This document shows, piece after piece, positions 1 through 64,000 of a DNA stretch of 64,000 nucleotides. The notes beneath the pieces were generated by a model. That model was not told the DNA's origin. It saw only the letters and a list, made by a program, of their open reading frames with translations, and ran no database searches. The DNA is from Escherichia coli. GTDB taxonomy: Bacteria > Pseudomonadota > Gammaproteobacteria > Enterobacterales > Enterobacteriaceae. The DNA is taken from assembly GCF_003018255.1 (NCBI RefSeq), contig NZ_CP027440.1; one strand, written 5' to 3'. The position numbers and the translations under genes are program-made. Every line of letters starts with the position of its first letter. Within the stretch, counting starts at the first letter, position 1.

Positions 1-2241
<2,241 letters not shown>

Positions 2242-2242
<1 letters not shown>

Positions 2243-3615
2243 TGACCACGCGCCTGACTCGCTGGCTAACCACGCTGGATAACTTTGAAGCCAAAATGGC
2301 GCAGTTGCCTGCGGTACGTCGCTACGGGCGATTAACCCGCGCTACCGGGCTGGTGCTGGAAGCCACCGGATTACAATTGCCGCTCGGCGCAACCTGTGTC
2401 ATTGAGCGCCAGAACGGCAGCGAAACGCACGAAGTAGAAAGCGAAGTCGTTGGCTTTAACGGTCAACGGCTGTTTTTAATGCCGCTGGAGGAAGTCGAAG
2501 GTGTCCTGCCCGGCGCGCGTGTTTATGCCAAAAACATTTCGGCTGAAGGGCTGCAAAGCGGCAAGCAGTTGCCGCTCGGTTCGGCGTTATTAGGTCGCGT
2601 TCTGGACGGCAGCGGTAAACCGCTTGATGGCCTCCCCTCCCCCGATACGACGGAAACCGGTGCGCTGATTACCCCGCCATTTAACCCGTTGCAACGTACA
2701 CCGATTGAACATGTGCTGGACACCGGCGTGCGCCCAATCAATGCCCTGCTTACCGTCGGGCGCGGGCAGCGTATGGGGCTGTTTGCCGGGTCCGGCGTTG
2801 GTAAAAGTGTGCTGCTGGGGATGATGGCACGTTACACCCGCGCCGATGTCATTGTCGTGGGTTTGATTGGTGAACGAGGGCGCGAAGTAAAAGATTTTAT
2901 TGAGAATATCCTCGGTGCCGAAGGACGTGCACGCTCCGTGGTGATTGCCGCTCCGGCGGATGTTTCTCCGCTCCTGCGAATGCAGGGTGCCGCCTATGCC
3001 ACGCGCATTGCCGAAGATTTTCGCGATCGTGGTCAGCATGTGTTGCTGATTATGGACTCCCTCACCCGCTACGCGATGGCCCAGCGTGAAATTGCGCTGG
3101 CGATTGGCGAACCACCTGCCACTAAAGGTTATCCACCGTCGGTGTTTGCCAAATTACCGGCACTGGTCGAGCGTGCCGGAAATGGCATTAGCGGCGGCGG
3201 CTCGATTACCGCGTTTTATACCGTGCTCACCGAAGGCGATGACCAGCAGGACCCCATTGCCGACTCCGCGCGGGCAATCCTCGACGGTCACATTGTGCTG
3301 TCTCGCCGACTGGCGGAAGCCGGGCACTATCCGGCTATCGATATTGAAGCGTCGATCAGTCGCGCAATGACGGCGTTGATCAGTGAGCAACATTACGCGC
3401 GAGTGCGCACCTTCAAACAGCTGTTGTCGAGTTTTCAGCGTAACCGCGATCTGGTTAGCGTCGGCGCGTATGCCAAAGGCAGCGATCCGATGCTCGACAA
3501 AGCCATCGCCCTGTGGCCGCAGCTGGAGGGCTATTTGCAACAAGGCATTTTTGAACGCGCGGACTGGGAAGCGTCTCTCCAGGGGCTGGAGCGTATTTTC
3601 CCGACAGTATCATAA
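2242..3615 (+). CDS. fliI: Flagellum-specific ATPase FliI (457 aa)
   Basis: Walker A motif GSGVGKS and F1-ATPase-like sequence; start overlaps the fliH stop. Confidence 0.95.
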
Positions 3616-3633
3616 CCCAGGAGATAACGGCAG

Positions 3634-4077
3634 ATGACAGAACATGGCGCGCTGGCGACCCTGAAAGATCTGGCAGAAAAAGAGGTAGAGGATGCCGCGC
3701 GCCTGCTGGGTGAAATGCGTCGGGGATGTCAGCAGGCGGAAGAACAGCTCAAAATGCTGATCGATTATCAGAATGAATATCGCAATAACCTCAATAGCGA
3801 TATGAGTGCCGGGATGACCAGCAACCGCTGGATCAACTATCAGCAGTTTATCCAGACGCTGGAAAAAGCCATTACTCAGCATCGCCAGCAACTTAATCAG
3901 TGGACGCAGAAAGTAGACATTGCCCTGAACAGCTGGCGAGAAAAGAAACAACGTTTGCAGGCTTGGCAGACACTGCAGGAACGGCAATCCACGGCGGCAC
4001 TGCTTGCAGAAAACCGCCTCGATCAGAAAAAGATGGATGAGTTCGCCCAGCGCGCCGCCATGAGGAAACCTGAATGA
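3634..4077 (+). CDS. fliJ: Flagellar export chaperone FliJ (147 aa)
   Basis: Size, coiled-coil composition and operon position. Confidence 0.88.
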
Positions 4078-5201
4078 TTCGCATAGCGCCCTTGATTACC
4101 GCTGACGTTGATAACGCCACATTGCCTGGCGGCAAAGCCAGCGATGCTGCACAAGATTTTCTCGCGTTGTTGAGCGAAGCATTAGCAGGCGAGACAACAA
4201 CCGACAAAGCGGCCCCCCAGTTGCTGGTGGCAACAGATAAGCCCACGACAAAAGGCGAGCCGCTGGTCAGCGATATTGTTTCCGATGCGCAACAAGCAGA
4301 TTTACTGATCCCTGTGGATGAAACACCGCCTGTCATCAACGACAAACAATCCACATCAACATCGTTAACCACCGCTCAGACGATAACGTTGGCTGCGGCG
4401 GCTGACAACAATACGGCAAAAGACGAAAAAGCGGATGATCTGAATGAAGACGTCACCGCAAGCCTGAGCGCCCTTTTTGCGATGTTGCCGGGTTTTGACA
4501 ATACGCCCAAAGTGACTGATGCACCGTCAACCGTGTTACCGACAGAGAAACCAACGCTTTTCACAAAACTGACTTCTGCGCAACTCACTACAGCACAGCC
4601 TGATGACGCCCCCGGCACACCAGCTCAGCCATTAACACCGCTGGTAGCAGAAGCCCAGAGTAAAGCGGAAGTCATCAGCACGCCTTCGTCGGTGACCGCT
4701 GCCGCCAGCCCGCTAATCACTCCACACCAGACACAGCCACTGCCCACCGTCGCCGCGCCTGTTTTGAGTGCACCGCTGGGTTCTCACGAATGGCAACAAT
4801 CATTAAGCCAGCATATTTCGCTGTTCACCCGCCAGGGGCAACAAAGTGCAGAGTTGCGTCTGCACCCACAGGATTTAGGTGAAGTGCAAATTTCCCTCAA
4901 AGTGGATGATAACCAGGCGCAAATCCAGATGGTTTCACCGCATCAGCACGTACGCGCCGCCCTGGAAGCAGCGCTGCCGGTACTGCGTACGCAGCTGGCC
5001 GAAAGTGGCATTCAGTTAGGGCAAAGCAACATCAGTGGCGAAAGCTTTAGTGGTCAGCAGCAGGCCGCTTCCCAACAACAGCAAAGCCAACGCACAGCAA
5101 ACCATGAACCTCTGGCGGGGGAAGACGACGATACGCTTCCGGTTCCCGTCTCTTTACAAGGGCGTGTAACAGGCAACAGCGGCGTTGATATTTTCGCCTA
5201 A
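4074..5201 (+). CDS. fliK: Flagellar hook-length control protein FliK (375 aa)
   Basis: Pro/Thr/Gln-rich low-complexity protein of the expected length and position. Confidence 0.88.
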
Positions 5202-5305
5202 CGTCAGAGGTAGCACCGTAATCCGCGTCTTTTCCCCGCTTTGTTGCGCTCAAGACGCAGGATAATTAGCCGATAAGCAGTAGCGACACAGGAAGACCGC
5301 AACAC

Positions 5306-5770
5306 ATGACTGATTACGCGATAAGCAAGAAAAGCAAGCGATCGCTTTGGATCCCGATTCTGGTATTCATTACCCTCGCGGCCTGTGCCAGCGCAGGTTA
5401 CAGCTACTGGCATTCGCATCAGGTTGCCGCTGAAGACAAAGCGCAGCAACGCGTCGTGCCCTCCCCGGTCTTCTATGCGCTGGATACCTTTACGGTCAAT
5501 CTGGGCGATGCGGATCGCGTACTTTATATCGGCATAACCCTGCGACTCAAAGATGAAGCTACCCGCTCGCGGCTGAGTGAGTATTTGCCGGAAGTCCGTA
5601 GCCGTTTGCTGTTACTGTTTTCGCGTCAGGATGCTGCCGTACTGGCGACAGAAGAAGGTAAGAAAAACCTGATTGCCGAGATTAAAACCACACTTTCCAC
5701 CCCGCTTGTTGCCGGGCAACCGAAACAGGATGTCACCGACGTGCTGTATACCGCTTTTATTCTGCGATAA
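5306..5770 (+). CDS. fliL: Flagellar basal-body protein FliL (154 aa)
   Basis: N-terminal transmembrane segment; first gene of the fliL operon. Confidence 0.88.
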
Positions 5771-5774
5771 CGAC

Positions 5775-6779
5775 ATGGGCGATAGTATTCTTTCTCAAGC
5801 TGAAATTGATGCGCTGTTGAATGGTGACAGCGAAGTCAAAGACGAACCGACAGCCAGTGTTAGCGGCGAAAGTGACATTCGTCCGTACGATCCGAATACC
5901 CAACGACGGGTTGTGCGCGAACGTTTGCAGGCGCTGGAAATCATTAATGAGCGCTTTGCCCGCCATTTTCGTATGGGGCTGTTCAACCTGCTGCGCCGTA
6001 GCCCGGACATTACCGTCGGGGCCATCCGCATTCAGCCGTACCATGAATTTGCCCGCAACTTGCCGGTGCCGACCAACCTGAACCTTATCCACCTTAAACC
6101 GCTGCGCGGCACAGGGCTGGTGGTGTTCTCACCGAGTCTGGTGTTTATCGCCGTGGATAACCTGTTTGGCGGCGATGGACGCTTCCCGACCAAAGTGGAA
6201 GGTCGCGAGTTTACCCATACAGAACAGCGCGTCATCAACCGCATGTTAAAGCTGGCGCTTGAAGGCTATAGCGACGCCTGGAAGGCGATTAATCCGCTGG
6301 AAGTTGAGTACGTACGTTCGGAAATGCAGGTGAAATTTACCAATATCACCACCTCACCGAACGACATCGTGGTTAACACGCCGTTCCATGTGGAGATTGG
6401 CAACCTGACCGGCGAATTTAATATCTGTCTGCCATTCAGCATGATCGAGCCGCTACGGGAATTGTTGGTTAACCCGCCGCTGGAAAACTCGCGTAATGAA
6501 GATCAGAACTGGCGCGATAACCTGGTGCGCCAGGTGCAGCATTCACAGCTGGAGCTGGTCGCCAACTTTGCCGATATATCGCTACGCCTGTCGCAGATTT
6601 TAAAACTGAAACCCGGTGACGTCCTGCCGATAGAAAAACCCGACCGCATCATCGCCCATGTTGACGGTGTCCCGGTGCTGACCAGTCAGTACGGCACCCT
6701 CAACGGTCAGTATGCGTTACGGATAGAACATTTGATTAACCCGATTTTAAATTCTCTGAACGAGGAACAGCCCAAATGA
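5775..6779 (+). CDS. fliM: Flagellar motor switch protein FliM (334 aa)
   Basis: ORF 5673..6779; start placed at MGDSILSQAEIDALL, which gives 334 aa. Confidence 0.9.
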   Translation: MGDSILSQAEIDALLNGDSEVKDEPTASVSGESDIRPYDPNTQRRVVRERLQALEIINERFARHFRMGLFNLLRRSPDITVGAIRIQPYHEFARNLPVPTNLNLIHLKPLRGTGLVVFSPSLVFIAVDNLFGGDGRFPTKVEGREFTHTEQRVINRMLKLALEGYSDAWKAINPLEVEYVRSEMQVKFTNITTSPNDIVVNTPFHVEIGNLTGEFNICLPFSMIEPLRELLVNPPLENSRNEDQNWRDNLVRQVQHSQLELVANFADISLRLSQILKLKPGDVLPIEKPDRIIAHVDGVPVLTSQYGTLNGQYALRIEHLINPILNSLNEEQPK

Positions 6780-7189
6780 GTGACATGAATAATCCGGCCG
6801 ATGACAACAACGGCGCAATGGACGATCTGTGGGCTGAAGCGTTGAGCGAACAAAAATCAACCAGCGGCAAAAGCGCTGCCGACGCGGTGTTCCAGCAATT
6901 TGGCGGTGGTGATGTCAGCGGAACGTTGCAGGATATCGACCTGATTATGGATATTCCGGTCAAGCTGACCGTCGAGCTGGGCCGCACACGAATGACCATC
7001 AAAGAGTTATTGCGTCTGACGCAAGGGTCCGTCGTGGCGCTGGACGGCCTGGCGGGCGAACCGCTGGATATTCTGATCAACGGTTATTTAATTGCTCAGG
7101 GCGAAGTTGTCGTAGTCGCTGATAAATATGGCGTGCGGATCACCGATATCATTACTCCGTCTGAGCGAATGCGTCGCCTGAGCCGTTAG
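6776..7189 (+). CDS. fliN: Flagellar motor switch protein FliN (137 aa)
   Basis: Size and sequence; overlaps fliM stop. Confidence 0.9.
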   Translation: MSDMNNPADDNNGAMDDLWAEALSEQKSTSGKSAADAVFQQFGGGDVSGTLQDIDLIMDIPVKLTVELGRTRMTIKELLRLTQGSVVALDGLAGEPLDILINGYLIAQGEVVVVADKYGVRITDIITPSERMRRLSR

Positions 7190-7557
7190 TGATGAATAAC
7201 CATGCTACTGTGCAATCTTCCGCGCCGGTTTCTACTGCGCCACTGCTGCAGGTGAGCGGCGCACTCATCGCCATTATTGCCCTGATCCTCGCTGCTGCCT
7301 GGCTGGTAAAACGGCTGGGATTTGCCCCGAAACGCACTGGCGTTAACGGTCTGAAAATTAGCGCCAGTGCTTCGCTGGGCGCGCGTGAACGGGTCGTGGT
7401 GGTCGATGTGGAAGATGCACGGCTGGTGCTCGGCGTTACCGCAGGGCAAATCAATCTGCTGCATAAACTTCCCCCTTCAGCACCAACGGAAGAGATACCG
7501 CAGACCGATTTTCAGTCGGTCATGAAAAATTTGCTTAAGCGTAGCGGGAGATCCTGA
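7189..7557 (+). CDS. fliO: Flagellar export protein FliO
   Basis: Small single-TM protein between fliN and fliP. Confidence 0.82.
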
Positions 7558-8628
7558 TGCGTCGTTTGTTGTCTGTCGCACCTGTCCTTCTCTGGCTGGT
7601 TACGCCCCTCGCCTTCGCGCAACTGCCGGGTATCACCAGCCAGCCGCTGCCTGGCGGTGGACAAAGCTGGTCGCTCCCGGTGCAGACGCTGGTGTTCATT
7701 ACCTCGTTGACGTTTATCCCGGCAATTTTACTGATGATGACCAGTTTCACCCGCATCATCATTGTTTTTGGTTTATTGCGTAACGCACTGGGAACACCCT
7801 CCGCGCCACCTAACCAGGTATTGCTGGGGCTGGCACTGTTTTTGACCTTTTTTATTATGTCGCCGGTGATCGACAAAATTTATGTCGATGCGTACCAGCC
7901 ATTTAGCGAAGAGAAAATATCAATGCAGGAGGCGCTGGAAAAAGGGGCGCAGCCGCTGCGTGAGTTTATGCTGCGTCAGACCCGTGAGGCAGATTTAGGG
8001 GTCCATGCGCTGTTGTCTTGACTGTTACGTCTTCGCGCAACTTTCAACCTGCTGCTGACGCTGTTTGCATTTTTTTTTTTTTTTTTTTTTTTTTCATTTT
8101 TTTTTGTTTATTGCGTAACGCACTGGAACACCCTCCGCGCCACCTAACCAGGTATTGCTGGGGCTGGCACTGTTTTTGACCTTTTTTATTATGTCGCCGG
8201 TGATCGACAAAATTTATGTCGATGCGTACCAGCCATTTAGCGAAGAGAAAATATCAATGCAGGAGGCGCTGGAAAAAGGGGCGCAGCCGCTGCGTGAGTT
8301 TATGCTGCGTCAGACCCGTGAGGCAGATTTAGGGTTGTTTGCCAGACTGGCGAATACCGGCCCGTTGCAGGGACCTGAAGCCGTGCCGATGCGCATTTTG
8401 CTCCCGGCTTACGTGACCAGCGAGTTGAAAACCGCATTTCAGATAGGCTTCACGATTTTCATTCCTTTTTTGATTATCGACCTGGTGATTGCCAGCGTGT
8501 TGATGGCATTGGGGATGATGATGGTTCCCCCAGCCACCATTGCTCTGCCCTTTAAACTGATGCTGTTTGTACTGGTGGATGGCTGGCAATTGCTGGTCGG
8601 TTCGCTGGCGCAGAGCTTTTACAGCTAG
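7557..8628 (+). pseudogene. fliP: fliP (flagellar export apparatus) interrupted: N-terminal part 7557..8000 runs into the insert and stops at 8021; the C-terminal remainder resumes only after a duplicated segment (8106..8628)
   Basis: Intact FliP is ~245 aa. Here the frame reads through ...QTREADLG then VHALLS-stop; ...[18 protein letters not shown]... reappears downstream after the duplicate. Confidence 0.8.
8001..8105. other. Insert inside fliP: 69 bp of unrelated sequence, a T25 homopolymer (8070..8094), 'ca', then T9; followed by a second copy of fliP nt ~7771..8000
   Basis: Direct reading: 7771..8000 and 8107..8336 are identical except one missing G (cactggg to cactgg) near the 5' edge of copy 2. 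Confidence 0.85.
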
Positions 8629-8637
8629 AGAGGCAAA

Positions 8638-8907
8638 ATGACACCTGAATCGGTCATGATGATGGGGACTGAAGCGATGAAAGTCGCGCTGGCACTGGCT
8701 GCCCCACTGTTGCTGGTGGCGCTGGTCACGGGTCTTATCATCAGTATTTTGCAGGCCGCCACGCAGATCAACGAAATGACGCTGTCGTTTATTCCAAAAA
8801 TCATCGCCGTATTTATCGCCATTATTATTGCCGGACCGTGGATGCTCAATCTGTTGCTGGATTACGTCCGCACCTTGTTCACTAACCTGCCGTATATCAT
8901 CGGGTAG
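8638..8907 (+). CDS. fliQ: Flagellar export apparatus protein FliQ (89 aa)
   Basis: Size, hydrophobicity and position. Confidence 0.9.
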
Positions 8908-8915
8908 GCCGTACA

Positions 8916-9701
8916 ATGATGCAGGTAACAAGCGATCAATGGCTTTCCTGGTTAAGCCTGTACTTCTGGCCGTTACTGCGCGTGCTGGCGCTCATTTCTA
9001 CCGCACCAATTCTGAGCGAACGCAGCGTGCCGAAACGGGTAAAACTGGGTCTGGCAATGATGATCACGTTCGCTATTGCCCCATCATTACCTGCCAACGA
9101 TGTTCCTGTTTTTTCGTTCTTTGCTCTGTGGCTGGCCGTGCAGCAGATCCTGATCGGCATTGCGCTTGGTTTTACCATGCAATTTGCCTTTGCCGCGGTG
9201 CGAACCGCTGGTGAAATTATCGGTCTGCAAATGGGGCTGTCATTTGCGACGTTTGTCGATCCGGCCAGCCATCTCAATATGCCCGTTCTAGCGCGTATCA
9301 TGGATATGCTGGCGTTATTGCTGTTCCTGACATTTAACGGTCATTTATGGTTGATTTCACTGCTAGTCGATACCTTTCACACCCTGCCAATTGGTGGCGA
9401 ACCGTTGAACAGCAATGCGTTTCTGGCACTCACCAAAGCAGGGAGTTTGATTTTCCTTAACGGGCTGATGCTGGCATTACCGCTCATTACTCTGCTGCTG
9501 ACCCTGAATCTGGCATTAGGTTTACTGAATCGTATGGCCCCGCAATTATCCATTTTTGTTATTGGATTTCCATTAACTCTGACTGTCGGTATCTCTTTAA
9601 TGGCGGCATTAATGCCGTTAATTGCGCCTTTTTGCGAACATTTATTCAGTGAGATGTTTAATTTGCTGGCTGATATTATTAGTGAATTGCCATTAATATA
9701 A
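8916..9701 (+). CDS. fliR: Flagellar export apparatus protein FliR (261 aa)
   Basis: Polytopic membrane protein; last gene of the operon. Confidence 0.9.
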
Positions 9702-9990
9702 TTCCGTAACGTTTATCATGTTATCCTAAGGATTATCCGAAAAATAATACCTACGAACATCTTCCAGGATACTCCTGCGGCGAAATATTTGTTTTAAGCT
9801 CACTCACATATCGCAACATTTACTTTACTTTAAGACAATTCCAGGCAAATTATACAACACTTTACGGGATAGTAAGTCCGCCTGAAAAATCGCGAGAGTG
9901 GCGCATTAGGTGACCCATGTTGTTCCGTTTAGTCATGATGAAATATTCAGGTAAGGGGAATTATCGTTACGCATTGAGTGAGGGTATGCC

Positions 9991-10614
9991 ATGTCAACGA
10001 TTATTATGGATTTATGTAGTTACACCCGACTAGGTTTAACCGGGTATCTGTTGAGTAGAGGGGTTAAAAAAAGAGAAATCAACGACATTGAAACCGTTGA
10101 TGACCTTGCCATAGCTTGTGATTCACAGCGCCCTTCAGTGGTGTTTATTAATGAGGACTGTTTCATCCACGATGCTTCTAACAGTCAGCGCATCAAGCAC
10201 ATCATTAATCAACATCCCAATACGTTATTTATCGTTTTTATGGCAATTGCCAATGTTCATTTTGATGAATATCTATTGGTCAGAAAAAATTTATTGATCA
10301 GTTCTAAATCGATTAAACCGGAATCTCTCGATGATATCCTTGGCGATATTCTGAAAAAAGAGACAACGATAACCTCGTTTTTAAATATGCCGACGTTATC
10401 ATTGAGCCGAACCGAATCGAGTATGTTGCGAATGTGGATGGCAGGTCAGGGAACCATTCAAATCTCCGACCAAATGAATATCAAAGCCAAGACCGTTTCA
10501 TCGCATAAAGGTAATATTAAACGTAAGATCAAAACGCATAATAAACAGGTTATCTACCATGTCGTCCGACTGACGGATAATGTGACTAATGGTATTTTTG
10601 TCAACATGCGCTAA
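9991..10614 (+). CDS. rcsA: Capsule synthesis regulator RcsA (LuxR-type, 207 aa)
   Basis: Sequence I recognise as RcsA; AT-rich upstream region; position after fliR. Confidence 0.9.
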
Positions 10615-10620
10615 CACATT

Positions 10621-10646
10621 CTGACTGGTGGTTTCCCACCAGTCAG
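10621..10646. terminator. Perfect 11-bp stem hairpin between convergent rcsA and dsrB; probable bidirectional terminator
   Basis: ctgactggtgg-tttc-ccaccagtcag read directly; no strong T-tract, so moderate. Confidence 0.4.
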
Positions 10647-10657
10647 GCTGAATTAGA

Positions 10658-10936
<279 letters not shown>

Positions 10937-11008
10937 CTATACTTAAGAGATGCCAGGCGGACTTAACGACTGGCGGCAACAACAGAGTAACGGTTGCGAG
11001 GAAAGATG

Positions 11009-11236
11009 ATGAAAACCGCAAAAGAGTACAGCGATACCGCAAAACGTGAGGTCAGCGTCGATGTCGATGCCCTGCTGGCGGCGATCAATGAAATTAGCGA
11101 AAGCGAAGTTCATCGCAGCCAGAACGATTCTGAACACGTTAGTGTCGATGGACGTGAATATCATACATGGCGTGAATTGGCGGATGCCTTCGAACTGGAT
11201 ATTCATGACTTCAGCGTCTCTGAAGTGAATCGTTGA
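11009..11236 (+). CDS. yodD: Stress-induced protein YodD (75 aa)
   Basis: ORF 10994..11236; start set to MKTAKEY... to give 75 aa. Confidence 0.75.
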   Translation: MKTAKEYSDTAKREVSVDVDALLAAINEISESEVHRSQNDSEHVSVDGREYHTWRELADAFELDIHDFSVSEVNR

Positions 11237-11250
11237 ATGCACAATAAAAA

Positions 11251-11337
11251 AAATCCCGACCCTGAGGGGGTCGGGATGAAACTTGCTTAAGCAAGAAGCA
11301 CTTAAAAAATTCGTTACACCAGGAAATCTGATGTGTT
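11251..11337 (-). ncRNA. dsrA: DsrA small regulatory RNA (Hfq-dependent; regulates rpoS and hns)
   Basis: The minus strand reads AACACATCAGATTTCCTGGTGTAACGAATTTTTTAAGTGCTTCTTGCTTAAGCAAGTTTCATCCCGACCCCCTCAGGGTCGGGATTT, ending in a terminator hairpin plus U-tract; matches DsrA as I remember it. Confidence 0.85.
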
Positions 11338-11516
11338 CATCACCTTATCCGCAATTTTTTTCGCTGACAAGAAAATATTCGTGATATGAATGATTAACGC
11401 TACTTATGAATAGAAATGTGACGCGCGTCACCCCTTGGTGGCTCTGGCGTCAACGGGATCGCTCCCAAAAAAATCATCTTTGATAATTTGTGCTGTTTTG
11501 AGAATCATCCTGGTAA

Positions 11517-14041
<2,525 letters not shown>

Positions 14042-14211
14042 CCTGACGACTCCCAACCTGCTTTTTTATGATTCTGGCATAACCCGGCGATAACGTACCG
14101 CAAAACAGCGATAATTTTATAATGGTGGCATGATAAGACGCGACTATCATTCATTGCAGGCATTGGCACACCAGGCCGGATGTGATCCGGCCTGGTGTTA
14201 ATGATACCCTT

Positions 14212-14394
14212 TCAAACTTCTTCCGCAGAACGACTCCCCTCCCCCGGAACAAGATCGGTTTCATGAAAAGCTTCCCGCTTGACCCCGTAACCGTCATACC
14301 AACGACACTCAACCATACCGCTGGAGTATCCAGTGACAATCATCCGCGGGCCGCCCTCTTTAACCGTAACTTCCTCACTAACCATAAAGCTCAT
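14212..14394 (-). CDS. yodC: YodC (60 aa)
   Basis: Small conserved ORF in the expected position. Confidence 0.65.
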   Translation of the reverse strand: MSFMVSEEVTVKEGGPRMIVTGYSSGMVECRWYDGYGVKREAFHETDLVPGEGSRSAEEV

Positions 14395-14472
14395 ACTCGC
14401 CTCCTTTTTTCGAGTGAAACTTGTTCACCTTAGTTGAAGATGGCGAATTTTGCATAATAGCCAGTGCGAGTA

Positions 14473-15390
14473 TTAATGTGCCTGACCGCGCATTTTCGCT
14501 ACTGCTTTCACTCCCAGCACCACGATGCCGCCGATGATAAAACCAAGAATCAGATTTAAAACAGTCGGTAATATCATCGCCACCACTGCACTTTGCTGCC
14601 CGGCGAAATGTTCAATGGCGTGATGCAGCGGCGCAATACCATGTACCACAATCCCGCCGCCGACGAGGAACATCGCCAGCGTGCCGACAATCGATAACGC
14701 CTTCATCAACCAGGGCGCAATGATCAATAACCCTTTACCTAATGCCTGCATCAGCGCGCTGGATTTTTCCGCCAACCAATACCCCAGGTCATCAATCTTA
14801 ACGATAACCCCTACCAGACCGTAGACGCCCACGGTCACTACCAGCGCGATGCCTGAAAGCACCAGCACCTGATTAAGCAACGGCGCTTCTGCCACAATCC
14901 CCAGCGTGATGGCGACGATTTCCGCAGACAAAATAAAATCGGTACGAATCGCCCCTTTAATTTTGTCCTTTTCAAACTTCAGCGGATCCTGCGCCGCCAG
15001 CTTCTCCAGACGCTGCTGGCTCTGCGCTGGATCTTCTTTATGTTTACGCGCCTCCAGCATATGCAGCACTTTCTCTACCCCTTCAAAGCAGAGAAACGCG
15101 CCACCAATCATCAACAGTGGCGTAATCGCCCACGGGATAAACGCACTGATGATCAGCGCCAGCGGCACCAGAATCACTTTATTGATCAGCGATCCTTTCG
15201 CCACGCCCCAGACCACGGGAAGTTCCCGGTTGGCCCGCACGCCCGAAACTTGTTGCGCATTGAGCGATAAATCATCCCCTAATACACCGGCGGTTTTCTT
15301 CGCCGCCAGTTTGCCCATCACGGAGATATCGTCCAGCAGTGTGGCGATATCATCGAGCAACGTCAGTAAACTACTCCCGGCCAAAAGCAT
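14473..15390 (-). CDS. yedI: Inner-membrane protein YedI (DUF808, 305 aa)
   Basis: Size, hydrophobic profile and position. Confidence 0.85.
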
Positions 15391-15562
15391 TCCCTCTCAT
15401 TTTTATTGTTGAAGGGTGTAAGTATGAAGCAAAAACGGCAGCTCTGATACTTGCTTCACAGGTCAACATTTATTTAACAATCAAGTGCAATTATATCTCT
15501 CGCCAGCAGAATGATTTTCACGTTTACTATGAACCACCTTTTTATTTCCGCCGTGAGGGATT

Positions 15563-16483
15563 ATGCGTTTCCGCCAGTTGTTACCGCTTTTTGGCGCGCT
15601 GTTTGCGTTGTATATCATTTGGGGCTCAACCTATTTTGTCATTCGGATTGGCGTGGAAAGCTGGCCTCCGTTAATGATGGCGGGCGTTCGATTCCTGGCA
15701 GCCGGTATTTTATTGCTGGCATTTTTGCTACTGCGCGGACACAAACTTCCCCCGCTACGTCCGCTGCTCAATGCCGCGCTGATTGGCCTGTTATTGCTGG
15801 CTGTCGGTAATGGCATGGTGACGGTTGCCGAACATCAAAATGTTCCTTCCGGCATCGCCGCCGTAGTGGTTGCAACCGTGCCCCTCTTTACCCTGTGCTT
15901 CAGCCGCCTGTTTGGCATTAAAACGCGCAAACTGGAATGGGTGGGTATCGCCATTGGGCTTGCCGGAATCATCATGCTCAATAGCGGTGGAAATTTAAGC
16001 GGCAATCCGTGGGGCGCGATTCTGATTTTAATCGGCTCGATTAGCTGGGCGTTTGGCTCGGTTTATGGCTCGCGCATTACCTTACCTGTAGGGATGATGG
16101 CGGGTGCGATTGAGATGCTGGCGGCAGGCGTGGTGTTAATGATTGCGTCGATGATTGCGGGTGAAAAACTGACGGCGCTCCCTTCCCTTTCAGGCTTCCT
16201 TGCGGTCGGCTATCTGGCGCTGTTTGGTTCGATTATCGCCATTAACGCTTATATGTATTTAATCCGCAACGTCAGTCCGGCTCTCGCCACCAGCTACGCC
16301 TACGTTAACCCGGTGGTCGCGGTCTTACTGGGTACGGGACTGGGTGGCGAAACGCTGTCGAAGATTGAATGGCTGGCGCTCGGCGTGATTGTCTTCGCGG
16401 TGGTACTGGTCACGTTGGGAAAATATCTCTTCCCGGCAAAACCCGTAGTTGCGCCAGTTATTCAGGACGCATCAAGCGAGTAA
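15563..16483 (+). CDS. yedA: EamA/DMT-family transporter YedA (306 aa)
   Basis: Ten-TM-like hydrophobic protein of the expected size. Confidence 0.85.
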   Translation: MRFRQLLPLFGALFALYIIWGSTYFVIRIGVESWPPLMMAGVRFLAAGILLLAFLLLRGHKLPPLRPLLNAALIGLLLLAVGNGMVTVAEHQNVPSGIAAVVVATVPLFTLCFSRLFGIKTRKLEWVGIAIGLAGIIMLNSGGNLSGNPWGAILILIGSISWAFGSVYGSRITLPVGMMAGAIEMLAAGVVLMIASMIAGEKLTALPSLSGFLAVGYLALFGSIIAINAYMYLIRNVSPALATSYAYVNPVVAVLLGTGLGGETLSKIEWLALGVIVFAVVLVTLGKYLFPAKPVVAPVIQDASSE

Positions 16484-16942
16484 ATGAATCCCCTGCGTGT
16501 CGATCTGCGCGCTGGCACCTTCGCCGCAGATCCACTCTTCCAGACGCTCGGTAAGCGCCGCATCCGTAAGCTTCTCGCGCCCACGTAACGCACACTCCCA
16601 GACAATCAGTACGCGCCAGCCGAGTTCCTGCAAGCGACTGATATCGCGGCGATCGCGTTCAACATTTTTACCTATCTTCTCCAGCCAGAACTCGGTTCGA
16701 GTCGCAGGCACTTTAAACAGATAGCAGTGATGATGATGCCAGAAGCAGCCGTGGGTAAATATCACGCAGCGATATTCATCAACGACAAAATCCGGGCGTC
16801 CGGGCAGACTGGCGTCCTGAACGCGAAACGCCAGGCCCTGCCCGGTTAACAAACTGGCGAGGCGCTTCTCAATCGCCGTATTACGCGTGGCAATTGCGCG
16901 CATATTTTTGCTGCGGGTGGCCTTATCGTGAACGTCGACCAT
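16472..16942 (-). CDS. vsr: Very-short-patch repair endonuclease Vsr (156 aa)
   Basis: ORF 16472..17104; start set to [16 protein letters not shown]...; overlaps the 3' end of dcm as expected. Confidence 0.9.
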
Positions 16943-18341
16943 GTTGTGCCTCTTGCTGACGCAACGCCACCGCCTGTTTGATTTTTGGCTCAAGCAGTTT
17001 TGCCACCGCGGCAAAGACCGGCACGACCACCGAGTTACCGAACTGGCGATAGGCCTGAGTGTCCGAAACCGGAATGCGGAATTTCGCTTCTCCCGGCGCT
17101 TCAAAACCCATTAAGCGCGCGCATTCCCGAGGCGTTAACCGACGTGGACGATGTTGCTGATTCAGCGGATCGTCAAAGTCTTTCTCACCCGTGGCCATAT
17201 CCCAGCCGCGATCGATTAGAATTTCCGCGCCATCTTTGTAATAACGCGCAGACAGCGTACGCGTGACGCTTTGCGGATTGTTCGGATAAACCATTCCATA
17301 ACCGAAGCCGTTACCGCGCGCCTGATGTTTTTTCGCATAACGATAGAGGTACTTCCACAGCACCGACGTCAGGATATATTTCGCCTCGACCATCGGGTCC
17401 AGCAGCTGCGCCAGCGTCACTCGCTGTGCAGGGAAACATTTGCTGATATCACGCAGAGTAAAATCGGCTTTCAGATTCAGATCGCGACGAAAACCCACCA
17501 GCACGATGCGTTCACGGTGCTGCGGCAGAAAATGTTTGCCGTCGATGATTTTCGGATCGTCTGGCCCGTTATCTTCTGCATCAGCCACGTCATAGCCCAG
17601 TTCGTCCAGCGTCTGCATGATGATGCGGAACGTTTTACCCTGGTCGTGACTTTTCAGGTTTTTGACGTTTTCGAGCACAAACATCGCCGGACGACGCGCG
17701 TCGATAATGCGCACCACATCAAAGAACAGCGTGCCCTGGGTATCGCAGGCAAAACCGTGCGCCCGCCCGAGCGAGTTCTTTTTCGATACGCCAGCCAGCG
17801 AAAATGGCTGACAAGGAAAACCCGCCAGTAATACATCGTGTTCAGGAATGTGTTGACGAATATGTTCCGCCGCCGCCTCATCACTCACGCCTTCTTTATG
17901 GCTGAGGGTGATGTCGCGGATATCTTCATTAAAATGATGCGTCGCCGGGTCGCAATAATGATTGGCTTTATAAGTGCGTACCGCATGTTTGTTCCATTCG
18001 CTGGTAAAGACGCACTGTCCGCCAATCGATTCAAAACCGCGACGGATGCCGCCAATTCCGGCAAATAGATCGATAAAGCGAAACGCATAATGCGGATGAT
18101 GTGCCGGTGGTTTGGGTAACAACGTTTGCAGATGGGCGAACTCTTTCTCACTTAAACGGTGCCATGCCGAGTCATTCGCCAGCGCACGTTTTAAAATTGC
18201 CGCGCTCCAGTGATTCTCACCCACACCATTAAGCTGCGCCACCAGCGTTTTAACATCATAAATTTGCAGCAGTTTCTCCAGCATTGCCTGAACGACATTC
18301 CCGGTGCTGTATGAATCGGTTACTGATATATTTTCCTGCAT
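16923..18341 (-). CDS. dcm: DNA cytosine-5 methyltransferase Dcm (472 aa)
   Basis: m5C-MTase motifs (FAGIGG, ENV) and the classic dcm-vsr overlap. Confidence 0.92.
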
Positions 18342-18407
18342 AGATTTAACCGGCCATCTGAGATGGCCGACAGGTTAACATAATTACTGCCGTTTAGGGC
18401 CACGCGC

Positions 18408-19103
18408 TCAGCCCGCGGGTGAAAACGCATCTATCACCTTGTGATCGACACCTTCATTCTCCCCCGCCAGTTCGGCACTGAGCTTCGCCATAAACTCGAC
18501 TAAAAATTGCGCGTTGTGCTGCGCCAGCTGCTTGCCTCTTGCGGTTTGCATGGTTTGCGGTAGCTTCAGCAACTTAGTCTGGAAATGATCCAGCGCGTAG
18601 CGTTTATCATCAAGCGGGCGATGCTGTGCGAACGGATCTTCGCCATCAAACAGCGCCACGCCCAATGCCCCTGAAACAGCAAACACGCGCGCCAGGCCAA
18701 TCGCCCCCAGGGCTTCCAGCCGATCCGCATCCTGGACGATTTTAGCTTCCGTTGTTAAGGGGGCGATTTGCGCGCTGAAACTGTGCGCGGCAATGGCATG
18801 ACAAACGGCCTCGATTTTCTCCGCCGGAAATTGCACGAACTCTTCACGGAGCAGGCGACGCGTCTCTTCTGCCGCCAGGATTGAAGAATGCTGCCGTTGC
18901 GGATGATCTTTCGCCAGGCTCACAATATCGTGAAAATAACAGGCGGATAAAATCACCAGCATATCGACATCGTCATCTGCCGCCAGCTTCTGTGCCGTAG
19001 CCCAGACGCGGCGAAAATGACACACGTCATGGGCCGCGTCCTGGTGCTGATGATGGTTTTTCAACCAGTTTTCGAACTGTGCCTGCCAGTGTTGTAAGTC
19101 CAT
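18408..19103 (-). CDS. yedJ: HD-domain phosphohydrolase YedJ (231 aa)
   Basis: ORF 18408..19130; internal Met start gives the expected 231 aa. Confidence 0.8.
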
Positions 19104-19142
19104 ACGCGCTCCGTTGCCAAAGAGTCGCAACCTTAGCAGTTT

Positions 19143-19526
19143 TTATTCATAGCGTCTGCTACGTGCGGGACGAGGTCGGGTGTACCAGGCAATGCTGCCT
19201 AACAATGCCCCGACCAGAGCCATAAATAAAAATCCGACCAGTGCCCCTAACCACTTTCCCGCGGTAGAGCCTAAATCGCTTTCAAATCCCGACACCGGGG
19301 CATCAGGGATCCGGCTCATCACCCAGATGTAACGCGCCATTGCCCAGACGAAATAGCCACACCATGTATAGAAAGCCCACAAAGCCAATTTGCCGCCAGG
19401 GCTGCGAGAGAGTCTCTCTTCCATCTTTGTCGAACCGTATTCCATTTTGAGATAACCCGGAAAATTCAGACTTAGTACTATTATGTGATAAAAGTCACAT
19501 TTTTCCACATTGGATGAGCCAGTCAA
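19143..19526 (-). CDS. yedR: Inner-membrane protein YedR (start uncertain)
   Basis: Small hydrophobic ORF in the expected position. Confidence 0.6.
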   Translation of the reverse strand: MTGSSNVEKCDFYHIIVLSLNFPGYLKMEYGSTKMEERLSRSPGGKLALWAFYTWCGYFVWAMARYIWVMSRIPDAPVSGFESDLGSTAGKWLGALVGFLFMALVGALLGSIAWYTRPRPARSRRYE

Positions 19527-19737
19527 GACTCAATCATTTTTTGAACAAATAGATAAATTTTGCGCAACGGCGGTGAATACAGGAAAATTCGATTTGAACG
19601 ATGTTATTTATCTTTGATTTCGGCTTTATTAATTCACTCAATCAATATATTGGCACTGATTACAATTATACCTTTTTATTTTTCTGTGTCATCATGCCTC
19701 CGTTATTAGCCTTTTATCGTCTTGTTTATATTTTTTT

Positions 19738-19762
19738 GGCCGGCATGATGCCGGCTTTTTTT
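19738..19762. terminator. GC hairpin ggccggcat/atgccggcc flanked by A/T runs on both sides (bidirectional intrinsic terminator signature) in the yedR-yedS intergenic region
   Basis: Read directly; no transcribed unit assigned. Confidence 0.4.
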
Positions 19763-20068
19763 ATGCCTTCATTAATGTGCGCGAGATCACACCAGCCGTT
19801 TAGCACACAATCATTGATACTCCCTATCTTTTCGATCAACTCATAACATATTGATATACATCCATAATGTTCGTGAATATTTATATTCAGAATTCATAGC
19901 CACGAATTATATTAAATAGATTAGAAACATTTTGAAATCTTTTAAATACATTTGTTACATGTAATCTTTAAAATAAAATGAACTTCATAGAATAGTATCC
20001 AAATGTGCTTTTTTTGGATAACAGCACTTATTGATATATTCATGAAGATTATAATCACAAGGGAATAC

Positions 20069-20157
20069 ATAATGAAAAGAAAAGTTCTGGCAATGCTGGT
20101 CCCGGCGTTATTAGTTGCTGGCGCAGCAAATGCGGCTGAAATTTATAATAAAAATGG
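20069..20157 (+). pseudogene. yedS: 5' fragment of porin gene yedS (signal peptide + AEIYNKNG), truncated by the prophage
   Basis: [29 protein letters not shown] is a typical OmpC-family leader and mature start; the frame collapses right after. Confidence 0.75.
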
Positions 20158-20222
20158 GTTTTTTGTTGCCTGAAATTTATGCTCTTTAAAATCATGATGT
20201 TAGAAGCACTGTTTTTTAACGA

Positions 20223-20244
20223 TGGCGACAAAATGGCGGCAGCG
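20223..20244. repeat. Prophage attachment-site core, left copy (tggcgacaaaatggcggcagcg)
   Basis: 21/22 identical to 54609..54630; lies immediately after the ogr stop, where P2-type attP sits. Confidence 0.7.
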
Positions 20245-20463
20245 TCAAAGAGAGAGCGCCACCTGTCCTGATTTCATTGGATGCGGCTGAACCGGATTTG
20301 ACTCTTTTGGCGTTGCAATCGAACGAACAAAAGTTTCATGAGTAACAAAAGTATGGCTGCAGTTAATGTTCTGGCACTGGTTGTAACGCTCTTTGGTCAA
20401 TGAAGATACCTGAAAACTGCTGCGAGTATGGGCGGCACTTCCACACAGTGGGCAAATCATCAT
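20245..20463 (-). CDS. ogr: Late-gene activator Ogr (zinc finger; CxxC...CxxxxC)
   Basis: ORF 20245..20496; start moved to MMICPLCGSAAH... for ~72 aa. Confidence 0.85.
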   Translation of the reverse strand: MMICPLCGSAAHTRSSFQVSSLTKERYNQCQNINCSHTFVTHETFVRSIATPKESNPVQPHPMKSGQVALSL

Positions 20464-20553
20464 TTTTCGAGTTCTCCCCATTTTTGCTAAATTCACAATA
20501 ATGATACCGCATTATTCCATTTTGAAAACTTAAAAGTTCTCCATTGCGAAGAA

Positions 20554-21654
20554 TCATTCCATTTCGAAATCATCAATCTTCACTTCAAGCTCCAGACTGG
20601 TCGTAAAACCGTTATCCGGGCTGACAGTATGCGTCAGGGTGGTAATAGTCCATTCCGCATCATCTATCGGCTGTTTAAAGCCACTGACTTTCACTGGCAT
20701 TTCCGTGTAGAGATCTGCCCGCCCTTCCGCCAGTTGTAGCGAGAATGACGCAACGCCGCGTTGCAGGCGTTCCCACTGCATTTTCGCCGCTCGTTCGGCG
20801 TTGCTCCGGTTGGCATAAGTGCGATTAAGTACCAGCACGTTTTCATCCGTACCCACCAGGTAATCGCCCTGCTTCGCTTCCGGCTCTTTCTTCTGCTTCT
20901 TAGTTCTGCGCTTACGCTTCACCGTGGTGCTTTCTTTCTTCGCGGGTTCGCGGGTATGCAACCAGCTGGCAATTACGCCCGTGTAAGCTCCGCGATCTGC
21001 CAGGGTAAAGCGGTGACTGTCGCCGTCCTTACGTGTGATAGTGATAACCGGTAGTGGTTTACCACTGGCGCTTTTACCCTGCCCCTGCCTGATGAATAAC
21101 AGATTGCCATTTTTCACCGACGCAATAGCACCGTACTGGCGCGCCAGCCGCATCAGAAAACTGCCGTCACTCTCATTGGTCTGGTCTATATGTTCCACGG
21201 GTTTATCTGACAGGTCTTTACCCAATGCCATCTTCAGTTTGTGCCGCGCAGCTATTTCCTTCACCACTTCCCCAACGGTGGTCTTGTGCCACGACTTTTC
21301 ACGGCGGGTATTCAGTGTTTCACGAAAATCAGCACTTCGCGCCCGGATAGTCAGGCGGTCCGGTGCGCCAGTGTGTTCAATCTCGTCCACTGTGAATGCC
21401 CCTTTCGGGAAAAGCGGCTGCCCCTTCCAGCCTAGCGCCAGCGTAATGACCGCACCACGGCGCGGCAGCGCTATTTTTCCATCGGCGTCATCCAGGTCCA
21501 GATCAAGCTGGTCCGCTTCAAAGCCCCGGTTATCCGTCAGCGTCAGACTCATCAGGCGGTTATCCAGCACAGTGGTGATATCCCTGCCCTCAATACTGAT
21601 ACTGAATGCCGGAGTTTTGTTGCCTTTGTTAAGCAGTTCAGAGCTGAAATTCAC
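20554..21654 (-). CDS. D: Tail protein D (P2 gpD-like)
   Basis: Size and position next to ogr and U. Confidence 0.85.
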   Translation of the reverse strand: MNFSSELLNKGNKTPAFSISIEGRDITTVLDNRLMSLTLTDNRGFEADQLDLDLDDADGKIALPRRGAVITLALGWKGQPLFPKGAFTVDEIEHTGAPDRLTIRARSADFRETLNTRREKSWHKTTVGEVVKEIAARHKLKMALGKDLSDKPVEHIDQTNESDGSFLMRLARQYGAIASVKNGNLLFIRQGQGKSASGKPLPVITITRKDGDSHRFTLADRGAYTGVIASWLHTREPAKKESTTVKRKRRTKKQKKEPEAKQGDYLVGTDENVLVLNRTYANRSNAERAAKMQWERLQRGVASFSLQLAEGRADLYTEMPVKVSGFKQPIDDAEWTITTLTHTVSPDNGFTTSLELEVKIDDFEME

Positions 21655-22136
21655 GACAGAAGCCCTCCCACCGTTTTACTGATATCGCTTAAGGCAGATG
21701 TTGCCGTTCCCTGCAGATTATTCAGCTGCGCACTGAGATCACCGAACATATCGGACAGGGATTCATCCACCCGTTTGAGCGACAGGGTGAACTCAATCCG
21801 GCGCGGCATACCGTTGCGGAAAAACTCCGTTTTAGTCTGATTCAGTCCCTCAATCACATACATGCCGTAAATCGTGCCGCTGCCTTCAATCAGAGGCCAT
21901 GCTTTCCCCTGTTCTGCCATCTGCTCAAGTGCCAGCAACGACAGCCTGCCGCCTGTTATCTCCGGCATAAGAACACCGGAAAGCGTCAGCATGTCGTTGT
22001 CTGGTCCCAGAAACTGCGTGGACGGACGACGATTTACCCGGCTGTTAACCGCATGTCGCCAGCTGCGTTGATACTGCAGTTCCTGATACGGCACGGTGCG
22101 CAGCATAAACACGTACAATCCCAGCACCATCATCAT
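21651..22136 (-). CDS. U: Tail protein U (P2 gpU-like)
   Basis: Size and P2 gene order. Confidence 0.8.
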   Translation of the reverse strand: MMMVLGLYVFMLRTVPYQELQYQRSWRHAVNSRVNRRPSTQFLGPDNDMLTLSGVLMPEITGGRLSLLALEQMAEQGKAWPLIEGSGTIYGMYVIEGLNQTKTEFFRNGMPRRIEFTLSLKRVDESLSDMFGDLSAQLNNLQGTATSALSDISKTVGGLLS

Positions 22137-25100
22137 GCGTCGTATCCCCCCTGATCGCTGTAGTTACTCCTGGCTTTTGCCTTCAGCCTGCGTTCACGTT
22201 CATCAAGCTGGCGTGCCACCTCCCGCGCAATATCCTGCGCACTTTGTCCTGGCTGCGTCTGAATGATGATCTGCGTCGGTGCCTCAATCCGTTGAACGAG
22301 CGGCACAGTGGCTGCGCGACTCACAATTGCTTCTCCACCTTTCGCGGGAAGTGCCAAAGGGTGCAACGGTGGAAGCTCTGCTGGCGCGGCAGCAACGCCC
22401 ATCATTCCGGCAACAACGGCAGCCAGTGCAGCTGTATTTCTCCGGCTGGTCACATTTGCCGGGCCGTTAACAATTTCCGGCCCGTTTTCACCGACGATGC
22501 CAAACTGCCCGCGCGGGATATACCCGCCGCTGTCATACATCCCCGCAAAGCCATATCCCCATGATGGAAAACCACCCGATGGCATCATCACTTTACCGTC
22601 TGCATTCACCGTCGCAGGTTGCTGACGCGTCACGCTTTCCGGCAGTTTTGCCTTTGCGGCCTCTTTACTGACAATGCCGAGCTTCTCCAGCAACCAGGAA
22701 ACGCCGGATTTCAGGGAGTCCAGCGGATGCATGACCATATTCAGCCCTTCCACCAGTGCCTCCCCGAATCGCCGCCCCATTGCCGCTGCGCTCTGCAGTT
22801 CGGCAGAGGTCGACTTAACGGGCGTCAGCAGATCAGTAAACCAGCCCCACAGCGCCTGCACTTTGTCGCCAATCCACTGGAACACGGGCTTAAGCGGTTC
22901 GAACGCTGCACTGATGGGACCTGCCGCCGCTTTGAATCCTTCCACCACGCCACCGAGAAATGCGGTGATGGGTTGCCAGTATTTCCAGACAACCAGCGCC
23001 ACGCCCGCCAGTGCAGTAACCACAAGACCTATCGGACTGAGCAGAGCACCTAACAGACCAGATATGGCATACAGGGCAACGCGCAGCATCGCCAGTGGAC
23101 CAGATGCCAGTACTCGCAGCACCGTGCCTGCGGCGGCCAGTCCACCGCGCAGTACCGACAGAGGATTCATAAACATCACAGCAACAGCACGTAAACCGGA
23201 TAATCCAGACCGCAAAAGTGCAACCGGCGCACCTGCTACAGTTTTCAGGACATTTCCCGTCAGTGATGCCGTGCGGCGCAAAGACGACAACGGCGCAGTA
23301 AGTAAACCTGCGGCGTTGCCCGATGAAGCAAGCCCGCGTCGCAGCAGTGCCAGTGGTGCGCCAGCCAGCCAGGACAACGCGCTGCTGGTTCGAGTTACTG
23401 CTGCCGTAACGAAAGATAACGTTTTGATACCCAGCACAGAGAATCCCAGACGGATCACTGCCAGCGGCCCCAGCACTGCAGCCAGCGCCACCGCTAAGGT
23501 GCCGAGGCCGACGGTAACCGCAGCCACAACAGCCGATGCTTTCATCAGTGTGCCTGTCAGTTCCGGGTTAGCTTCCACCCAGCGACGCAACGCCCCCGTG
23601 ACGCTTTTCACCGTGTACAGAATATCCATCAGCGGCTGGCGCAGCGTTTCGCCCAGGCTGCTGAAGGTGTTCTGCGCTCCGGTTTTGACCAGCAACCACT
23701 GCGCAGAAAGTGAATCCTTGTTAATGTCGGATTCTTTCTGCATGGAGCCGAGCGCATCATTGCCCGCTGTCAGTTTTAACTGACGCTGCAGTTCCGGCAG
23801 GTTGTTTGCCAGTTTCGCCGCGTCATCGCCAAACTCTTTACCAAACAACATAGTCATGGCAGACAGGCGCTTGTCCTGCGGCAGCGCGTTTACCTTCTCC
23901 AGCACGCGCTGGATGGTTCCCATCGCATCCTTCGTCATCTGCTTTTCAATCACTTCAGGATTGAGTTTCAGCAAATTCATCCCTTCAAAGAAACTTTTGC
24001 TTTGCATGGTGGCAATGGACAATTCACGCACCATCGCGTTTGCTGCACTGGCTGCAACCTCTGGCGCAGCGCCCAGTGTCAGGAAGGTGGAACCCAGCGC
24101 CGCCGCTTTACGATAATCCAGACGGTCAGCCACACCGCCCAGACGTTGCATCACATCAATGATGTCTGCCCCTTTCGACATGGCGTTATCATCCAGATAG
24201 TTCAGCGCATCACCGAGCTGTTCAATATTGCGGGTGGGGATTTTGTAGAGCTGGGCGATTTTCCCCAGACTTTCTGACAGTTCATCCGCTGGCAGCTCAA
24301 AGGCTGTTGCCGCCTTTGCTGCCGTACTGGCGAAGGCCAGCAGGTCACGTTTCTGATCTTCCCAACTGTCGTCAGGGTTTGCGACGTTCATGCGCGCACC
24401 ACCTTCAACCAGTGCAGCGAAATCCACCGCACCGTTTTCCATCGGCAACTGTTCGCTGGCAGCCTTGATGGCATCCTGCATTTCATAAAAACGTGCAGTG
24501 CGGTTGCCATTATCGTCACGCAGACCATTGACCTGCTTTGCCACACCTTTCATGGCATCTTCCATGCTGGTATAGCTTTTTACTGCCGCCATCACTGGTG
24601 CGCCCATTGCCAGCCCTGCAGCCGTGGTGGTGGCTCCGGCACCTGCAATACGATCACGCACCTCCAGCGAACGGGCATAACTGGCACGCGCTGCATTCAT
24701 CCTGCGCTGAGCTTCCCCCAGTCGCTTCAGCCGCGCCTCCTGTTTCGAAAGTTCCTGGTTATAACGTGATGTTTCACGGGCTAAACGGGCAGTTGCTCCC
24801 GCATCGTCTTTCGCAGAAATTCCCGCCCGGTACAGTTCAGCACGCACAAGCGCCGTCTGCTGCTGCAGCTTTTTCTGGCGTTCTTCCAGGCGCTGAACAG
24901 CCAGCCGTTGACGGCCCAGAGCAACAACCTGACGTTGCGAAGGCGGCCCCATCGCTCCCAGTTCCTGACTGAGCAAATTTGCACGCTGGCGGGCATAGTT
25001 CAGCCTGTCGCCTAATTTCTGATTTTCTGCCTGCAGCTTTCGGAAGCTGTCCAGACTGCTCCCGGCCTGATCAAGCTGCTTTATTGCATCGCGGGATTTT

Positions 25101-25210
25101 TTGACAGCAGCAGCCAGTTCTCTTGAACTGGCCTGCGCAGATCGAAATGGGCGGGTGAGCTTGTCAACCGCATTAAGAATGACCTGCAGACGCAGGTTGT
25201 TATCACTCAT
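22133..25210 (-). CDS. T: Tail tape-measure protein (P2 gpT-like, 1025 aa)
   Basis: Very long Ala/Leu-rich coiled-coil protein between E/E' and U. Confidence 0.88.
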   Translation of the reverse strand: MSDNNLRLQVILNAVDKLTRPFRSAQASSRELAAAVKKSRDAIKQLDQAGSSLDSFRKLQAENQKLGDRLNYARQRANLLSQELGAMGPPSQRQVVALGRQRLAVQRLEERQKKLQQQTALVRAELYRAGISAKDDAGATARLARETSRYNQELSKQEARLKRLGEAQRRMNAARASYARSLEVRDRIAGAGATTTAAGLAMGAPVMAAVKSYTSMEDAMKGVAKQVNGLRDDNGNRTARFYEMQDAIKAASEQLPMENGAVDFAALVEGGARMNVANPDDSWEDQKRDLLAFASTAAKAATAFELPADELSESLGKIAQLYKIPTRNIEQLGDALNYLDDNAMSKGADIIDVMQRLGGVADRLDYRKAAALGSTFLTLGAAPEVAASAANAMVRELSIATMQSKSFFEGMNLLKLNPEVIEKQMTKDAMGTIQRVLEKVNALPQDKRLSAMTMLFGKEFGDDAAKLANNLPELQRQLKLTAGNDALGSMQKESDINKDSLSAQWLLVKTGAQNTFSSLGETLRQPLMDILYTVKSVTGALRRWVEANPELTGTLMKASAVVAAVTVGLGTLAVALAAVLGPLAVIRLGFSVLGIKTLSFVTAAVTRTSSALSWLAGAPLALLRRGLASSGNAAGLLTAPLSSLRRTASLTGNVLKTVAGAPVALLRSGLSGLRAVAVMFMNPLSVLRGGLAAAGTVLRVLASGPLAMLRVALYAISGLLGALLSPIGLVVTALAGVALVVWKYWQPITAFLGGVVEGFKAAAGPISAAFEPLKPVFQWIGDKVQALWGWFTDLLTPVKSTSAELQSAAAMGRRFGEALVEGLNMVMHPLDSLKSGVSWLLEKLGIVSKEAAKAKLPESVTRQQPATVNADGKVMMPSGGFPSWGYGFAGMYDSGGYIPRGQFGIVGENGPEIVNGPANVTSRRNTAALAAVVAGMMGVAAAPAELPPLHPLALPAKGGEAIVSRAATVPLVQRIEAPTQIIIQTQPGQSAQDIAREVARQLDERERRLKAKARSNYSDQGGYDA

Positions 25211-25639
25211 CGTTGGCCCCGCTTCTCTGAATCGCTTTATACCGCCATTCCAGCACTTCGGTCAGCGGCATAACGTCAGTAACGGATGGCGGCCAGTGAA
25301 AAATGGTGGCGATATCTGCCACCAGATCGTCAACCGTCAGGCTGTCGGTAAACCGGCAAGCACCGACTTCTTCAACAAAAAAGTGACAACCTCAACCGAC
25401 ATGGCAGTGAGATCTGCCGGGTCCATCTCTGCAATTTCCTGTGCAGTCAGTGCCGGACTGGAGATGCGGGGGATCACGATCATCATCGCGTTTACATCCA
25501 TATCCATAATGGCCTGCAGGCGTGTACCGCGCAGCGCACCGGACTGCGGTTTACGCAGCACAATTTCGGTGATTTCTGTTTTACCGCGCTTGATGGGGGT
25601 ATCCAGTTGAATGGTCTTTTCAGTCTGCTTATCGCTCAT
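25207..25639 (-). CDS. E: Tail assembly chaperones E and E+E' (E = 25337..25639; E' by -1 frameshift at TTTTTTG)
   Basis: Minus-strand slippery heptamer at ~25375..25381; the -1 frame then stays open to a TGA overlapping the T start codon (ATGA). Confidence 0.7.
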
Positions 25640-25693
25640 TTTGCTGTCCTGTCAATTGGGTTCTGGCGCGGTATCCCGCGCCGTTCAGATATA

Positions 25694-26209
25694 TCAGAGG
25701 CCGAGGGCGTTGCGGTGCGCTTCCATCAGGTCCACACCGTCCACAATTTCCACCATGTTGATAAGGTCCACTTCATAGAGCACCTCACCATTGATGGTCA
25801 GCTTCGCGTAGCTGTTGGTACTGGTCACTTTGGTGGTGTTGCTTTCGCCCGTCTTCCACTCGCCGGAATCCACTTCTTTGTGACGTCCACGCACGACAAG
25901 CTCCACAGCCTGCACTTCCCCGGTATCGTCACGCTGAATAGAGCCGGTAAAGCGCAGCTGGATGCCATCCACCGTGGCTTTACCCATCTGTTTAAACAGC
26001 AGCAATTCAGTACCACCAATGGAAAATTCTGTGTCCAGCGCACTGTCATCAAGCCCCAGATCCACATCCACCGCACCCGGCATTCCGCCGCCGCGATACT
26101 TCTCATATTTGCGGGTGAATTTCGGCAGCGTCAGCGACTCAACGATCCCCTGCCAGTTGTTCCCGTCGTTAAACAGGTTCAGGTGTTTTAATTTGCGTGG
26201 TAAAGCCAT
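25694..26209 (-). CDS. FII: Tail tube protein (P2 gpFII-like, 171 aa)
   Basis: Size and order. Confidence 0.88.
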   Translation of the reverse strand: MALPRKLKHLNLFNDGNNWQGIVESLTLPKFTRKYEKYRGGGMPGAVDVDLGLDDSALDTEFSIGGTELLLFKQMGKATVDGIQLRFTGSIQRDDTGEVQAVELVVRGRHKEVDSGEWKTGESNTTKVTSTNSYAKLTINGEVLYEVDLINMVEIVDGVDLMEAHRNALGL

Positions 26210-26218
26210 GTTGTCCCC

Positions 26219-27391
26219 TTACGCGCTGACCTGGCTGGCGAAATTCACCAGGTACTGATCGGTGATGCGCTGACGCAGCATCAGGTTTTCAAGTGGCGGC
26301 ACTGGCGTGTAGTCGTAGTCGATGGTGAGTTTTCCGGCTTTCAGCGTGTCTTTGTCGTTCACCGACTCATCCAGCCAGCAATCACCACCAATGAGATAGC
26401 CCTGACTGACCAGGCTGCGCATTTTGGCGCGGATACCTTCGATAATGTCGCGGGCCAGCGACGGGTTAAGCGGTTTATCCACCGCCCACATGTGTGCTTC
26501 TGCCATCGTGTCCATCAGCACCTGCGCCGTGCGGGTGTAGTTTTCGAAGGCAAAGAGCGGGTCATCACTCAGGCAGCGGGAACCCCAGAAGCGGAAACCG
26601 TCTTTACGCACAAGCGTGGTGACGTCGTTCTGGTTCAGCAGACCTGCATCGGTTGCCGGGTCCTGCAGATCCCAGAACACATCTGCAGAAATTCCGGTGA
26701 CACCGTTCACGCCCACGTTGGACAGGCTTTTGTGCCATCCGGTCTGCTCGTCAATTTTGGCGCGCAGACCAAGCGCACGGGCGGTGGCATATGCCGTTGC
26801 TTCGGCATTCAGCACCGTGTCCCAGCCAGTAAAGTCAGGCCAGATCAGCATCCCTTCGCGCTGGCTGAAGTTTTCGCGGTAAGTGATCGCCTCCTGCACT
26901 GTCTTGCAGCCATACGCTGACAGGTAAGCAAATCCACGCAGGCTTTGCGCCACGCTCAGCAACTCAGTAGCTACCGCCTTGGTGTCGTGGCCTGGCACGC
27001 CGAGAATGCGCGGTTTAACGCCGAGCTGTGACTGGGCAGATAACAGGGCTTTCATACCTGTTTTTTTACCTTCAGCAGTCACTGCGCCGATGATATTGGT
27101 CGTGGTTTCGTCTTCCGTTTCACCCTGCGGCACACGCACAACAATGGTCACGGGTTTTGCCTGGTCAGCGATGGCATCCAGCGAACGGGCCAGAGTACCG
27201 GACTCACCCGCTTTACCGCTGGCAGTCAGCACATCAGTGATCAGCACGGGTTTATTAAGAGGAAACATTTTTGCATCGGCATCATCGCCCGTGCAGACCA
27301 TACCCACGATGGCGGTGCTCACCGTGGTAATAGATCGGGTGCCTTCGTTGACTTCAACAACGCGCACCCCGTGGTGGTAATCCTGAGCCAT
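26219..27391 (-). CDS. FI: Contractile tail sheath protein (P2 gpFI-like, 390 aa)
   Basis: Size and order. Confidence 0.9.
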
Positions 27392-27533
27392 AGTGGCGAA
27401 CCTCCTGATTGGATTAGGCTTCGCCCTATGTTGAAGTGATTGTGCCTGACAAACAGCTAAGCGCAGTTGTGTCGTTATTCACACAAAATAACGGTATTTG
27501 TCTGCTTGCAGGGATAATCAACATAATGCTGAT

Positions 27534-28106
27534 TCAGGGGGATTCATTGATCTTATTTGCCGGAAATTTTCTATAAATGGTAGAAACGCCTACATCAAAA
27601 ATCAGTGCAATACGCTGTCTTGATTCTCCGGCCTCGAGTAAACGCCCAATCTGTGCCCACTGTTCGGTGGTCAACTTAGGACGGCGTCCACCTACTCTGC
27701 CTTTGGCACGAGCTGCAGCCAGCCCTGCCCTGGTACGTTCAACTATCAGTTCGCGTTCCATTTCAGCCAGGGCACCCATGACATGAAAAAAGAAACGGCC
27801 CATTGGGGTACTGGTATCAATACTGTCAGTCAGGCTTCTGAAATTCACACCACGCTGGCGCAACTCTTCTATCAGCGTAACAAGATGCCGCATACTGCGC
27901 CCCAACCTGTCCAGCTTCCAGACAACCAGCGTGTCTCCTGCCGATAGTGTCCTGAGTAGTTTTTTCAGCCCCGGTCTGTCGGACTTAGTGCCACTGATTT
28001 TGTCCTCAAAAATCCGCTCACATCCCGCGCAGTTCAGTGCATTACGTTGCAAATCGGTGTTCTGGTCATTTGTTGACACGCGTACATAGCCAATAAGCAT
28101 GATCAT
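27534..28106 (-). CDS. Serine-recombinase DNA invertase (Hin/Gin/Pin family)
   Basis: N-terminal GYVRVSTNDQ catalytic-serine motif and C-terminal HTH; abuts the invertible tail-fibre segment. Confidence 0.9.
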   Translation of the reverse strand: MIMLIGYVRVSTNDQNTDLQRNALNCAGCERIFEDKISGTKSDRPGLKKLLRTLSAGDTLVVWKLDRLGRSMRHLVTLIEELRQRGVNFRSLTDSIDTSTPMGRFFFHVMGALAEMERELIVERTRAGLAAARAKGRVGGRRPKLTTEQWAQIGRLLEAGESRQRIALIFDVGVSTIYRKFPANKINESP

Positions 28107-28127
28107 CCCCCTGAATAAAAACCGGAG

Positions 28128-28664
28128 ATGATGCCAGTTAGCTGTTACCTCTGCATTTTCTTAAACGTTGGTTTGGGAGAAGGTTCAGCATTACCTGTTG
28201 GTGCGCCTGTTCCGTGGCCTTCAGAGACACCTCCAACAGGCTGGCTGAAATGCAACGGGGCGGCTTTTTCTGCTGAAGAATACCCGGAACTGGCAAAGGC
28301 TTACCCGACAAATAAATTGCCTGATTTACGAGGTGAATTTATTCGTGGCTGGGATGATGAACGTGGTGTGGATAGTGGGCGAACTCTGCTTTCAGCGCAA
28401 GGAGATGCTATTCGAAACATTACTGGCGGTTTTGGTCAGTTGCGCGTAAACAGCGAAATTAATGCAATTGTCGATGTTCAAAGTGTGAGTGGGGCTTTTT
28501 ACGGAGGTACCTCAGTCCGGAATAACATCAATGTGTCTATGACATACGCTAATGACCGAAAAATCCGACAAGATGTTCACTTCTCGGCGGCAAATGTTGT
28601 TCCAACAGCAAATGAAAATCGTCCACGTAACATCGCCTTTAATTATATTGTGAGGGCCGCATGA
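28128..28664 (+). CDS. Alternative tail-fibre C-terminal module (silent in this orientation; fused to H after inversion)
   Basis: No independent start is needed; its frame passes through the crossover site coding FLNVGLGEGS, matching LTYLGLGEAA in H. Confidence 0.65.
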   Translation: MMPVSCYLCIFLNVGLGEGSALPVGAPVPWPSETPPTGWLKCNGAAFSAEEYPELAKAYPTNKLPDLRGEFIRGWDDERGVDSGRTLLSAQGDAIRNITGGFGQLRVNSEINAIVDVQSVSGAFYGGTSVRNNINVSMTYANDRKIRQDVHFSAANVVPTANENRPRNIAFNYIVRAA

Positions 28665-29265
28665 TGAATAAAGCTGTATTAAATAGCAAACTCATTGCCA
28701 TAAAAGCGGGAGACATTATCATTTATAATTATGATGGTGAAACGCGGGAATATATTTCTACATCAACTGAATATCTCGCTGTCGGCGTCGGTATCCGGCA
28801 TGTTCTTGTTTGGATGCACCAGGTACACATAAAGCTGGTTATGCAATTTGTCGTTCTGTAGATTTAAACTCATGGGAATATGTGCCAGACCATCGCGGTG
28901 AAGTTGTCTATAACACCGAAACGGGAGAATCAAAAGAAATCACAGCTCCGGGTGATTACCCTGAAAATACAACCACTATCGCCCCATTAACGCCATACGA
29001 TAAATGGGATGGCGAGAAATGGGTGACGGATACCGAGGCACAGCATAGCGCCGCAGTAGATGCAGCGGAAGCACAGCGCCAGTCGCTGATTGATACTGCA
29101 ATGGCTTCCATCAGTCTGATTCAACTGAAATTGCATGCCGGACGTAAACTGACGCAGGCAGAAACAACCCGGCTTAACGCTGTGCTGGATTACATTGACA
29201 CGGTGACGGCAACAGATACCAGCACCGCGCCGGATGTCATCTGGCCTGAACTACCGGAGGCGTAG
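28661..29265 (+). pseudogene. Tail-fibre assembly (chaperone) gene paired with the alternative fibre module; split over two frames (28661..28861 and 28810..29265)
   Basis: C-terminal part ends ...VIWPELPEA like the G paralogue ...IEWPTPPVVQAR; the N-terminal 66 aa is in a different frame. Confidence 0.5.
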
Positions 29266-29680
29266 GCCATTCAATATCTGGAGCACTGGAGGTATCAACC
29301 AGTTCCAGTGCGTCCAGATAATCCAGCCATAAATTATATTGTTCCAGTTCGTCACCTTTCAGACGACCAATAGCAGCTTTGCCAGGCCACTGATGGGTGT
29401 TGATGTAGGTATTGGCTTCTGAAACCAAAGATATTTTTTTCATTTCAGCCATCAACACCTCATCCTCTTTTGAAGGCGGTGGGGAATTAATCCATATTGG
29501 CCGTCCTGAACTGTCAGCGCCAATTTCTTTCCCTTCTGGATGCAGCCCAAGAAATTGCTCATATCTTTCTCTGGTAATTTCAATAACATCATCAGGAAGC
29601 GTTCCCGCATCCTCATATTCTGGAAACAATTCTTGCAGATAAAAACTTTTACTTCCGGGTGAAAAGAATACTGAGTTCAT
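29237..29680 (-). CDS. G: Tail-fibre assembly protein (P2 gpG-like) for the currently expressed fibre
   Basis: 147 aa, directly after H. Confidence 0.85.
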   Translation of the reverse strand: MNSVFFSPGSKSFYLQELFPEYEDAGTLPDDVIEITRERYEQFLGLHPEGKEIGADSSGRPIWINSPPPSKEDEVLMAEMKKISLVSEANTYINTHQWPGKAAIGRLKGDELEQYNLWLDYLDALELVDTSSAPDIEWPTPPVVQAR

Positions 29681-29682
29681 TC

Positions 29683-31185
29683 TTACCGTCCAATGATTAA
29701 GGCTGAGACGCTGGTATCTGAAGGAAAGGCTGCATTCAGTGGTTTGTCGACTTTGAATACAATCGTATTATTCCCCCTGACAGCGGCAAAAGAACAAACC
29801 GCAGTCGCGTATGAACCTGTAATATTACTGGATACACCACCATAAGCTGTTGTTGATACCAGAGGGATAACGCCCAGCACCTTATTAGGAAATACAAAGG
29901 GCAATGTGGCTGTGGCAATATAAGACTTATTAGAACCTGTGATGGAATAAGCATTATCAGTCATTCCATTCATCGCCACTGGGCCGCTTATACTTACAGT
30001 AACCATCTGAATGATTAGCCCGTCAGGTTGACGAATCACAAAATTTCCATTGCCACCAGTAACCGTCCAGAAAGACATATCAGGGATTTGGTTTTCCCCG
30101 TTGCCCACATTCCGTTTTGCCGCTTCTCCCAAACCAAGGTATGTGAGAAGACCAGCTACATCCTTTCCACTCAAATTGGTAAGCGTATTGTCCAGCGGTT
30201 GTTTACCTGCCAGCGCATTAAGCATTGTCGTGGCAAAGTTCGGATCATTCCCCAGTGCCGCCGCCAGTTCGTTCAGTGTATCCAGTGCAGCAGGTGCAGA
30301 ACCCACCATTCCTGCAATCGCCGATTTCACAAAAGCCGTAGTGGCAATCTGTGTATTGTTGACCGACTGCGCCGCCGTGGGGGCTGTTGGCGTTCCGGTG
30401 AGTGCCGGACTCGACAACGGTGCTTTTAGTGCCAGCGCATTGTTAATGGTGGTACTGAAATTCGGATCATTGTTAATGGCTGCGGCTATTTCTTTCAGCG
30501 TGTCCAGCGTGGCTGGCGCACCATTAATAAGGGCCGTCAGTGCCGCCTGTACAAACGCAGTGGTCGCAACCTGCGTGGTATTATTCCCCGCCGCTGGCGT
30601 TGGCGCTTTGGGGGTTCCGGTAAATGTCGGGCTGGCTTTTGGCGCGTACTGTGAATGCGGGTCCGGTGCGGCAAGATGTTTTGCCATCTGATCATCCGCG
30701 TACACCTTCAGCTCCAGTGCCTTGTCATCCACATACTTGCGGGTTGCCAGCACTACAGCAGGGTCGATTTTCAGGGTGATATTGTCCGTGCTGCTGGTAA
30801 TCAGCACCATGCGCACGGTCTGAGTGCGCCCGCTACCTTCAGCCAGTTGCGGCTTATAGCTTTCCGGGCAGTTGCCCACGGCAATCAATGCCCCGGACTC
30901 ATCAAACAAGCCCACTTCACGTATCCACCAACCGCCCTCGTTTTCAGGGATCACCTGTTCGGCAATAATCTGGCTGCTGTTCTGCGGGTCGATATAAAGC
31001 ATATTCAGCGCAGCCCGGCGTTTCTCATTTACCAGTGCCGTCTGCTTTGCGTCCGGCGTTGGCAATACTCCACCGCCATCGCCCACCGCCATATGGGTAA
31101 TTTTTAGCGGCACACCGAGCGCGGCGGCGCTGGCAAGTTTCGCCGCGCCAATATCCGTCAGCAGGGTATAAAATTTTGTGCTCAT
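29683..31185 (-). CDS. H: Tail fibre protein (P2 gpH-like, 500 aa); N-terminal ~349 aa constant, C-terminal part inside the invertible segment
   Basis: Conserved N-terminus MSTKFYTLLTDIGAAKLA...; internal ~73-aa tandem repeat; crossover site within the ORF. Confidence 0.9.
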   Translation of the reverse strand: MSTKFYTLLTDIGAAKLASAAALGVPLKITHMAVGDGGGVLPTPDAKQTALVNEKRRAALNMLYIDPQNSSQIIAEQVIPENEGGWWIREVGLFDESGALIAVGNCPESYKPQLAEGSGRTQTVRMVLITSSTDNITLKIDPAVVLATRKYVDDKALELKVYADDQMAKHLAAPDPHSQYAPKASPTFTGTPKAPTPAAGNNTTQVATTAFVQAALTALINGAPATLDTLKEIAAAINNDPNFSTTINNALALKAPLSSPALTGTPTAPTAAQSVNNTQIATTAFVKSAIAGMVGSAPAALDTLNELAAALGNDPNFATTMLNALAGKQPLDNTLTNLSGKDVAGLLTYLGLGEAAKRNVGNGENQIPDMSFWTVTGGNGNFVIRQPDGLIIQMVTVSISGPVAMNGMTDNAYSITGSNKSYIATATLPFVFPNKVLGVIPLVSTTAYGGVSSNITGSYATAVCSFAAVRGNNTIVFKVDKPLNAAFPSDTSVSALIIGR

Positions 31186-31787
31186 GGATTCACTCTCATT
31201 GTGTCAATAACATGGACCGCCCCGCCTTCATGCGCGGTGCCACCGGAAATAATCGTTTCGTTGATATACGGATAGATCGTGATTTCTTCGCCAAGATAGC
31301 TGGCGGCTCCCACCCAATGCGGGCCGCTGGTCTGCAGATTGATGGACATGCCGATCATGTGGCGGCTACATGGTTTGGCATCGCTTATCAGTCGCTCAAG
31401 TTCCAGATAGGTATCTTCAGTGATGCCCTGGTCCTGCACGCCGATATCCAGGCGAAACGTGCCCGGTGTTTCTCCGGTCTGCCACCACTCAATAATGCGG
31501 ATCAGGAATCCGAACGGTTCCACCGCCCGCCGCACGGCACTGGTGGTTCCTTTATGCTGATGAATATAAAAAGCATCCTTCACTACCTGGCGTTTGACGC
31601 TTTCTGTCCAGCCCTCGTCCCAGCGATCCACAGAGAACGCCCAGGCGAGATAAGGCAGGAAGCTGACCGGACAGGTAGCCGGATTCCACAAGTCACGCAG
31701 CGGCACCTGCAAATCAGAAATCCCGCTACAGGTTTGCGCCAGTCGGCGCTCCAGTGAAGTTGAACCCGGTGGCAGCAGACTATTCAT
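31182..31787 (-). CDS. I: Baseplate/tail protein I
   Basis: P2 order and size. Confidence 0.8.
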   Translation of the reverse strand: MNSLLPPGSTSLERRLAQTCSGISDLQVPLRDLWNPATCPVSFLPYLAWAFSVDRWDEGWTESVKRQVVKDAFYIHQHKGTTSAVRRAVEPFGFLIRIIEWWQTGETPGTFRLDIGVQDQGITEDTYLELERLISDAKPCSRHMIGMSINLQTSGPHWVGAASYLGEEITIYPYINETIISGGTAHEGGAVHVIDTMRVNP

Positions 31788-32688
31788 CCGTTCCTCCGTT
31801 GGTTACGCTCCACTGCGTACATGATGCCGCCTGTGTTTTGTTCAGGACCACATCCGCCAGCGGAGAAGCCAGTTCCACACGTTGAACACCCTCAACATGC
31901 AGAGCAGCAAAGATGGCGCTACGGCGAATATCCCGACCAAGCCTCGTCTGGCTGGCAATGTACTTCTGCAGACTGGCTTTTGCCGCTGCCATTACCGGCT
32001 CTGCTTCCGGTCCCGGATAGAGAAAAATGGTGGCTTCCACGCGATACGGGATGATTTCTGCGCTGCGAACCGTAAGACGGTCAGCCACCGGGCGGACGTT
32101 CTCACTGTTCAGAGCTTTTTCCACCACGTCCAGCAGGTCTTTTTCTGCAGTTCCATCGCCTTCGCGGCTAAGGACAGTCAGCACCACCTCTGCAGGTGCC
32201 GGGCTGGTTGCACTGGCATCCGCCACCCGACCGTCGGCGCTTCGGGCATGAAATTCATAAGCTGCAGTTGGCCCCGCAACAGAAAGCCCTTCAAAGGCTG
32301 CAGGCACACGCAGGCGCAACGCTTCATCGCTTTCCATCACAGCTGCAACGGGCGGCACAGCATCATTATCAGCAGGCGTCACCGTCAGGCGTGTCACGTT
32401 GTAGTTGGCAGCGAGCTGGTCAAGATCGCCGCCCATCGCGTAAGCCACCATCACCGCCTGCGCGGCTTCGTTAATGCGCTGGCGCAGAAGCAACTCACGG
32501 TAAGCGTTCTCCTGCAACAATTTAGTGGCGGGTTCAGATTCCAGTTCCAGCGTGCGGATCACTGCTTCCTGCTCATCTTTCGGATGAAGCGCCACAAATT
32601 CTGCCTTGCGTTCGGCAAGCAGCGTCTCAAAGTCCGGCACATCCACAATCTGCGGTGCAGGCAACTGCGAAAGGTCAATCACTGCCAT
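31780..32688 (-). CDS. J: Baseplate protein J
   Basis: ORF 31780..32727; start set to MAVIDLSQL... Confidence 0.85.
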   Translation of the reverse strand: MAVIDLSQLPAPQIVDVPDFETLLAERKAEFVALHPKDEQEAVIRTLELESEPATKLLQENAYRELLLRQRINEAAQAVMVAYAMGGDLDQLAANYNVTRLTVTPADNDAVPPVAAVMESDEALRLRVPAAFEGLSVAGPTAAYEFHARSADGRVADASATSPAPAEVVLTVLSREGDGTAEKDLLDVVEKALNSENVRPVADRLTVRSAEIIPYRVEATIFLYPGPEAEPVMAAAKASLQKYIASQTRLGRDIRRSAIFAALHVEGVQRVELASPLADVVLNKTQAASCTQWSVTNGGTDE

Positions 32689-33034
32689 TCTCTGCTCCTG
32701 TTGATACGGAAAGGGACACAGGCACACCGTTATTCCGCCGCCCGGTCAGCTCCACCACCATTGAACCGTCAAAATTGCTGTTGATGGTGATGGAATCCAG
32801 CGTCAACCGTGGCTCCCAGCGACTCAGCGCCACATACACTGCAGACATGACCTGCAGGCGTAATGCCGGATTTTGTGGCTGATCTATCAGTGCCGACAGC
32901 AGGGAACCATATTCCCGGCGGGCAATACGGCTACCCTGCGGTGTCAGCAGAATGTCCCGCACCGACTGGCGCAGATGATCAATATCAGTAATGACTTTGC
33001 CGCTGGTATTGTTCATCCCGCTATAAAGCGTCAT
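32675..33034 (-). CDS. W: Baseplate protein W (GPW/gp25 family)
   Basis: Size and order. Confidence 0.85.
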   Translation of the reverse strand: MTLYSGMNNTSGKVITDIDHLRQSVRDILLTPQGSRIARREYGSLLSALIDQPQNPALRLQVMSAVYVALSRWEPRLTLDSITINSNFDGSMVVELTGRRNNGVPVSLSVSTGAENGSD

Positions 33035-33609
33035 ACCGGGCCTCCGGTTGTATCGCCGCCTTTCAGGACGCCAGTATGCTGATGCGCATCAACCACGATC
33101 CCGTTAGAACTCATCGCTCCGCCGCCCTGGGTAACGCCACCATTGATCACCACTTCGCTGTTAATGCGCGTGCGGTCAGCCTCCAGTACAAACTCACTGG
33201 TTTTCATGGTGATGTTGTCAGCAGCCTCAATGACCATTGATTTGATGCCCCTGACATACCAGCGCCCGGTGGCGGGTTCGTATTCAAACCAGCCACCGTC
33301 AGGATGTTCTGTCACGCAGGCGTCCGCCGACGTCGACGGTGGTGCGAACTGATTCGAATAGACAGCGGGCAGCGCAAAGGCGGTTTCCAGATTGCCGCCC
33401 AGACTCAGCAGCACCACCTGCTCACCTTCCGATGGTCGCCACCATGTACGGGCATTCCCGGCACGCAGCGTCAGCCAGCTGATCCAGTTGGTTTCAAGCT
33501 CGCCCGTTTTCACCCGGCAAAGCCAGTTTTCCCTGTCCACTTCGGTGACTACCCCTGTGCGGATCAGGTTGGTGATAAGGCGCATGATTTCGGTTAATTG
33601 TGCGTTCAT
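33031..33609 (-). CDS. V: Baseplate spike/assembly protein V
   Basis: Size and order. Confidence 0.85.
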   Translation of the reverse strand: MNAQLTEIMRLITNLIRTGVVTEVDRENWLCRVKTGELETNWISWLTLRAGNARTWWRPSEGEQVVLLSLGGNLETAFALPAVYSNQFAPPSTSADACVTEHPDGGWFEYEPATGRWYVRGIKSMVIEAADNITMKTSEFVLEADRTRINSEVVINGGVTQGGGAMSSNGIVVDAHQHTGVLKGGDTTGGPV

Positions 33610-33677
33610 AGGGAAAGGTTGCCATCAGGGGAAGAAAGGCGGCAGTGCTGCAACTTGTATCAGTGCTGATACAAAGA

Positions 33678-34124
33678 TCACCCCGCCAGCCATTGCAGAA
33701 TCATGTCGCGGGTCATTGCCTCAACATCATCATTTACACCCAGCAGGCGGCGCTCTGCGTAACGGACCTCCGGTCCTTTGCGACTGACGCGATCACGCAG
33801 GCCGTAATGGTGAACACGGGCAATACGCTGCACCTTGCCTTCAAACTGTACGCTGGCAGAGTCGGCGCTGGCGGCAGTTTTCAGGTATTTTGTGGTGCGC
33901 AACTTTGCAAACATCTGACGTTTGATGCGGCCTTTTTTGCTGCGTGCTGTTACCCTGCGCGGTTCATAACTGCTGCCATCTGGATTGCGCTGCATCCTGA
34001 TATTCTGCTGCTGTGTCCGGCGCAGTTCCTGCGCCAGCTGGCGCATCATGCGGCTTCTCGTGGCTGGTTCCAGATTCGCCAGCAAGGCACTCAGCCAGTC
34101 GTCCACCTTCTGCAGTTCAGCCAC
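33678..34124 (-). CDS. S: Tail completion protein S
   Basis: Size and order. Confidence 0.8.
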   Translation of the reverse strand: MAELQKVDDWLSALLANLEPATRSRMMRQLAQELRRTQQQNIRMQRNPDGSSYEPRRVTARSKKGRIKRQMFAKLRTTKYLKTAASADSASVQFEGKVQRIARVHHYGLRDRVSRKGPEVRYAERRLLGVNDDVEAMTRDMILQWLAG

Positions 34125-34569
34125 GTTTCACCGTCCACATTTCTTCAGGTTCATCGGGTTCTGCTACAGCTTCAACGCTCGACACACTGCCGTCAGTACT
34201 GACCAGCACACGTTCCGTCAATTGCAGGTTAAGGCTGATATCACAGACATCGTTGCGCAAAATATCCACCTCAAAGGTGAATAGCTTTTCCCGTAACGCC
34301 GGGTTATTGATGGCATCGGGCTGGTTATCCCGAAGCCACAGTAAAACCGGGGCCATCAGCAGATTCTGGTCGCCGCTGAAATCCTCAATCACCACGTTCA
34401 GGGTGTAGCGGTACTCCCATGACATGGAGCTGGCCCCCGTGGCAACCAGCGAACCGTTATCCACAAACAGATGCAGTTTGTCCGGGTTATTGCGGACATA
34501 AGGCACCGCTTTATTGAGGGCGTGGCGCAGGGATTGTGGTTTGTTCACTGTTTCGCTCCTGACACGCAA
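34117..34569 (-). CDS. R: Tail completion protein R
   Basis: Size and order. Confidence 0.8.
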   Translation of the reverse strand: MRVRSETVNKPQSLRHALNKAVPYVRNNPDKLHLFVDNGSLVATGASSMSWEYRYTLNVVIEDFSGDQNLLMAPVLLWLRDNQPDAINNPALREKLFTFEVDILRNDVCDISLNLQLTERVLVSTDGSVSSVEAVAEPDEPEEMWTVKRG

Positions 34570-34801
34570 TAATCATGTCCACTTTGTCTGCACAGACCGC
34601 CCAGGCGGCCTCCGTTTCATCCAGCAACGCGTTCAGGCCACCGTTAGTGCGCGGCGCTGCCTGATCCAGCCGACACGGCGTCACTCGCGGACAACCACTG
34701 ACGGTAAGCTGCACCTCCGGTGAGTGTGGGGCGTTCCCGCAGCCGGATAATGTCAGCAGGCAAAGGAGTATCAGCCCAGCGGCGTAAATCCTCGTTCTCA
34801 C
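34511..34801 (-). CDS. lysC: Outer-membrane spanin lipoprotein (Rz1/LysC-like), embedded out of frame in lysB
   Basis: Lipobox LTLSGC after a signal peptide; Pro-rich; overlaps the 3' part of lysB as in P2. Confidence 0.55.
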   Translation of the reverse strand: MRTRIYAAGLILLCLLTLSGCGNAPHSPEVQLTVSGCPRVTPCRLDQAAPRTNGGLNALLDETEAAWAVCADKVDMIIACQERNSEQTTIPAPRPQ

Positions 34802-35072
34802 GTTTCAGTTCCTCAATCCGGTGTTGTCGTTGTCTCAGCAGTACACTGGTCTGTTCTGCTTCGGCATAGAGCCGCGCCTGCTCCCGATTATTGGTTTCAG
34901 TCAGAATGGACAGGCTGATAAGCTGGCTGTTGCTCTTTGCCAGTGCCTGGCTTTTGCTCCGAAGCTCGTCTGCCTGCGTGCTGATGGTCTGGCTGGCATC
35001 AGCCAGCCGCCACGTCTGCCAGCCCAGCGCCGCCAGTAATAACGCCAGCACAACCAGCAGCAACCGGTTCAT
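34644..35072 (-). CDS. lysB: Inner-membrane spanin (Rz/LysB-like)
   Basis: N-terminal TM plus coiled-coil; position in the lysis cassette. Confidence 0.75.
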   Translation of the reverse strand: MNRLLLVVLALLLAALGWQTWRLADASQTISTQADELRSKSQALAKSNSQLISLSILTETNNREQARLYAEAEQTSVLLRQRQHRIEELKRENEDLRRWADTPLPADIIRLRERPTLTGGAAYRQWLSASDAVSAGSGSAAH

Positions 35073-35446
35073 GCTGCTACCTGTTGCGCAATCTGATTAC
35101 GGATCATCCAGAAGGCAATAACGGTCAGCAGATAAAAGACCAGGGTAATAGCCCACCCCGTCCAGGCGAGGCTGACGACAATCAGCAATCGCATCACCCA
35201 GCTGATAAATACGTTTTCTTTTCGGGTAATGGTCTTTAGCAAAGATGCCCTCAACTCCTGCCAGAGCGGGCCGTTCTTAATTAACGCAGCCAGTGCTACC
35301 GGAATTACCGCCCATGTCAGCAAACAGGCTACCCAGACACCGGACGCTGCCAGTACCGGAAAAATCCCCTGCGGATACACCATTGCTGCGATCAACAGCG
35401 CCATCCATAACATCAGAAACAGCCCGCTGATTACTTTCTTTTTCAT
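35069..35446 (-). CDS. lysA: Lysis-timing membrane protein LysA-like (125 aa)
   Basis: ORF 35069..35518; start set to MKKKVISGLFLML..., placing the ATG right after the endolysin stop. Confidence 0.65.
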   Translation of the reverse strand: MKKKVISGLFLMLWMALLIAAMVYPQGIFPVLAASGVWVACLLTWAVIPVALAALIKNGPLWQELRASLLKTITRKENVFISWVMRLLIVVSLAWTGWAITLVFYLLTVIAFWMIRNQIAQQVAA

Positions 35447-35447
35447 T

Positions 35448-35960
35448 TCAGTTTGCTCCCTGTAAGCACCAGGCCATCTCCCGCGCACGGCGGTTATCCA
35501 GCCCCTGATTAAAAACACCTTTCACATAAACCCAGCGCGGCAACTGTCGGCACGCATCCGCCCAGCGCCGCTGATTGAGTAATTTCACCAGTGTGGAACT
35601 GCAGGCATTGCCCGTTCCCACGTTGAAGGCAAACGACACCGCAGCGTCATACACCTTCTGCGGCGGCTGTTGCTTCACACACCTTTCCAGCGCCCGCTCC
35701 ACACGCAGCACGTTGGAGATCAGCCCTTCTGCTGCCTGTCGCTCCGTAATGGTTTTGCCGGGAATGACGCCCGACGTATTACCAATGCCGTCGGTCCAGA
35801 CACCCGCGCTGCACTGATACGGCTGCAGACGACAACCTTCGTAATCGGCAATCAGTTTCAGCCCTTCCACTGAGGTGTGAAGCTGCTGAAAACCCGGCAG
35901 CGTGGCAGCAATAGCCAGCACGGCCCCGACAAGGCAGCGTTTAACGATTGATGGATTCAT
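35448..35960 (-). CDS. K: Endolysin: lysozyme with N-terminal signal-anchor-release-like segment
   Basis: Hydrophobic N-terminus followed by a lysozyme-like core; position after the holin. Confidence 0.8.
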   Translation of the reverse strand: MNPSIVKRCLVGAVLAIAATLPGFQQLHTSVEGLKLIADYEGCRLQPYQCSAGVWTDGIGNTSGVIPGKTITERQAAEGLISNVLRVERALERCVKQQPPQKVYDAAVSFAFNVGTGNACSSTLVKLLNQRRWADACRQLPRWVYVKGVFNQGLDNRRAREMAWCLQGAN

Positions 35961-36156
35961 AGTCCTCCCGCGAGATCTGCCCGTCGCGCAGAAGCTGGTA
36001 GGCTTTGTGTTTGTAGTACCAGTTGATAGCCAGCATCAGCACACCAATCATCAGGCCGCCCAGCGTTGAGGCATCCTTGATGGACAAATCGCCCAGCCAG
36101 GCCAGCACGACGGCGATGCAATACGTGATAAAGGCGCTGATTCGCTCAAGCGTCAT
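35941..36156 (-). CDS. Y: Holin (71 aa)
   Basis: Two hydrophobic segments and a charged C-terminus, preceding the endolysin. Confidence 0.75.
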   Translation of the reverse strand: MTLERISAFITYCIAVVLAWLGDLSIKDASTLGGLMIGVLMLAINWYYKHKAYQLLRDGQISREDYESINR

Positions 36157-36159
36157 AAT

Positions 36160-36363
36160 TCAGTCCCATAGCTGGACGGTCTGCACGGTGGTGGTGGTCG
36201 GAATGTCCGGCAGCTCCACCTGCAGCCCGTGAGGTAAAAAGGGGCCGTATTCGGCAAGCCCCGGATTTGCCTTCAGTACCTGCTCCGTGACACCCTGCGT
36301 GCGCCCGTAATGACGCCAGCAAAGCGCGTCCACCGTGTCATACTGATGCGCACGCACTTTCAT
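36160..36363 (-). CDS. X: Tail protein X (67 aa)
   Basis: Size and position between L and the lysis genes. Confidence 0.8.
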   Translation of the reverse strand: MKVRAHQYDTVDALCWRHYGRTQGVTEQVLKANPGLAEYGPFLPHGLQVELPDIPTTTTVQTVQLWD

Positions 36364-36890
36364 CAGATAAGCTCCACTGTGCAGTGCGGCGCATCCTGCA
36401 CCCGGCTGATGGCCCAGCGGGCGTCACGCCACAAATCACCGCTTGCTTCCGCCAGTTCCTCGCCCCGCTTCGCACCGGATGCCGTGGCGTCATAGTCCTG
36501 GTAACGTTCGTTGAGCATGGCGCGTGCCCAGCAGTAAACCGCGTTGAAATAGTGCTGAATGCGCTCGCTTTTGCCGTCCAGCTGTTCCGCCGGAACCTCA
36601 GCCAGCGACACATATCCCAGCATCTGCTGGCGTCTGCGAAACTCATACAGCTCTGCGTTGACCTCCGAAATTGCCGACAGGGCAACCTGCTTTAAACGCG
36701 GCTGCGTCACCGTGCCGTCAGTGCGCATCACGCTGCGAAACTCCGACAGGTCCACATCAGGCCAGAACGGCGTATTTCTGATGATTTCCGCCTGTTCCGG
36801 TGCCTGTTCTGGTGCAACAAACTTCATGCTGCTTTCTCCTGAAATAGAGGGCGGTGGACGGGATTTTGATGTGGCTATGCCTTTCGCCAC
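36363..36890 (-). CDS. L: Head completion/stabilisation protein L
   Basis: Size and order. Confidence 0.8.
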   Translation of the reverse strand: MAKGIATSKSRPPPSISGESSMKFVAPEQAPEQAEIIRNTPFWPDVDLSEFRSVMRTDGTVTQPRLKQVALSAISEVNAELYEFRRRQQMLGYVSLAEVPAEQLDGKSERIQHYFNAVYCWARAMLNERYQDYDATASGAKRGEELAEASGDLWRDARWAISRVQDAPHCTVELI

Positions 36891-36922
36891 CCCGTGCCGC
36901 CCGTGCGCGGGGGCACGTTCTG

Positions 36923-37573
36923 TCAGCGGCTGTCATTGCGCAGTCTGCGCTCCAGCTGCTGTTTGTCTTTTTTCACGCCACAGCGGGGAGCGAGCTGTAA
37001 CGCATGGTTGAGATGGTTAAGGGCAGAAGCCGGATTGCTTTCACTCAGGACAGCGCCAATCGCTTTATGCAGACGCGCCCGTGACTGGTCCGGCATATCC
37101 AGACCGTCTGTTAGTTCCAGTGTCTGCAGCAACAGATCGGCATCAAAGCCGGTGGCGGCAAGCATTGCGCTCTGCGCCGCGTCTGCCATTTCCTCTGCCA
37201 GCACGGTCTGCACGTTGCGGTTACCCAGCGGCATCACCCAGCCATGACGCAGGGCATGACGCCCGATCTCCAGCGCCCCGGCATAATCTCCGGCATCAAT
37301 GCGCCACAGCATCACGTACATCAGCACGTCATCCTGTTGAGCGCCTCCGGCAGCCAGAACGCCCTCCGCCCAGGCGGTATATTTCGGCAGCAGCTCCACC
37401 TTGATTTCCGCTTTTTTGACCGTGGACTGAACGCCCTTGAGACGGCGGCGGTCTTCCGCCAGTTGCAGCAGCATCAGGTCATAGCCCGACGCGTGGCAAA
37501 CACTGCCACCCTCGCGAGCGGCCTGTTCAGCCTGAACGCGCAGGCGATGCTGCCGTGCGGGACTCAGGCTCAT
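36923..37573 (-). CDS. M: Terminase small (endonuclease) subunit M
   Basis: Size and order. Confidence 0.8.
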   Translation of the reverse strand: MSLSPARQHRLRVQAEQAAREGGSVCHASGYDLMLLQLAEDRRRLKGVQSTVKKAEIKVELLPKYTAWAEGVLAAGGAQQDDVLMYVMLWRIDAGDYAGALEIGRHALRHGWVMPLGNRNVQTVLAEEMADAAQSAMLAATGFDADLLLQTLELTDGLDMPDQSRARLHKAIGAVLSESNPASALNHLNHALQLAPRCGVKKDKQQLERRLRNDSR

Positions 37574-37576
37574 GAA

Positions 37577-38635
37577 TTACGCTCCGGTTTCTGCTGCGGC
37601 GGCGCTGAAGTCACCAATCTGGATGTTTTCCACCAGTGCAGCGCAGCGATAGTCCTCAACCACATAGGCTTCGTTAACGGATTCAAAATTTTCAATCCGG
37701 TCACGTTTCGGGTTGTCGATAACTGAACGGCGGCGGGTATCTTCCTGCCAGTAGATGGACAGGTTATCCAGACGGGTGATCAGCAGCGCATTCGGCGGGA
37801 AGAACGGCGCACGCACCGCCTGCAGGCCACCCATGCGTTTCTGACTGATGATCATATCGGCAGCCAGTTTTTCACTGTTTTCCTGCTCTTTGTTGACCAG
37901 CGGGAAATACTTGTCAGACAGCAGTTCACGCCCGCAAATCACCACCAGATCGTCATCGTCCTGGTAGACCACGTCGATAAGCTCATTGACCGCATCCATC
38001 ACCACAGCGTCCAGGTTGGCATATTCGCCACCTTTCCCGACTTTCACCGCATCCGGTGTGGTTTCGCCGCCCGTGGTGGTGCTGCCCATGACGTGATCCG
38101 GTGCATCCTCACGGATTTTCTGCAGCCAGCCTTTGTTCACATCCTGCAGCAGCGGGTTTTCACTACGGTTGGAGGTTTTCGCACGCTTCACGCCGTTAAA
38201 GCCGATCATGATGCGGTCCAGTGCCTGACGTTTCACGATGGCGTCACGGATACGCACCTGGAAATCCTGAAACTTCGCCCACAGGTCCAGCTTCGCGTAG
38301 GTCAGCACCGTGTCAAAGTTGGTCTGCTCGCATTTATATTCCACATCGACCATCAGCGTCGGATCGACAGGTTCACGCTCTTTCGCGGTGGTGTCAGTGG
38401 TTCCGGCAATGGTGCTGCCAACACCCAGCCCCAGCAGCTGACCGGACTGCTCAGTCACTGGCGTGACGTTAATCAGCGTCAGGAAAGCGGCGGACTGCTG
38501 GATCTGGTCTTCCAGCGTCTGCTGCACAGACGGCTCCACAGTGAATTTGCTGGACAGTTCTTCAACTGCCACACCGTTCAGACGCGCCAGCTGCTGCAGG
38601 TAAGCGTTAAAAGCAAAGCGGGTATTCTTCTTCAT
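37577..38635 (-). CDS. N: Major capsid protein N
   Basis: 352 aa, between scaffold O and M. Confidence 0.88.
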   Translation of the reverse strand: MKKNTRFAFNAYLQQLARLNGVAVEELSSKFTVEPSVQQTLEDQIQQSAAFLTLINVTPVTEQSGQLLGLGVGSTIAGTTDTTAKEREPVDPTLMVDVEYKCEQTNFDTVLTYAKLDLWAKFQDFQVRIRDAIVKRQALDRIMIGFNGVKRAKTSNRSENPLLQDVNKGWLQKIREDAPDHVMGSTTTGGETTPDAVKVGKGGEYANLDAVVMDAVNELIDVVYQDDDDLVVICGRELLSDKYFPLVNKEQENSEKLAADMIISQKRMGGLQAVRAPFFPPNALLITRLDNLSIYWQEDTRRRSVIDNPKRDRIENFESVNEAYVVEDYRCAALVENIQIGDFSAAAAETGA

Positions 38636-38651
38636 CGGGTTTTGTGCTCCA

Positions 38652-39485
38652 TCAGCAATTGGTCAGAGTGTCAGCGGGGGCGTTACCGCCTGTTGCACGC
38701 TGGCGGTAGTCCTGGCGGCTGTCTTCATGACTCAGCTTGTCCACCAGTTCGTTAAAGGCGGTTTGCTGTGCCTGCAGGGCAGTCTCCAGCTCAGACAGGC
38801 GTTCTTCCTGCTCAGACAGGGATTTTTCGGTGCGTGCGTTCAGGTTCTGCTGCTCAGTGGCGACCAGCTCCACGGCCTTATGCACATCAGAGAACCGGGC
38901 GTCATCGGACTGCTCTTTTTTGGTAAACAGCGCCGTGACGCGGGCAAACAGGGACGGTTTGTCGTCCTGGATTTCTTCCAGTTCGATCACCGTTTCCTCT
39001 GCAGCGGTAAAGAGATTGGCAGGATTCTGCTTGCGGTTTGCCAGCGGGTTATGGGCTGCACTGGCGCTGAATGTCAGCATTTCCGTACCCAGACTGGCAG
39101 GGTCATCAGTGGCAGCCAGGCCGACCAGGTAGGCTTTGCCCGTATCAGCGAACTTCGGGCTGACTTCCATAGAGGTGAATAATTTCTGGCCTTTTTTCAC
39201 CAGTTCCACCAGGGACTCCGTTGGCTCAACGTCGGCATACAGCGCCATCTTGCCTGCCAGCGGACCTTCCGTGATTTCTTCAGCAAACAGCGCCGTCACC
39301 TTGCCGTAGCGGTTAAAGATGCTGTCCGGCAGATAAGACTTGATGTGCTCAAGGTTAATCAGCGCGGTATACACCGCCGGGTTGTAGCTGGCTGCCATCT
39401 GTTCCAGCCATTCACGCTGGATTTCGCGTCCGTCGGTGGTGGCACCTTCCACCCCGATGCGAAAACGCTTTGCTTTCACTGTCAT
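38652..39485 (-). CDS. O: Capsid scaffolding protein O
   Basis: Size and order; divergent from P. Confidence 0.85.
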   Translation of the reverse strand: MTVKAKRFRIGVEGATTDGREIQREWLEQMAASYNPAVYTALINLEHIKSYLPDSIFNRYGKVTALFAEEITEGPLAGKMALYADVEPTESLVELVKKGQKLFTSMEVSPKFADTGKAYLVGLAATDDPASLGTEMLTFSASAAHNPLANRKQNPANLFTAAEETVIELEEIQDDKPSLFARVTALFTKKEQSDDARFSDVHKAVELVATEQQNLNARTEKSLSEQEERLSELETALQAQQTAFNELVDKLSHEDSRQDYRQRATGGNAPADTLTNC

Positions 39486-39627
39486 GAGCCGTGCTCCGTT
39501 AGAAAAAACTTACTGGAGCCTTATGGTTGCGGTGATGGGGGCAGTGAAACAATGCGCGGCATTTGTACCGACAACCACACAAACCGCAGGCGGGGAAAGC
39601 CTTCATTCAAGGCTGTAGGTTTGTACC

Positions 39628-41394
39628 ATGAACACCACACTGACACCCGCAGATCTCGATCCCCGTCGGCAGGCCATGCTGCTGTACTTTCAGGGATACC
39701 GCGTAGCCCGCATTGCTGAAATGCTGGGCGAGAAAGTTGCAACCGTTCACAGCTGGAAAAAACGCGACAAGTGGGGTGACTATGGGCCGCTGGATCAGAT
39801 GCAGCTCACCACCGCCGCACGCTACTGCCAGCTCATCATGAAGGAGCACAAAGAAGGGAAAGATTTCAAAGAGATTGACCTGCTGGCGCGCCAGTCTGAG
39901 CGCCACGCGCGGATCGGCAAGTTTAACAATGGCGGCAACGAATCCGACTTAAACCCTAACGTCGCCAACCGCAACAAAGGCCCACGCCGTCAGCCGGAAA
40001 AGAATGTTTTCACCGATGAGCAGATTGAGAAGCTGGAAGAAATCTTCCATTCCTCCATGTTCAACTACCAGCGCCACTGGTGGGAAGCCGGAAAAACCAA
40101 CCGCATCCGCAACCTGCTGAAGTCACGCCAGATCGGCGCGACCTTTTACTTTGCCCGTGAAGCCCTGATTGACGCCCTACTGACCGGACGTAACCAGATT
40201 TTCCTTTCCGCCAGCAAGGCACAGGCCCACGTCTTTAAGCAGTACATCATCGACTTCGCCAAAGAAGTGGAGGTGGAGTTGAAAGGCGATCCGATGGTGC
40301 TTCCTAACGGGGCCACGCTTTACTTCCTCGGCACCAATGCCCGCACGGCCCAGAGTTATCACGGCAACCTGTATCTGGATGAATATTTCTGGATACCGAA
40401 ATTCCAGGAGCTGCGCAAAGTGGCTTCCGGTATGGCTATTCACAAGAAATGGCGACAAACCTATTTTTCCACGCCATCCAGCCTGACACACAGTGCTTAT
40501 CCGTTCTGGTCCGGTGCGCTATTCAACCGTGGGCGCAACAAAGCAGATAAGGTGGACATCGACCTGTCCCACAGCAATCTGGCCCCCGGCCTGCTGTGCG
40601 CAGACGGGCAATACCGCCAGATTGTCACCGTGGAAGATGCAGTGCGCGGCGGATGTAACCTGTTCGACCTCGATCAGTTACGCATGGAGTACAGCCCGGA
40701 CGAATACCAGAACCTGCTGATGTGCGAGTTTGTGGACGATCTCGCGTCTGTGTTCCCACTCAGCGAGCTGCAGGCGTGCATGGTGGACAGCTGGGAAGTC
40801 TGGACCGACTTTCATGCACTGGCACTGCGCCCATTTGGCTGGCGCGAAGTGTGGATCGGTTATGACCCTGCGAAAGGTACGCAGAACGGCGACAGTGCCG
40901 GATGCGTGGTGGTGGCACCGCCAGCCGTGCCGGGCGGCAAGTTCCGCATTCTTGAGCGTCACCAGTGGCGCGGGATGGACTTTCGCGCCCAGGCTGACGC
41001 CATCAAAAAACTGACCGAACAGTACAACGTGACCTATATCGGCATCGACTCAACCGGCGTTGGTCACGGGGTTTATGAGAACGTGAAAGCGTTCTTTCCT
41101 GCCGTCCGGGAGTTTGTCTACAACCCCAACGTTAAAAACGCCCTGGTACTCAAGGCCTACGACATTATCAGCCACCGCCGTCTGGAGTTTGACGCCGGGC
41201 ACACCGACATTGCGCAGTCATTCATGGCAATCCGTCGCGCCACCACCGCCAGTGGCAACCGCCCGACCTATGAAGCCAGCCGCAGCGAAGAAGCCAGCCA
41301 CGCCGATCTGGCCTGGGCAACGATGCACGCACTGTTTAACGAACCGCTGCAGGGCGAATCCGCCAATACCAGCAATATTGTGGAGATTTTTTGA
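39628..41394 (+). CDS. P: Terminase large (ATPase) subunit P (588 aa)
   Basis: Walker A-like motif LLKSRQIGAT and matching size; followed by portal. Confidence 0.9.
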   Translation: MNTTLTPADLDPRRQAMLLYFQGYRVARIAEMLGEKVATVHSWKKRDKWGDYGPLDQMQLTTAARYCQLIMKEHKEGKDFKEIDLLARQSERHARIGKFNNGGNESDLNPNVANRNKGPRRQPEKNVFTDEQIEKLEEIFHSSMFNYQRHWWEAGKTNRIRNLLKSRQIGATFYFAREALIDALLTGRNQIFLSASKAQAHVFKQYIIDFAKEVEVELKGDPMVLPNGATLYFLGTNARTAQSYHGNLYLDEYFWIPKFQELRKVASGMAIHKKWRQTYFSTPSSLTHSAYPFWSGALFNRGRNKADKVDIDLSHSNLAPGLLCADGQYRQIVTVEDAVRGGCNLFDLDQLRMEYSPDEYQNLLMCEFVDDLASVFPLSELQACMVDSWEVWTDFHALALRPFGWREVWIGYDPAKGTQNGDSAGCVVVAPPAVPGGKFRILERHQWRGMDFRAQADAIKKLTEQYNVTYIGIDSTGVGHGVYENVKAFFPAVREFVYNPNVKNALVLKAYDIISHRRLEFDAGHTDIAQSFMAIRRATTASGNRPTYEASRSEEASHADLAWATMHALFNEPLQGESANTSNIVEIF

Positions 41395-42419
41395 TGGGAA
41401 AGAGTAAGAAGAACCGCGCTGCGGCGACGAAACAGATCCAGCTTAAAAGTCAAACTACAGCCGAAGCATTCAGCTTCGGCGATCCCGTTCCTGTTCTGGA
41501 CCGCCGAGAATTACTGGACTATGTGGAATGCGTACAGATGGACCGTTGGTATGAGCCGCCCGTCAGCTTTGACGGACTGGCGCGCACCTTCCGCGCTGCA
41601 GTGCATCACAGTTCCCCGATTGCAGTAAAGTGCAACATTCTGACCAGTACCTACATCCCTCACCCGCTGCTCAGCCAGCAGGCTTTTTCACGTTTTGTGC
41701 AGGACTATCTGGTATTTGGTAACGCCTACCTGGAGAAACGCACGAACCGATTCGGTGAAGTTATCGCCCTTGAGCCTGCGCTGGCAAAATACACCCGACG
41801 CGGGTTAGACCTGGATACCTACTGGTTTGTGCAATACGGCATGACTACACAGCCGTATCAGTTCACGAAAGGCAGCATTTTTCACCTGATGGAACCGGAT
41901 ATCAACCAGGAGATCTACGGCCTGCCCGGTTATCTTTCTGCCATTCCGTCAGCCCTGCTCAACGAGTCCGCCACGCTGTTCCGCCGGAAGTATTACATTA
42001 ACGGTAGTCATGCAGGCTTCATCATGTACATGACCGATGCCGCGCAGAACCAGGAGGATGTGAACAACCTCCGCAATGCGATGAAAAGCGCCAAAGGCCC
42101 TGGCAACTTCCGCAATCTGTTTATGTACTCGCCTAACGGCAAAAAGGACGGACTTCAGATTATCCCGTTGTCAGAAGTCGCAGCGAAGGATGAGTTTCTG
42201 AATATCAAAAATGTTAGTCGCGATGACATGATGGCAGCACACCGCGTGCCGCCACAGATGATGGGGATAATGCCAAATAATGTCGGGGGGTTTGGGGATG
42301 TGGAAAAAGCGAGTTTAGTGTTTGTGAGGAACGAATTAATACCCTTACAGAAAAGGATGCAGGAATTAAATAAATGGCTTGAAGATAATATATTACAATT
42401 CAAACCATATAAATTTTAA
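41391..42419 (+). CDS. Q: Portal protein Q (342 aa)
   Basis: Size and order; 3' end faces cos. Confidence 0.9.
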   Translation: MMGKSKKNRAAATKQIQLKSQTTAEAFSFGDPVPVLDRRELLDYVECVQMDRWYEPPVSFDGLARTFRAAVHHSSPIAVKCNILTSTYIPHPLLSQQAFSRFVQDYLVFGNAYLEKRTNRFGEVIALEPALAKYTRRGLDLDTYWFVQYGMTTQPYQFTKGSIFHLMEPDINQEIYGLPGYLSAIPSALLNESATLFRRKYYINGSHAGFIMYMTDAAQNQEDVNNLRNAMKSAKGPGNFRNLFMYSPNGKKDGLQIIPLSEVAAKDEFLNIKNVSRDDMMAAHRVPPQMMGIMPNNVGGFGDVEKASLVFVRNELIPLQKRMQELNKWLEDNILQFKPYKF

Positions 42420-42460
42420 CGAAAAATCAGCCTTGGCGTTCATAACGTTAGGGCTGTTCA

Positions 42461-44428
<1,968 letters not shown>

Positions 44429-44458
44429 GTATTTTGCCTATTTTAGGTGATAGCGCGC

Positions 44459-44481
44459 GCTCGTATCCCCGCCACGCCTGC
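44459..44481. other. Probable cos site (cohesive-end sequence)
   Basis: The minus strand reads GGCGTGGCGGGGATACGAG, resembling the P2/186 19-nt cohesive end (GGCG(A/T)GGCGGGGAAAGCA...) as I recall it. Confidence 0.5.
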
Positions 44482-44520
44482 CCGCTTTATGTAGTGGTTT
44501 TCATGCACCTGCATGATCTA

Positions 44521-44547
44521 CGCAAAAGCCCGCCAGTTCTGGCGGGC
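44521..44547 (-). terminator. Rho-independent terminator ending the tum/DinI-like operon
   Basis: 9-bp GC stem gcccgccag/ctggcgggc with a 2-nt loop, followed on the minus strand by TTTTG. Confidence 0.75.
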
Positions 44548-44682
44548 CTTAGCAAAAACGATCCTCAAACGATCATGCGATCTCATGCGGCATAGACATG
44601 CACTACAGAGCTAACGCCTCGCAAGGGCTCGTTGTTCAACCTTGCTGACGCCAGAAACAAGTTCAGACGCCAGCAACGTTTC

Positions 44683-44916
44683 TTAATGCAGCCAGCTGTC
44701 GTCTTCCCACACCTTTTGCATAATTTTCATCACTTGCTTCCTTTCTTCGTCCAGTTGCAGTCCTGTCAGTTCCACACCGTTAGAGCTACCTTTACGGATA
44801 CGAATTACCGTTTTGGGATACAGGGGGCGCAGATTGCGGTAAAGCTCGGATTCAAGGGCGTCCAGGGTAGACTGGCTAATCTTCTGCTCTTTATCGATCA
44901 TTATTTCAATGCGCAT
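44683..44916 (-). CDS. DinI-family protein (78 aa), resembling the C-terminal part of a 186 Tum-type SOS antirepressor
   Basis: ORF 44683..44988; start set to MRIEIMIDKEQ..., which parallels the DinI N-terminus (MRIEVTIAK...). Confidence 0.7.
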   Translation of the reverse strand: MRIEIMIDKEQKISQSTLDALESELYRNLRPLYPKTVIRIRKGSSNGVELTGLQLDEERKQVMKIMQKVWEDDSWLH

Positions 44917-44926
44917 AAAAGTCACC

Positions 44927-45115
44927 TCAGCTGATGACATCCATTGAGCGGTTGTATTCGTGGGTTCTGATTTTTGCCATGAGTTCATCTGTCAGTTCAG
45001 AAACCCACTGCAGAGCCAGCCCCTTCTCTTCATCACTACACTCACTAGCCGCTACAAGCTTAAGAAAAAAATCAATGCGCTGGAGCTTCAAAGACTCCAA
45101 AAAATAGTCCTGCAT
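44927..45115 (-). CDS. Small protein (62 aa), first gene of the LexA-boxed operon; possibly the N-terminal part of a Tum-like antirepressor
   Basis: ORF 44927..45217; start set to MQDYFLESL...; stop lies ~10 nt before the DinI-like start. Confidence 0.5.
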   Translation of the reverse strand: MQDYFLESLKLQRIDFFLKLVAASECSDEEKGLALQWVSELTDELMAKIRTHEYNRSMDVIS

Positions 45116-45156
45116 CTTTCCTCCTATGACACCACACGCAATACTGTATGTATAAC

Positions 45157-45176
45157 CACTGTTTATATTTACAGTA
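45157..45176. promoter_or_regulatory. LexA (SOS) box CACTGTTTATATTTACAGTA
   Basis: Perfect CTGT-N8-ACAG with AT-rich spacer, ~40 bp upstream of the small ORF; a second partial TACTGTATGT half-site is adjacent. Confidence 0.75.
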
Positions 45177-45268
45177 TATAATAATCTTACTGATGTAAAA
45201 CGTTTTTTTACATTCATCAGCCTGATATGCCTGGTATTATTAAGAGCACGAATTGTTAACCCGCGTAA

Positions 45269-47710
45269 TTAATACAGGTTCCGCCACTGATCATCTTCCT
45301 GCAAACGCTGGTTCCGATAGAAGATACGCAGGCCTGCTCCTGACGGAATACTGCCTCCGCGAAGGAGTAAATCGACCTCTTTCTCGCTGCCATCAAATCC
45401 TCTGGACTTCAGCTCATACACGAGCTGCAGTCGCTGATGGTCTGTAATTCGCTGTTTGTAGTCTTTACGCCGTTTCGGTTTCACCAGGCGTAACCTTGCA
45501 GCCAGTTCCCGGCGCTCTTTTTTGCTCATACTGTGCAGGTAATCGTGCAACTCCTTGTCATCCATGCGGGTAATGTCCGTTCTGGTATCCCCATCAGCTG
45601 ATTTGTCTTTCCCTTGTTGGTTCAAATTTTCAGCAAGGGGACAGTTATTGCCACGAGTCCAAGGGGCGCAAGCGCCCTGGTCGGCTGCCGCCTCCTGAAC
45701 GTCAACGGCCTTACGAACCATTTTCCACTTCACTGCATGAGTGCAGATCTTGCCCTCTGCAATGGGTGACCAGATGCCATAAATACGAATACCGTGATCA
45801 CCATAGGCGGTCGGCTCTTCGTTGATTTCATAAGCGGTTCTGATCAAGTGATATTTGCGGGGAACCAGTACGCCGCCCTGCTTCATAATGTAGGTGGCAA
45901 AACAGCCAGCATCAGCAGCAGCCAGAATGGCATCAAGGCGCGGGTTATCCAGTACCGACGCACCTGCTTTTTTGTCACCCTGTTGCCTTGCCGCCTGACC
46001 AGCCAGCAATCGCAGTTCACGGTAAGCCTGACGCCCCGGAATGCCAAAGAAGCGGAATTGCTGAACACGATGCAGAGACGCCCAGGCATTAACGTATTCA
46101 GCATTATCACGCAGGGATTTACCCGTTTCCTTGCTGATCTCGCCAGCCAGACCACGCCCGTCAATGTTCTTACTGATGTATTTCGCGATGTAGCTTGTTG
46201 GCGTACCTTTGCGCGGGTTTATCAGCTCAGACTTAAAGCGTGGCCCCGTGTTATTACCCAGCTCCTCGCGGTCTTCACGAATGGCAAACTTACGCAGCAA
46301 AGCAGTAATGGCGCGGCGATCTTTTTTGCGCATGAAACACAACAGGTGCCAGTGAACTGTGCCGTCATGATGCGGCTCAGCCACCCGCACGCCATACCAG
46401 CGCAACCCGGTTTTGTGCATAGCCTTACGAAATGCAGCAAACATGCCGACCAGATAATCGCTGCTTTGTCTTACCGTCGCGTTTGTCCAGGTCGGGTTTG
46501 GTCTGCCGTTATTGAGCGTGGAATGGAAACGCGACGGACAGGTGATGGTGTAGAAAACGGCACAGTCACTGCGCATTTCCGCGATAAGCTCCAGACCTTT
46601 AACACAGGCCATCATCTCATTGCGGCGATGCGCCGGGTTGCTGCTGCTGGCCTTTACCACATCTTCCATATCCAGCGTGTCGCCGTTTTCGTTCACCAGT
46701 TCATGAGAACGGAAAAACTCCAGCGACTTACGGCGCTGCTCACGTTTATGCATCACGGCTTCATAGCTGACATAGGGAGATGCTTTTTTGCTGACCAGGC
46801 AGACAGCACGCAACTGCTCTTCCCGCCATTCGCAGCGCATCTTCCATAATTTCCGATACCACCAGTCGGCACACAACATACGCGCCAGCGAACCCGGAAT
46901 GAGTTCATAGGGCACGGGTTTGCGACGCTTTCTTTTCCGACGAAGTTGCTCAAACGCAGGCGGGATAACATCCAGTCGCAGGGTTTCCGCTGCCACCTTT
47001 TCCCATGTCTTGCGGATTTCTTCTGGCTTAACATCATCGGTGGCGTACAAATCACCACAAGCGGCATCAAGGCACATGCTCATATGCGCAGCTACCAGGG
47101 TGGACAGGCGTTTCACCTGATCCTGACTCATTTCAGGCAGGATCAGCAGGCCGTCCAGCCCTTCATGGCTCGCCATAAAGCGAAAAGAAGTGGATAGCTG
47201 ACTGTCGCGTACATGCTCCAGCCGTTCCAGACATGGCTTAATCGTCTCACGCAAATAGCGAGAATAAGCCTTTGGCCTGCCCAGGCTGCTGAAGTATTCA
47301 ATACGTTGCATCAGCGGCTTGCTGATATGGGAAGGCTGGGCGTTAACGTCCGCCAGAATGACCATGTCCGGATTAAAACGCTGCTGCTCATGCGCCAGCT
47401 TTGCCCGGCTAATGAGCTTATCCTGCTCCATTTCGCGTTGGACAGGATCACGGGATTCATTAAAGAAATAACGCTCCCAGACCTGATCACTCAGTGCCTC
47501 GCGGCGCAGTTGTTCCTGCTCGTTATCGGCAGCGTACAGAGTGATCAGGTTTGAAAGCGCAGAAACCGGCGCAACTTCCGCCGGGTCCAGATAAGGGTTA
47601 ATGGCTTTCTTAGGTAAATTCCACGAATAACCCCCGGCAGAATTCTCAATGCTACCGGAAGTTACACTGACAAATGGATCGGCAAGACGGCCTGTGCTGA
47701 TCTCTGTCAC
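45269..47710 (-). CDS. A: Replication initiation protein (P2 gpA / 186 RepA family rolling-circle initiator, 813 aa)
   Basis: Size, position and paired catalytic tyrosines (...YIAKYISKN...). Confidence 0.88.
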
Positions 47711-48717
47711 TCACAGACTCCTGCATATACACTGCTGCACACCGCTTTATCATTCATGCCTGCCAGCAGGTCAAACTGCATACCGCCCCGAGTTGTTAAG
47801 GCCCAGTCCCGATAAGTTTCAATGCCATAAGCATCAACAGTTATGACTTCGATCCGTTTTTCATCACGGCGCGGATCATGCGTGGATGGAAAGAACGTTG
47901 AATTGCCACGTCTTGAACATTCCGCAACCAGTCTTTCCCACTCAGCCACTCGGCGGATTTCTTCTGGCCAGCGTTGGAAAATCTCAGCAAGTTCTGACTT
48001 GCGAGCATGAATACATGGCATACAACCGACACGACTGCATCCCTGCATATAAAGGGGGTTAGGCTTAATGCCATGACGTTTGGCAATAGCAAACACATCC
48101 TCATGCAGCCAATTAAGGATCGGACGATAAACATGCAGGCCCAGAGTATTGTCTGCATCGTCCTCCCACTCAGGCAACAATGCACGTTCCGGTGATTCCT
48201 GCCCCCGGACTCCTTGCCAGCTGATTACCTCATCGTATTCATCCAGAGCCGGATCGATTACCTGTGTACGTATTGGTTCATGTTTTAGTTCAAAAGTGCA
48301 GAAACGAGCTTTTGTTGAAGGGAAGCGACCTTTCCACATGCACAAATCAAGAAACGGAACGCCGGTTGGTTTAAGGATTTCCAGTGCCCGGTAAATACGT
48401 TCCTCAGCCTCATCTGTCGACATACCACATTCCTCAACGAGAGAAATGGGCCACTTTTCCGCAATGAATTTACGTTTCCCTTCTATCTGGCGTGTGAAAT
48501 CCGCTTTGACGCGAATAATCTTGCCCAGCTTTGATTCCAGATAATCCAGATATTCTATTGTCTGTGGATGTTCATGACCCGTATCGGCAAATACAGAAAT
48601 ATGCGGAACATCGTTTTCAATGGCTCTTAACCATTGAGCGAGACTATCTTTGCCACCAGAAGTAGTGATGATGTTAATGGTGCTTGAAGCAAAGCAACGC
48701 GGATCGATAGCATTCAT
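47707..48717 (-). CDS. PP-loop ATP pyrophosphatase, PAPS-reductase-like (336 aa)
   Basis: PP-loop motif TTSGGKDS near the N-terminus; Cys-rich C-terminal part; translationally coupled to dam upstream and A downstream. Confidence 0.75.
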
Positions 48718-49562
48718 GCGCGTACCTCAACGGTACGGTCAGAGCCGCTGGCAAAATCGACACCAAACCACCCAGCTGATTTGGTGGCAATGATTTCTGT
48801 TGCAGATTTACTCTCGCCAGCTGACACGCCAATGCTGCGTTTTGACTTGATGTAGTGGTGAGTGAAATTGCGATACAGCGAACGGATCAGGGATGTGTCA
48901 CTGTTAGAAACAATGACCGGATGACCTTCAGATGATCGATGTTCAAGAACGGATGCCAGGTGATACTGGTCATCTTCAGTGAAGCCATCAGTGTGATAGC
49001 CGGAAAACGTACCGTCATAAGGCGGATCGCAATATACCACATCCCCCACCTTCAACATCGCCAGCGTTTCATCAAAGCTGGCGCAGATAAACGTTGCCCG
49101 CTGGGCTTTCTCTGCAAATGCGCGAATTTCTTTTTCAGGGAAATACGGATTTTTATAATTACCGTAGGGAATGTTGAAATACCCGCTCTTGTTATAGCGA
49201 CATAGCCCACGGTAACCATGACGATTGAGATACAGAAAATATACCGCTTTCATGAAATCAGTAATTTCAGTGGAGTAATTAAACTCCTGCCTTATGTTGT
49301 AATAAGCCACCTCTCTGTTTGCTTCCTCAAATAAAGCTCTGGCACGAGATATAAACGCCTCACAATCAGCAGCAACCTTTTTATAGAGGTTGATTAAATC
49401 AGGATTAATATCCGCAACCAGATAGCTGGGGTAATCCGTCTCCATCATCACAGCACAAGAACCCGCGAAAGGTTCAACCAGTCGCGGGCCAGCAGGAAGG
49501 TATTTTTTCAGTTCGGACATAATGGCGGTTTTATTACCCGCCCATTTCAGGATGGTGCTCAT
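48714..49562 (-). CDS. dam: DNA adenine methyltransferase (Dam-type, D12 class)
   Basis: [11 protein letters not shown]-binding start and DPPY catalytic motif; start set to [11 protein letters not shown]. Confidence 0.9.
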
Positions 49563-49861
49563 ACAGCACCTCCTGCAATAACATATCCTAAAGCTTCTAA
49601 TGGGGTTAATGAGCGAATTGATAGCATCACCCATTGTTCTGAAACTGCCATGACGTCATTAACCGGAAGCACATGAGAGATAACCGCGGCCCATTCCCTA
49701 CCCGTAAATACGCCATGCTTCCATTCGCAAAGAGAAAGAACATCACCAACTTTATAGCCACGATCGTCTTTACGAAGTTCAGCCGTCTTTTGACCTGCAA
49801 CCACAGCGTTGAAATACTTAGGTGCAATTTTTAATTGATGGATACGCACAGCCCCTGTCAT
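49559..49861 (-). CDS. ASCH-like small protein (~100 aa)
   Basis: ORF 49559..49921 with start set to [11 protein letters not shown]...; fold assignment is from memory of similar phage proteins only. Confidence 0.5.
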
Positions 49862-50085
49862 ACAGCACCTCCGTTGTAATGTTTGCCTTTCAGCTCTGCG
49901 ATTTCCTGACAGGTAATGCAAAGCTGCACTCCTGGAATGGCGCGGCGGCGTGCTGGCGGAATTGGCGCTTCACATTCAATGCAAAGCACGCGAGACACGC
50001 CCGGTGTTTTGGCACGGGCAGCACGGATATGGCGCTGGCGTTCTTCTTCAACGCGCTGCTGTACGAGATCCATTGCATCAGCCAT
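49858..50085 (-). CDS. TraR/DksA-family C4 zinc-finger protein (75 aa)
   Basis: [26 protein letters not shown] four-cysteine motif. Confidence 0.7.
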
Positions 50086-50324
50086 TAGTGGATCTCCTGC
50101 GCTTCGTTCTGGATTGCTTCAGCGGTCACACGCAGCAGTTCTGCCGCTTCGACGTGGTTTAGCTGGCGGGATGTGATATGACACGCAAGACTATCAAGGC
50201 GGGCAGCCATTGCTTCAGCCCTTGCCCGGCGTTCTTCCAGACGAGCCTCTGTCAGTAAAATATTAAGCCCTGCGTCATCCGGTCCGGTTTTAGTCGTGAG
50301 GGTTTCAATATTACGCATAATCAA
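50085..50324 (-). CDS. Hypothetical early-region protein (79 aa)
   Basis: ORF in the operon frame with no recognisable motif. Confidence 0.5.
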   Translation of the reverse strand: MIMRNIETLTTKTGPDDAGLNILLTEARLEERRARAEAMAARLDSLACHITSRQLNHVEAAELLRVTAEAIQNEAQEIH

Positions 50325-50385
50325 TTCTCCTGAATTTAGATAAAGGGATGCCCGGCGGGTTTACGCCATTAATTTCATTAGCTGG

Positions 50386-50727
50386 TTAATTCGGCATGGT
50401 TAGCCGTCTGGGAAATAAGCTCACCACTGCACGAAAATGATTCATTGCTTTAATCAACTCCCGCTTTTCGTCAGTGGTCAGCTCATTAATGCTGATGCTA
50501 TGACGTTCAGCTGGAATTTTTGCCATAAAGAATATGGCAGCCAGTGCCCGTTTATTTTGTTCGCTATTGATATCCCGTGGATCACGCATATCTTTAATAA
50601 ACCGCTCAAGCTCTGACTCAATATTCAGGCCAAAAACTTTCGCCCTTAACTCCGCAATGTGATTAAGTCCATTCAGGCGTTCACCGGGGCTTAATGGAAC
50701 AGTCGCCGCAGCGCCATTAATTGCCAT
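50386..50727 (-). CDS. Hypothetical early-region protein (113 aa)
   Basis: ORF in the operon with no recognisable motif. Confidence 0.5.
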   Translation of the reverse strand: MAINGAAATVPLSPGERLNGLNHIAELRAKVFGLNIESELERFIKDMRDPRDINSEQNKRALAAIFFMAKIPAERHSISINELTTDEKRELIKAMNHFRAVVSLFPRRLTMPN

Positions 50728-50749
50728 AATTCATATCCCCAAAACGCAA

Positions 50750-50974
50750 CTATCGTTCTTTGTTCTTACGGTAACGTTCAAGAGGAGATACATTTTTTCG
50801 TATCGTCTCTTTAACCTGCTCTCCCCGTAAAAACGTCCCATCCTTTAGCGTGAAAAAGTAACTGCCATCGCCCGACAACGACGGATAACAACAGAGCAAA
50901 TCATCTTCAGGTACTGAATAACTCTCCCCTCTGTAACGAAACTGATAAACCACTTCACTTTCCGCTGCATACAT
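50750..50974 (-). CDS. Hypothetical early-region protein (74 aa)
   Basis: Good RBS GGAGAAAG 7 nt upstream of the ATG. Confidence 0.55.
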   Translation of the reverse strand: MYAAESEVVYQFRYRGESYSVPEDDLLCCYPSLSGDGSYFFTLKDGTFLRGEQVKETIRKNVSPLERYRKNKER

Positions 50975-51141
50975 TTTGACTTTCTCCGTTTCCCCGTGGT
51001 CAATTCAGACAGCAATTCATCTTGTGAACGGCACGGATGCCAGCGTTTACCATCCTTACCCATGATCCAGCCGTGACCGTAGTGCATTGCCGGGCTTTGT
51101 TTTACCAGCAGCGATGCAAATGATGGTTCTTTCGTCAGCAT
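50845..51141 (-). CDS. Hypothetical protein directly after cII (MLTKEPSFASLL...); 3' part overlaps the next ORF out of frame
   Basis: ORF 50845..51171 trimmed to the Met that follows the cII stop; the C-terminal third looks non-native. Confidence 0.35.
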   Translation of the reverse strand: MLTKEPSFASLLVKQSPAMHYGHGWIMGKDGKRWHPCRSQDELLSELTTGKRRKSKCMQRKVKWFISFVTEGRVIQYLKMICSVVIRRCRAMAVTFSR

Positions 51142-51148
51142 AAGCACC

Positions 51149-51658
51149 TCACAGCAAACCGAATGAAGCACCGAGGCCAGTCACGGTATCAACTGCACTC
51201 GCCATCGCAGGATTAGCCTGTAAACGGGCCTGCAATGAAACAGCCGCCAGCGCCATCAGTCGTGTTACAGAGTTAATGCTGCTGATAGCATCACGACGAC
51301 CTGCACTGGTTTTTACATCGCCAGATACCGCACCTGCCGCGACACGTCCTATCTCTGCAGTTGCACTCATGACGTAATGCGGCAGTTTCTCTTTTGCTAC
51401 CTCATTAATCGGTACACATGGCAGGCAGTGAATCTGTGCCAGAAAACCATCTACCAGCGTTGAATCTTCAGTCAGATCGGTAAGCAACCAAATTTCTGGT
51501 GCGGTTAATAAATGAGGTTGAGCTGGGTTCAGTTTGTTCCGCAGAATCTGCACATTCATGCCTGCACGTTCTGCCAGTTGCACCAGATTGTGGCGCAGTG
51601 CGAATGCACGACAGGCTTCATCAAAATGTGGATGTTTGGAAACTTGGTAATCAAACAT
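51149..51658 (-). CDS. cII: CII-like transcriptional activator (phage 186 CII family)
   Basis: Close resemblance to 186 CII as I recall it ([10 protein letters not shown]...[26 protein letters not shown]...). Confidence 0.8.
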
Positions 51659-51722
51659 GGTTTTCAACTCCGAACTTATCGCAAAATCGAACTCAGCGTC
51701 TTATTGCGAAAATAGACGTCTA

Positions 51723-51926
51723 TTAAGCAGACAAAGCATCAACAGTCAGAGCAGCCAGGTTAATCATTACCTTTTCACGTTTTTTGTCTTTACGAAGACG
51801 ATGACGAGGTAGTCGGCCATCAGCCAACATGTCGTTAATCGTATCAATAGAAAGGCCAGTCAGTTCGCTATAACGTTCGATTGTGACATGTGGTGTATTC
51901 AGAGTAATTGAAATGTTAGGTGTCAT
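51723..51926 (-). CDS. apl: Apl/Cox-like excisionase and transcriptional regulator (67 aa)
   Basis: Small HTH protein, first gene of the lytic operon, divergent from cI. Confidence 0.65.
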
Positions 51927-52071
51927 AAGGCAACATTCCTTCTAGATATGGCTTGTGGCGAGCCGTTGTTTGTCGTGATTAGTAGTGAAGGCTCCAAAAG
52001 AACACTTCTGGTTCAACTTTAAGATCTCTTTTGGAATCTGTCAACGAATTTTGGATTTCTTTGGAGGACTT
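51927..52071. promoter_or_regulatory. Lysis-lysogeny switch region between apl and cI (pR/pL and operators expected here)
   Basis: Position only, by analogy with 186; no operator sites were resolved. Confidence 0.4.
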
Positions 52072-52641
52072 GTGGATTTCAATAGCGGCGGTAAGAAAGC
52101 CATAGAACGTTTAGTTGAAGCATATGGGTTCGGTACCCGTCAGGCTCTCTGTGATCATTTAGGTGTTTCTAAGAGCACCATGGCAACGCGCTATATGCGT
52201 GATATTTTTCCAGCAGATTGGGTAATCCAGTGCGCCCTTGAAACGGGCACCTCGCTTAATTGGCTAACAACAGGGCATGGTTCAAAGCAAGCATCAGCAA
52301 ATACAAATACTATGGAAGTTGCTAAATATGTATTATCTGATGGGGCCTTGTGTGAAGACGGTTTTTATATTTTCGATAGGGAATTTCTACCGTCGGCATT
52401 CAAGAATATTTTTGCAATCACAGATAATAATTCTGAATTTGTTTGTGATAAGGAATTTGATGATATACGTGATGGTAAATGGGTAATAAGTATTGATGGC
52501 GAAATAACGATCCGTGACATTACTCGTTTACCCGGTGGAAGAATCTTCGTCGAGGGTGGAAACAGAGCCTTCGAATGCAAGATAGAAGACATTGAAATAA
52601 TTGGTAAAATTATAAGTTTAACAGTCAAGTATGTTAAATAG
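52072..52641 (+). CDS. cI: CI-type immunity repressor (186 CI-like, ~189 aa)
   Basis: ORF 51985..52641; start reassigned to a GTG preceded by GGAGGA; HTH region [29 protein letters not shown]. Confidence 0.75.
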
Positions 52642-52657
52642 TACCGGGAGGAAAACT

Positions 52658-52849
52658 ATGCTTGGTAAGGTATTTTTTGTGGTTTTGTCATGTTCTTTGT
52701 TATTAAACCCACTAACTACCTATGCTAGAAATTATCCCTGTTCAGGGAAAAAGGGAGGTGTTTCTCACTGTACCTCAGATGGCAAATTTGTTTGCAATGA
52801 TGGAACTATTAGTAAATCCAAAAAAATCTGTACTAAAAACTCACGATAA
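52658..52849 (+). CDS. Small secreted cysteine-containing protein (63 aa precursor), cargo between cI and int
   Basis: RBS GGGAGGAAAA; signal peptide [23 protein letters not shown] with an AxA-like cleavage site; mature part has 4 Cys. Confidence 0.5.
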
Positions 52850-53037
52850 CTTTTGCTTTTATATCTGCGCCTAAAATAAAAATGAGCCGCAGGTTAACCG
52901 CAAAAATTACATGCTCACATAGCAAAAAGAATAGCCAACTTAATTATGGCTTCAGTGAGATGTATGGTCGTAGGATTTCATACATTGACACTGGTTATAC
53001 ATACAGTGAAAATGCTCTCTACTGGAGGGCATTTTTT

Positions 53038-54081
53038 ATGGCAGTACGAAAACTAACCACAGGGAAATGGCTTTGCGAATGTTACCCCGCCGGACGCAGC
53101 GGGCGTCGCGTGCGTAAACAGTTCGCTACCAAAGGCGAAGCATTAGCTTTTGAGCGTCACACGATGGAGGAGGCAGAAGCTAAGCCTTGGCTTGGTGAAT
53201 CGGTAGACCGTCGAACTCTACAGGATATCGTTGAACTCTGGTTCAAACTGCACGGCAAATCCCTGACCGCTGGCGAGCATGTTTACGACAAGTTGATACT
53301 GATGGTCGATGCTCTCGGAAATCCCCTCGCCACCGATCTAACATCCAAAATGTTCGCGCACTATCGCGATAAGCGCCTGACGGGTGAAATCTACTTCAGC
53401 GAAAAATGGAAGAAAGGAGCCAGCCCGGTAACTATCAATCTGGAGCAAAGCTATCTGAGTGGGGTCTTTAGCGAGTTAGCCCGACTCGGTGAATGGACAG
53501 CACCAAATCCACTGGAGAACATGCGTAAATTCACCATTGCCGAAAAAGAAATGGCCTGGCTGACACATGAACAAATCACAGAGCTTCTGTTCGACTGTCA
53601 ACGCCAAAGCCCCCTGCTCGCTCTTGTCGTCAAAATCTGCTTGAGCACCGGAGCACGTTGGCGCGAAGCTGTGAACCTGACACGTTCTCAGGTCACGAAA
53701 TACCGAATCACATTTGTCAGAACTAAGGGCAAAAAAAACCGCAGCATTCCGATCAGCAAAGAGCTGTATGAGGAAATTGTTGCCCTAGACGGCTTCAAAT
53801 TATTTACTGACTGCTACTTCCAGTTTTTAGCCGTGATGGATAGAACCTCGATCGTACTACCACGCGGGCAACTTACCCACGTTCTACGCCATACGTTCGC
53901 AGCACATTTTATGATGTCCGGCGGGAACATTCTTGCTTTGCAAAAAATCCTGGGCCACCACGATATAAAAATGACTATGCGCTATGCACATCTTGCCCCT
54001 GATCACCTTGAAACAGCACTGCGTTTCAATCCATTAGCCACACTTTCCACTAAAGCAACGAACCTTGAAGCAAACAGCTAA
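53038..54081 (+). CDS. int: Tyrosine integrase (P2/186 family)
   Basis: ORF 52882..54081 trimmed to MAVRKLTTGKWLCECYPAG...; C-terminal catalytic region HVLRHTFAAHF...MRYAHL. Confidence 0.9.
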   Translation: MAVRKLTTGKWLCECYPAGRSGRRVRKQFATKGEALAFERHTMEEAEAKPWLGESVDRRTLQDIVELWFKLHGKSLTAGEHVYDKLILMVDALGNPLATDLTSKMFAHYRDKRLTGEIYFSEKWKKGASPVTINLEQSYLSGVFSELARLGEWTAPNPLENMRKFTIAEKEMAWLTHEQITELLFDCQRQSPLLALVVKICLSTGARWREAVNLTRSQVTKYRITFVRTKGKKNRSIPISKELYEEIVALDGFKLFTDCYFQFLAVMDRTSIVLPRGQLTHVLRHTFAAHFMMSGGNILALQKILGHHDIKMTMRYAHLAPDHLETALRFNPLATLSTKATNLEANS

Positions 54082-54121
54082 CACGTTAAAATAGCGCACC
54101 TTCCCTTAATAGAGTAAAGCT

Positions 54122-54607
54122 ATGTCCGGCATTGCGGATTTTTTTTCAGTTGTGGCTGCAGTTGGGGCAGTTGTAATCATCCCTGCTGCATATCAACCTA
54201 TTTATCAATCATCTAAAACAAAAAACTATGAGTCTTTGGTAAAAGTTGATTGGGGCAATGAAGGTGACATCTCTACTTCTTATCCACATTTCATACATAT
54301 ACAGTTAGAGAAAGCAGAAGGTGATTGGACTTTTTCAGGAGAACTCATCTGCACAATTAATCCCGAAGAAAAGTTCGTCATTCAGGGTAAACTGAGATGT
54401 CTTAGGACTATAGATGCTGTAATACATCGTACTATTGGCTGGCGGGCTATTGAGATTGGAAAGGCTAAAATCAAGTATGACCGCCGCACAAATCAGTGTC
54501 GATTTATCCCACAAAAGGTTGCTCAGAAGAAACTTGAGACTGATTGCGAACGTGCAATCTTCAGCACCAGCCTCCCTTTATGGGGAAATGACAAATCTCC
54601 GGTATAA
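54122..54607 (+). CDS. Hypothetical protein (161 aa) with an N-terminal hydrophobic segment, cargo between int and attR
   Basis: ORF ends 1 nt before the att core; no recognisable motif. Confidence 0.5.
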   Translation: MSGIADFFSVVAAVGAVVIIPAAYQPIYQSSKTKNYESLVKVDWGNEGDISTSYPHFIHIQLEKAEGDWTFSGELICTINPEEKFVIQGKLRCLRTIDAVIHRTIGWRAIEIGKAKIKYDRRTNQCRFIPQKVAQKKLETDCERAIFSTSLPLWGNDKSPV

Positions 54608-54608
54608 G

Positions 54609-54630
54609 TGGCGACAAAGTGGCGGCAGCG
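54609..54630. repeat. Prophage attachment-site core, right copy (tggcgacaaagtggcggcagcg)
   Basis: Direct repeat of 20223..20244 with one mismatch. Confidence 0.7.
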
Positions 54631-54721
54631 GTTGGCATTGTCCCGTAATCGCCACTCCTTATCACTAACCTAACTTATTGATTGTCTTGCAACTCATTGT
54701 TATTTCTAACCCATTTACATA

Positions 54722-55699
54722 AATGGCAATAAAGTTGAGCTATACGGCAAGATGGTTGGTGAGCGAATTCTGACCGACCGTGAAAATGGTGAAAAAGGCG
54801 ATAATTCTCAAGATACCTCTTATGCCCGTGTAGGCGTGAAAGGTGAAACTCAGATCAACCCTGAACTGACTGGTTACGGTCAGTTTGAACTAGACCTGGA
54901 AGCATCAAACAGACACAACCCTGACCAAACTCGTTTGGCATATGCTGGTTTGAGTTACAAAGATTTTGGTTCATTCGACTACGGTCGTAATGTCGGTGTC
55001 GCGTATGATGCAGAAGCATTTACTGATATGTTTGTTGAGTGGGGCGGTGACTCATGGGCTGGTACTGACCTGTTCATGACCAACCGTACCAACGGTGTTG
55101 CAACCTATCGTAACACAGATTTCTTTGGCATGGTTGAAGGTCTAAATTTTGCTCTGCAATATCAGGGTAAAAATGAAGGTACAGGCAACTACAAAGCAAA
55201 TGGCGATGGCCATGGTTTATCTGCAACTTACACTATTGACGGTTTCTCATTTGCTGGTGCTTATGCAAACTCTGACCGTACTGATTGGCAGTCTGGTGAT
55301 GGTAAAGGCGAAAGAGCCGAAGTTTGGGCGTTGTCAACAAAATATGACGCTAACAATGTCTATGCTGCTGTGATGTACGGTGAATCTCACAACATGAATT
55401 CCGACGACGGTGATGTTGTGAACAAAACACAAAACTTCGAAGCTGTTCTGCAATATCAGTTCGACTTTGGTCTGCGTCCATCCATCGGTTACTCCTATTC
55501 TAAAGCACTGGACGTAGCAGGTTACAAAGATTCTGATCGTCTGAACTATATTGAAATCGGTACCTGGTATTACTTCAATAAGAATATGAACGTATATACC
55601 GCTTATCAGATCAACCTGCTTGATAAGAGTGATTATGTTCTCGCTCATGGACTGAACACCGACGACCAACTGGCAGTTGGTATCGTCTACCAGTTCTAA
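54722..55699 (+). pseudogene. yedS: 3' part of porin gene yedS (OmpC/OmpF family), resuming at NGNKVELYGK...
   Basis: Porin beta-barrel signatures, ending in the canonical ...GIVYQF. Confidence 0.8.
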
Positions 55700-56294
55700 T
55701 CAGCCAACGCGCCGAGGCGTGTTACTGTAAAACATAACACCAGCCTGAGTTCGTCCCTCATCGAACTCAGGCTTTTTTTATTTGCATTTCATCGCCATCT
55801 GCGGCGCACGCAATTGCCAAAGCATATCGATACAGCCCCTTACCCTGCCCCTACTGGCACAATATCCTCTACCAGCAACTCTTCCAGCCAACACCCCAAA
55901 TGCATTTCTTTATAAATTTAATCTGTAACAAAACCGCTTCCCATATAGAAATATTTGCAAAAATAGTGCATGAAAAAAGCTTTTTCCCTACCAATCCGGG
56001 ATATAAATATTCATCAGTACCACAACATTCCACAGCACTAAATCTCTCCCCATCGCCCCCAAACCTCTGATAATGGTCTAAAATCATTGAGGCCACTTGC
56101 GACGACGTTACTCAATAAGGAAAGTTTGGCGTGAATAATATTCAACACCAGTGCAGCATCATAATTACATACTTACACCCGCCGACTACCGCTTTCGATA
56201 TATTGACTCAATTTTCCAGCCTGGGTAAAAATAACGACCAGCTCAGTCGCAAATATAGTGACTACCCTAACTAAGCAACAATAAGGAATACACT

Positions 56295-57146
56295 ATGACT
56301 GTTCAAACAAGTAAAAACCCGCAGGTCGATATTGCTGAAGATAATGCATTCTTCCCTTCAGAATATTCGCTTAGCCAATATACCAGTCCCGTCTCTGATC
56401 TTGATGGTGTGGACTATCCAAAACCGTATCGCGGTAAACATAAAATTCTGGTGATCGCCGCGGACGAACGTTATTTGCCGACCGATAACGGAAAACTGTT
56501 CTCGACCGGTAACCATCCGATTGAAACGTTGCTGCCGTTGTATCATCTCCACGCTGCAGGTTTCGAATTCGAAGTGGCGACCATTTCCGGTCTGATGACC
56601 AAGTTTGAATACTGGGCTATGCCACACAAAGATGAAAAAGTAATGCCATTCTTTGAGCAGCATAAATCGTTGTTCCGCAATCCGAAGAAACTCGCGGATG
56701 TTGTCGCCAGCCTCAACGCTGATAGCGAATATGCAGCAATCTTTGTTCCTGGTGGTCATGGCGCACTTATTGGTTTACCTGAAAGCCAGGACGTAGCTGC
56801 CGCTTTACAGTGGGCAATCAAAAATGACCGTTTTGTTATCTCCCTTTGCCACGGCCCGGCGGCTTTTCTGGCGCTTCGCCACGGCGATAACCCACTGAAT
56901 GGTTATTCCATTTGCGCATTCCCAGACGCCGCAGACAAACAAACGCCAGAGATAGGCTATATGCCGGGTCATCTCACCTGGTACTTCGGCGAAGAGCTGA
57001 AGAAAATGGGCATGAACATTATTAATGACGACATCACCGGGCGAGTACATAAGGACCGTAAAGTTCTCACCGGCGACAGTCCTTTCGCAGCGAATGCGTT
57101 GGGTAAACTGGCGGCGCAGGAAATGCTGGCAGCTTACGCGGGTTAA
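56295..57146 (+). CDS. hchA: Hsp31 glyoxalase/chaperone HchA (283 aa)
   Basis: Full-length match to HchA as I know it. Confidence 0.9.
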   Translation: MTVQTSKNPQVDIAEDNAFFPSEYSLSQYTSPVSDLDGVDYPKPYRGKHKILVIAADERYLPTDNGKLFSTGNHPIETLLPLYHLHAAGFEFEVATISGLMTKFEYWAMPHKDEKVMPFFEQHKSLFRNPKKLADVVASLNADSEYAAIFVPGGHGALIGLPESQDVAAALQWAIKNDRFVISLCHGPAAFLALRHGDNPLNGYSICAFPDAADKQTPEIGYMPGHLTWYFGEELKKMGMNIINDDITGRVHKDRKVLTGDSPFAANALGKLAAQEMLAAYAG

Positions 57147-57253
57147 TCCCTGTTACGTTTGAATGTAAGCGCATAATCAATCGCAGCCGCGTTAGTACTC
57201 ACGACGTGGCTGCGTGTTTTCACGGTTAATTTATGGCGTACTGAAGCCCTATG

Positions 57254-58612
57254 TTAATTTCTTTGCGGTAACGTAATCCGGAATACATTATGCTTATTGA
57301 GATAGTGATACGTAGCACTTCCCCCATGCAATTCGGCAATCGCTTTGACTAAAGAAAGACCAAGTCCCTGACCTACGGAATGACGCGAATTATCTCCCCG
57401 CCAAAATCTACGGAAGAGTTTTTCAGGCTCATGAATTTTCGTTCCAGGGCTGGCGATATCAATATTAAGAGAGCCGTTGGTATCAAGAAAACTGGTTATA
57501 TGAATACGCGATTTTTCTGGCGAATATCGAATGGCGTTAACAATAAGATTCGATAACATTCGTTGCAGTAAAATTTTATCCGCAAAGATTTGCTGATTGC
57601 ACTCGACCTTAAGGCAAATCTCTTTCTCGTCTGAAAGGTATTCAAGATAGTCCAACAAATTTTCGACTTCCTTATTGAGAGAAAGCGAATCCAGTTTCAC
57701 CAAAACATTGTTTTTATCTGCCCTGGCAAGAAACAGTATGTTCTCTGTTAACCGCGAAATATTTTCCAGCTCTTCAATGTTTCCGGCAATTGTTTTTTGA
57801 TATTCAGCGATACTTCTGGTTTGACTGAGCGTAACCTGATTCTGACCCAGTAATGCATTAATTGGTGTTCTAAGTTCATGAGCGAGATCGTCAGCAAACT
57901 GACTTAGACGCTCAAAATCTTTGACTAAAGCATGATGCATTTTATTCAACGCCTGCCCAAGAGGTTTTAGTTCTCTCGGTAATGCGCTAACCTCAACAGG
58001 CTCCCGGTTATCGTTATAATTCAGCGCTTCCGTTACACCACTCAACTTTTTGATCTCTCGTAACCCCGTTCTGATTAACAGCGGACTTAATACTGAGCAA
58101 AGTACAATGGCGACAATGCAAATTATAATGCTATTGATTTTATACTGTTCAAGCATGTTATGTCTGGCTGAAGCCAATTTAGCCACAGTAACCGTTAATG
58201 ATGGCGAAACTTCATCAATATTAATTCGTAAAGCATCTATCTCTGTGTCATTAATAATGCTTCTGTAAATGCCAGCTGCGCTGATTGTCTCACTAGCAGG
58301 TATGTTATTTAACATGCCATCACTGACATTTGTCCGGTTAACAATTTTATTGATGCCATGACCATGAATGATCAAGATATCCTGACTAACATCCATCATC
58401 CGGTTAAAGTACACAGGTAACGTATCTGGATTTACCCCATCAATTAACAACTGCTTGATCTGCGCTGTCCGGTTAATGAGTGTTGTATCATCGCGCCATT
58501 TCAACTCACTTGCCAGGCCATTATAGAGAGTCCAGACAATTCCAGCGCCAGCAACAGACAGCAGCAATATAAAAAGCAAGGTTAAACGGACGGTTATTGA
58601 TAATCTTTTCAT
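57254..58612 (-). CDS. hprS: Two-component sensor histidine kinase HprS (YedV)
   Basis: HAMP/HisKA/HATPase architecture (HELRTP H-box); 452 aa. Confidence 0.85.
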   Translation of the reverse strand: MKRLSITVRLTLLFILLLSVAGAGIVWTLYNGLASELKWRDDTTLINRTAQIKQLLIDGVNPDTLPVYFNRMMDVSQDILIIHGHGINKIVNRTNVSDGMLNNIPASETISAAGIYRSIINDTEIDALRINIDEVSPSLTVTVAKLASARHNMLEQYKINSIIICIVAIVLCSVLSPLLIRTGLREIKKLSGVTEALNYNDNREPVEVSALPRELKPLGQALNKMHHALVKDFERLSQFADDLAHELRTPINALLGQNQVTLSQTRSIAEYQKTIAGNIEELENISRLTENILFLARADKNNVLVKLDSLSLNKEVENLLDYLEYLSDEKEICLKVECNQQIFADKILLQRMLSNLIVNAIRYSPEKSRIHITSFLDTNGSLNIDIASPGTKIHEPEKLFRRFWRGDNSRHSVGQGLGLSLVKAIAELHGGSATYHYLNKHNVFRITLPQRN

Positions 58613-59283
58613 TATTTTTTTACCGCTACGAATGAATATCCCATCCCACGGATTGTGGCAATGAGCTTTTCAGGAAAAGGATCATCAACTTTTGCGCGGA
58701 GCCTGCGAATGGCGACATCCACCGTATTGGTATCACTATCAAAGTTGATTCCCCAAATTTCACTCGCAATAACCGTTCTGGGTATAATTTCGCCAGCTCT
58801 GGAGGCCAGTAGCCAAAGTAACTGAAACTCCTTGCGCGTCAGTGTAATACTGATATTGTTCCTGCTCACACTTTGACTAACAGAGTCCATTCTTAAGCCA
58901 CTGATTTCTAATGTTGAATTCAAAGCGTGATGTTGCCTTAATTGTGCCCGAACCCTTGCCAGCAACTCAGAAAATGAAAAAGGTTTTACCAGATAATCAT
59001 TTGCCCCACTGTCCAGCCCTCTGACTCTGTCATCGATAGAATCCCTTGCAGTAAGGCAAATAACAGGGGTTTGCTTTGCTGTTCTTAACGTTTGTAAGAT
59101 CTGCCAGCCATCCATACCCGGAAGCATAATATCCAGAATGATCAATGCATAATCATCCTTCAGCGCAAGATAAAGCCCATCTCTGCCATCAGAAACGGCA
59201 TCAATGACATAACCCGCTTCGGAAAGCCCCTGCGTTACCCATTCCTGGGTCCTTTGATTATCTTCAATAAGTAGAATCTTCAT
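58612..59283 (-). CDS. hprR: OmpR-family response regulator HprR (YedW, 223 aa)
   Basis: ORF 58612..59394 trimmed to MKILLIEDN... Confidence 0.85.
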   Translation of the reverse strand: MKILLIEDNQRTQEWVTQGLSEAGYVIDAVSDGRDGLYLALKDDYALIILDIMLPGMDGWQILQTLRTAKQTPVICLTARDSIDDRVRGLDSGANDYLVKPFSFSELLARVRAQLRQHHALNSTLEISGLRMDSVSQSVSRNNISITLTRKEFQLLWLLASRAGEIIPRTVIASEIWGINFDSDTNTVDVAIRRLRAKVDDPFPEKLIATIRGMGYSFVAVKK

Positions 59284-59415
59284 GAAAATAATATGCCATA
59301 AATCATATGTTATAGAAACAGCCTGGTTCATTACAAAATTGTAATGCTGCTGTAAGGTTACCCTGGACGTTTTTTCGCTATCCTCAAAACTCATTCACAT
59401 GACAAGGATATAAAC

Positions 59416-59829
59416 ATGTTAAAGCGTTATTTAGTACTCTCCGTAGTAACGGCTGCATTTTCATTACCTTCTTTGGTCTATGCTGCACAACAAAACATTC
59501 TTAGCGTGCACATTTTGAACCAGCAAACAGGAAAACCCGCTGCCGACGTGACAGTCACTCTTGAAAAGAAAGCGGACAACGGCTGGTTACAACTTAATAC
59601 CGCCAAAACAGATAAGGATGGACGAATTAAGGCACTGTGGCCCGAGCAAACTGCAACTACGGGCGATTACCGTGTCGTATTTAAAACCGGGGACTATTTC
59701 AAGAAACAAAATCTTGAAAGTTTCTTCCCTGAGATCCCCGTTGAATTTCATATTAATAAAGTGAACGAGCATTATCATGTGCCTTTATTACTTAGCCAAT
59801 ATGGGTATTCAACCTATCGTGGCAGTTAA
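59416..59829 (+). CDS. hiuH: 5-hydroxyisourate hydrolase (transthyretin-like), periplasmic
   Basis: Signal peptide and the C-terminal YRGS motif of the family. Confidence 0.85.
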
Positions 59830-59931
59830 TGCATAAATATATAAAAGCAGATCTCTGCTACTGTTAGGGAGGTGACTCCCTGACAGATTAACAGTAAACG
59901 GCTCTTGCTGGCTAACGACAAAAAAGTGTGA

Positions 59932-60942
<1,011 letters not shown>

Positions 60943-61578
60943 ATGCGTCTGACAGCAAAACAGGTGACATGGCTGAAAGTTTGCCTGCATCTTGCCGGAT
61001 TGTTGCCGTTTCTCTGGCTGGTCTGGGCGATTAATCACGGTGGATTGGGTGCCGATCCGGTGAAAGATATTCAGCATTTTACTGGTCGCACTGCACTGAA
61101 ATTTTTGCTGGCGACCTTGTTAATCACACCTCTGGCACGCTACGCAAAACAGCCGTTATTGATACGCACTCGCCGCCTGTTAGGCTTATGGTGCTTTGCC
61201 TGGGCGACACTGCATTTAACCAGTTACGTATTGCTGGAGCTGGGCGTGAATAATCTGGCGTTATTAGGTAAGGAGTTAATTACTCGGCCTTATTTAACGT
61301 TAGGTATTATCAGCTGGGTAATTTTGCTTGCGTTAGCGTTCACTTCAACCCAGGCGATGCAGCGAAAACTCGGTAAACACTGGCAACAGTTGCATAACTT
61401 CGTCTATCTTGTCGCGATCCTGGCCCCAATACATTATTTGTGGTCAGTGAAGATTATTTCACCGCAGCCGCTCATCTACGCTGGGCTGGCGGTACTGCTT
61501 TTAGCCTTACGGTATAAGAAGTTGCTTTCCTTTTTCAACCGGTTACGCAAGCAGGTTCACAACAAATTATCTCTATAA
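60943..61578 (+). CDS. msrQ: Haem-binding membrane subunit MsrQ (YedZ)
   Basis: Polytopic membrane protein immediately after msrP. Confidence 0.88.
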
Positions 61579-61599
61579 CTTCATATTGCCGACAAAGTA

Positions 61600-61645
61600 C
61601 GCGTTATCCCTGCCGGATGCGGCGCGAGCGCCCTATCCGGCCCAC
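61600..61645. repeat. REP (repetitive extragenic palindrome) element
   Basis: tgccggatgcggcgcgagcgccctatccggcc, the classic GCCGGATGCGGCG...CGCCTTATCCGGCC-type unit. Confidence 0.7.
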
Positions 61646-61834
61646 ACAGATCGCATCAAGTTATGTTTCGTTTGTCATCAACCTCAAATCATCGACATAA
61701 TTTATTTTATTTCAATAAGATAGATAAGCACACCTGAGAGAACTATTCTCTTGTCTCCTAAGAGTTGTTGCATTTTGTTATATGTTACAATATAACATTA
61801 CACATCATATACATTAACTCTGGAGGAAACTGTT

Positions 61835-62485
61835 TTGGCGATTCGTCTTCATAAACTGGCTGTTGCTTTAGGTGTCTTTATTGTTAGCGCTCCTGCCTTT
61901 TCGCATGGTCATCACTCACACGGCAAACCCTTAACAGAGGTCGAACAAAAAGCTGCTAATGGTGTTTTTGATGATACCAATGTACAAAACCGAACGCTCA
62001 GTGACTGGGATGGAGTCTGGCAATCCGTTTACCCTTTACTGCAAAGTGGCAAACTTGATCCCGTCTTTCAGAAGAAAGCGGATGCAGATAAAACCAAACC
62101 ATTTGCTGAAATTAAAGATTATTATCGCAAAGGTTATGCGACAGATATCGAAATGATTGGCATTGAGGACGGCATTGTCGAATTCCATAGAAATAATGAA
62201 ACAACATCCTGTAAATATGATTACGATGGATACAAAATACTCACCTATAAATCAGGCAAGAAAGGCGTTCGTTACTTATTCGAATGTAAAGATCCTGAAA
62301 GCAAAGCCCCTAAATATATACAATTTAGCGATCATATAATTGCACCACGAAAATCATCTCATTTTCACATTTTTATGGGTAATGATTCCCAGCAATCTTT
62401 ATTGAATGAAATGGAAAACTGGCCAACGTATTATCCCTATCAGTTGAGTAGCGAAGAAGTGGTCGAGGAGATGATGTCTCATTGA
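61835..62485 (+). CDS. zinT: Periplasmic zinc/cadmium-binding protein ZinT (YodA)
   Basis: Signal peptide followed by the His-rich HGHHSHG stretch; 216 aa. Confidence 0.9.
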
Positions 62486-63154
62486 TTTTTTTGCGCTGAC
62501 TTCAGTTATTTAACAGAACAGTGCCTGGTAGTAACAACAATAATTTACCAAGACAAATAAGTAAGACAAACTCAGACACGCTCATGCTTGAGACGTGTCT
62601 TTTTTATTATGTCTGTAGAAAAAAACTGAGAAAACGGCGAACAATAAATACACAACTCACCAATACAGACTGGCTGCGCCAATGTCTCCAGGAGCAAGTC
62701 ATCTGTCATGGTAAAGCTAACCAGAAATATAGGTTAATTTTGGTATTTAAACCTTTTTTACTTGTTAGTATGATACAAAGGCTTTCAAAAAAGCTGGGAA
62801 ATTCAACAACTCTTGGAAATTATGGACTTTGTCCCGCGGCTTTAATCTGACGGCCGCGTTCCTTTTTTTGCTCAATTATTGACCCCTTCTCTACGCAAAT
62901 TCAGTTCCCACCACTAACTTTGCGGCAGCTTCGTAGGATCAATGTCTAAAAGAATAATGGTGACCGATAAGAAAACGACTGAATAACTGCAGATTTTCGC
63001 TCGAGACCTTCTTGTCAGATCCATAGCGAATCAAGTGCTGAATGTCACAGTATCGAACAGAAAACAGTGACGATCTAACCCTTCAAGAATATTCTACGAT
63101 TGTTCTGTTTAGGAAAAGCAAGGCGGGAAGTCGGGAGATAAGTCATTGATAAAG

Positions 63155-63244
63155 TGGCGGAGAGAGGGGGATTTGAACCCCCGGTAGAGTTGCCCCTACT
63201 CCGGTTTTCGAGACCGGTCCGTTCAGCCGCTCCGGCATCTCTCC
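63155..63244 (-). tRNA. serU: tRNA-Ser (anticodon CGA; serU-like), 90 nt including CCA
   Basis: The minus strand reads GGAGAGATGCCGGAGCGGCTGAACGGACCGGTCTCGAAAACCGGAGTAGGGGCAACTCTACCGGGGGTTCAAATCCCCCTCTCTCCGCCA, with a long variable arm. Confidence 0.9.
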
Positions 63245-63337
63245 GTTCAGATGGTTGCCATGATGCCAGGAAATTTGGCATTTTAACAGTCCCTGTCCGT
63301 GCAATTTTGTTCAAGTGACGAGTTTGCGAGCAAAACG

Positions 63338-64000
63338 ATGATTAAGTGGCCCTGGAAAGTACAAGAATCAGCACATCAAACTGCCCTTCCCTGGCAGGAA
63401 GCACTATCGATCCCCCTTTTAACGTGTCTGACGGAACAGGAACAAAGCAAATTAGTCACTCTTGCCGAACGTTTTTTACAGCAAAAGCGGCTTGTTCCTT
63501 TACAGGGCTTTGAACTGGATTCATTAAGAAGCTGCCGGATAGCACTTCTATTTTGCCTGCCCGTTCTGGAGTTAGGACTGGAATGGCTGGATGGTTTTCA
63601 TGAAGTCTTAATTTATCCTGCGCCATTTGTGGTCGATGATGAATGGGAAGACGATATCGGTCTGGTGCATAACCAACGTATTGTTCAGTCAGGTCAGAGC
63701 TGGCAGCAAGGGCCTATCGTTTTGAACTGGTTGGATATACAAGATTCTTTTGATGCTTCTGGTTTTAACCTGATTATTCATGAAGTCGCTCATAAGCTGG
63801 ACACCCGTAACGGCGATCGCGCCAGCGGAGTTCCCTTTATTCCGTTGCGTGAGGTTGCTGGCTGGGAACACGATCTTCATGCTGCAATGAACAACATTCA
63901 GGAAGAAATCGAATTGGTTGGCGAGAATGCGGCGAGCATTGATGCTTATGCTGCCAGTGATCCTGCTGAATGTTTTGCCGTACTTTCTGAATATTTCTTT
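63338..64000 (+). CDS. mtfA: Mlc-titration factor MtfA (YeeI), 5' part (continues past the window end)
   Basis: Starts [19 protein letters not shown]... and includes the zinc-peptidase motif HEVAHKLD; no stop within the window. Confidence 0.85.

Follow-up and report, generated by a model that had tools for sequence, protein, structure and literature searches.

Introduction

Counterparts of the structure described here, a partial repeat inside the fliP gene of an Escherichia coli genome record, are found among sequence artefacts and among genuine mutations. An un-merged overlap between contig ends leaves one clean copy and a second copy that decays toward its free end; its removal gives the exact reference structure, the junk finds no match, and the join occurs in one assembly only. 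The fliP locus shares each of these properties. However, un-merged contig-end joins usually show Ns or fail validation, whereas the sequence at fliP is continuous.

Sanger-type reads have poor early bases and may carry a dye-terminator blob that is read as consecutive Ts, typically at approximately read position 70–105. The start of a Sanger read thereby contains bad calls with indels, then a homopolymer within the first ~100 bases and then abruptly perfect sequence, and the fliP locus follows the same progression, although its call of 25 consecutive thymines (T25) is long for a blob. Corruption of base calls by dye blobs close to the read start has been documented for Sanger reads (PMC10643650). 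A chunk-edge artefact resembles the fliP case in its duplicated overlap, its poor consensus at the segment edge and its round coordinate (8000|8001), but the DNA around fliP has no similar defect at other round coordinates.

A genuine intragenic tandem duplication also produces a head-to-tail, gene-internal repeat that breaks the reading frame. Such a biological duplication, however, leaves both copies equally accurate and separated by a short junction at most, whereas one end of the fliP repeat is ~30% wrong. Here, we compare the fliP locus with these systems. All coordinates refer to the window, by which we mean the whole 64-kb stretch of DNA that was analysed.

Results

Structure of the fliP locus in the record

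The fliO-fliP-fliQ-fliR genes of E. coli occupy approximately 7200–9000 of the window. The fliP gene starts at 7557 and reads normally through ...READLG to position 8000. Past this position, its frame runs into a TGA codon at 8019–8021, and the resulting ORF (7557..8021) encodes a 154-aa product. Position 8000 is followed by a 69-nt filler, T25, CA and T9, in this order, after which fliP sequence appears for a second time. The normal reading to 8000, the in-frame stop that ends at 8021 and the T25-CA-T9 tract after 69 nt had all been described in an earlier note on this DNA, and each is present where that note placed it. The features of the locus are listed below.

7557..8000, + strand: clean 5' part of fliP, codons 1–148 (...READLG), and right end of the proposed first consensus piece (ORF call; window 1–8000 gap-free versus E. 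coli E04)
7680..8000, + strand: 321-nt stretch that is present twice; this is copy 1, the correct one (anchored alignment of 8001–8140 versus 7620–7806; exact repeat)
8001..8069, + strand: filler, a garbled copy of fliP 7680–7750 that reads as low-quality sequence (~70% identity, many 1-nt indels)
8070..8105, + strand: T25-CA-T9 (T25 at 8070–8094, CA at 8095–8096, T9 at 8097–8105), a seemingly spurious T-run (repeat search, anchored alignment)
8106..8334, + strand: copy 2 of fliP 7771–8000, with one G missing at ~8124 and then 210 nt equal to copy 1 (same lineage-specific alleles in both)
8335..8628, + strand: remaining fliP, codons 149–245; an intact 738-nt gene results when it is joined straight to 8000 (245-aa translation)

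Positions 7791–8000 and 8125–8334 form a direct repeat of 210 nt with 100% identity, which is the sole direct repeat of at least 40 nt within the window; a match of this extent is far above what chance would produce. The repeat extends further to the left, where 7759–7791 matches 8094–8126 with two G→T changes, and copy 2 lacks one G (GGG→GG) at ~8124. The earlier note had recognized both the repeat and the missing G but had set the left limit at 7771, short of the 7759 that the match reaches. It had also held that neither copy alone encodes an intact FliP, and this is the case. Apart from T25 and T9, the window has no homopolymer of 9 nt or more. The T25-CA-T9 tract stands in place of ~10 nt of real sequence (wild type ...TCATCATTGTTTTTGG...), and T9 originates from two G→T miscalls within TTGTTTTTGG. 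The insert of 94–105 nt contains no ORF, and a repeat search of the locus reported no inverted repeat flanking it. The rest of the window is clean, with no Ns and no frameshift-type indels, and no other junction like 8000/8001 was found in the 64 kb.

The filler is derived from fliP

What is the origin of the 69-nt filler, which was earlier regarded as unrelated sequence? The filler (8001–8069) aligns over its whole length, and in collinear order, with fliP 7680–7750, with ~70% identity and many single-base indels, and this fliP segment is precisely the stretch expected just before copy 2. In the first scoring scheme, the filler and fliP give a local score of 24.5; shuffled sequences score 14.0 ± 2.0, with 0 of 2000 reaching 24.5, and the 1,242 other window slices reach 24.0 at most. 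The ranking of slices against the filler was then based on six scoring schemes applied to the predicted fliP slice and 5,028 control slices (5,029 total). The predicted fliP slice ranks first under three error-tolerant schemes (e.g. 31 versus a maximum of 27) and ties for first under a fourth. The match is not significant with strict, high-identity schemes and its significance is limited to gap-tolerant scoring, as expected for a noisy copy. Judged from these alignments, the extra 334 nt (8001–8334) is a second copy of 7680–8000.

Other origins of the filler were considered. A copy of the extreme fliP start, suggested by a 14/15-nt match between 7610–7624 and 8028–8042, was rejected given that the collinear, full-length alignment to 7680–7750 scores higher. 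An adaptor, vector or FRT scar was likewise rejected, as the sequences compared (FRT scar, pUC polylinker, and Illumina, 454, Ion, ONT and SMRTbell adaptors) gave background-level scores of 4–16 versus 31 for the fliP slice. Complete E. coli genomes, one-genome-per-species genomes, metagenome contigs and viral contigs contain no match to the filler, and its matches in plasmids and phages are chance matches of 21–31 nt (E = 0.5). The foreign origin envisaged in the earlier note found no source in the window, in E. coli genomes or in plasmids beyond such chance matches.

Copy 2 has errors only at its start

The accuracy of copy 2 changes along its length. In successive 20-nt bins from 8001, the numbers of matches are 15, 17, 13, 8, 7, 19 and 20, after which 210 nt are perfect. 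The first 125 nt of copy 2 contain ~16 mismatches and 12 indel events (~28 in total), including a 21-nt T insertion, and the next 210 nt contain no errors. If errors were distributed uniformly, the probability that all 28 events would fall in the first 125 of 335 nt is (125/335)^28, or ~1e-12 by our own arithmetic. Counted from 8001, the profile consists of poor calls with indels at 1–69, the T-run at 70–105, nearly correct sequence at 106–124 and perfect sequence from 125 onward. The wild-type bases that are mismatched in copy 2 include G, A, C and T and are not specific to adenine. A bad free end that abruptly turns perfect looks like the untrimmed, low-quality end of a read or of a consensus.

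Deletion of 334 nt restores the wild type

Alignment to E. coli E04 reveals no gaps in window 1–8000, and the segments 1–8000 and 8094–20157 overlap on E04 such that L001 20360–20601 is used twice. When 8001–8334 is removed, the window becomes gap-free versus the wild-type relatives L002, L005, L007 and L008 (8,366 nt with 0 gaps versus L005), and the exact collinear wild type is restored. The repaired fliP is 738 nt in length, in frame and encodes 245 aa; its product is exactly the commonest E. coli FliP allele, which occurs in 70,422 blocks of the gene collection. Both copies share lineage-specific alleles: at 7904 and 7991, 24/29 and 22/29 relatives, respectively, differ from the window allele. 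This agreement places the origin of copy 2 in the genome that also supplied copy 1 and excludes a contaminant or a transferred fragment.

The structure is absent from all other assemblies examined

The region was matched by 5,185 of 5,426 complete E. coli genomes, and the length was wild type in all 5,183 genomes that covered the query (~967 bp for the 1,301-bp query). The copy/filler/copy structure of fliP occurs in no other assembly examined, including the 5,185 complete E. coli genomes and every fetched locus. The fliO-fliP spacing is wild type in 38/38 fetched loci covering the gene, and the loci fetched by an identical FliO, FliR, FliK or FliP all contain a wild-type, 245-aa fliP. The closest relatives found, which are ~99.5% identical, all have the wild-type fliP spacing. 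The junction-specific protein product is not on record in the exact-protein index of the gene collection, and the junction was not reproduced in three contig collections.

Simpler fliP breaks were observed during this comparison. A 145-aa C-terminal FliP fragment (MSPVIDK...) is present in 728 blocks of the gene collection. Six assemblies with this fragment (L024–L029, corresponding to window 7596–7848) retain wild-type fliP spacing, and in five of the six, fliP is split by single-base indels, mostly a gain or loss of one T near window-equivalent 7838–7848, in or beside short T-runs. The remaining assembly has no indel and presumably contains a nonsense change. These splits are either real recurrent pseudogenes or homopolymer sequencing errors.

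Prophage, retron and porin gene in the window

A block of ~34.5 kb (window 20158–54712), located between drpB and a porin gene, is absent from E. coli E04. The block encodes P2-like phage proteins, including tail sheath, tape measure, late control D, terminase, portal and integrase (52882–54081). A similar prophage at the drpB/porin site was found in only two complete E. coli genomes, with ~97.8% identity.

The reverse transcriptase (RT) gene of the window (42461–44401, - strand) encodes a retron Ec67-family RT-Toprim (NF038237, 703.9 bits with a cut-off of 450; PADLOC RT-Toprim_I-C, 8.7e-217), which we take to be a defence retron that copies its own msd. This RT-Toprim (retron type I-C) lies in an accessory hotspot of the P2-like prophage and adjoins the P2 portal and terminase genes, and the presence of an Ec67-type retron in a P2-like prophage hotspot is a known arrangement. 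The RT ORF is listed with ~60 extra N-terminal residues, and its true start is thus probably downstream. The msr/msd should lie at ~44200–44520, where Rfam gave no model match; it gave nothing relevant in 42000–46000. Retron msDNA or cDNA was rejected as the source of the filler: the best match is 17/19 nt at 44635 (E ~1), outside the expected msd, and this position falls in the 3' region of a neighbouring gene, past a terminator-like hairpin. By this comparison, the RT is unrelated to the filler.

A gene pair at window 47707–49634 (- strand) lies beside a P2 A-like replication gene. One member is a Dam-family adenine methyltransferase (TIGR00571, 319 bits), and its partner is a PAPS-reductase-like protein with weak similarity to SspD, BrxP and DndC; the pair may be a phage-borne DNA-modification or anti-restriction module. 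The porin gene that follows the prophage (ORF 54752–55699; region 54713–56100) differs from E04 far more strongly than the flanking sequence does and contains numerous indel clusters that look in-frame; across the aligned block 54713–62485, identity to E04 averages 94%. Divergence of this kind in porins is typical of surface-exposed loops under diversifying selection.

Discussion

The fliP break is very probably an assembly or consensus artefact, that is, a property of the record rather than of the organism, and fliP is most likely intact in the real genome. The earlier note had named a read or assembly artefact among its options, and this is the option that the evidence supports. The extra copy comes from the same locus, its accuracy decays toward its free end, and the break disappears on removal of 334 nt. 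A lone gross error in an otherwise clean window is somewhat unexpected for an artefact, and the filler-fliP similarity of only ~70% also counts against it.

As to the form of the artefact, we consider it highly likely, on the basis of the sequence, that an overlap between two consensus pieces was left un-merged and that the second piece had an untrimmed, low-quality start. The two pieces would overlap by ~321 bp (fliP 7680–8000) and would have been abutted instead of merged. The first piece would end cleanly at 8000. The second piece would begin at 8001 with ~70 nt of bad calls, continue through a spurious T-run and ~20 nearly correct bases, and become perfect from 8125. Its garbled start is probably the reason why the overlap went unnoticed.

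We infer the origin of the garbled end. As sub-mechanism, we favour a contig headed by one dideoxy (Sanger-type) read whose 5' start had been left untrimmed. Alternatively, the garbled end could have been a chunk edge in chunk-wise consensus or in polishing/merging software. The junction between clean and garbled sequence lies exactly at the round window coordinate 8000|8001, which may be a coincidence of ~1 in 1,000. This position would fit a chunk-edge origin, provided that windows are cut on round record coordinates.

Among the alternatives to an artefact, a real lesion survives best, although it is quite unlikely. In this reading, replication template switching or slippage, accompanied by error-prone synthesis and the addition of an untemplated T-tract at the junction, duplicated 321 bp in tandem inside fliP, which inactivated the gene and rendered the strain non-flagellate. 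The structure does stand in the given sequence without Ns, the quality is good across the rest of the window, simple fliP frameshifts exist in other assemblies, and loss of motility via fli mutations is common in E. coli. Against a real lesion, all ~28 errors of copy 2 fall within its first 125 nt, and the 210 nt that follow have none. The simple template switch proposed in the earlier note would leave two clean copies, and we know of no bacterial duplication mechanism that yields ~25–30% error over 70 nt with scattered 1-nt indels. Furthermore, the structure is unique among >5,000 genomes, and its junction-specific product is absent from the gene collection. The full form of this reading, in which a real 321-bp duplication arose in a non-flagellate E. 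coli via extremely error-prone template-switching synthesis plus an untemplated T25, is slightly less probable still. If true, such error-prone T25 synthesis would be mutagenic junction synthesis of a kind undescribed in enterobacteria.

It is highly improbable that a small foreign DNA, such as a circle integrated by a single crossover or a mobile element, carried the filler and the poly-T into fliP and duplicated the target. The superficial layout of target copy, insert and target copy is what this explanation predicts, and the earlier note had named a small circular molecule as one option on such grounds. That proposal does not hold, given that the filler is degraded, adjacent fliP sequence that is found nowhere else: it is derived from fliP itself, and searches of plasmids, phages, E. 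coli genomes, metagenome contigs and viral contigs yielded no counterpart. A Campbell-type integration is further contradicted by the corruption of one repeat end, and a circle of ~336 bp would have no means of maintenance or selection. Transposable elements duplicate 2–14 bp of their target, and the 'target duplication' of 242–321 bp at fliP is far beyond this range; the 94–105 nt also lack an ORF and a reported flanking inverted repeat.

Equally little speaks for an RT-mediated event, be it the insertion of a poly-A-tailed cDNA or retron product into fliP or the synthesis of a DGR-like mutagenic copy. The window does contain an RT gene, as the earlier note had pointed out in its suggestion of a poly-A cDNA, and poly-T would be the complement of poly-A. 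That suggestion fails on the identity of the enzyme, a retron Ec67-family RT-Toprim, and on the filler, which has no significant match to the retron region (44150–44900). DGR retrohoming fares no better because the mismatches affect G, A, C and T rather than adenine specifically, 12 indel events are present and the RT is of the retron type. A laboratory construct in fliP, namely an allelic exchange or FLP excision scar or a vector/adaptor remnant, is scarcely credible: the insert is approximately the size of a recombineering scar (about 85–105 nt), but it lacks similarity to the scar, polylinker and adaptor sequences compared, and scars do not duplicate 240–320 bp of target.

What does the fliP break mean for this E. 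coli strain? In the record, 334 extra bases break up an essential flagellar gene, leaving two pseudogene fragments, and the record as given would wrongly predict a non-motile strain. As a matter of data hygiene, it should be corrected by deleting 8001–8334 or flagged at this position. If the structure were real, its graded, highly error-prone junction with T25 would be an unusual mutational signature. With an assembly or consensus artefact as the preferred explanation, the break has no biological import, since the organism most probably has a normal fliP.

Follow-up and report, generated by a model that had tools for sequence, protein, structure and literature searches.

The 64,000-nt stretch of Escherichia coli DNA analysed here (the window) carries the porin gene yedS in two pieces with a prophage between them, and it raises the question of how the phage entered. 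Direct repeats of 22 bp lie close to both prophage ends but inside the points where the porin sequence breaks off and resumes, and at those points a sequence of just 6 bp, AAATGG, is shared. Which of the two marks the crossover, and what is the DNA that separates them? A first-pass annotation of the window had taken the 22-bp repeats for att cores, and had proposed either that these were embedded in a short older insertion within yedS or that the outer ends belonged to a different entry mechanism.

The locus is the yedS position in E. coli, flanked by drpB and hchA. The 5′ fragment (20072..20157, plus strand), which is the start of the split ORF, encodes the signal peptide and AEIYNKNG and past the junction reads into phage DNA as GFFVA, followed by a stop; this porin 5′ end was matched in 4,880 E. 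coli genomes. The 3′ fragment (54727..55699, plus strand) encodes NKVELYGK and onward through the stop codon, and joining 20157 to 54727 gave an unbroken 352-aa porin ORF, in agreement with the earlier reading that a complete prophage splits a gene that is otherwise intact. The alignment to an uninterrupted allele that had been recommended defined a seamless empty site: yedS of E. coli DETEC-S792 matched the rejoined flanks at 800/800 positions and contains one AAATGG. The two copies in the window (20152..20157 and 54721..54726) thus mark the true break points, as had been supposed, and the insertion spans 20158-54726 (34,569 bp). The earlier sequence statements about the break points held, with the right end now refined. 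Likewise, the segments between repeats and break points (hereafter the fillers) resemble neither porin nor each other, as described; the left one (20158-20222) is 65 bp long as given, and the right one (54631-54720) is 90 bp rather than 91 bp. It was also observed that yedS is often already defective, and that yedS of DETEC-S792 carries IS1.

By PHROG assignment the prophage carries P2-type genes for structure and replication, arranged in P2 order; the set is the full P2-type one plus apl, cI and int. From the left end, an ogr/Delta-type zinc-finger late-gene activator (20245..20463, minus strand; PHROG 603), annotated as ogr in related records, is the last gene before att. It is followed by the P2-type late region (20554..42419; D, U, tape measure, sheath, tail fibre, DNA invertase, capsid, terminase and portal, assigned by PHROG), which shared 96-97% nucleotide identity with Peduoviridae records. 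No long inverted repeats (seed 10) were found flanking the presumed invertible tail-fibre segment. Next to the portal gene lies cargo, a retron-type reverse transcriptase-Toprim fusion of type I-C (42461..44401, minus strand; PADLOC RT-Toprim_I-C, E=9e-217); Rfam gave no family inside the prophage and no msr RNA match near the retron reverse transcriptase. A replication endonuclease of the P2 gpA type (45269..47710, minus strand; PHROG 91), an Apl/Cox-like excisionase and repressor (51723..51926, minus strand; PHROG 575, E=1e-29), a CI-type immunity repressor (51985..52641, plus strand; PHROG 4), whose true start may be later and whose position is taken by an annotated CI in related prophages, and a 347-aa tyrosine integrase (53038..54081, plus strand; PHROG 1) complete the module. 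The ogr gene lies next to attP, opposite int, and ogr, attP and int are contiguous in phage KP12.

Over residues 1-338 the integrase shared 93% identity with those of KP12 and OkiPb01675; with phage 186 Int the figure was 55% over 339 aligned residues, the N-terminal arm-binding domain included. In the latter alignment the N-terminus and the surroundings of the active site were conserved, including HxLRHT and MRYAH. Its last ~9 residues are replaced where a cargo ORF of 161 aa begins (54122..54607, plus strand), and because of this replaced C-terminal tail its activity is not guaranteed; prophages with the same shortened Int were found at fhuE and hchA. The cargo ORF sits between int and the arm sites described below and had no PHROG, PADLOC or Pfam match. 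In its slot other prophages have different ORFs, and 186 has Orf69.

Taken together, we consider it highly probable, from this gene content and from the attachment-site comparisons below, that a P2-like phage with a 186-type lysogeny module (Peduoviridae) entered yedS at a secondary site by means of its own heterobivalent tyrosine integrase. The 22-bp repeats read TGGCGACAAA[A/G]TGGCGGCAGCG, with copies at 20223-20244 and 54609-54630 that differ by the one mismatch already reported. Even with three mismatches allowed, the window contained no match besides these two, and the expectation from 100 shuffles was 0. A pair so long, near-perfect, direct, unique in the window and close to both prophage ends is what would be looked for in true att cores, and the phage would then have entered an older insertion of ~156 bp in yedS. 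Three observations make this hardly credible. The empty site of DETEC-S792 contained neither filler nor 22-bp repeat, and among 5,426 complete E. coli genomes none had a filler adjoining yedS without the prophage. Phage KP12, and likewise a tandem-prophage junction in E. coli CFSAN061772, has the two fillers and the two repeats in one continuous stretch about a single core, an arrangement impossible for a crossover core, which is single in attP. Finally, the host junction falls at ATG(G), ~65 bp beyond the repeat, in the lysogens at ompF, fhuE and hchA described below as in the 1,105 at rybB. An empty allele with both fillers and one repeat, as had been predicted for ordinary att-site integration, was thus not found; the integration is nonetheless of the usual att-site type, its core being placed at the break points.

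In the preferred reading, entry by the phage's own integrase, the fillers are the inner parts of the attP arms, because they are contiguous with the repeats around one core in KP12 and CFSAN061772; a different entry mechanism for the outer ends is therefore unneeded. The attP reconstructed from the window gave a gap-free alignment over the junction both with KP12 and with the int-attP-ogr boundary between the tandem prophages of CFSAN061772. It measures ~210-260 bp, lies between int (plus the cargo ORF) and ogr, and its core reads ...CCCATTTACATAAATGG|GTTTTTTGTTGCC..., with one arm on either side at arm-to-core distances of ~63-87 and 96-120 bp. The inner part of the ogr-side arm occupies 20158..20219; the ATGG just before it and its own first 23 nt make up a 27-nt block identical to the empty rybB attB. 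The int-side core region lies at 54711..54726; in attP, CCCATTTA-CA-TAAATGGG forms an inverted repeat that is followed by T6.

Each 22-bp repeat consists of two 11-bp units in tandem, in the register 20220-20241 and 54606-54627. We predict arm-type Int sites at both places, with the units CGATGGCGACA and AAATGGCGGCA on the ogr side (20220..20241, plus strand, the 186 consensus being on the complementary strand) and AAGTGGCGACA and AAGTGGCGGCA on the int side (54606..54627, plus strand). Against the curated 186 consensus YAYCGCCAYTY, three units matched at 10/11 positions and the fourth at 8/11; the arm-type site consensus has also been given as tgccGCCActt (PMC3448106). Each arm has a tandem pair at 11-bp spacing, and the orientation relative to int and ogr/B is as in 186. 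A possible third unit lies inverted at 54647..54657 (minus strand; AATCGCCACTC on the plus strand), a motif match with one mismatch to the 186 consensus. A lone 11-bp unit is unspecific (41 matches with up to two mismatches vs 24 expected), and only tandem pairs are distinctive. The int-side units were unchanged in all 7 related loci read, except for one base in an IMG/VR sequence (AAATGG for AAGTGG), and they stay essentially constant while the DNA just upstream of them varies between prophages. Based on this conservation and the homology with the phage 186 sites, the 22-bp repeats are predicted integrase arm-binding sites, not crossover sites. Candidates for accessory factors of the arms are the apl homologue and an exact IHF consensus, AATCAATAAGTTA (54671..54683, minus strand), a motif placed between arm sites and core; the exact consensus occurred 5 times in 64 kb vs 2.6 expected, which makes it weak evidence, and the motif was not exact in KP12.

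We propose that integration would cut attP in its core and leave one arm with each prophage end, the fillers being arm DNA from core to arm sites and the 22-bp repeats the arm sites themselves. Strands would be exchanged within the short AAATGG identity, with the crossover inside ATGG. AAATGG (6 nt) is the sole uninterrupted identity between attP and the yedS attB, joined by GTTG 7 nt further on, and because the identity is just 6 nt the exact cleavage positions are unreadable from sequence. The 7-bp overlap probably starts at or beside ATGG, and 3-4 nt of homology may be enough for the first strand swap. Int, Apl and IHF together could remove the element and regenerate yedS precisely; excision at the core would leave a circular junction ...CATAAATGGGTTTTTTG... 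and a yedS reading ...AATAAAAATGGCAATAAA....

The same 6 bp at both ends of the insertion would also be produced by transposition, or another entry independent of Int, if AAATGG were a target-site duplication. This reading appears extremely improbable, given that both prophage ends correspond exactly to a P2-like phage attP in permuted form and that no transposase was found among the 20 larger ORFs run against PHROGs and PADLOC, all of which were P2-type or cargo. Moreover, AAATGG is not a duplicated target: in the sister insertions (the yedS lysogens OkiPb01675 and IMG/VR, and the ompF lysogen) GATGG on the left comes from the host and AATGG on the right from the phage.

Comparison with empty sites pointed to rybB as the usual target, the empty rybB site being identical to attP over 27 nt. 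The ogr-side arm was present in 1,118 of the 5,426 complete E. coli genomes, as 1,128 copies in all, with a rybB|arm junction in 1,105 of the genomes and a yedS|arm junction in 1. Judged by these junctions, the sRNA gene rybB supplies the normal attB at its 3′ end (terminator), and yedS is a rare secondary site. In the rybB lysogens RybB stays intact, with an Rfam score of 105 bits for the sequence that spans the junction. In the source genome, rybB lies beyond the window. A topic search for rybB as an integration site of P2-like phages returned nothing; rybB is among the listed P2-like prophage insertion sites (PMC3032704).

About 20 arm copies in E. coli lay outside rybB, and the secondary sites named here are among the matches listed. 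The same ogr-side arm was joined at ...ATG(G)| to rybB, yedS, ompF, fhuE and hchA. Two further yedS lysogens have the insertion at the homologous codon (OkiPb01675 and one IMG/VR isolate contig), a related prophage lies at the homologous codon of ompF in one ST131 blood isolate, strain 4224, and further related prophages lie inside fhuE and inside hchA. The IMG/VR lysogen was the one contig matched by both the junction pattern AAYAAARATGGGTTTTTTGTTG and its right-hand counterpart; searched in one genome per species, AAYAAARATGGGTTTTTTGTTG gave two unrelated MAG matches and no more porin|arm junctions. Thin identity of 6 nt between yedS and attP is also what illegitimate, Int-independent recombination at a microhomology would leave, had it fallen by chance in the attP core. 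We regard this as very unlikely: random events of that kind would be spread over the 34-kb phage genome, whereas the seven non-rybB insertions in four genes (yedS three times, ompF, fhuE and hchA) always break attP at ATG(G), where the curated 186 record puts the crossover. This ATG(G) is the int-proximal end of the 27-nt block of rybB identity.

A tentative suggestion, for which the odds are somewhat below even, is that the DNA of the porin mature N-terminus (…EIYNK[D/N]GNK…, TAYAAYAAARATGGCAAYAAAGT) is a preferred secondary attB of rybB-type P2-like phages, which occasionally knock out porins. Knock-outs of this kind are yedS in three genomes and ompF in the ST131 isolate from blood; if the suggestion holds, antibiotics, or phages and colicins that depend on a porin, could enrich such lysogens. 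The remaining sites are fhuE, which encodes an outer-membrane receptor, and hchA, which adjoins yedS; they hint that selection plays a part in addition to sequence preference. It is plausible that loss of the yedS porin to the prophage is functionally important. A topic search for ompF interrupted by a P2-like prophage returned nothing, and the literature retrieved for yedS and prophage held none on this subject, judged by titles.

Prophage integration of this kind is known biology; the recurrent porin target is mildly new. Att-like repeats inside the break points are the normal site anatomy of a heterobivalent integrase, and arm-type sites are easily taken for att cores. In prophage boundary calling, the longest direct repeat would shift both ends by 65-90 bp and would hide the exact restorability of the host gene. 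The case also means that a very common attP, carried by about one-fifth of the complete E. coli genomes and usually located at rybB, sometimes enters outer-membrane protein genes, and the ompF insertion in a clinical ST131 strain represents one more path to porin loss.

Among known systems, phage 186 (NC_001317) has the same order of ogr/B, arm sites, core, arm sites, optional small ORF and int, the same tandem 11-bp arm-type pairs with a GCCAC core on both arms, an extra inverted unit, though on its other arm, and a crossover at the int-side limit of the block common to attP and attB. IHF and Apl are its accessory factors, a likeness that here is suggested by motif and homology. It differs in arm-to-core distance (~100-125 bp vs ~63-87 and 96-120 bp here) and in target, which for the present phage is the rybB 3′ end (27 nt) and, in the window, a secondary site in a protein-coding gene; attB equals the attP core over 27 nt at rybB and over 6 nt at yedS. 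The Rybb*B/W/Cr prophages of E. coli B, W and Crooks (PMC3032704) share the integrase family, the ogr-side arm and the core, with 100% identity over 154 nt to the remnant in E. coli B, BL21 and C. They occupy the primary site and leave RybB intact, whereas the window prophage destroys yedS. The PhiECO1 integration-site group (PMC3448106) is probably the same rybB site, judging by its map position, which is ~0.91 Mb in both HS and CFT073 of E. coli. Klebsiella phage KP12 (OM835953) matched over 83% of the first 25 kb at 97% identity; the attP organisation is identical in KP12 and 4LV2017 (KY271398, Peduoviridae, Elveevirus), and the annotated 19-bp attR of the latter, ATGGGTTTTTTGTTGCCTG, overlaps the junction of the window prophage. 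Both phages are without the 161-aa cargo ORF, their int runs through the arm sites, and their records name another host genus.

Secondary sites of P2 (locH, locII and others), reportedly described by Barreiro and Haggard-Ljungquist in 1992, are said to combine partial core identity with a crossover fixed in attP, and those of lambda, reportedly treated by Weisberg and Landy in 1983, are likewise said to be rare sites used by the same integrase, with partial core identity and a fixed attP crossover. By comparison, the secondary sites found here lie inside genes (yedS, ompF, fhuE and hchA), and two of them are homologous codons of paralogous porins.

The prophage had been placed within the porin gene yedS, and the reading frame bore this out. 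The 5' part of yedS starts at 20072, encodes the signal peptide and AEIYNKNG, and ends at 20157, and the frame picks up past 54726 with NKVELYGK and runs to a stop codon at 55699. Fusing 20157 to 54727 gave an intact porin ORF of 352 aa. The break at AAATGG, copies of which are present at 20152-20157 and 54721-54726, was also confirmed. Given the neighboring genes (dcm, yedJ, and drpB on one side, hchA and hprS on the other) and the Rfam match to RseX directly upstream of yedS (19673-19762, plus strand), the locus is the E. coli yedS position. Rfam also matched DsrA farther upstream (11251-11337, minus strand) and a tRNA close to the right end of the window (63158-63244, minus strand). Both RseX and RybB have been described to act on mRNAs for outer-membrane proteins; no mechanistic tie between RseX beside yedS and the att site was seen.

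The query for the empty site consisted of the two flanks after rejoining, 400 + 400 nt with a single AAATGG. They matched E. coli DETEC-S792 at 800/800 positions, and a match spanning the empty yedS site was found in 2,737 of 5,426 complete E. coli genomes, a set from which the window's own genome was absent at 100% identity. Neither the 22-bp repeat nor the filler, i.e., the DNA between each break point and the repeat (20158-20222 and 54631-54720), was present at the empty yedS site. The first-pass annotation had raised the option of an att core embedded in an older insertion within yedS; such an older insertion was excluded, since searches with each junction gave no genome in which filler abutted yedS without the prophage. 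In DETEC-S792 itself (NZ_CP116067.1, locus L003 4315-6151), the att site is empty and perfect and yedS is broken farther downstream by IS1; the yedS porin gene is thus lost via several routes.

Only two copies of the 22-bp repeat, TGGCGACAAA[A/G]TGGCGGCAGCG, are present, at 20223-20244 and 54609-54630, and each is made of two tandem 11-bp units; no third copy was found at up to 3 mismatches, and none in 100 shuffles. When attP was rebuilt by fusing the two prophage ends, right to left, the resulting DNA was found uninterrupted across the join in the Klebsiella phage KP12, in the order int 3' end, 22-bp repeat, filler, CCCGTTTACATAAATGGGTTTTTTG, filler, 22-bp repeat, ogr. The same uninterrupted attP lies between two tandem P2-like prophages in E. 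coli CFSAN061772 (NZ_CP042893.1, locus L012 876-2312; int, attP, ogr), and the three-way alignment of the rebuilt attP, KP12, and this junction was gap-free. Both repeats sit in one attP in KP12 and in CFSAN061772, and therefore neither is the crossover core; the earlier reading of them as att cores was wrong. Judged from these alignments, the fillers are the inner portions of the two attP arms, and such an inset-repeat layout is textbook for heterobivalent integrases.

That rybB is the primary site of this prophage type is already known, and the E. coli W genome paper lists it as a P2-like insertion site (PMC3032704). In the Klebsiella phage 4LV2017, as in E. coli B, BL21, and C, the rybB 3' end meets the ogr-side arm at ...GAT/GGGTTTTTTG, and Rfam reports RybB at 105 bits across the rybB/arm junction. 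The empty rybB site and attP have 27 nt in common, ATGGGTTTTTTGTTGCCTGAAATTTAT. Among the 5,426 genomes, the arm was present in 1,118 (1,128 places), the rybB/arm junction in 1,105, and the yedS/arm junction in a single one (OkiPb01675).

Related prophages were also found off site in yedS (an IMG/VR isolate contig), in ompF (the ST131 blood isolate 4224, at the codons whose homologs are interrupted in yedS), inside fhuE, which encodes a siderophore receptor (DSM 103246, NZ_CP019944.1, loci L007/L013), and inside hchA, the neighbor of yedS (ESDR8, NZ_CM169472.1, loci L010/L014). In strain 4224, an E. coli O25b:H4-ST131, the major porin gene ompF is split at …IYNKDG/GNKVDLYGK… by a P2-like relative of the window prophage that has the same attP (NZ_CP103592.1; L008 2514-2603, L011 6779-7783). 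In every off-site insertion, including the crossovers in fhuE and hchA, the switch from host to phage fell within ATG(G). On the side nearest int, the 27-nt rybB identity block ends with ATGG, and the equivalent end of 186's own block is where the phage 186 record predicts the crossover. A target-site duplication was rejected because the two copies differ in the OkiPb01675, IMG/VR, and ompF lysogens, the left being host GATGG and the right phage AATGG. The right-junction query, covering the int-side arm and the first stretch of the 3' porin fragment, matched at only 77.6% between the window and OkiPb01675 yedS; given this low allele match, the different int cargo, and ompF being a different gene, the porin-gene insertions look at least partly independent. 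The number of matching places per genome suggests that OkiPb01675 and ESDR8, and probably DSM 103246, have no second arm copy, and off-site integration therefore probably needs no occupied rybB.

The window prophage, which is P2-like and has a full late gene set plus apl, cI, and int, lies in yedS and is bounded by the two halves of a known attP type. Int, bound at both the core and the arm units and aided by IHF-induced DNA bending, would have recombined attP with the yedS sequence AATAAAAATGGCAATAAAGTTG; a candidate IHF consensus motif lies at 54671-54683. The yedS AATAAAAATGGCAATAAAGTTG and attP have AAATGG in common, followed by GTTG 7 nt on. The overlap probably starts at ATGG, in which case the first strand swap would be backed by 3 to 4 nt of homology. 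Int and Apl could excise the prophage, restoring yedS exactly.

Several cargo genes and a DNA invertase gene were identified. A retron-type RT fused to Toprim (42461-44401, minus strand; PADLOC RT-Toprim_I-C, E=9e-217) adjoins the portal gene, at the position that is the usual hotspot for cargo in P2. The 300 nt upstream (44402-44700) showed a strong fold (z=-2.7) and no match to an Rfam msr family. The early region carries a 336-aa PAPS-reductase/SspD/DndC-like protein (47707-48717, minus strand) and a 306-aa Dam-like orphan methyltransferase (48714-49634, minus strand). A Hin/Cin-type DNA invertase (27534-28106, minus strand; PHROG 125, E=1e-101) adjoins opposite-strand ORFs in the tail-fiber operon (28128-29265, plus strand), which suggests that this segment is invertible; no long inverted repeats were found around it at seed 10. 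In the ompF prophage of strain 4224, the gene for a KAP family P-loop NTPase, situated between int and the cI/ydcA-like genes (L011 4239-5570), marks another variable cargo position.

The last Int residues are replaced by a 161-aa ORF (54122-54607, plus strand) that separates int from the arm sites. Its N terminus is hydrophobic, and it had no match in PHROG, PADLOC, or Pfam. Up to residue 338, the Int of the window (53038-54081) shares 93% identity with its counterparts in KP12 and OkiPb01675; in those two, int extends through the arm units, whereas in the window the inserted ORF reaches precisely to the first unit. Since unrelated ORFs fill the same slot elsewhere (240 aa in DSM 103246, 89 aa in ESDR8, another in the IMG/VR contig, and Orf69 in 186), it looks like a cargo slot. 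The differing ORFs in other prophages all end at the same boundary, and the near-unchanged units beside such freely swapped DNA argue that the arm units are under constraint.

In the searched literature, integration into a porin gene by this attP type was not found. In the curated record of phage 186, arm-type sites (consensus YAYCGCCAYTY) are marked on both sides of attP; IHF footprints and Apl sites are given too, along with a small ORF that separates attP from int; the published 186-type arm-site consensus is tgccGCCActt (PMC3448106). Scanning 186 revealed tandem unit pairs with 11-bp spacing in both arms, and the window has the same pairs, spacing, and orientation relative to int and ogr/B, with 3 of its 4 units having one mismatch to the 186 consensus. 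By homology with 186 and by their conservation, the 22-bp repeats are thus predicted arm-type integrase sites. Over its full length, the window Int shares 55% identity with that of 186. The prophage belongs to the P2/186 group, its Int and attP being of the 186 type, and its porin-gene targets are a minor extension of known secondary-site behavior that involves no new mechanism.

What the first reader, a model, noticed from the sequence alone, without database searches (positions are those of the whole stretch)
25207..25639. Intact programmed -1 frameshift site for tail chaperones E/E'
The slippery heptamer TTTTTTG lies near the end of E, and the -1 frame continues open for ~58 codons to a TGA that overlaps the tape-measure start codon (ATGA). 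This matches the conserved tail-assembly-chaperone frameshift of contractile-tail phages and suggests the tail module is functional.
Basis: partly seen in the sequence, partly recalled or inferred. Interest (0 to 1): 0.25.

Follow-up and report, generated by a model that had tools for sequence, protein, structure and literature searches.

The report
P2-type tail chaperone frameshift site
This is the well-known programmed -1 ribosomal frameshift that lets P2-like phages make two tail-assembly chaperones (E and E+E') from one start codon; it sits intact in a complete P2/Fels-2-like prophage of E. coli and is ordinary.

Summary
All features are on the minus strand. Gene E (25639..25337, 100 aa) carries an in-phase T TTT TTG heptamer (25382..25376) 12 codons before its stop. 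The -1 frame then runs 57 sense codons.

One detail is wrong. The -1 frame stops at TGA 25205..25203, inside ATGAGTGA, 8 nt into the tape-measure gene T (ATG 25210). It does not stop at the TGA of "ATGA", which is in the +1 frame.

The heptamer alone means little: 32 copies in the window against about 22 expected. Homology decides the case:
- The 0-frame part matches Pfam Phage_TAC_7 (1e-18) and the -1-frame part matches Phage_P2_GpE (1.1e-18).
- Phage P2 has the same layout, annotated as an E+E' join with the same 8-nt overlap with T.
- All 80 related viral contigs keep TTTTTT[G/A] in phase, even where the preceding amino acid changes.
- Substitutions in E' fall mostly on third codon positions of the -1 frame.

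The surrounding ~34-kb prophage has every structural gene full length, so "intact" is supported; "functional" is only inferred. I found no conserved downstream RNA structure. An SD-like GAGGT 6 nt upstream is a possible, untested stimulator.

Verdict: already known, low interest.

The parts
25337..25639 (-). Gene E (0-frame tail assembly chaperone, 100 aa), ATG 25639, stop TGA 25339..25337; SD AGGA at 25650..25647
   Evidence: ORF list; translation; Pfam PF10109 Phage_TAC_7 E=1e-18; PHROG 103 'tail protein' 8e-42
25376..25382 (-). Slippery heptamer T TTT TTG in X XXY YYZ phase; tRNA-Phe (P site) and tRNA-Leu (A site) slip back one base
   Evidence: In phase in 13 of 18 diverse relatives. In the 81-sequence set (window plus 80 IMG/VR loci): 76 TTTTTTG, 5 TTTTTTA. 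In 54 unique upstream regions the preceding codon is always NNT although its amino acid varies T/L/S/A, Phe is always TTT, and Leu is only TTG/TTA
25203..25376 (-). E' segment: -1 frame, 57 sense codons plus TGA (25205..25203), re-reading base 25376; no start codon between the frame opening (25391) and GTG 25322
   Evidence: Pfam PF06528 Phage_P2_GpE E=1.1e-18 on fusion residues 107-143; substitutions against Fels-2/RE-2010/ST437phi4.1 concentrate at codon position 3 of this frame
25203..25639 (-). Full E+E' fusion coding region (145 aa; junction ...VTFL|VEEVG... inferred)
   Evidence: tblastn of the fusion places both halves in one location in 388 of 425 matching phage records (place covers at least 80% of the query); nearly all listed rows are two pieces, as expected for two frames. 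AF2 model pLDDT 90, pTM 0.81, with a helix 74-92 running through the junction
22133..25210 (-). Gene T, tape measure protein (1025 aa); its first 8 nt (ATGAGTGA) overlap the end of E'
   Evidence: Pfam PF10145; same 8-nt overlap in P2 and in Fels-2, RE-2010, ENT90, PSP3, ST437phi4.1
25694..26209 (-). Gene FII, tail tube protein (171 aa), immediately upstream of E
   Evidence: Pfam PF04985 E=9e-60; 100% identical to Cartapus FII
26219..27391 (-). Gene FI, tail sheath protein (390 aa)
   Evidence: Pfam PF04984/PF17482
25389..25393 (-). SD-like GAGGT (Glu-Val codons) 6 nt 5' of the heptamer; possible frameshift stimulator, untested
   Evidence: The Glu codon here is GAG in 73 of 74 unique E sequences, against 22% GAG elsewhere in E, but several other codons are equally frozen. 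Spacing is at the short edge of the 6-17 nt range searched in PMC4066793
25344..25367 (-). Local hairpin GUCGGU(25367..25362)/ACCGAC(25349..25344) starting 8 nt 3' of the heptamer; probably incidental
   Evidence: (z -0.5 to -1.9). 85% of cells pair, but the structure was derived from this sequence, it is broken in P2/ENT90/PSP3 and other distant relatives, and the slid controls are comparable

Best explanation
This is the E / E+E' programmed -1 ribosomal frameshift cassette of a P2-like (Peduoviridae; Fels-2/Wadgaonvirus-type) prophage.

Most ribosomes translate E from ATG 25639 and stop at 25337, giving the 100-aa chaperone gpE. A minority act differently when Phe-tRNA sits on UUU in the P site and Leu-tRNA on UUG in the A site of U UUU UUG (25382..25376). 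Both tRNAs slip one base 5', and translation continues in the -1 frame for 57 codons. The result is the 145-aa gpE+E', which ends 8 nt inside the tape-measure gene T.

By analogy with lambda G/GT, the shared E domain coats the tape measure T. The E' domain recruits the tube protein FII, so that tube and sheath polymerise to the length T sets. Neither chaperone stays in the virion.

Shown here: the anatomy, the phase, homology of both frames, nucleotide-level selection on the heptamer, purifying selection on the -1 frame, and an intact surrounding tail module.

Inferred: that shifting actually occurs in this prophage, its rate (about 10% in P2, from my memory of Christie et al. 2002; 2-3 times lambda's according to PMC5009743), the junction residue, and the binding partners.
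For: - Sequence and phase.
- Pfam: the 0-frame part hits PF10109 (1e-18) and the -1-frame part hits PF06528 (1.1e-18).
- Gene order FI-FII-E-T-U-D.
- P2 reference annotation: E 19430-19705; E+E' join to 19857; 'site of -1 translational frameshift'; T from 19850, the same 8-nt overlap.
- Fels-2, PSP3 and KS5 are annotated as E+E' frameshifts.
- 13 of 18 diverse relatives (Escherichia, Salmonella, Erwinia, Klebsiella, Burkholderia, Ralstonia, Pseudomonas, Halomonas, Aeromonas) keep in-phase TTTTTTG. All 18 have a -1 extension of 51-71 codons with the motif [VI][DE][DN]x.A[DE][ILV]A..FHW..EL..WR.
- In the 81-sequence set (window plus 80 IMG/VR loci, 55-96% identity): 76 TTTTTTG, 5 TTTTTTA.
- The codon before the run is always NNT although it encodes T/L/S/A. 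Phe is never TTC and Leu is never CTN.
- Against Fels-2, RE-2010 and ST437phi4.1, 10/16, 13/21 and 16/25 substitutions fall on the third codon position of the -1 frame. Amino-acid changes number 5-7 in that frame against 12-20 in the other two.
- Literature: PMC3091744 and PMC5009743.
- All structural genes are full length against phage Cartapus, apart from the diverged tail-fibre and fibre-assembly genes.
Against: - There is no direct evidence of frameshifting or of prophage activity for this sequence.
- The heptamer alone is not statistically unusual.
- No significant stimulatory RNA structure was found. This fits what is reported for P2, but it leaves the source of efficiency unexplained.
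- UUG-to-UUU re-pairing leaves a wobble mismatch, so U UUU UUG is not among the strongest E. coli motifs. In the tetramer tests of PMC4066793, U_UUG was only 1.8-3.6 times background.
- RefSeq/PGAP and most phage records annotate E' as a separate 39-aa CDS starting at the GTG equivalent to 25322.
Confidence: 0.9

Rival explanations
1. E' is an independent small gene. A 39-aa 'GpE family' protein starts at GTG 25322 (the PGAP model) and no frameshift is needed.
For: PGAP and many phage records annotate exactly this CDS. Pfam PF06528 begins at that residue, V107 of the fusion. Most relatives have ATG or GTG at this position (M/V in 14 of 17 sequences in alignment A2).
Against: - No SD precedes GTG 25322; the upstream sequence is acggttgacgatctg.
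- The codon is not a standard start in Ralstonia RsoM1USA (Ala), VHML (Trp) or Mannheimia phiMhaA1 (Ile).
- -1-frame conservation extends upstream of it: the [VI][DE][DN] motif in all 17 sequences, and SLTVDDL in enteric phages.
- The heptamer is under nucleotide-level selection that an independent E' would not explain.
- The P2 annotation and two papers record a fusion product of 142 aa.
- From memory, Christie et al. 2002 reported that E' lacks an initiation site, and they detected fusion polypeptides.
Confidence: 0.04
2. The fusion arises by transcriptional slippage. RNA polymerase adds one extra U in the T6 run, and normal translation of the edited mRNA gives E+E'.
For: A homopolymeric run is present (T6; T7 in the 9 of 81 sequences where the preceding codon is CTT). 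The protein outcome would be almost identical. Nothing computed here separates the two routes.
Against: - Known productive slippage tracts in bacteria are usually 8-9 or more identical bases (general knowledge, reviewed in PMC5009743).
- Conservation here is of phase and of the seventh base: G or A, meaning Leu UUR codons, never C or T in the 80 closest loci. That fits tRNA re-pairing rules rather than run length alone.
- Some relatives use non-homopolymeric heptamers (GGGAAAG, AAATTTT, CCCTTTC), which only ribosomal slippage explains.
Confidence: 0.04
3. The site is an intact-looking relic. The prophage is cryptic or never induced, so the signal is conserved by descent but not used in this host.
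For: There is no expression evidence. The closest 'phage' record (500465-1) is a computational prophage call that includes host genes and split portal and terminase genes. The element disrupts a porin gene and may be fixed in the lineage.
Against: - All structural, lysis, replication, integrase, repressor and cos features are present and full length against the phage genome Cartapus, apart from the diverged tail-fibre and fibre-assembly genes.
- E/E' is 99-100% identical to Cartapus and KP12.
- There are no stop codons or indels in the tail operon.
Confidence: 0.1

Closest known systems
Bacteriophage P2 genes E and E+E' (FETUD tail operon; Christie et al. 2002, J Bacteriol 184:6522; NC_001895 P2p25/P2p26)
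   Same: Same heptamer T TTT TTG in the same phase near the 3' end of E. The -1 extension is 57 codons in both. Same 8-nt overlap of E' with the T start (ATGAGTRA). Same position between FII and T. Both halves are homologous, with the fusion 49% identical.
   Different: E is 100 aa here against 91 aa in P2, because 12 rather than 6 codons follow the slip site in the 0 frame. The E' stop is TGA rather than TAA. Sequence identity is only about 49%. The phage belongs to the Fels-2/186-like branch (Wadgaonvirus/Elveevirus/Felsduovirus) rather than Peduovirus.
Fels-2 STM2699 / STM2697.1, Salmonella phage RE-2010 E/E', Escherichia phages Cartapus and 500465-1, Klebsiella phage KP12
   Same: 85-99.8% nucleotide identity across the whole cassette, with identical heptamer, phase, lengths and overlap. 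Fels-2 notes explicitly describe gpE+E' formed by translational slippage.
   Different: Nothing of substance. Only synonymous and a few conservative changes in E'.
Lambda G / GT tail assembly chaperone frameshift (Levin et al. 1993; Xu, Hendrix & Duda 2004, 2013, 2014)
   Different: There is no detectable sequence similarity. The slippery sequence differs (G GGA AAG in lambda, from memory). Efficiency in P2-like phages is reported as 2-3 times higher. The tail is contractile rather than non-contractile.
E. coli dnaX gamma/tau -1 frameshift
   Same: A homopolymeric X XXY YYZ heptamer and tandem tRNA slippage. An upstream SD-like element is a possible stimulator here (GAGGT).
   Different: dnaX uses A AAA AAG, an SD-like element 10 nt upstream and a strong downstream hairpin, and it yields a shorter product. 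Here the SD-like element is only 5-6 nt upstream, no supported hairpin exists, and the shifted product is longer.

Membership tests
P2-type gpE / gpE+E' tail assembly chaperone pair | 0-frame product homologous to gpE (Pfam PF10109 Phage_TAC_7) | tested here: met
   E=1e-18, 67.6 bits against a cutoff of 25, covering residues 9-88; PHROG 103 at 8e-42
P2-type gpE / gpE+E' tail assembly chaperone pair | -1-frame extension homologous to P2 E' (Pfam PF06528 Phage_P2_GpE) | tested here: met
   E=1.1e-18, 66.9 bits against a cutoff of 23, on fusion residues 107-143. Invariant A108, E128, W132 across 17 fusions
P2-type gpE / gpE+E' tail assembly chaperone pair | In-phase slippery heptamer (T TTT TTG in P2) within the last ~25 codons of E | tested here: met
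   25382..25376, offset 257 (mod 3 = 2), 12 codons before the stop; same site in P2
P2-type gpE / gpE+E' tail assembly chaperone pair | E' frame has no translation start of its own at its 5' end | tested here: inconclusive
   No ATG/GTG/TTG between the frame opening at 25391 and GTG 25322. That internal GTG is what PGAP uses as a start. It lacks an SD and is not a start codon in 3 of 17 relatives, but independent initiation cannot be excluded by sequence alone
P2-type gpE / gpE+E' tail assembly chaperone pair | Located between tail tube gene FII and tape-measure gene T, with the E' end overlapping or abutting the T start | tested here: met
   FII 26209..25694, E 25639.., T from 25210; 8-nt overlap ATGAGTGA; same in P2
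P2-type gpE / gpE+E' tail assembly chaperone pair | Fusion protein actually produced (~10%) and both E and E+E' required for tail assembly | not testable with these tools
   Needs protein detection and genetics. Known for P2 only from the literature (and memory of Christie et al. 2002)
General tail assembly chaperone (lambda G/GT-like) frameshift class, Xu et al. 2004 | Two overlapping ORFs related by a -1 shift, between the major tail/tube gene and the tape-measure gene, sharing one start | tested here: met
General tail assembly chaperone (lambda G/GT-like) frameshift class, Xu et al. 2004 | Chaperone fold shared with solved TACs (e.g. HK97, PDB 2ob9) | tested here: inconclusive
dnaX/IS3-type stimulated -1 frameshift signals | Conserved downstream hairpin or pseudoknot 5-9 nt from the heptamer | tested here: not met
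   z-scores from -1.8 to +2.0 in 15 phages with no common structure. The window-derived hairpin shows no robust covariation and is broken in distant relatives. This agrees with PMC3091744
dnaX/IS3-type stimulated -1 frameshift signals | Upstream SD-like element at a stimulatory distance | tested here: inconclusive
   GAGGT(G) lies 5-6 nt upstream and is conserved at a synonymous site (GAG 73/74 against 22% elsewhere). It is absent in ENT90, VHML, phiE202 and Aeromonas LPM4. Its spacing is at the edge of the 6-17 nt range, and other codons nearby are equally frozen

The most novel reading that the evidence does not exclude
In this Fels-2/Wadgaonvirus clade, and partly in P2, PSP3, KS5 and RsoM1USA, efficient shifting on the intrinsically weak U UUU UUG motif may depend on a so far undescribed upstream stimulator. 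The candidate is the SD-like GAGGU(G) 5-6 nt 5' of the heptamer, pairing with the anti-SD of the elongating ribosome. Separately, the conserved overlap of the E' stop with the T start may couple tape-measure translation to frameshifted ribosomes.
Probability: 0.12. Interest if true: 0.3.

Novelty: already known. Interest (0 to 1): 0.07.

Why it matters
The value is mainly in annotation. RefSeq/PGAP and most phage records split this locus into a 'phage tail assembly protein' and a free-standing 39-aa 'GpE family phage tail protein'. The biological product is a 145-aa frameshift fusion.

The locus is common. Sequences covering at least 80% of this cassette occur in 976 of 5,426 complete E. coli genomes. 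An intact site is one useful marker, among many, that a P2-like prophage or a derived tailocin can still build tails. It opens no new question.

Tried and rejected
1. Downstream stimulatory RNA. Folding 86 nt after the site gave z = -1.9. 50-nt folds in 15 phages gave z from -1.8 to +2.0 with no shared structure. Two candidate hairpins scored on a 40-sequence alignment showed no robust covariation, and the slid controls were similar. Rejected as a conserved element.

2. Terminator-like hairpin with a T5 run inside E' (25324..25304). The T-run is not kept in Cartapus or Fels-2, and the stem comes from the codons for (V/M)ADIA. Rejected.

3. Statistical significance of the heptamer or of the bare ORF pattern. 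Neither is significant on its own.

4. NCBIfam gave no hit for E or for the fusion.

5. A PDB sequence-profile search found nothing meaningful, and Foldseek against the PDB found nothing.

6. Escherichia phage 500465-1 as a reference for 'functional phage'. The record is a prophage prediction with host genes and split portal and terminase genes, so I used Cartapus instead.

7. Christie et al. 2002 (PMC135442) is not held. Its content is cited from memory or through PMC3091744 and PMC5009743.

8. PMC4066793 gives no efficiency figure for U_UUU_UUG; only the U_UUG tetramer is mentioned.

Full report
**1. What is in the sequence**

All genes of this region lie on the minus strand.

- Gene E runs from ATG 25639 to TGA 25339..25337 (100 aa) and is preceded by AGGA at 25650..25647.
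- The heptamer TTTTTTG occupies 25382..25376. Its first base is at offset 257 from the E start (257 mod 3 = 2). The 0 frame therefore reads AC-T TTT TTG, the X XXY YYZ phase required for tandem -1 slippage. It lies 12 codons before the E stop.
- The -1 frame opens at 25391. Counting from re-reading of base 25376, it stays open for 57 sense codons to TGA 25205..25203.
- The predicted fusion is 145 aa.

The tape-measure gene T starts at ATG 25210, and the local sequence is ATGAGTGA. The E' stop is therefore the second TGA, and E' overlaps T by 8 nt. This is the only error in the observation. The true extent is 25203..25639.

**2. Is it more than chance?**

The motif alone is not.

- TTTTTTG occurs 32 times in the window, against 21.9 +/- 4.8 in shuffles.
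- The bare pattern 'in-phase slippery heptamer in the last 30 codons plus a -1 extension of at least 40 codons' is met by 9 of 180 mechanical ORFs. Mostly this happens because the -1 frame runs into an overlapping neighbour.

Homology and conservation are decisive.

- The 0-frame part matches Pfam Phage_TAC_7 (E = 1e-18). The -1-frame part matches Phage_P2_GpE (E = 1.1e-18).
- The neighbours are sheath FI, tube FII, tape measure T, U and D.

**3. Relatives**

The cassette is 99.8% identical to the predicted prophage 'Escherichia phage 500465-1'. It is 99.7% identical to Klebsiella phage KP12, 97% to phage Cartapus, and about 85% to Fels-2, RE-2010 and SopEPhi.

In phage P2 (NC_001895) the annotation gives:
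- E at 19430-19705;
- an E+E' join ending at 19857;
- a 'site of -1 translational frameshift' feature;
- T starting at 19850.

That is the same 57-codon extension and the same 8-nt overlap. Fels-2, PSP3 and KS5 records describe the same frameshift.

A tblastn search with the fusion protein found 425 phage records. In 388 of them a single place covers at least 80% of the fusion. Nearly all listed rows consist of two joined pieces, as expected for two reading frames.

Of 18 diverse relatives, 13 keep in-phase TTTTTTG: Escherichia, Salmonella, Erwinia, Klebsiella, Burkholderia, Ralstonia, Pseudomonas, Halomonas and Aeromonas phages. VHML has TTTTTTC and a Zymomonas element has TTTTTTT. Three use other canonical heptamers (GGGAAAG, AAATTTT, CCCTTTC). 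All 18 have a -1 extension of 51-71 codons carrying a conserved motif.

In the 81-sequence set (window plus 80 IMG/VR loci, 55-96% identity), 76 sequences have TTTTTTG and 5 have TTTTTTA.

**4. Selection at the nucleotide level**

In 54 unique upstream regions:
- the codon before the run is always NNT, although it encodes T, L, S or A;
- Phe is always TTT, never TTC;
- Leu is only TTG or TTA, never CTN.

Against Fels-2, RE-2010 and ST437phi4.1, 10/16, 13/21 and 16/25 substitutions in E' fall on the third codon position of the -1 frame. They cause 5-7 amino-acid changes in that frame, against 12-20 if read in the other two frames. The -1 frame is therefore a protein-coding frame under purifying selection, and the heptamer is constrained as RNA.

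**5. Mechanism**

Best explanation: ribosomal tandem slippage on U UUU UUG. This produces a major 100-aa gpE and a minor 145-aa gpE+E'.

The literature held here states:
- P2 shifts at TTTTTTG to give products of 91 and 142 aa, and P2 lacks a downstream structure (PMC3091744);
- the efficiency in P2-like phages is 2-3 times that of lambda G-T (PMC5009743).

The figure of about 10%, and the essentiality of E', come from my memory of Christie et al. 2002, which is not held.

By analogy with lambda G/GT, the E domain binds the tape measure and E' recruits the tube protein. This step is inferred.

**6. Stimulators**

No conserved downstream structure was found.

An SD-like GAGGT(G) lies 5-6 nt upstream (25393..25389).
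- For it: the Glu codon there is GAG in 73 of 74 unique sequences, against 22% GAG elsewhere in E.
- Against it: other nearby codons are equally invariant; the element is absent in several distant relatives; and the spacing is at the short edge of the range considered stimulatory (PMC4066793).

I keep it as an untested possibility.

**7. Rivals**

- Independent initiation of a 39-aa E' at GTG 25322, the PGAP model. There is no SD. The codon is Ala, Trp or Ile in three relatives. Conservation of the -1 frame extends upstream of it.
- Transcriptional slippage on T6. The run is short, the phase and the seventh base are what is conserved, and some relatives use non-homopolymeric heptamers.
- An unused relic in a cryptic prophage. 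This cannot be excluded, but the prophage is complete.

**8. 'Intact / functional'**

The prophage spans about 20155 to about 54740. Against phage Cartapus the following are full length in single HSPs: portal, terminase, scaffold, capsid, L, X, holin, endolysin, LysB, R, S, V, W, J, I, sheath, tube, E, T, U and D. The tail fibre H matches 436 of 473 residues, and the fibre-assembly genes match only in part, because their C-terminal regions diverge. Ogr, an integrase, a repressor, cII, A and a cos site (44452..44510) are also present. Intactness is supported; function is not shown.

**9. Verdict**

This is a textbook P2-type E/E+E' frameshift cassette, already known. It is present in about 18% of complete E. 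coli genomes (976 of 5,426) and is routinely mis-split by automated annotation. Interest is low.

Noticed in passing
window 20072..20154 and ~54728..55699: The ~34-kb P2-like prophage sits inside a porin gene (Pfam Porin_1, 7e-106) that looks like E. coli yedS, judging by its neighbours. The 5' fragment ends ...AEIYNKNG at 20154. The rest resumes ...NGNKVELYGK near 54728. The junction core is only AAATGG. Flanks are drpB/yedJ/dcm on one side and hchA plus an hprS-like kinase on the other. E. coli OkiPb01675 has the same junction, annotated as an incomplete CDS.
   Followed up: partly
window 27534..30149: An invertible tail-fibre segment. It comprises a Gin-like DNA invertase (27534..28106, minus; 99.5% identical to the Cartapus invertase) and 27-nt inverted repeats at 28156-28182 and 30123-30149 (81% complementary). 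These bracket an alternative fibre C-terminus (28128..28664, Collar domain) and two opposed tail-fibre-assembly genes. This looks like a host-range switch as in Mu/P1.
   Followed up: partly
window 54122..54607 (+): A 161-aa ORF with no Pfam hit lies between the integrase (52882..54081) and the prophage end. This is a typical position for a cargo ('moron') gene. Imperfect 21-nt direct repeats GGCGACAAA[A/G]TGGCGGCAGCG occur near both prophage ends (20224..20244 and 54611..54631) and may be Int arm sites.
   Followed up: no
window 25389..25393 (-): SD-like GAGGT 6 nt upstream of the slippery heptamer. Its Glu codon is GAG in 73 of 74 unique relatives, although GAA dominates elsewhere in E (290 GAA against 82 GAG). 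It is a possible frameshift stimulator, but other codons nearby are equally invariant.
   Followed up: partly
window 25203..25322 (-) and equivalents in RefSeq: Automated annotation (PGAP 'GpE family phage tail protein', 39 aa) and most phage records call E' as a stand-alone CDS from an internal GTG instead of a frameshift join. The Pfam family PF06528 starts exactly at that artificial start.
   Followed up: yes
L020 (NC_049342.1, Escherichia phage 500465-1): This RefSeq 'complete phage genome' and ICTV exemplar (Wadgaonvirus) is a prophage prediction. It includes about 10 kb of host genes (smpB, recN, nadK, grpE, ffh), IS100 fragments, and split portal and terminase CDSs, so it is a poor reference for phage completeness.
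   Followed up: no
window 25304..25324 (-): A terminator-like hairpin (7-bp GC-rich stem plus T5) inside E'. The T-run is not conserved in Cartapus or Fels-2, and the stem arises from the palindromic codons for V-A-D-I-A. It is probably incidental.
   Followed up: yes

Follow-up and report, generated by a model that had tools for sequence, protein, structure and literature searches.

The window is a 64-kb stretch of DNA, and its central part carries late genes in the order W-J-I-H-tfa, then a switch region, then FI-FII-E-T-U-D, followed by capsid and terminase genes. The late gene set is complete, and over more than 80% of 24.9 kb the region is collinear with Peduoviridae phages at 96-97% identity. 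Judged by these sequence matches, the host element is a P2-like (Peduoviridae) prophage in an E. coli-type chromosome. The earlier note on this DNA had placed an inversion switch within a P2-type tail gene cluster, which is borne out by the gene order and by the presence of a recombination site in the fiber gene. The features of the locus are as follows.

27534..28100, minus strand: invertase gene of the Pin/Cin/Gin family, 188 aa (Pfam, PHROG and structure matches)
28011..28082, minus strand: candidate recombinational enhancer (Fis sites), placed solely by positional homology at nt 19-90 of the invertase gene
28156..28181: left 26-bp site, TTTTCTTAAACG-TT-GGTTTGGGAGAA, crossover dinucleotide 28168-28169
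28168..30137: invertible segment, 1,969 bp between the central dinucleotides
28170..28664, plus strand: silent alternative fiber C-terminus H'v, collar type, 164 aa; open from 28128
28661..29265, plus strand: silent alternative assembly gene tfa', TfaE type, frameshifted; the intact form matches PHROG 105 (E 4e-97)
29237..29680, minus strand: expressed tail-fiber assembly gene tfa, 147 aa; PHROG 188 (E 1.5e-54)
29683..30135, minus strand: expressed variable C-terminus of H, residues 351-500; PHROG 12714 over residues 356-500
30124..30149: right 26-bp site, TTCTCCCAAACC-AA-GGTATGTGAGAA, crossover dinucleotide 30136-30137, in the Leu350 codon of H
30136..31185, minus strand: constant N-terminal part of fiber gene H, residues 1-350; Pfam Phage_tail_fib PF12571 (E 1.5e-64)

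Recombination sites and the point of strand exchange

A repeat search of the window gives the inverted pair 28156-28182 and 30123-30149, and the 13-mer GGTTTGGGAGAAG is present in exactly two copies in the 64 kb, inverted relative to each other. Both sites have a 12+2+12 architecture, which for the left site is the same as that of the cix and gix sites, and their cores (TT and AA) match. When a 26-bp palindromic consensus was searched with at most 3 mismatches in 100 shuffles, no match was found, such that the chance expectation is zero. A third recombination site, as in a shufflon-like system, was not found in the 64-kb window by the 13-mer and consensus scans. The left site is identical to the site of the Escherichia phage 500465-1, as is the right site to its counterpart in that phage. 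The ~1.97-kb segment beside a serine invertase gene, reported previously, is therefore confirmed by the 26-bp inverted sites found at both of its ends.

The half-site common to the two sites codes for G-L-G-E in both H (LLTYL/GLGEAAK, with G351 after the slash) and the silent ORF (FLNV/GLGEGS), as described in the earlier note. The AA core is also that of cix, and the site occupies the homologous (Y/N)LGLxE codons of the fiber genes of Mu, P1 and P2. The exchange point in this invertase family is the central 2 bp. Strand exchange maps here to the central TT/AA at 28168-9 and 30136-7, being the second and third bases of the Leu350 codon in H. The crossover had previously been drawn at the edge of the 13-mer (28170..30134), which at each end lies 2-3 bp inside the exchange point proper, the central dinucleotide.

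The repeat encodes the conserved LGLGE peptide, which is possibly kept for protein reasons, and the inverted repeats might then be a chance or structural likeness of paralogous fiber modules, to which the recombinase is unrelated. This is exceedingly improbable: the full 12+2+12 architecture includes the outer half-site beside the invertase gene, which is non-coding, and the zero matches in the shuffles, together with relatives that are inverted exactly at the sites (see below), effectively refute it.

The invertase and its upstream region

The maximal ORF of the invertase gene in the ORF list of the window is 27534..28106 on the minus strand. The likely start is the ATG at 28100, giving a protein of 188 aa that begins with MLIGYVRVS; the same start is annotated in relatives. 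Pfam detects the Resolvase (E 4e-53) and HTH_7 (E 3e-15) domains, PHROG 125 'DNA invertase' matches with E 7e-101, and the Mu Gin structures 3UJ3 and 4M6F align full-length (E 1e-92; for 4M6F, E 3e-91). Ser9, in the VRVSTNDQ motif, is intact, and residue 114 is the wild-type Met, whereas crystallized Gin is the M114V variant. An inactivating mutation of the invertase, which the earlier note had named as a refuting observation, is absent, since the protein is full length and Ser9 and Met114 are both wild type. The invertase differs by one amino acid from those of OU342919 and phage 500465-1. Its identity is 85% with PinE of e14 (over 184 aa), 78% with P1 Cin and 75.5% with Mu Gin; by this measure, the nearest classical invertase is e14 PinE, rather than Hin or Gin. 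The earlier description as a Hin/Gin-type serine invertase is thus correct for the family, as seen from the Pfam and Gin structure matches, but not for the nearest relation.

The invertase is predicted to depend on Fis. The P1 record places the annotated Cin enhancer at cin nt 19-90, and the same nucleotides of the invertase gene align gap-free with cin (78% identity) and gin (72%). As in gin, 15-mers of the form G-N13-C occupy nt 22-36 and 71-85, and the distance from the center of the candidate enhancer to the left site is 122 bp. When identical codons at identical residues are compared inside versus outside nt 19-90, the fractions are 0.36 versus 0.38 for gin and 0.53 versus 0.37 for cin, such that this synonymous-site comparison gives no excess conservation with respect to gin and a modest excess with respect to cin. 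A simple scan with the Fis motif, which is highly degenerate, gives many weak matches alike in cin, gin and the invertase gene. On the minus strand, the sigma-70 scan identified no promoter-like site from the left site to the invertase start, the match count in this region being equal to the shuffle expectation.

Fiber gene H and its two tips

Residues 1-354 of H are 50% identical to P2 H. The tip that is currently joined to this constant part has a weak Pfam match to Gp53-like_C (E 0.0017), and no close relative of it was found among 50,697 phage records, in which the best match has 38% identity. The silent module H'v matches Pfam Collar PF07484 (E 1e-15) and PHROG 523 'tail collar fiber protein' (E 7e-74), and its region matches the stf/tfa cassettes of e14 and HK97 at 83-91% nucleotide identity. 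The silent module is preceded by an ATG of its own at 28128, and for this ORF the sigma-70 scan gave no promoter. No similarity of either tip to the variable parts of Mu S or S' was detected, and the NCBIfam search gave no family for the fiber or Tfa proteins.

On in-silico inversion, H of 500 aa becomes H' of 514 aa, which is open and in frame, in agreement with the in-frame swap of the last ~150 fiber residues that had been proposed. The two tips belong to different families (Gp53-like and Collar), and therefore they likely recognize different receptors.

The assembly genes and the tfa' frameshift

The genes tfa and tfa' overlap tail to tail by 29 bp, and the C-terminal 80 residues of Tfa are 35% identical to Tfa'. 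In the window, tfa' is split into two ORFs, 28661..28861 (66 aa) and 28810..29265 (151 aa), by the loss of one base, CCC having become CC at 28795-28796. The alignment with the intact 603-bp tfa' of OU342919 shows that a single C is missing. The two tips, therefore, do not each have an intact chaperone gene of their own: the current cassette is intact and tfa' is broken. The earlier note had proposed that the chaperone is swapped together with the tip; the second tfa gene is present as proposed, but it is not intact, as the 1-bp deletion had been missed.

Among the 134 E. coli genomes that have this stretch, tfa' is intact in ~133, and the deleted form is found in one. A programmed frameshift was considered and is rejected in view of the gene being intact in nearly all of these genomes. 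The sole genome sharing the deletion also has several frameshifted neighboring genes, which points to an assembly error in that genome. For the window, a 6-kb chromosomal flank aligns to E. coli over 5,999 of its 6,001 bases, in one piece and with no net length change, because of which the deletion is mildly more likely to be a real mutation than a sequencing error. As read from this sequence, the flipped state would probably give poorly assembled fibers, unless the deletion is a sequencing error. A change of host range on flipping is doubtful here because tfa' is frameshifted, and flipping may give defective fibers instead of a new host range.

Both orientations occur among relatives

The orientation was counted in complete E. 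coli genomes holding at least 80% of the query, which was used as it is and after in-silico flipping. The orientation of the window is found in 25 of these genomes and the flipped orientation in 44; some part of the query is matched in 2,959 of the 5,426 complete E. coli genomes. The near-isogenic strains 1604D011 and 1504D004 have equal genome length and coordinates and identical flanks, and between them a 1,905-bp middle part is reverse-complemented. In the OU342919 assembly, one locus is present twice, in an untrimmed 19-kb end overlap, and the segment in one copy is a perfect inversion of that in the other (0 mismatches over 1,941 bp). The difference between relatives is an exact reverse-complementation of the interval 28168..30137.

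The spacer between the invertase gene and the site is nearly identical to that of the flipping relatives, the sites match exactly those of 500465-1, a phage that has been isolated, and the full-length invertase is one residue away from its counterparts in strains recorded in both orientations. The remaining prophage is collinear with isolated Peduoviridae phages at the 96-97% identity given above. These properties argue against the switch being a frozen relic in this strain, in which inversion has stopped or no longer matters, possibly due to a defective enhancer or promoter, or to prophage decay with the tfa' frameshift as its first sign. The rarity of the tfa' deletion among relatives, the result of the sigma-70 scan upstream of the invertase gene and an enhancer that is not demonstrable from sequence are in favor of such a relic, which nevertheless we regard as unlikely. 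The preferred reading is that the switch would be active in this strain as well.

Comparison with known inversion systems

Invertase-driven switching of tail fibers is textbook knowledge since Mu, P1 and e14. The classical system with the nearest invertase is the P segment of e14, a cryptic prophage of E. coli K-12, with stfP-tfaP / tfaE-stfE and pinE. The layout is the same as here (a fiber gene, two convergent tfa genes, a silent tip and the invertase gene), the inner half-site GGTTTGGGAGAA is shared, and the stfE/tfaE cassette has 83-88% nucleotide identity to the silent collar cassette. The P segment also adjoins P2-type baseplate genes (jayE and ymfQ). The differences are that e14 is defective, with stfE being a pseudogene, whereas the prophage described here has a full late gene set, and that the second cassette of the window (the Gp53-like tip and the 147-aa Tfa) has no match in K-12 e14. 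Inversion in e14 has been demonstrated experimentally (PMC4272514, PMC12529663).

PinQ reportedly acts on the P segment of e14, and the StfE2 product blocks adsorption of other phages (PMC12529663). The main role of the present switch might likewise be in the lysogen, with inversion toggling fiber-derived adsorption blockers, or with the invertase acting in trans on other prophages. What the locus shares with the P segment (inner half-site and silent collar cassette), the 85% identity of the invertase to PinE and the upstream ATG of the silent module agree with such a role. We consider it very unlikely when compared with use in the virion, which is the simplest reading, as the late gene set is complete, unlike in e14, and no promoter was found for the silent ORF.

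Mu and P1 are less close. In the C segment of P1, cixR GGTATTGGATAA resembles the outer half-site GGTATGTGAGAA of the window, the AA core is shared, the site lies in homologous YLGLxE fiber codons and Cin is 78% identical. However, cin has its 3' end toward the segment, whereas the invertase gene described here has its 5' end toward it, as in Mu; the C segment measures 4.2 kb, its variable parts are far longer and its fiber tips are unrelated. In the G segment of Mu, the invertase gene has the same orientation relative to the segment as here, Gin aligns full-length at 75.5% identity, and the site lies in the NLGLQE codons of S. The core dinucleotide is GA/TC in Mu and AA/TT here, the Mu segment is 3 kb, and the tail gene order is of the Mu type, not of the P2 type.

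The tail gene order of P2 itself is the same as here, and at the equivalent IEYLGLQET codons P2 H has a relic half-site, TTATCGAATATC-TC-GGTTTACAGGAA, the right half of which is that of Mu gixL. P2 has no invertase, partner site or second cassette, and the previous statement that P2 is without the switch is correct, fun(Z) being located between G and FI in P2. Fels-2, a P2-like Salmonella prophage, reportedly (Kutsukake et al., in 2006) has an invertase, Fin, and inverted repeats, by which alternative fiber C-termini are produced.

A DNA invertase is annotated in several Peduoviridae, namely Escherichia phage 500465-1, pro483, Cartapus and Klebsiella phage KP12, in the same slot (between tfa and the sheath gene FI) and with the same layout. 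These relatives differ in cassette content. Phage 500465-1 (Peduoviridae, Wadgaonvirus) has an invertase gene with a 1-nt difference from that of the window, identical sites, and flanks of 99.9-100% identity; its segment is in the flipped state, with a collar cassette of no more than 85-89% identity and another cassette that bears no relation to the one found here. The P2-like prophages of EPEC E2348/69 can be likened by layout, having an invertase and inverted repeats that give alternative fiber C-termini, and their fiber variants coexist, as found by whole-genome sequencing and PCR (Goldberg et al. 2014, PMC4272514). One EPEC E2348/69 locus has three repeats and four variants (PMC4272514), as compared with only two sites in this window.

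Proposed mechanism and implications

It is highly probable that the locus is a two-state inversion switch of the Fis/enhancer type, of the Pin/Cin/Gin family, in the tail-fiber operon of a P2-like prophage. The invertase would be made at a low level in the lysogen, and its dimers would bind the two inverted 26-bp sites. These would synapse, presumably at an enhancer that lies toward the 5' end of the invertase gene and is bound by Fis, after which the invertase would cut the central TT/AA with a 2-bp stagger and the strands would rotate by 180 degrees. As the exchange falls in the codon for Leu350 of H, the first 350 residues stay constant and would be joined to one of two tips: in the present state, the 150-residue Gp53-like tip, followed by the 147-aa Tfa chaperone, and in the flipped state, the 164-residue collar-type tip, followed by the TfaE-type chaperone. 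An induced lysogen population would then release virions with two receptor specificities.

Because tfa' is frameshifted, the fiber of flipped virions would be without its chaperone, and inversion in this strain might instead be a stochastic on/off switch of infectivity. Another possibility is an anti-phage adsorption block in the lysogen like that of PinQ/StfE2; neither seems probable. If an adsorption block were the true function, it could be exerted via the flipped product, the silent ORF, or the action of the invertase in trans on e14, Rac or Qin sites. For the preferred two-state switch, one defective state is to be expected if the tfa' frameshift is real.

The switch is already known and very common; many P2-like phages and thousands of E. 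coli genomes have the same cassette in their annotation, and inversion has been shown in e14 and, by sequencing and PCR, in P2-like prophages (PMC4272514). The unusualness implied in the earlier note finds no support in view of these annotations in Peduoviridae phages and of the partial matches in more than half of the complete E. coli genomes. The locus has little weight as a discovery, and its practical value is in annotation and interpretation, as the predicted fiber tip of the prophage depends on which orientation has been captured by the assembly. Mixed orientations in a culture can also leave assembly artifacts, such as in OU342919. The silent fiber module is usually annotated as 'hypothetical protein' or 'phage tail protein'.

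Gene layout of the invertible tail-fibre switch

The tail-fibre switch is located in the P2-type tail cluster of the prophage, on the minus strand, with the baseplate genes on one side and the sheath gene on the other, and the gene order around it is W, J, I, H, tfa, followed by FI, FII, E, T, U and D. The switch comprises an invertase gene and a 1,969-bp segment between two inverted 26-bp sites, with the features listed here.

Features of the switch (window coordinates)
27534..28100, minus strand, serine recombinase gene
28170..28664, strand opposite to H, collar-type fibre C-terminus, promoterless
28661..29265, strand opposite to H, TfaE-type assembly gene (tfa'), frameshifted
29237..29680, minus strand, tail-fibre assembly gene (tfa), 147 aa
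29683..31185, minus strand, fibre gene H, 500 aa

The assembly genes tfa and tfa' are convergent and overlap tail-to-tail by 29 bp (29237-29265), the final nine codons of each being read from opposite strands of one DNA stretch, just downstream of a conserved APD(I/V)xWP motif; this overlap is likewise annotated in relatives. The prophage extends over about 19.8-54 kb of the window and is bordered by rseX on one side and by the hchA/hprRS/msrPQ region on the other side, in a chromosome of the E. coli type. At the Rfam gathering threshold, the sRNA genes DsrA (11251-11337, minus strand) and rseX (19673-19762, plus strand) are found, and since rseX adjoins the ogr/D end, the prophage is inserted near rseX.

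Recombination sites and the crossover point

A repeat search of the window identifies an inverted repeat pair at 28156-28182 and 30123-30149. The 64 kb contain two copies of the 13-mer GGTTTGGGAGAAG and no more, in inverted orientation, and the consensus of the 26-bp site has no match in 100 shuffles. When written as 12 + 2 + 12 nucleotides, the left site (28156-28181) is TTTTCTTAAACG-TT-GGTTTGGGAGAA and the right site (30124-30149) is TTCTCCCAAACC-AA-GGTATGTGAGAA, which is the same architecture as that of the gix sites of Mu and the cix sites of P1, taken from the Mu and P1 records. No third recombination site is present within the 64-kb window, and therefore this is a simple two-state element.

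Invertases of the Hin/Gin/Cin family make a 2-bp staggered cut at the central dinucleotide (here TT/AA), and the P1 record also places the cix crossover at this position. In the switch the central TT/AA (28168-9 and 30136-7) supplies bases 2 and 3 of the H codon Leu350. The earlier note had rightly placed the crossover inside the fibre gene, but its boundaries (28170..30134) have to be moved outward by 2-3 bp on both sides. Taking the reverse complement of 28168..30137 in silico fuses H residues 1-350 to GLGEGSALPVG...RAA, and the flipped fibre H' is an open reading frame of 514 aa, such that inversion trades 150 residues for 164. The proposed tail-fibre switch is confirmed, and its interpretation as an in-frame exchange of the fibre tip is essentially right; the accompanying exchange of the chaperone, as also proposed, may be compromised by the frameshift in tfa' (28795-6). 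The junction has the motif (Y/N)LGLxE, which is also seen in Mu S (NLGLQE), P1 S (YLGLRE) and P2 H (YLGLQE).

The invertase and its candidate enhancer

The invertase has 188 residues, with the Pfam Resolvase and HTH_7 domains, and it matches the PHROG 'DNA invertase' family (E 7e-101). Its alignment with the Mu Gin crystal sequences covers the full length (E about 1e-92), and in this alignment Ser9 is present and Met114 is wild type. The possibility of an inactivated invertase had been raised previously; the gene has no truncation or obvious inactivating change. Sequence identity is 85% with e14 PinE, 78% with P1 Cin and 75.5% with Mu Gin. The earlier description was Hin/Gin-type; among the classical invertases the closest relative is Pin, not Hin or Gin. 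A single residue distinguishes this invertase from that of E. coli OU342919 (NZ_OU342919.1), and likewise from that of the isolated Peduoviridae phage 500465-1, whose recombination sites are identical to those described here.

In the P1 record, the annotated Cin enhancer covers nucleotides 19-90 of cin. The equivalent region of the window, 28011-28082, is 78% identical to cin and is located 122 bp from the left site. As in gin, G-N13-C 15-mers occur at nucleotides 22-36 and 71-85 of the invertase gene; the Fis motif is degenerate. Because of this degeneracy, and because the synonymous-site comparison is not decisive, this region is treated as a putative recombinational enhancer. The promoter scan finds no sigma-70-like promoter upstream of the invertase gene; from the precedent of gin and cin, a weak invertase promoter would be expected.

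Both orientations occur among relatives

The 3-kb region as it stands and its in-silico flipped version were searched against complete E. coli genomes, counting a genome if at least 80% of the query was present in one collinear piece. This coverage demands matching orientation, since 65% of the query is the segment itself. The window orientation is found in 25 complete genomes and the flipped orientation in 44. The strains 1604D011 and 1504D004 have equal genome length and the same locus coordinates, with identical flanks of 2,283 and 1,778 bp, and the intervening 1,905 bp, between shared half-sites, are reverse-complemented.

In the OU342919 record, the final ~19 kb (4883.8-4902.8 kb) duplicate the first ~19 kb (1-19 kb); the repeat begins at record position 1 and breaks off mid-gene at the record end. 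It is most simply explained as the untrimmed overlap of a circularised long-read contig, an assembly artefact. The switch of this strain is 98.4% identical to that of the window, and in its two copies the segment is exactly inverted, with no mismatches in 1,941 bp. This exact inversion implies that both orientations coexisted in one culture of the OU342919 strain. The evidence that such switches flip comes from the assembled genomes of relatives, not from the present strain. The OU342919 record is a RefSeq 'complete' chromosome, with extra frameshifts in the second copy. Once inversion is allowed for, the otherwise identical loci of NZ_CP149553.1 and NZ_CP149565.1 (2005-2008 kb) differ at 16 positions, every one of which falls in the invertible segment, in its second half; polishing noise caused by reads of mixed orientation, or recombination between the tfa genes, may account for them.

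Fibre tips and their assembly proteins

The expressed tip (29683-30135, minus strand; 150 aa) has a weak Gp53-like_C Pfam match. In a collection of 50,697 phage records it has no close relative (best tblastn match 38% identity over 69% of its length), and it is found repeatedly in E. coli prophages. The silent tip has a Collar domain, and the silent cassette (tip and tfa') shares 83-91% nucleotide identity with its stf/tfa homologues in e14 and HK97. The two Tfa proteins belong to PHROGs 188 and 105 and have only their C-terminal region in common (35% identity over 81 residues).

Compared with OU342919, tfa' has a 1-bp deletion (CCC to CC at 28795-28796). Among 134 E. coli genomes holding the same 61-nt stretch, the deletion is seen in one, and the stretch is intact in about 133. 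In that single genome several neighbouring genes are also annotated as frameshifted, which suggests an assembly error there. In the window the deletion is either a real mutation or a sequencing error; unless it is the latter, the flipped state would, because of the missing C, produce H' without an intact cognate chaperone.

Relation to known systems

Isolated Peduoviridae phages, among them Klebsiella phage KP12, align collinearly with the prophage at 96-97% identity, as does the phage-collection record CP019275. The same switch is present in phage 500465-1 (Wadgaonvirus), there in the flipped orientation; the record of this phage has a 'DNA invertase' annotation, its flanks are 99.9-100% identical to the window, and its cassettes are partly different. 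As had been noted, plain P2 lacks the switch: fun(Z) occupies its slot and there is no invertase. Codons 376-384 of P2 H (NC_001895; IEYLGLQET) nevertheless contain a relic recombination site, TTATCGAATATC-TC-GGTTTACAGGAA, whose right half-site is that of Mu gixL, at the module boundary that the active site marks in the window.

The nearest classical system is e14 of K-12, with pinE, the same half-site and an stfE/tfaE cassette, adjoining P2-type baseplate remnants. Sequencing and PCR have demonstrated inversion in P2-like prophages of EPEC E2348/69, and the same holds for e14 of K-12 (PMC4272514). P2-like prophages with such switches are common, and this switch belongs to a known and ordinary class of elements. 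The e14 P segment has been reported to block T2 adsorption (PMC12529663); a corresponding role of the present switch in blocking phage adsorption, for which this report speaks, is improbable.

Other cargo of the prophage

A retron (42461-44401, minus strand) occupies the P2 old/tin cargo slot, adjoining the portal gene Q. Its ORF of 646 aa matches the NCBIfam 'retron Ec67 family RNA-directed DNA polymerase/endonuclease' (704 bits versus a curated cut-off of 450) and PADLOC RT-Toprim type I-C (E 9e-217). Immediately upstream of what is probably the true start of this ORF lies a pair of 13-nt inverted repeats (44259-44271 and 44377-44389), which are candidates for the a1/a2 repeats on either side of msr-msd; Rfam gives no match at this place. 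The retron-Ec67 prophage, described about 1990, is similar. The region 47707-49634 (minus strand), which lies upstream of the gpA-type replication nickase (45269-47710), encodes a Dam-family adenine methyltransferase (TIGR00571, 319 bits) together with a PAPS-reductase/SspD/DndC-like protein, and the two may serve the prophage in anti-restriction or DNA modification.

Follow-up and report, generated by a model that had tools for sequence, protein, structure and literature searches.

In the Escherichia coli contig NZ_CP027440.1 (assembly GCF_003018255.1) the chaperone gene that accompanies a silent tail-fibre cassette of a prophage appears as two overlapping open reading frames (ORFs) in different frames. 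The locus raises the question whether this gene is truly broken, which would leave the fibre switch of the phage one-sided, whether the two-frame layout has a function of its own, or whether one base is missing only from the deposited sequence. The 64,000-nucleotide stretch of DNA carrying the locus, called the window throughout, was compared with sister assemblies, with complete E. coli genomes and with known invertible fibre segments.

Anatomy of the invertible fibre segment

The chromosomal flanks in the window comprise the fli operon, rcsA, dgcQ, dcm and vsr on the left and hchA and hprRS on the right, and the window is 98-99% identical to complete E. coli genomes. The prophage between the flanks is of the P2/186-like type and apparently complete; it contains ogr, D, U, T, E/E', the tube and sheath genes, I, J, W, V, S, R and the lysis genes, as well as L, M, N, O, P, Q, A, the repressor and the integrase. 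The switch is located between the sheath gene and the fibre genes (the gpH/gpG equivalents). Its parts, and those of the chaperone gene discussed here as tfa', are listed below.

~20158..54722, P2/186-like prophage, apparently complete
27534..28106, minus strand, serine DNA invertase of the Gin/Pin type, 190-aa ORF (annotated with 188 aa and a start at 28100 in relatives)
28128..28664, plus strand, silent fibre C-terminal (receptor-binding) module, Pfam Collar E = 3.4e-16, real start at the crossover site, ~28170
28156..28181, plus strand, left 26-bp crossover site, TTTTCTTAAACG-TT-GGTTTGGGAGAA, core TT at 28168-28169, inverted repeat I1
28661..28861, plus strand, 5' fragment of tfa', ATG start, 66 aa (45 native and 21 out-of-frame codons)
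28794..28796, plus strand, the lesion, CC instead of the CCC or TCC of all relatives, a one-base deletion
28810..29265, plus strand, 3' fragment of tfa', TTG start, 151 aa corresponding to native residues 50-200
29237..29680, minus strand, chaperone gene tfa of the expressed cassette, 147 aa, Caudo_TAP E = 5.2e-28, same sequence in sisters
29683..31185, minus strand, expressed tail fibre, P2 gpH-like, 500 aa, Pfam Phage_tail_fib E = 4.5e-65
30124..30149, minus strand, right 26-bp crossover site inside the fibre gene, TTCTCACATACC-TT-GGTTTGGGAGAA, core at 30136-30137

The invertase matches Pfam Resolvase (E = 2.3e-53) and HTH_7, it aligns over its full length (residues 1-184, E = 1.1e-92) with phage Mu Gin (PDB 3UJ3), and its catalytic serine is found in the context YVRVSTNDQ. 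The two crossover sites are inverted relative to each other, are separated by ~1.97 kb, and have an identical TT core and the half-site GGTTTGGGAGAA in common. The 15-mer TTGGTTTGGGAGAAG occurs in the window at the left and right sites only, against 0.18 occurrences expected by chance, and since there are only two such sites, a two-state switch is indicated. The Gin-like invertase recombines the two sites, one of which is within the fibre gene, and the flip of ~1.97 kb swaps the C-terminal receptor-binding module of the fibre together with its cognate chaperone for the alternative pair. The 500-aa fibre made in the present orientation consists of the constant N-terminal part and the current variable C-terminal module, and exactly this protein is on record in 5 contigs. 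The tfa gene of the expressed cassette is convergent with tfa' and shares 29 nt with its 3' end; the expressed fibre/tfa pair is intact and the same as in the sisters. An Rfam search of the whole window returned DsrA, RseX and one tRNA only, with nothing in the switch. Scanning 27300-31300 for promoters gave 5 sites where 5.1 were expected, with no sign of a separate promoter for the silent cassette.

Several other properties of the prophage were recorded. Compared with the prophage-free loci L023-L025, it seems to be inserted ~85 nt into a 357-aa porin gene of the yedS/hchA region (window 20072-20157 and 54723 onwards), an insertion that would detach the first ~28 codons from the ORF at 54752..55699. 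A reverse transcriptase of the retron Ec67 family (646 aa, 42461..44401, minus strand; NCBIfam NF038237, 703.9 bits with a cut-off of 450) has the portal gene on one side and a DinI-like gene on the other. The msr/msd is probably found upstream of the reverse transcriptase, at ~44402-44700; Rfam gave no retron RNA match at the gathering score. Further prophage genes code for a D12-class adenine methylase (282 aa in sister loci, ORF 48714..49634 in the window) and a PAPS-reductase-like protein (47707..48717), and the arrangement resembles that of the known 'retronphage'.

The split chaperone gene and the missing base

The original prediction had described a tail-fibre chaperone coded by two ORFs in different frames, and the ORF list contains both pieces exactly so (28661 mod 3 = 2, 28810 mod 3 = 1). 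The chaperone identity is supported by the Caudo_TAP domain and by homologues annotated as tfaE, and the proposed pairing with the silent fibre module also holds, since this Collar-containing module (28128..28664) is within the invertible segment, beside the Gin-like invertase. The module is directly 5' of tfa' and translationally coupled with it: its stop codon (28662-28664) overlaps the ATGATG start of tfa', and a GAGGG motif is found 6-9 nt upstream of this start. Judged from its domain content and homologues, the region 28661..29265 is one gene, coding for the tfaE-type tail-fibre assembly protein (chaperone) that belongs to the silent cassette of a two-state host-range switch.

The complete Caudo_TAP domain (PF02413) is contained in the 151-aa piece (residues 29-150, Pfam E = 1.3e-32), which scores 113.1 bits against 112 bits for the restored protein, the gathering cut-off being 22.1 bits. 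The 66-aa product has no Pfam match. Since the 151-aa piece carries the whole domain and the public collection lists the restored protein in 74 blocks, the two ORFs are the halves of one gene and not a chance pair.

In the alignment of tfa' with three E. coli homologues a single gap was found, at 28794-28796, where the window reads ATCCGG and the homologues ATCCCGG or ATTCCGG (window, GGTATCCGGCATG; homologues, GGTATCCCGGCATG or GGTATTCCGGCATG). Every full-length megablast match to the region has 702 bases, against 701 in the query. The gene is split into two frames because one C of the CCC run is missing: when one C is added after 28795, an open frame of 201 codons is obtained, and with the second ATG as start its 200-aa product is the same as that called in loci L007 and L009. 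An indel restoring the frame could be placed only in 28771-28858, since the second frame has its nearest stop on the upstream side at 28768-28770 and the first frame terminates at 28859-28861; the observed lesion falls inside this interval. A single indel near 28800..28860 had been predicted to restore a protein of ~200 aa; one base does so, but its site is 4-6 nt to the left of that range.

Homologues of tfa' with 94-96% nucleotide identity are annotated as tfaE in many E. coli genomes, and homologues of the region are present in 2416 of 5426 complete E. coli genomes, with as many as 7 of them in a single genome. In NCBIfam no model matches either Tfa. When the restored Tfa' was searched against the PDB sequences no significant match was obtained (best E-value 0.42), thus the lesion is not placeable on the Mu Tfa structure by sequence.

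Sister prophages and the distribution of the deletion

The same prophage occupies the same site in public assemblies of the same lineage. For the comparison with this lineage, loci L022, L009, L011/L013 and L026 were joined, which covers ~2013-64000 of the window (~62 kb). All the differences between the window and the sisters are the orientation of the segment, a SNP at 52027, the missing C and a 335-bp insertion in fliP.

Locus L009 (GCA_029307295.1) has 100.000% identity with the window in 12133-28182 and 30123-35209, and in 28165-30137 it is reversed. The exchange point is mapped by this locus, in which the flanks align to 28182 and from 30123 and the interior is inverted. L009 expresses a 514-aa fibre, made up of the constant part and the alternative module and ending ...LTYLGLGEGSALPVG...IVRAA, followed by an intact 200-aa Tfa. 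Among identical prophages, L009, L014, L015, L017 and L020 have the inverted orientation, and L007, L016, L018 and L019 that of the window. Since both orientations occur among identical prophages, the inversion is active in the lineage, and the switch is normally two-sided. The longest contig with the intact Tfa is shorter than 2 kb in 30 of the 74 blocks, and the 1,932-bp contig L021 corresponds to the segment interior alone (window 28189-30119); such lone interior contigs are expected from short-read assembly when both orientations are present. Accordingly, the locus has the properties of a Gin/Cin/Pin-type switch that were tested, namely the invertase, the sites with the same core and both orientations in nature.

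The sole substitution over the ~62 kb, the SNP at 52027, is located where the repressor region of the prophage (ORF 51985..52641) begins; the window and SRR7947255 have T, GCA_029307295.1 and GCA_043013985.1 have G.

The fliP gene is interrupted in the window by the private 335-bp insertion (7759-8428, insertion region 8001-8428). It consists of 69 nt without an E. coli match, ~25 T and a duplicate of fliP bases 7759-8000, in the first 33 bases of which there are G-to-T changes at 8099 and 8105, beside the T run, and a change of GGG to GG at 8126. The sister locus L022 is 100% identical on both sides of the insertion and encodes an intact 245-aa FliP. The 69-nt filler was compared with the retron (msDNA) region of the prophage and with a set of sequencing adapters, and neither origin was retained, as the matches were at chance level only. 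The fliP insertion is suspected to be an assembly or long-read artefact.

The original prediction had proposed a comparison with the orthologous segments of related prophages, and this shows that the frame is intact in the sisters. The missing C is private to the window among otherwise identical prophage copies. In three loci with the orientation of the window, L007 (9.5 kb), L008 (7 kb) and L010 (18 kb), this C is the sole difference from it. CCC is present in all 13 fetched loci with this 23-mer context, and the frame of ~200 codons, interrupted in the window, is continuous in 13 of the 13 fetched loci of the same allele. In an exact-product look-up of the two tfa' fragments, with two start choices each, none was on record, so the deleted allele is not traceable to any other assembly or run. 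The species-representative genomes gave no match to a 40-mer bearing the deletion.

The only exact match to an 81-mer bearing the deletion, among the 144 matching E. coli records (5426 complete genomes searched), was in CREC-591 (NZ_CP024821.1, CP024821), an unrelated long-read assembly, and this was also the only deleted form among the fetched loci (L004). The identical 81-mer is there annotated as 'frameshifted' by PGAP. Unlike the window, which is otherwise clean, CREC-591 has the deletion in a different P2-like prophage with many more single-base deletions in the neighbouring genes. There (L004, 2373-4925), numerous single-base deletions disrupt not only this tfa but also the fibre gene and the opposite tfa, and these adjacent genes too carry the frameshifted annotation. 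The same C was lost independently in CREC-591, in what looks like an error-prone assembly, and since its deletion stands amid many others, a technical cause is able to remove the base at this site.

For the fibre region, the nearest relative among the complete genomes is the prophage of OU342919 (NZ_OU342919.1, L005), which is without head and lysis genes. As the closest relative of the window it was rejected, because it has 11 single-base indels relative to gene D of the window (OU342919 325-1430, window 20554..21654) and its gene D is annotated 'frameshifted'. These errors or decay are on the side of OU342919, as gene D of the window encodes 366 aa, the length called in the sisters.

Origin and consequences of the lesion

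The original prediction had named two alternatives, a real lesion with a one-sided switch or a sequencing indel, and these are the two that remain; the evidence leans to the second. We consider the missing C to be an uncorrected base-calling, consensus or assembly error, with a probability of about 65%, in which case the phage switch would be normal and two-sided. The deletion is private and is a homopolymer undercall, and no private substitution accompanies it over ~62 kb. With the fliP insertion, the window has two private lesions of the indel type, both with homopolymer undercalls. Real divergence is dominated by substitutions, and in spontaneous E. coli mutations substitutions exceed indels roughly ten to one; two private indel lesions with no private substitution therefore make a profile more typical of residual long-read or consensus errors. 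Such errors persist especially in multi-copy sequences, such as the tfa genes.

Some observations speak against an error. Outside the two lesions the window is base-perfect relative to the sisters, thus the assembly is not generally error-ridden. Homopolymer slippage is also the commonest natural route to one-base indels, and a silent prophage cassette is under little selection and is free to decay. The fliP insertion, whose filler lacks resemblance to the adapters compared, may not be technical.

Alternatively, the deletion would be a real and very recent mutation of this isolate, with the switch one-sided there only, a reading that we regard as possible but clearly the less probable. The lesion is present in the sequence and the rest of the window is clean, homopolymer slippage provides a natural mechanism, and the frameshift follows codon 45, inside the region labelled Caudo_TAP_N in the precomputed Pfam annotation of the collection. 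Since the cassette is silent and the prophage dormant, no purifying selection would act on the gene in the lysogen. However, the deletion is missing from every other copy of the same prophage, a private indel without a private substitution over 62 kb is unexpected, and a second private homopolymer undercall is found in the aberrant insertion of the same window.

Any explanation besides a sequence error or a real recent mutation is very improbable, and hardly any weight can be given to a functional two-frame layout, that is, a -1 frameshift at ATC-CGG, a phase-variation tract or a lone 151-aa minimal chaperone. Read from the sequence, a -1 shift after ATC would exactly recreate I-P-A-C, but the site (GGTATCCGGCAT) has no slippery heptamer of the X XXY YYZ type. 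The 151-aa piece has the full Caudo_TAP domain, and the functional 147-aa Tfa of the partner cassette consists of that domain alone and is of similar size. However, there is no purine-rich Shine-Dalgarno sequence in the 20 nt before the TTG at 28810, and the stop of the first frame (28859) is downstream of this TTG, which makes reinitiation there impossible, so that neither independent initiation nor reinitiation would be expected. Against phase variation, the run is of 3 nt (2 nt in the window) whereas phase-variable tracts are much longer, and the deleted form was seen in one record out of 144. The layout is not conserved either: 143 of the 144 E. coli records are without the exact deleted 81-mer, and all 13 fetched loci of the allele have one frame. 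Thus programmed frameshifting, phase variation and an independently translated 151-aa piece were rejected, the lack of conservation coming near to a refutation, and nothing supports the first two.

Whether it is a sequence error, as we favour, or a private mutation, the lesion is ordinary, and the switch in which it is found is of a well-known kind, as invertible fibre segments with paired chaperones are established in Mu G, P1 C, e14 P and the P2-like prophages of EPEC. The e14 P segment of E. coli K-12 (pinE, stfE/tfaE, stfP/tfaP) contains the same kind of tfaE gene, a Pin/Gin-type invertase, two convergent tfa genes and alternative C-terminal fibre modules in the invertible segment. However, e14 is a defective lambdoid remnant, whereas the prophage described here is apparently complete and P2/186-like, with a tfaE-type copy that has a one-base deletion. 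The Mu G (gin, S/U, S'/U') and P1 C (cin) segments are likewise two-state, with a crossover site inside the fibre gene, and as here a constant N-terminal part is joined to either C-terminal module, each with its own assembly gene. In contrast to Mu and P1, the backbone is here P2-like, and both the fibre modules and their chaperones belong to the e14/lambdoid tfaE type.

Sequencing has shown that the e14 segment and those of P2-like prophages flip (PMC4272514). In the P2-like prophages of EPEC E2348/69, hin-family invertases and inverted repeats are found with constant flipping in culture; one locus is a simple two-variant switch, as in the window, while the other has three inverted repeats and four variants, against only two sites in the window (PMC4272514). 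No frameshift was reported for the EPEC loci (PMC4272514), whereas tfa' of the window is frameshifted.

For annotation, the gene is best entered with the flag 'frameshifted; probable sequencing error; intact in sister genomes' rather than as a pair of hypothetical ORFs, and the assembly merits checking at 28794-28796 and at the fliP insertion (8001-8428).

As summarised from North et al. 2019 in PMC9608196, Tfa proteins are needed for the folding of the fibre, their variable N-terminal domain binds the fibre, and their conserved C-terminal helices drive trimerisation. With a real deletion, the 514-aa fibre would be made after inversion without its cognate chaperone, only a 66-aa fragment with a nonsense tail being produced. 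Virions of the alternative orientation would then have misfolded fibres or none, and part of each burst would be wasted. The live invertase would keep flipping the segment into the orientation with the dead chaperone, giving a natural one-sided host-range switch with a fibre-defective fraction in every burst, unless a tfaE-type chaperone of another resident prophage rescues it in trans; we hold this outcome to be rather doubtful. The frameshift of the silent copy, as either an assembly error or an isolate-specific pseudogene, carries little biological weight. Were it real, the lysogen would be a natural control for the need for a tfaE-type chaperone and for its substitution by paralogues.

Follow-up and report, generated by a model that had tools for sequence, protein, structure and literature searches.

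The tail fibre protein gpH of phage P2 (NP_046775, 669 aa) carries an N-terminal domain of the PF12571 family, and its gene follows that of gpI. Both features are shared by the tail fibre gene H analysed here, which is located in a 64,000-nt stretch of Escherichia coli DNA, in the following called the window. P2 gpH contains one copy (aa 256-329) of a module that is present twice in H of the window; of these two, copy 2 is the closest to the P2 module, with 59 of 74 residues identical. In place of copy 1, two copies of a different repeat (...SSATNSTSETLAATPKAVK... and ...QLSSATNSTSETLAATPKAVK...) are visible in the sequence of P2 H at aa 170-245. Different repeat types can fill the same shaft position in related fibres, as seen from this comparison of P2 H with window H. 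P2 furthermore differs from the window in having neither an invertase nor an invertible tip.

The gpS fibres of phages P1 and P7 resemble H in the repeat itself. P7 gpS contains two modules in tandem (aa 257-404), which are 72% identical at the nucleotide level to window positions 30645-30191 in a single piece and are likewise located in the constant part (Sc) of the gene, 150 nt before the annotated Cin crossover in cixR. The copy number also varies in gpS, with three copies in the P1-like phage phi456. In contrast, P1/P7 and the window have different N-terminal parts, baseplate contexts and virion types, and P7 copy 1 has a head of the copy-2 type and hence another internal mosaic. The fibres of pro483, Fels-2, SopEPhi, SEN8, RE2010 and ENT90 share with window H the N-terminal domain, the linker and a YLGLGE crossover motif, whereas one hybrid module is found in place of two; an invertase is present in pro483 as in the window.

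Gene H and the adjoining inversion system

DNA searches assign the window to an E. coli P2-like prophage to which phages 500465-1 and Cartapus are close; an 801-nt fibre query was 99.9% identical to the chromosome of strain EC100. Gene H and its parts are the following.

29683-31185, minus strand: tail fibre gene H of the P2-like prophage, 500 aa (from the open reading frame, PF12571, homology to P2 gpH and the flanking tail genes)
30736-31185, minus strand: N-terminal baseplate-attachment domain of H, aa 1-150 (PF12571)
30412-30633, minus strand: module copy 1, aa 185-258, 'internal' type ending ...NNALALKAPLS (self-comparison and BLASTP; module HMM 138.6 bits on aa 185-258)
30190-30411, minus strand: module copy 2, aa 259-332, 'terminal' type ending ...NALAGKQPLD (self-comparison, BLASTP and module HMM)
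30150-30189, minus strand: linker from the array to the crossover, aa 333-345 (NTLTNLSGKDVAG..., read from the sequence)
30123-30149, no strand assigned: inversion crossover site within H, aa 346-355 (...LTYLGLGEA), a 27-nt inverted repeat, 81% complementary to 28156-28182
29683-30122, minus strand: variable tip currently fused to the constant part (weak match to PF21882 Gp53-like_C, E 0.0017, below the curated cut-off)

H is a tail fibre gene of the P2 gpH type. The PF12571 (Phage_tail_fib) profile of Pfam is matched over positions 1-150 of 150 (E 4.5e-65, 218.6 bits at a cut-off of 23), and BLASTP aligns H with P2 gpH at 50% identity across 381 aa (E 6e-91). The open reading frames flanking H are homologues of P2 gpI, J, W and V and of the tail sheath protein, with the domains Tail_P2_I, Baseplate_J, GPW_gp25, Phage_base_V and sheath on the adjoining frames and Caudo_TAP downstream, so that H occupies its position in the P2 tail cluster (V-W-J-I-H-chaperone ... 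sheath). Downstream of H the following features were found.

29237-29680, minus strand: tail fibre assembly chaperone for the currently expressed tip (PF02413 Caudo_TAP, E 5.2e-28)
28661-29265, plus strand: chaperone gene for the alternative tip, split into two open reading frames in different frames (66 aa and 151 aa; PF02413 on the 3' frame)
28128-28664, plus strand: alternative fibre tip with a Collar domain (PF07484, E 3.4e-16)
28156-28182, no strand assigned: second crossover site, bounding the invertible segment on its other side (the same 27-nt inverted repeat)
27534-28106, minus strand: serine DNA invertase of the Hin/Gin/Cin/Pin type (PF00239 Resolvase, E 2.3e-53, and PF02796 HTH_7, E 1.5e-15)

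The two crossover sites form the sole long inverted repeat in the region. As in the Gin, Cin, Pin and Min systems, a serine invertase adjoins a segment with inverted crossover sites inside a fibre open reading frame, two opposed tips and two chaperone genes. Judged by this gene content, with invertase domains and inverted crossover sites that flank opposed tips and chaperones, the window is predicted to hold an invertible fibre-tip system. In contrast to the segments of Gin, Cin, Pin and Min, the repeat of the window is located outside the invertible segment and is also present in prophages without an invertase. Seventeen residues (NTLTNLSGKDVAGLLTY) separate the end of copy 2 (aa 332) from the LGLGE motif at the crossover, and the layout is the same in P7, in agreement with the position immediately upstream of the crossover that the earlier note had given for the array. 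Conservation of the linker that follows the array extends to Fels-2 and pro483.

After inversion, the constant part is predicted to be joined to ...GLGEGSALPVGAPVPWP... (Collar tip, read from ...GLGEGSALPVG), giving a fusion of 514 aa. The nearest protein with a Collar tip (P0028) has a different tip and is identical to the predicted fusion at 438 of 514 positions. The chaperone gene of the alternative tip is split by a 1-nt deletion near position 28794 (GTCGGTA-TCCGGC as compared to GTCGGTATTCCGGC), which was called against an intact homologue of 200 aa (positions 5737-6339 of prophage L002, 91% nucleotide identity). The alternative orientation may thus yield a fibre without a chaperone, or the deletion may be a sequencing error.

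A tandem repeat with a period of 74 residues

In a comparison of H with itself, a single outstanding diagonal was obtained at an offset of 74 aa, with a score of 82 in a window of 20 aa and of 28 for the runner-up. When the two halves delimited in the earlier note were aligned by BLASTP, 44 of 72 residues were identical without a gap (E 2e-28), with the register shifted by one residue. Together with the offset of the diagonal, this shift sets the period to 74 rather than 73 aa. In the correct register copies 1 and 2 are identical at 45 residues and align without a gap across all 74. The Smith-Waterman score of copy 1 against copy 2 is 232, as compared to 35.9 +/- 6.8 with a maximum of 67 for 2000 shuffles (z = 28.9). 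The array in H is a genuine tandem repeat with a period of 74 aa or 222 nt. The earlier note had described a tandem repeat of about 73 aa at positions 30196-30633 within the constant part of H. The repeat itself and its start are borne out, and the motif string quoted there, running from SPxTGTPxAP to NALAxK, is found in both copies; the period has to be corrected by one residue and the end by six bases, as copy 2 extends to position 30190. A similarity too weak for a formal alignment, which had been named as the result that would speak against the repeat, is not what the alignments yielded.

At the DNA level the two copies are 62% identical, with 66%, 81% and 39% identity at the first, second and third codon positions, respectively. 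The same codon is used for 19 of the 45 conserved residues, and no run of identical bases exceeds 12 nt (AATGCGCTGGCA), the next longest being AATGATCCGAA with 11 nt and ACCGGAAC with 8 nt. Synonymous sites between the copies look saturated, which together with the low DNA identity argues for an old duplication. On the evidence of these substitution patterns, the array appears to be an old duplication whose similarity has been kept by selection at the protein level, and not a recent DNA repeat.

Taken together, we consider it likely that the array of H goes back to an ancient duplication, in tandem and in frame, of a shaft module of 74 aa, that the number of units sets the length of the fibre, and that this number is changed by rare unequal recombination or slippage. 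The modules lie between the baseplate-attachment domain and the exchangeable receptor-binding tip, and each copy would most likely contribute one fixed segment of a trimeric shaft, so that fibre length would vary in quantised steps. As the unit measures 222 nt, any in-register misalignment between copies would stay in frame. Whole units would be gained or lost by unequal recombination at short identical stretches or by slippage at a unit boundary. Since the copies share only 62% of their bases, such events would be rare and the two-copy array stable.

An origin of the array outside H has to be weighed against a duplication within the gene, namely that mosaic recombination, as is typical of fibre genes, introduced either two modules that had already diverged or the two-copy block in its entirety. 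The apparent saturation of synonymous sites would be compatible with such an import, as would the presence of the same two-copy block, at 72% nucleotide identity, in the constant part of the unrelated P1/P7 gpS. In addition, the tail of copy 2 and the linker are common to other fibre genes. Of the constant part, only the final ~100-190 nt (copy 2 tail, linker and crossover; window 30100-30219) are 80-92% identical at the nucleotide level to other E. coli fibre genes, annotated as 'gp53-like domain-containing protein' or 'prophage tail fiber N-terminal domain-containing protein', and this stretch may be a mosaic junction for tip exchange. A junction of this kind fits the classical view of horizontal exchange among the fibre genes of P2, P1, Mu and lambda, reportedly described by Haggard-Ljungquist, Halling and Calendar in 1992 and by Sandmeier in 1994. 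The exact and gapless spacing of 74 aa, which also dominates in arrays elsewhere, points however to a duplication at some stage, and an import would alter the place and time of this duplication but not the nature of the repeat. We regard an import as possible, albeit rather doubtful.

The module as a unit of the fibre shaft

The module consists of an N-terminal sub-motif, SPxFTGxPxAPT...N.TQ[IV]ATTAFV, and a C-terminal sub-motif, AP..LDTL.E[IL]AAA..NDPNF.TT..NAL..K.P. On the repeat region, Pfam reported no fibre-repeat family such as PF03406 (Phage_fiber_2) even at E <= 10, and no NCBIfam model was reported, whereas the module matches more than 33 PHROG families, most of which bear a tail fibre or tail protein annotation. 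A profile of four modules was then compared with 1.84 billion representative proteins, of which 41,131 matched at E <= 1e-3 and 15,271 at E <= 1e-10. Among the best 150 of these 41,131 proteins, full-length copies most often follow one another at exactly 74 aa (41 cases). Nine tandem copies at this spacing are present in one protein of 1039 aa (P0122), and the N-terminal third (SPxFTGxPxAPT...ATTAFV) is also found by itself, with up to 22 copies per array. With a profile built from modules of different fibres, window copies 1 and 2 are matched over profile positions 1-74 at 124 and 132 bits, and the same cross-fibre profile is matched by P2, P7, Fels-2 and pro483.

Searches against the sequences of solved structures in the PDB returned no chain matching the whole unit of 74 aa and only matches to its separate halves. 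The LDTLNELAAALGNDPNFATT (C-terminal) half has sequence matches to 9D93 'tail collar fibers gp4' and 6V8I 'Fiber Upper gp68', and the SPxFTG half matches the long tail fibre of phiTE (9CUY/9MJN; PMC11972413) and the fibre of cyanophage A4 (9K09; PMC12002296). That the halves match different solved fibres, and no chain the whole, argues for the unit being a composite of two older fibre motifs, which now appear to move as one block. Modules that precede another module end in ...ALKAPL[SA] (window 30412-30432) and the last module before the linker in ...AGKQP[LK]D (window 30190-30210). These endings hold in the window, in the three-copy genes and in P2, P7, phi456, Fels-2 and pro483, which suggests distinct 'internal' and 'terminal' variants of the module.

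Given where it lies, between attachment domain and tip, and its homology to fibre proteins, the module probably serves as a spacer of the shaft. AF2 models of the two-module segment, either as a monomer (alignment of 16 sequences, pLDDT 47.5) or as a pseudo-trimer of three copies joined by GGGGS linkers (pLDDT 27.5), were too poor for a fold search. At this low confidence they hint at three short helices per unit following a non-helical SPxFTGxPxAPT stretch. Literature searches returned no paper describing this repeat or variation of its copy number. The repeat in H is an ordinary structural repeat of an already known kind and as such not new. A more far-reaching reading is that the unit is a discrete, unannotated family of shaft domains acting as a quantised length ruler, with internal and terminal variants marking the position in the array and a copy number that selection would have adjusted to the depth of capsule or LPS through which the tip has to pass. 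This we consider unlikely.

Copy number and hybrid modules in relatives

Relatives of H contain one, two or three copies, in exact steps of 74 aa, as seen from the comparison of repeat number proposed in the earlier note; the counts of one- and three-copy forms rest on top-ranked lists. Two copies are present in 108 of the 120 nearest protein clusters. At least 80% of the 801-nt region is carried by 919 of 5,426 complete E. coli genomes, and every inspected row had two copies. One-copy relatives were identified from match spans in a phage collection, as a synthetic one-copy hybrid protein proved uninformative as a query: two-copy proteins match it twice and outscore one-copy proteins. A single copy is present in H of P2 (copy-2-like), pro483 and Fels-2, and one copy is inferred for SopEPhi, SEN8, RE2010 and ENT90, where the match spans are ~222 nt shorter than the query. 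Three copies were found, apart from phi456 gpS, in six clusters of P2-like prophages (P0001-P0005 and P0011) among the 120 nearest. When a three-copy DNA query was compared with complete E. coli genomes, the best 60 all had two copies, each matching in two pieces that span ~612 nt. Thus, judged by these 60, three-copy forms are rare in complete E. coli genomes. In P0006-P0013 (543 aa), whose constant part is identical, a third, diverged module (aa 361-434, 40 of 74 residues identical) opens the variable tip just past YLRIGE at the crossover position; modules thus occur within exchangeable tips as well.

If copy 2 of one molecule recombined out of register with copy 1 of another, a middle copy with a copy-2 head and a copy-1 tail would arise between intact copies 1 and 2; the reciprocal product would be a lone module whose head is of the copy-1 and whose tail is of the copy-2 type. 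The outer copies of the three-copy genes are the counterparts of window copies 1 and 2, and the middle copy is a hybrid. In the first of them (L001, CP182004.1), wherever copies 1 and 3 of the gene differ, the middle copy follows copy 3 throughout its initial 139 nt; it then changes over cleanly to the copy-1 type inside CTGGAYACRCTGAA (LDTL). In the second (L002) the switch is located near GCNTTTGT (AFV), with some divergence later. The middle copy of the third (L003) is identical to copy 1 at 220 of 222 positions, and AGTCCG is the sole sequence shared at the junction, which would fit slippage or microhomology better than homologous exchange. pro483 is of the copy-1 type until the 12-nt identical run AATGCGCTGGCA and of the copy-2 type beyond, so that its hybrid consists of a copy-1 body and the last 7 aa of copy 2; it looks like the reciprocal deletion product. 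In the Fels-2 protein the first ~20 aa are of the copy-1 type and the remainder of the copy-2 type, with a mixed pattern at the DNA level.

The different junctions point to at least four independent copy-number events. The direction of change, from two to three copies or from three to two, is inferred by parsimony from the hybrid copies. That a repeat of this kind lets the fibre change its length by recombination, as had been proposed from the window alone, gains support from the steps of 74 aa and the hybrid junction copies in relatives. L002 and L003 have no invertase, which argues for a change of copy number that is independent of the inversion system. Downstream of H, both prophages have one chaperone gene followed by the sheath gene, with no opposed tip, and their H genes retain the YLGLGE crossover motif. 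Both prophages appear to descend from an invertible form and to have become fixed.

The existence of one-, two- and three-copy forms could also be taken to mean that the array is a contingency locus whose copy number changes at high frequency within a population. The longest run that is identical between the copies is however 12 nt, the two-copy form was found in all inspected rows of about 920 genomes, and the three-copy forms amount to six small clusters among the 120 nearest, which makes such a locus very improbable. The array is located 40 nt from the crossover site, and this proximity would be in line with a role at the DNA level in inversion, as an enhancer or as secondary crossover sites of the invertase. 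We rejected this role as highly improbable, as conservation is at the protein level (81% at second as compared to 39% at third codon positions) and the same array is present in L002 and L003 without an invertase; moreover, no inverted repeat connects the array with the invertible segment save one 16-nt match of 81% (I10), of a kind that often arises by chance. A similarity arising merely as a by-product of composition, in a region that is indeed rich in A, T, P and N, was rejected as next to impossible in view of the compositionally adjusted BLASTP E value, the shuffle test and the gapless alignment over 74 aa.

A role of the repeat as a hotspot of host-range variation, as had been suggested in the earlier note, is not supported. 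More than 100 protein clusters share a constant part that is 100% identical, both copies included, and that is joined after the YLGLGE motif to at least 18 unrelated tip groups, one of them the tip of window H. Thus, the variation relevant for host range lies beyond the crossover, in the diverse tips, whereas the array is conserved, with two copies in 108 of the 120 nearest clusters and in every inspected E. coli row and a DNA identity between the copies of 62%. The stretch of copy 2 tail and linker that is common to other fibre genes is the one observation in the opposite direction.

Overall, the significance of the repeat is modest and the current view of phage biology is unchanged. Hundreds of genomes, as well as named phages, carry the same repeat sequence, and a very common fibre module is without a curated family model, which is a gap in annotation. 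If the ruler reading were true, the copy number, for which one to nine have been seen, would have an influence of its own on host range, apart from that of the tip. The H locus provides a clean natural example of a fibre gene that changes its length in frame, with products of gain and of loss in sequenced phages. For the engineering of fibres of the P2 or R-pyocin type, the module boundaries (SP...K.PL[SD]) could be of use as sites at which units are added or removed, as could the conserved linker directly before the point of tip exchange.
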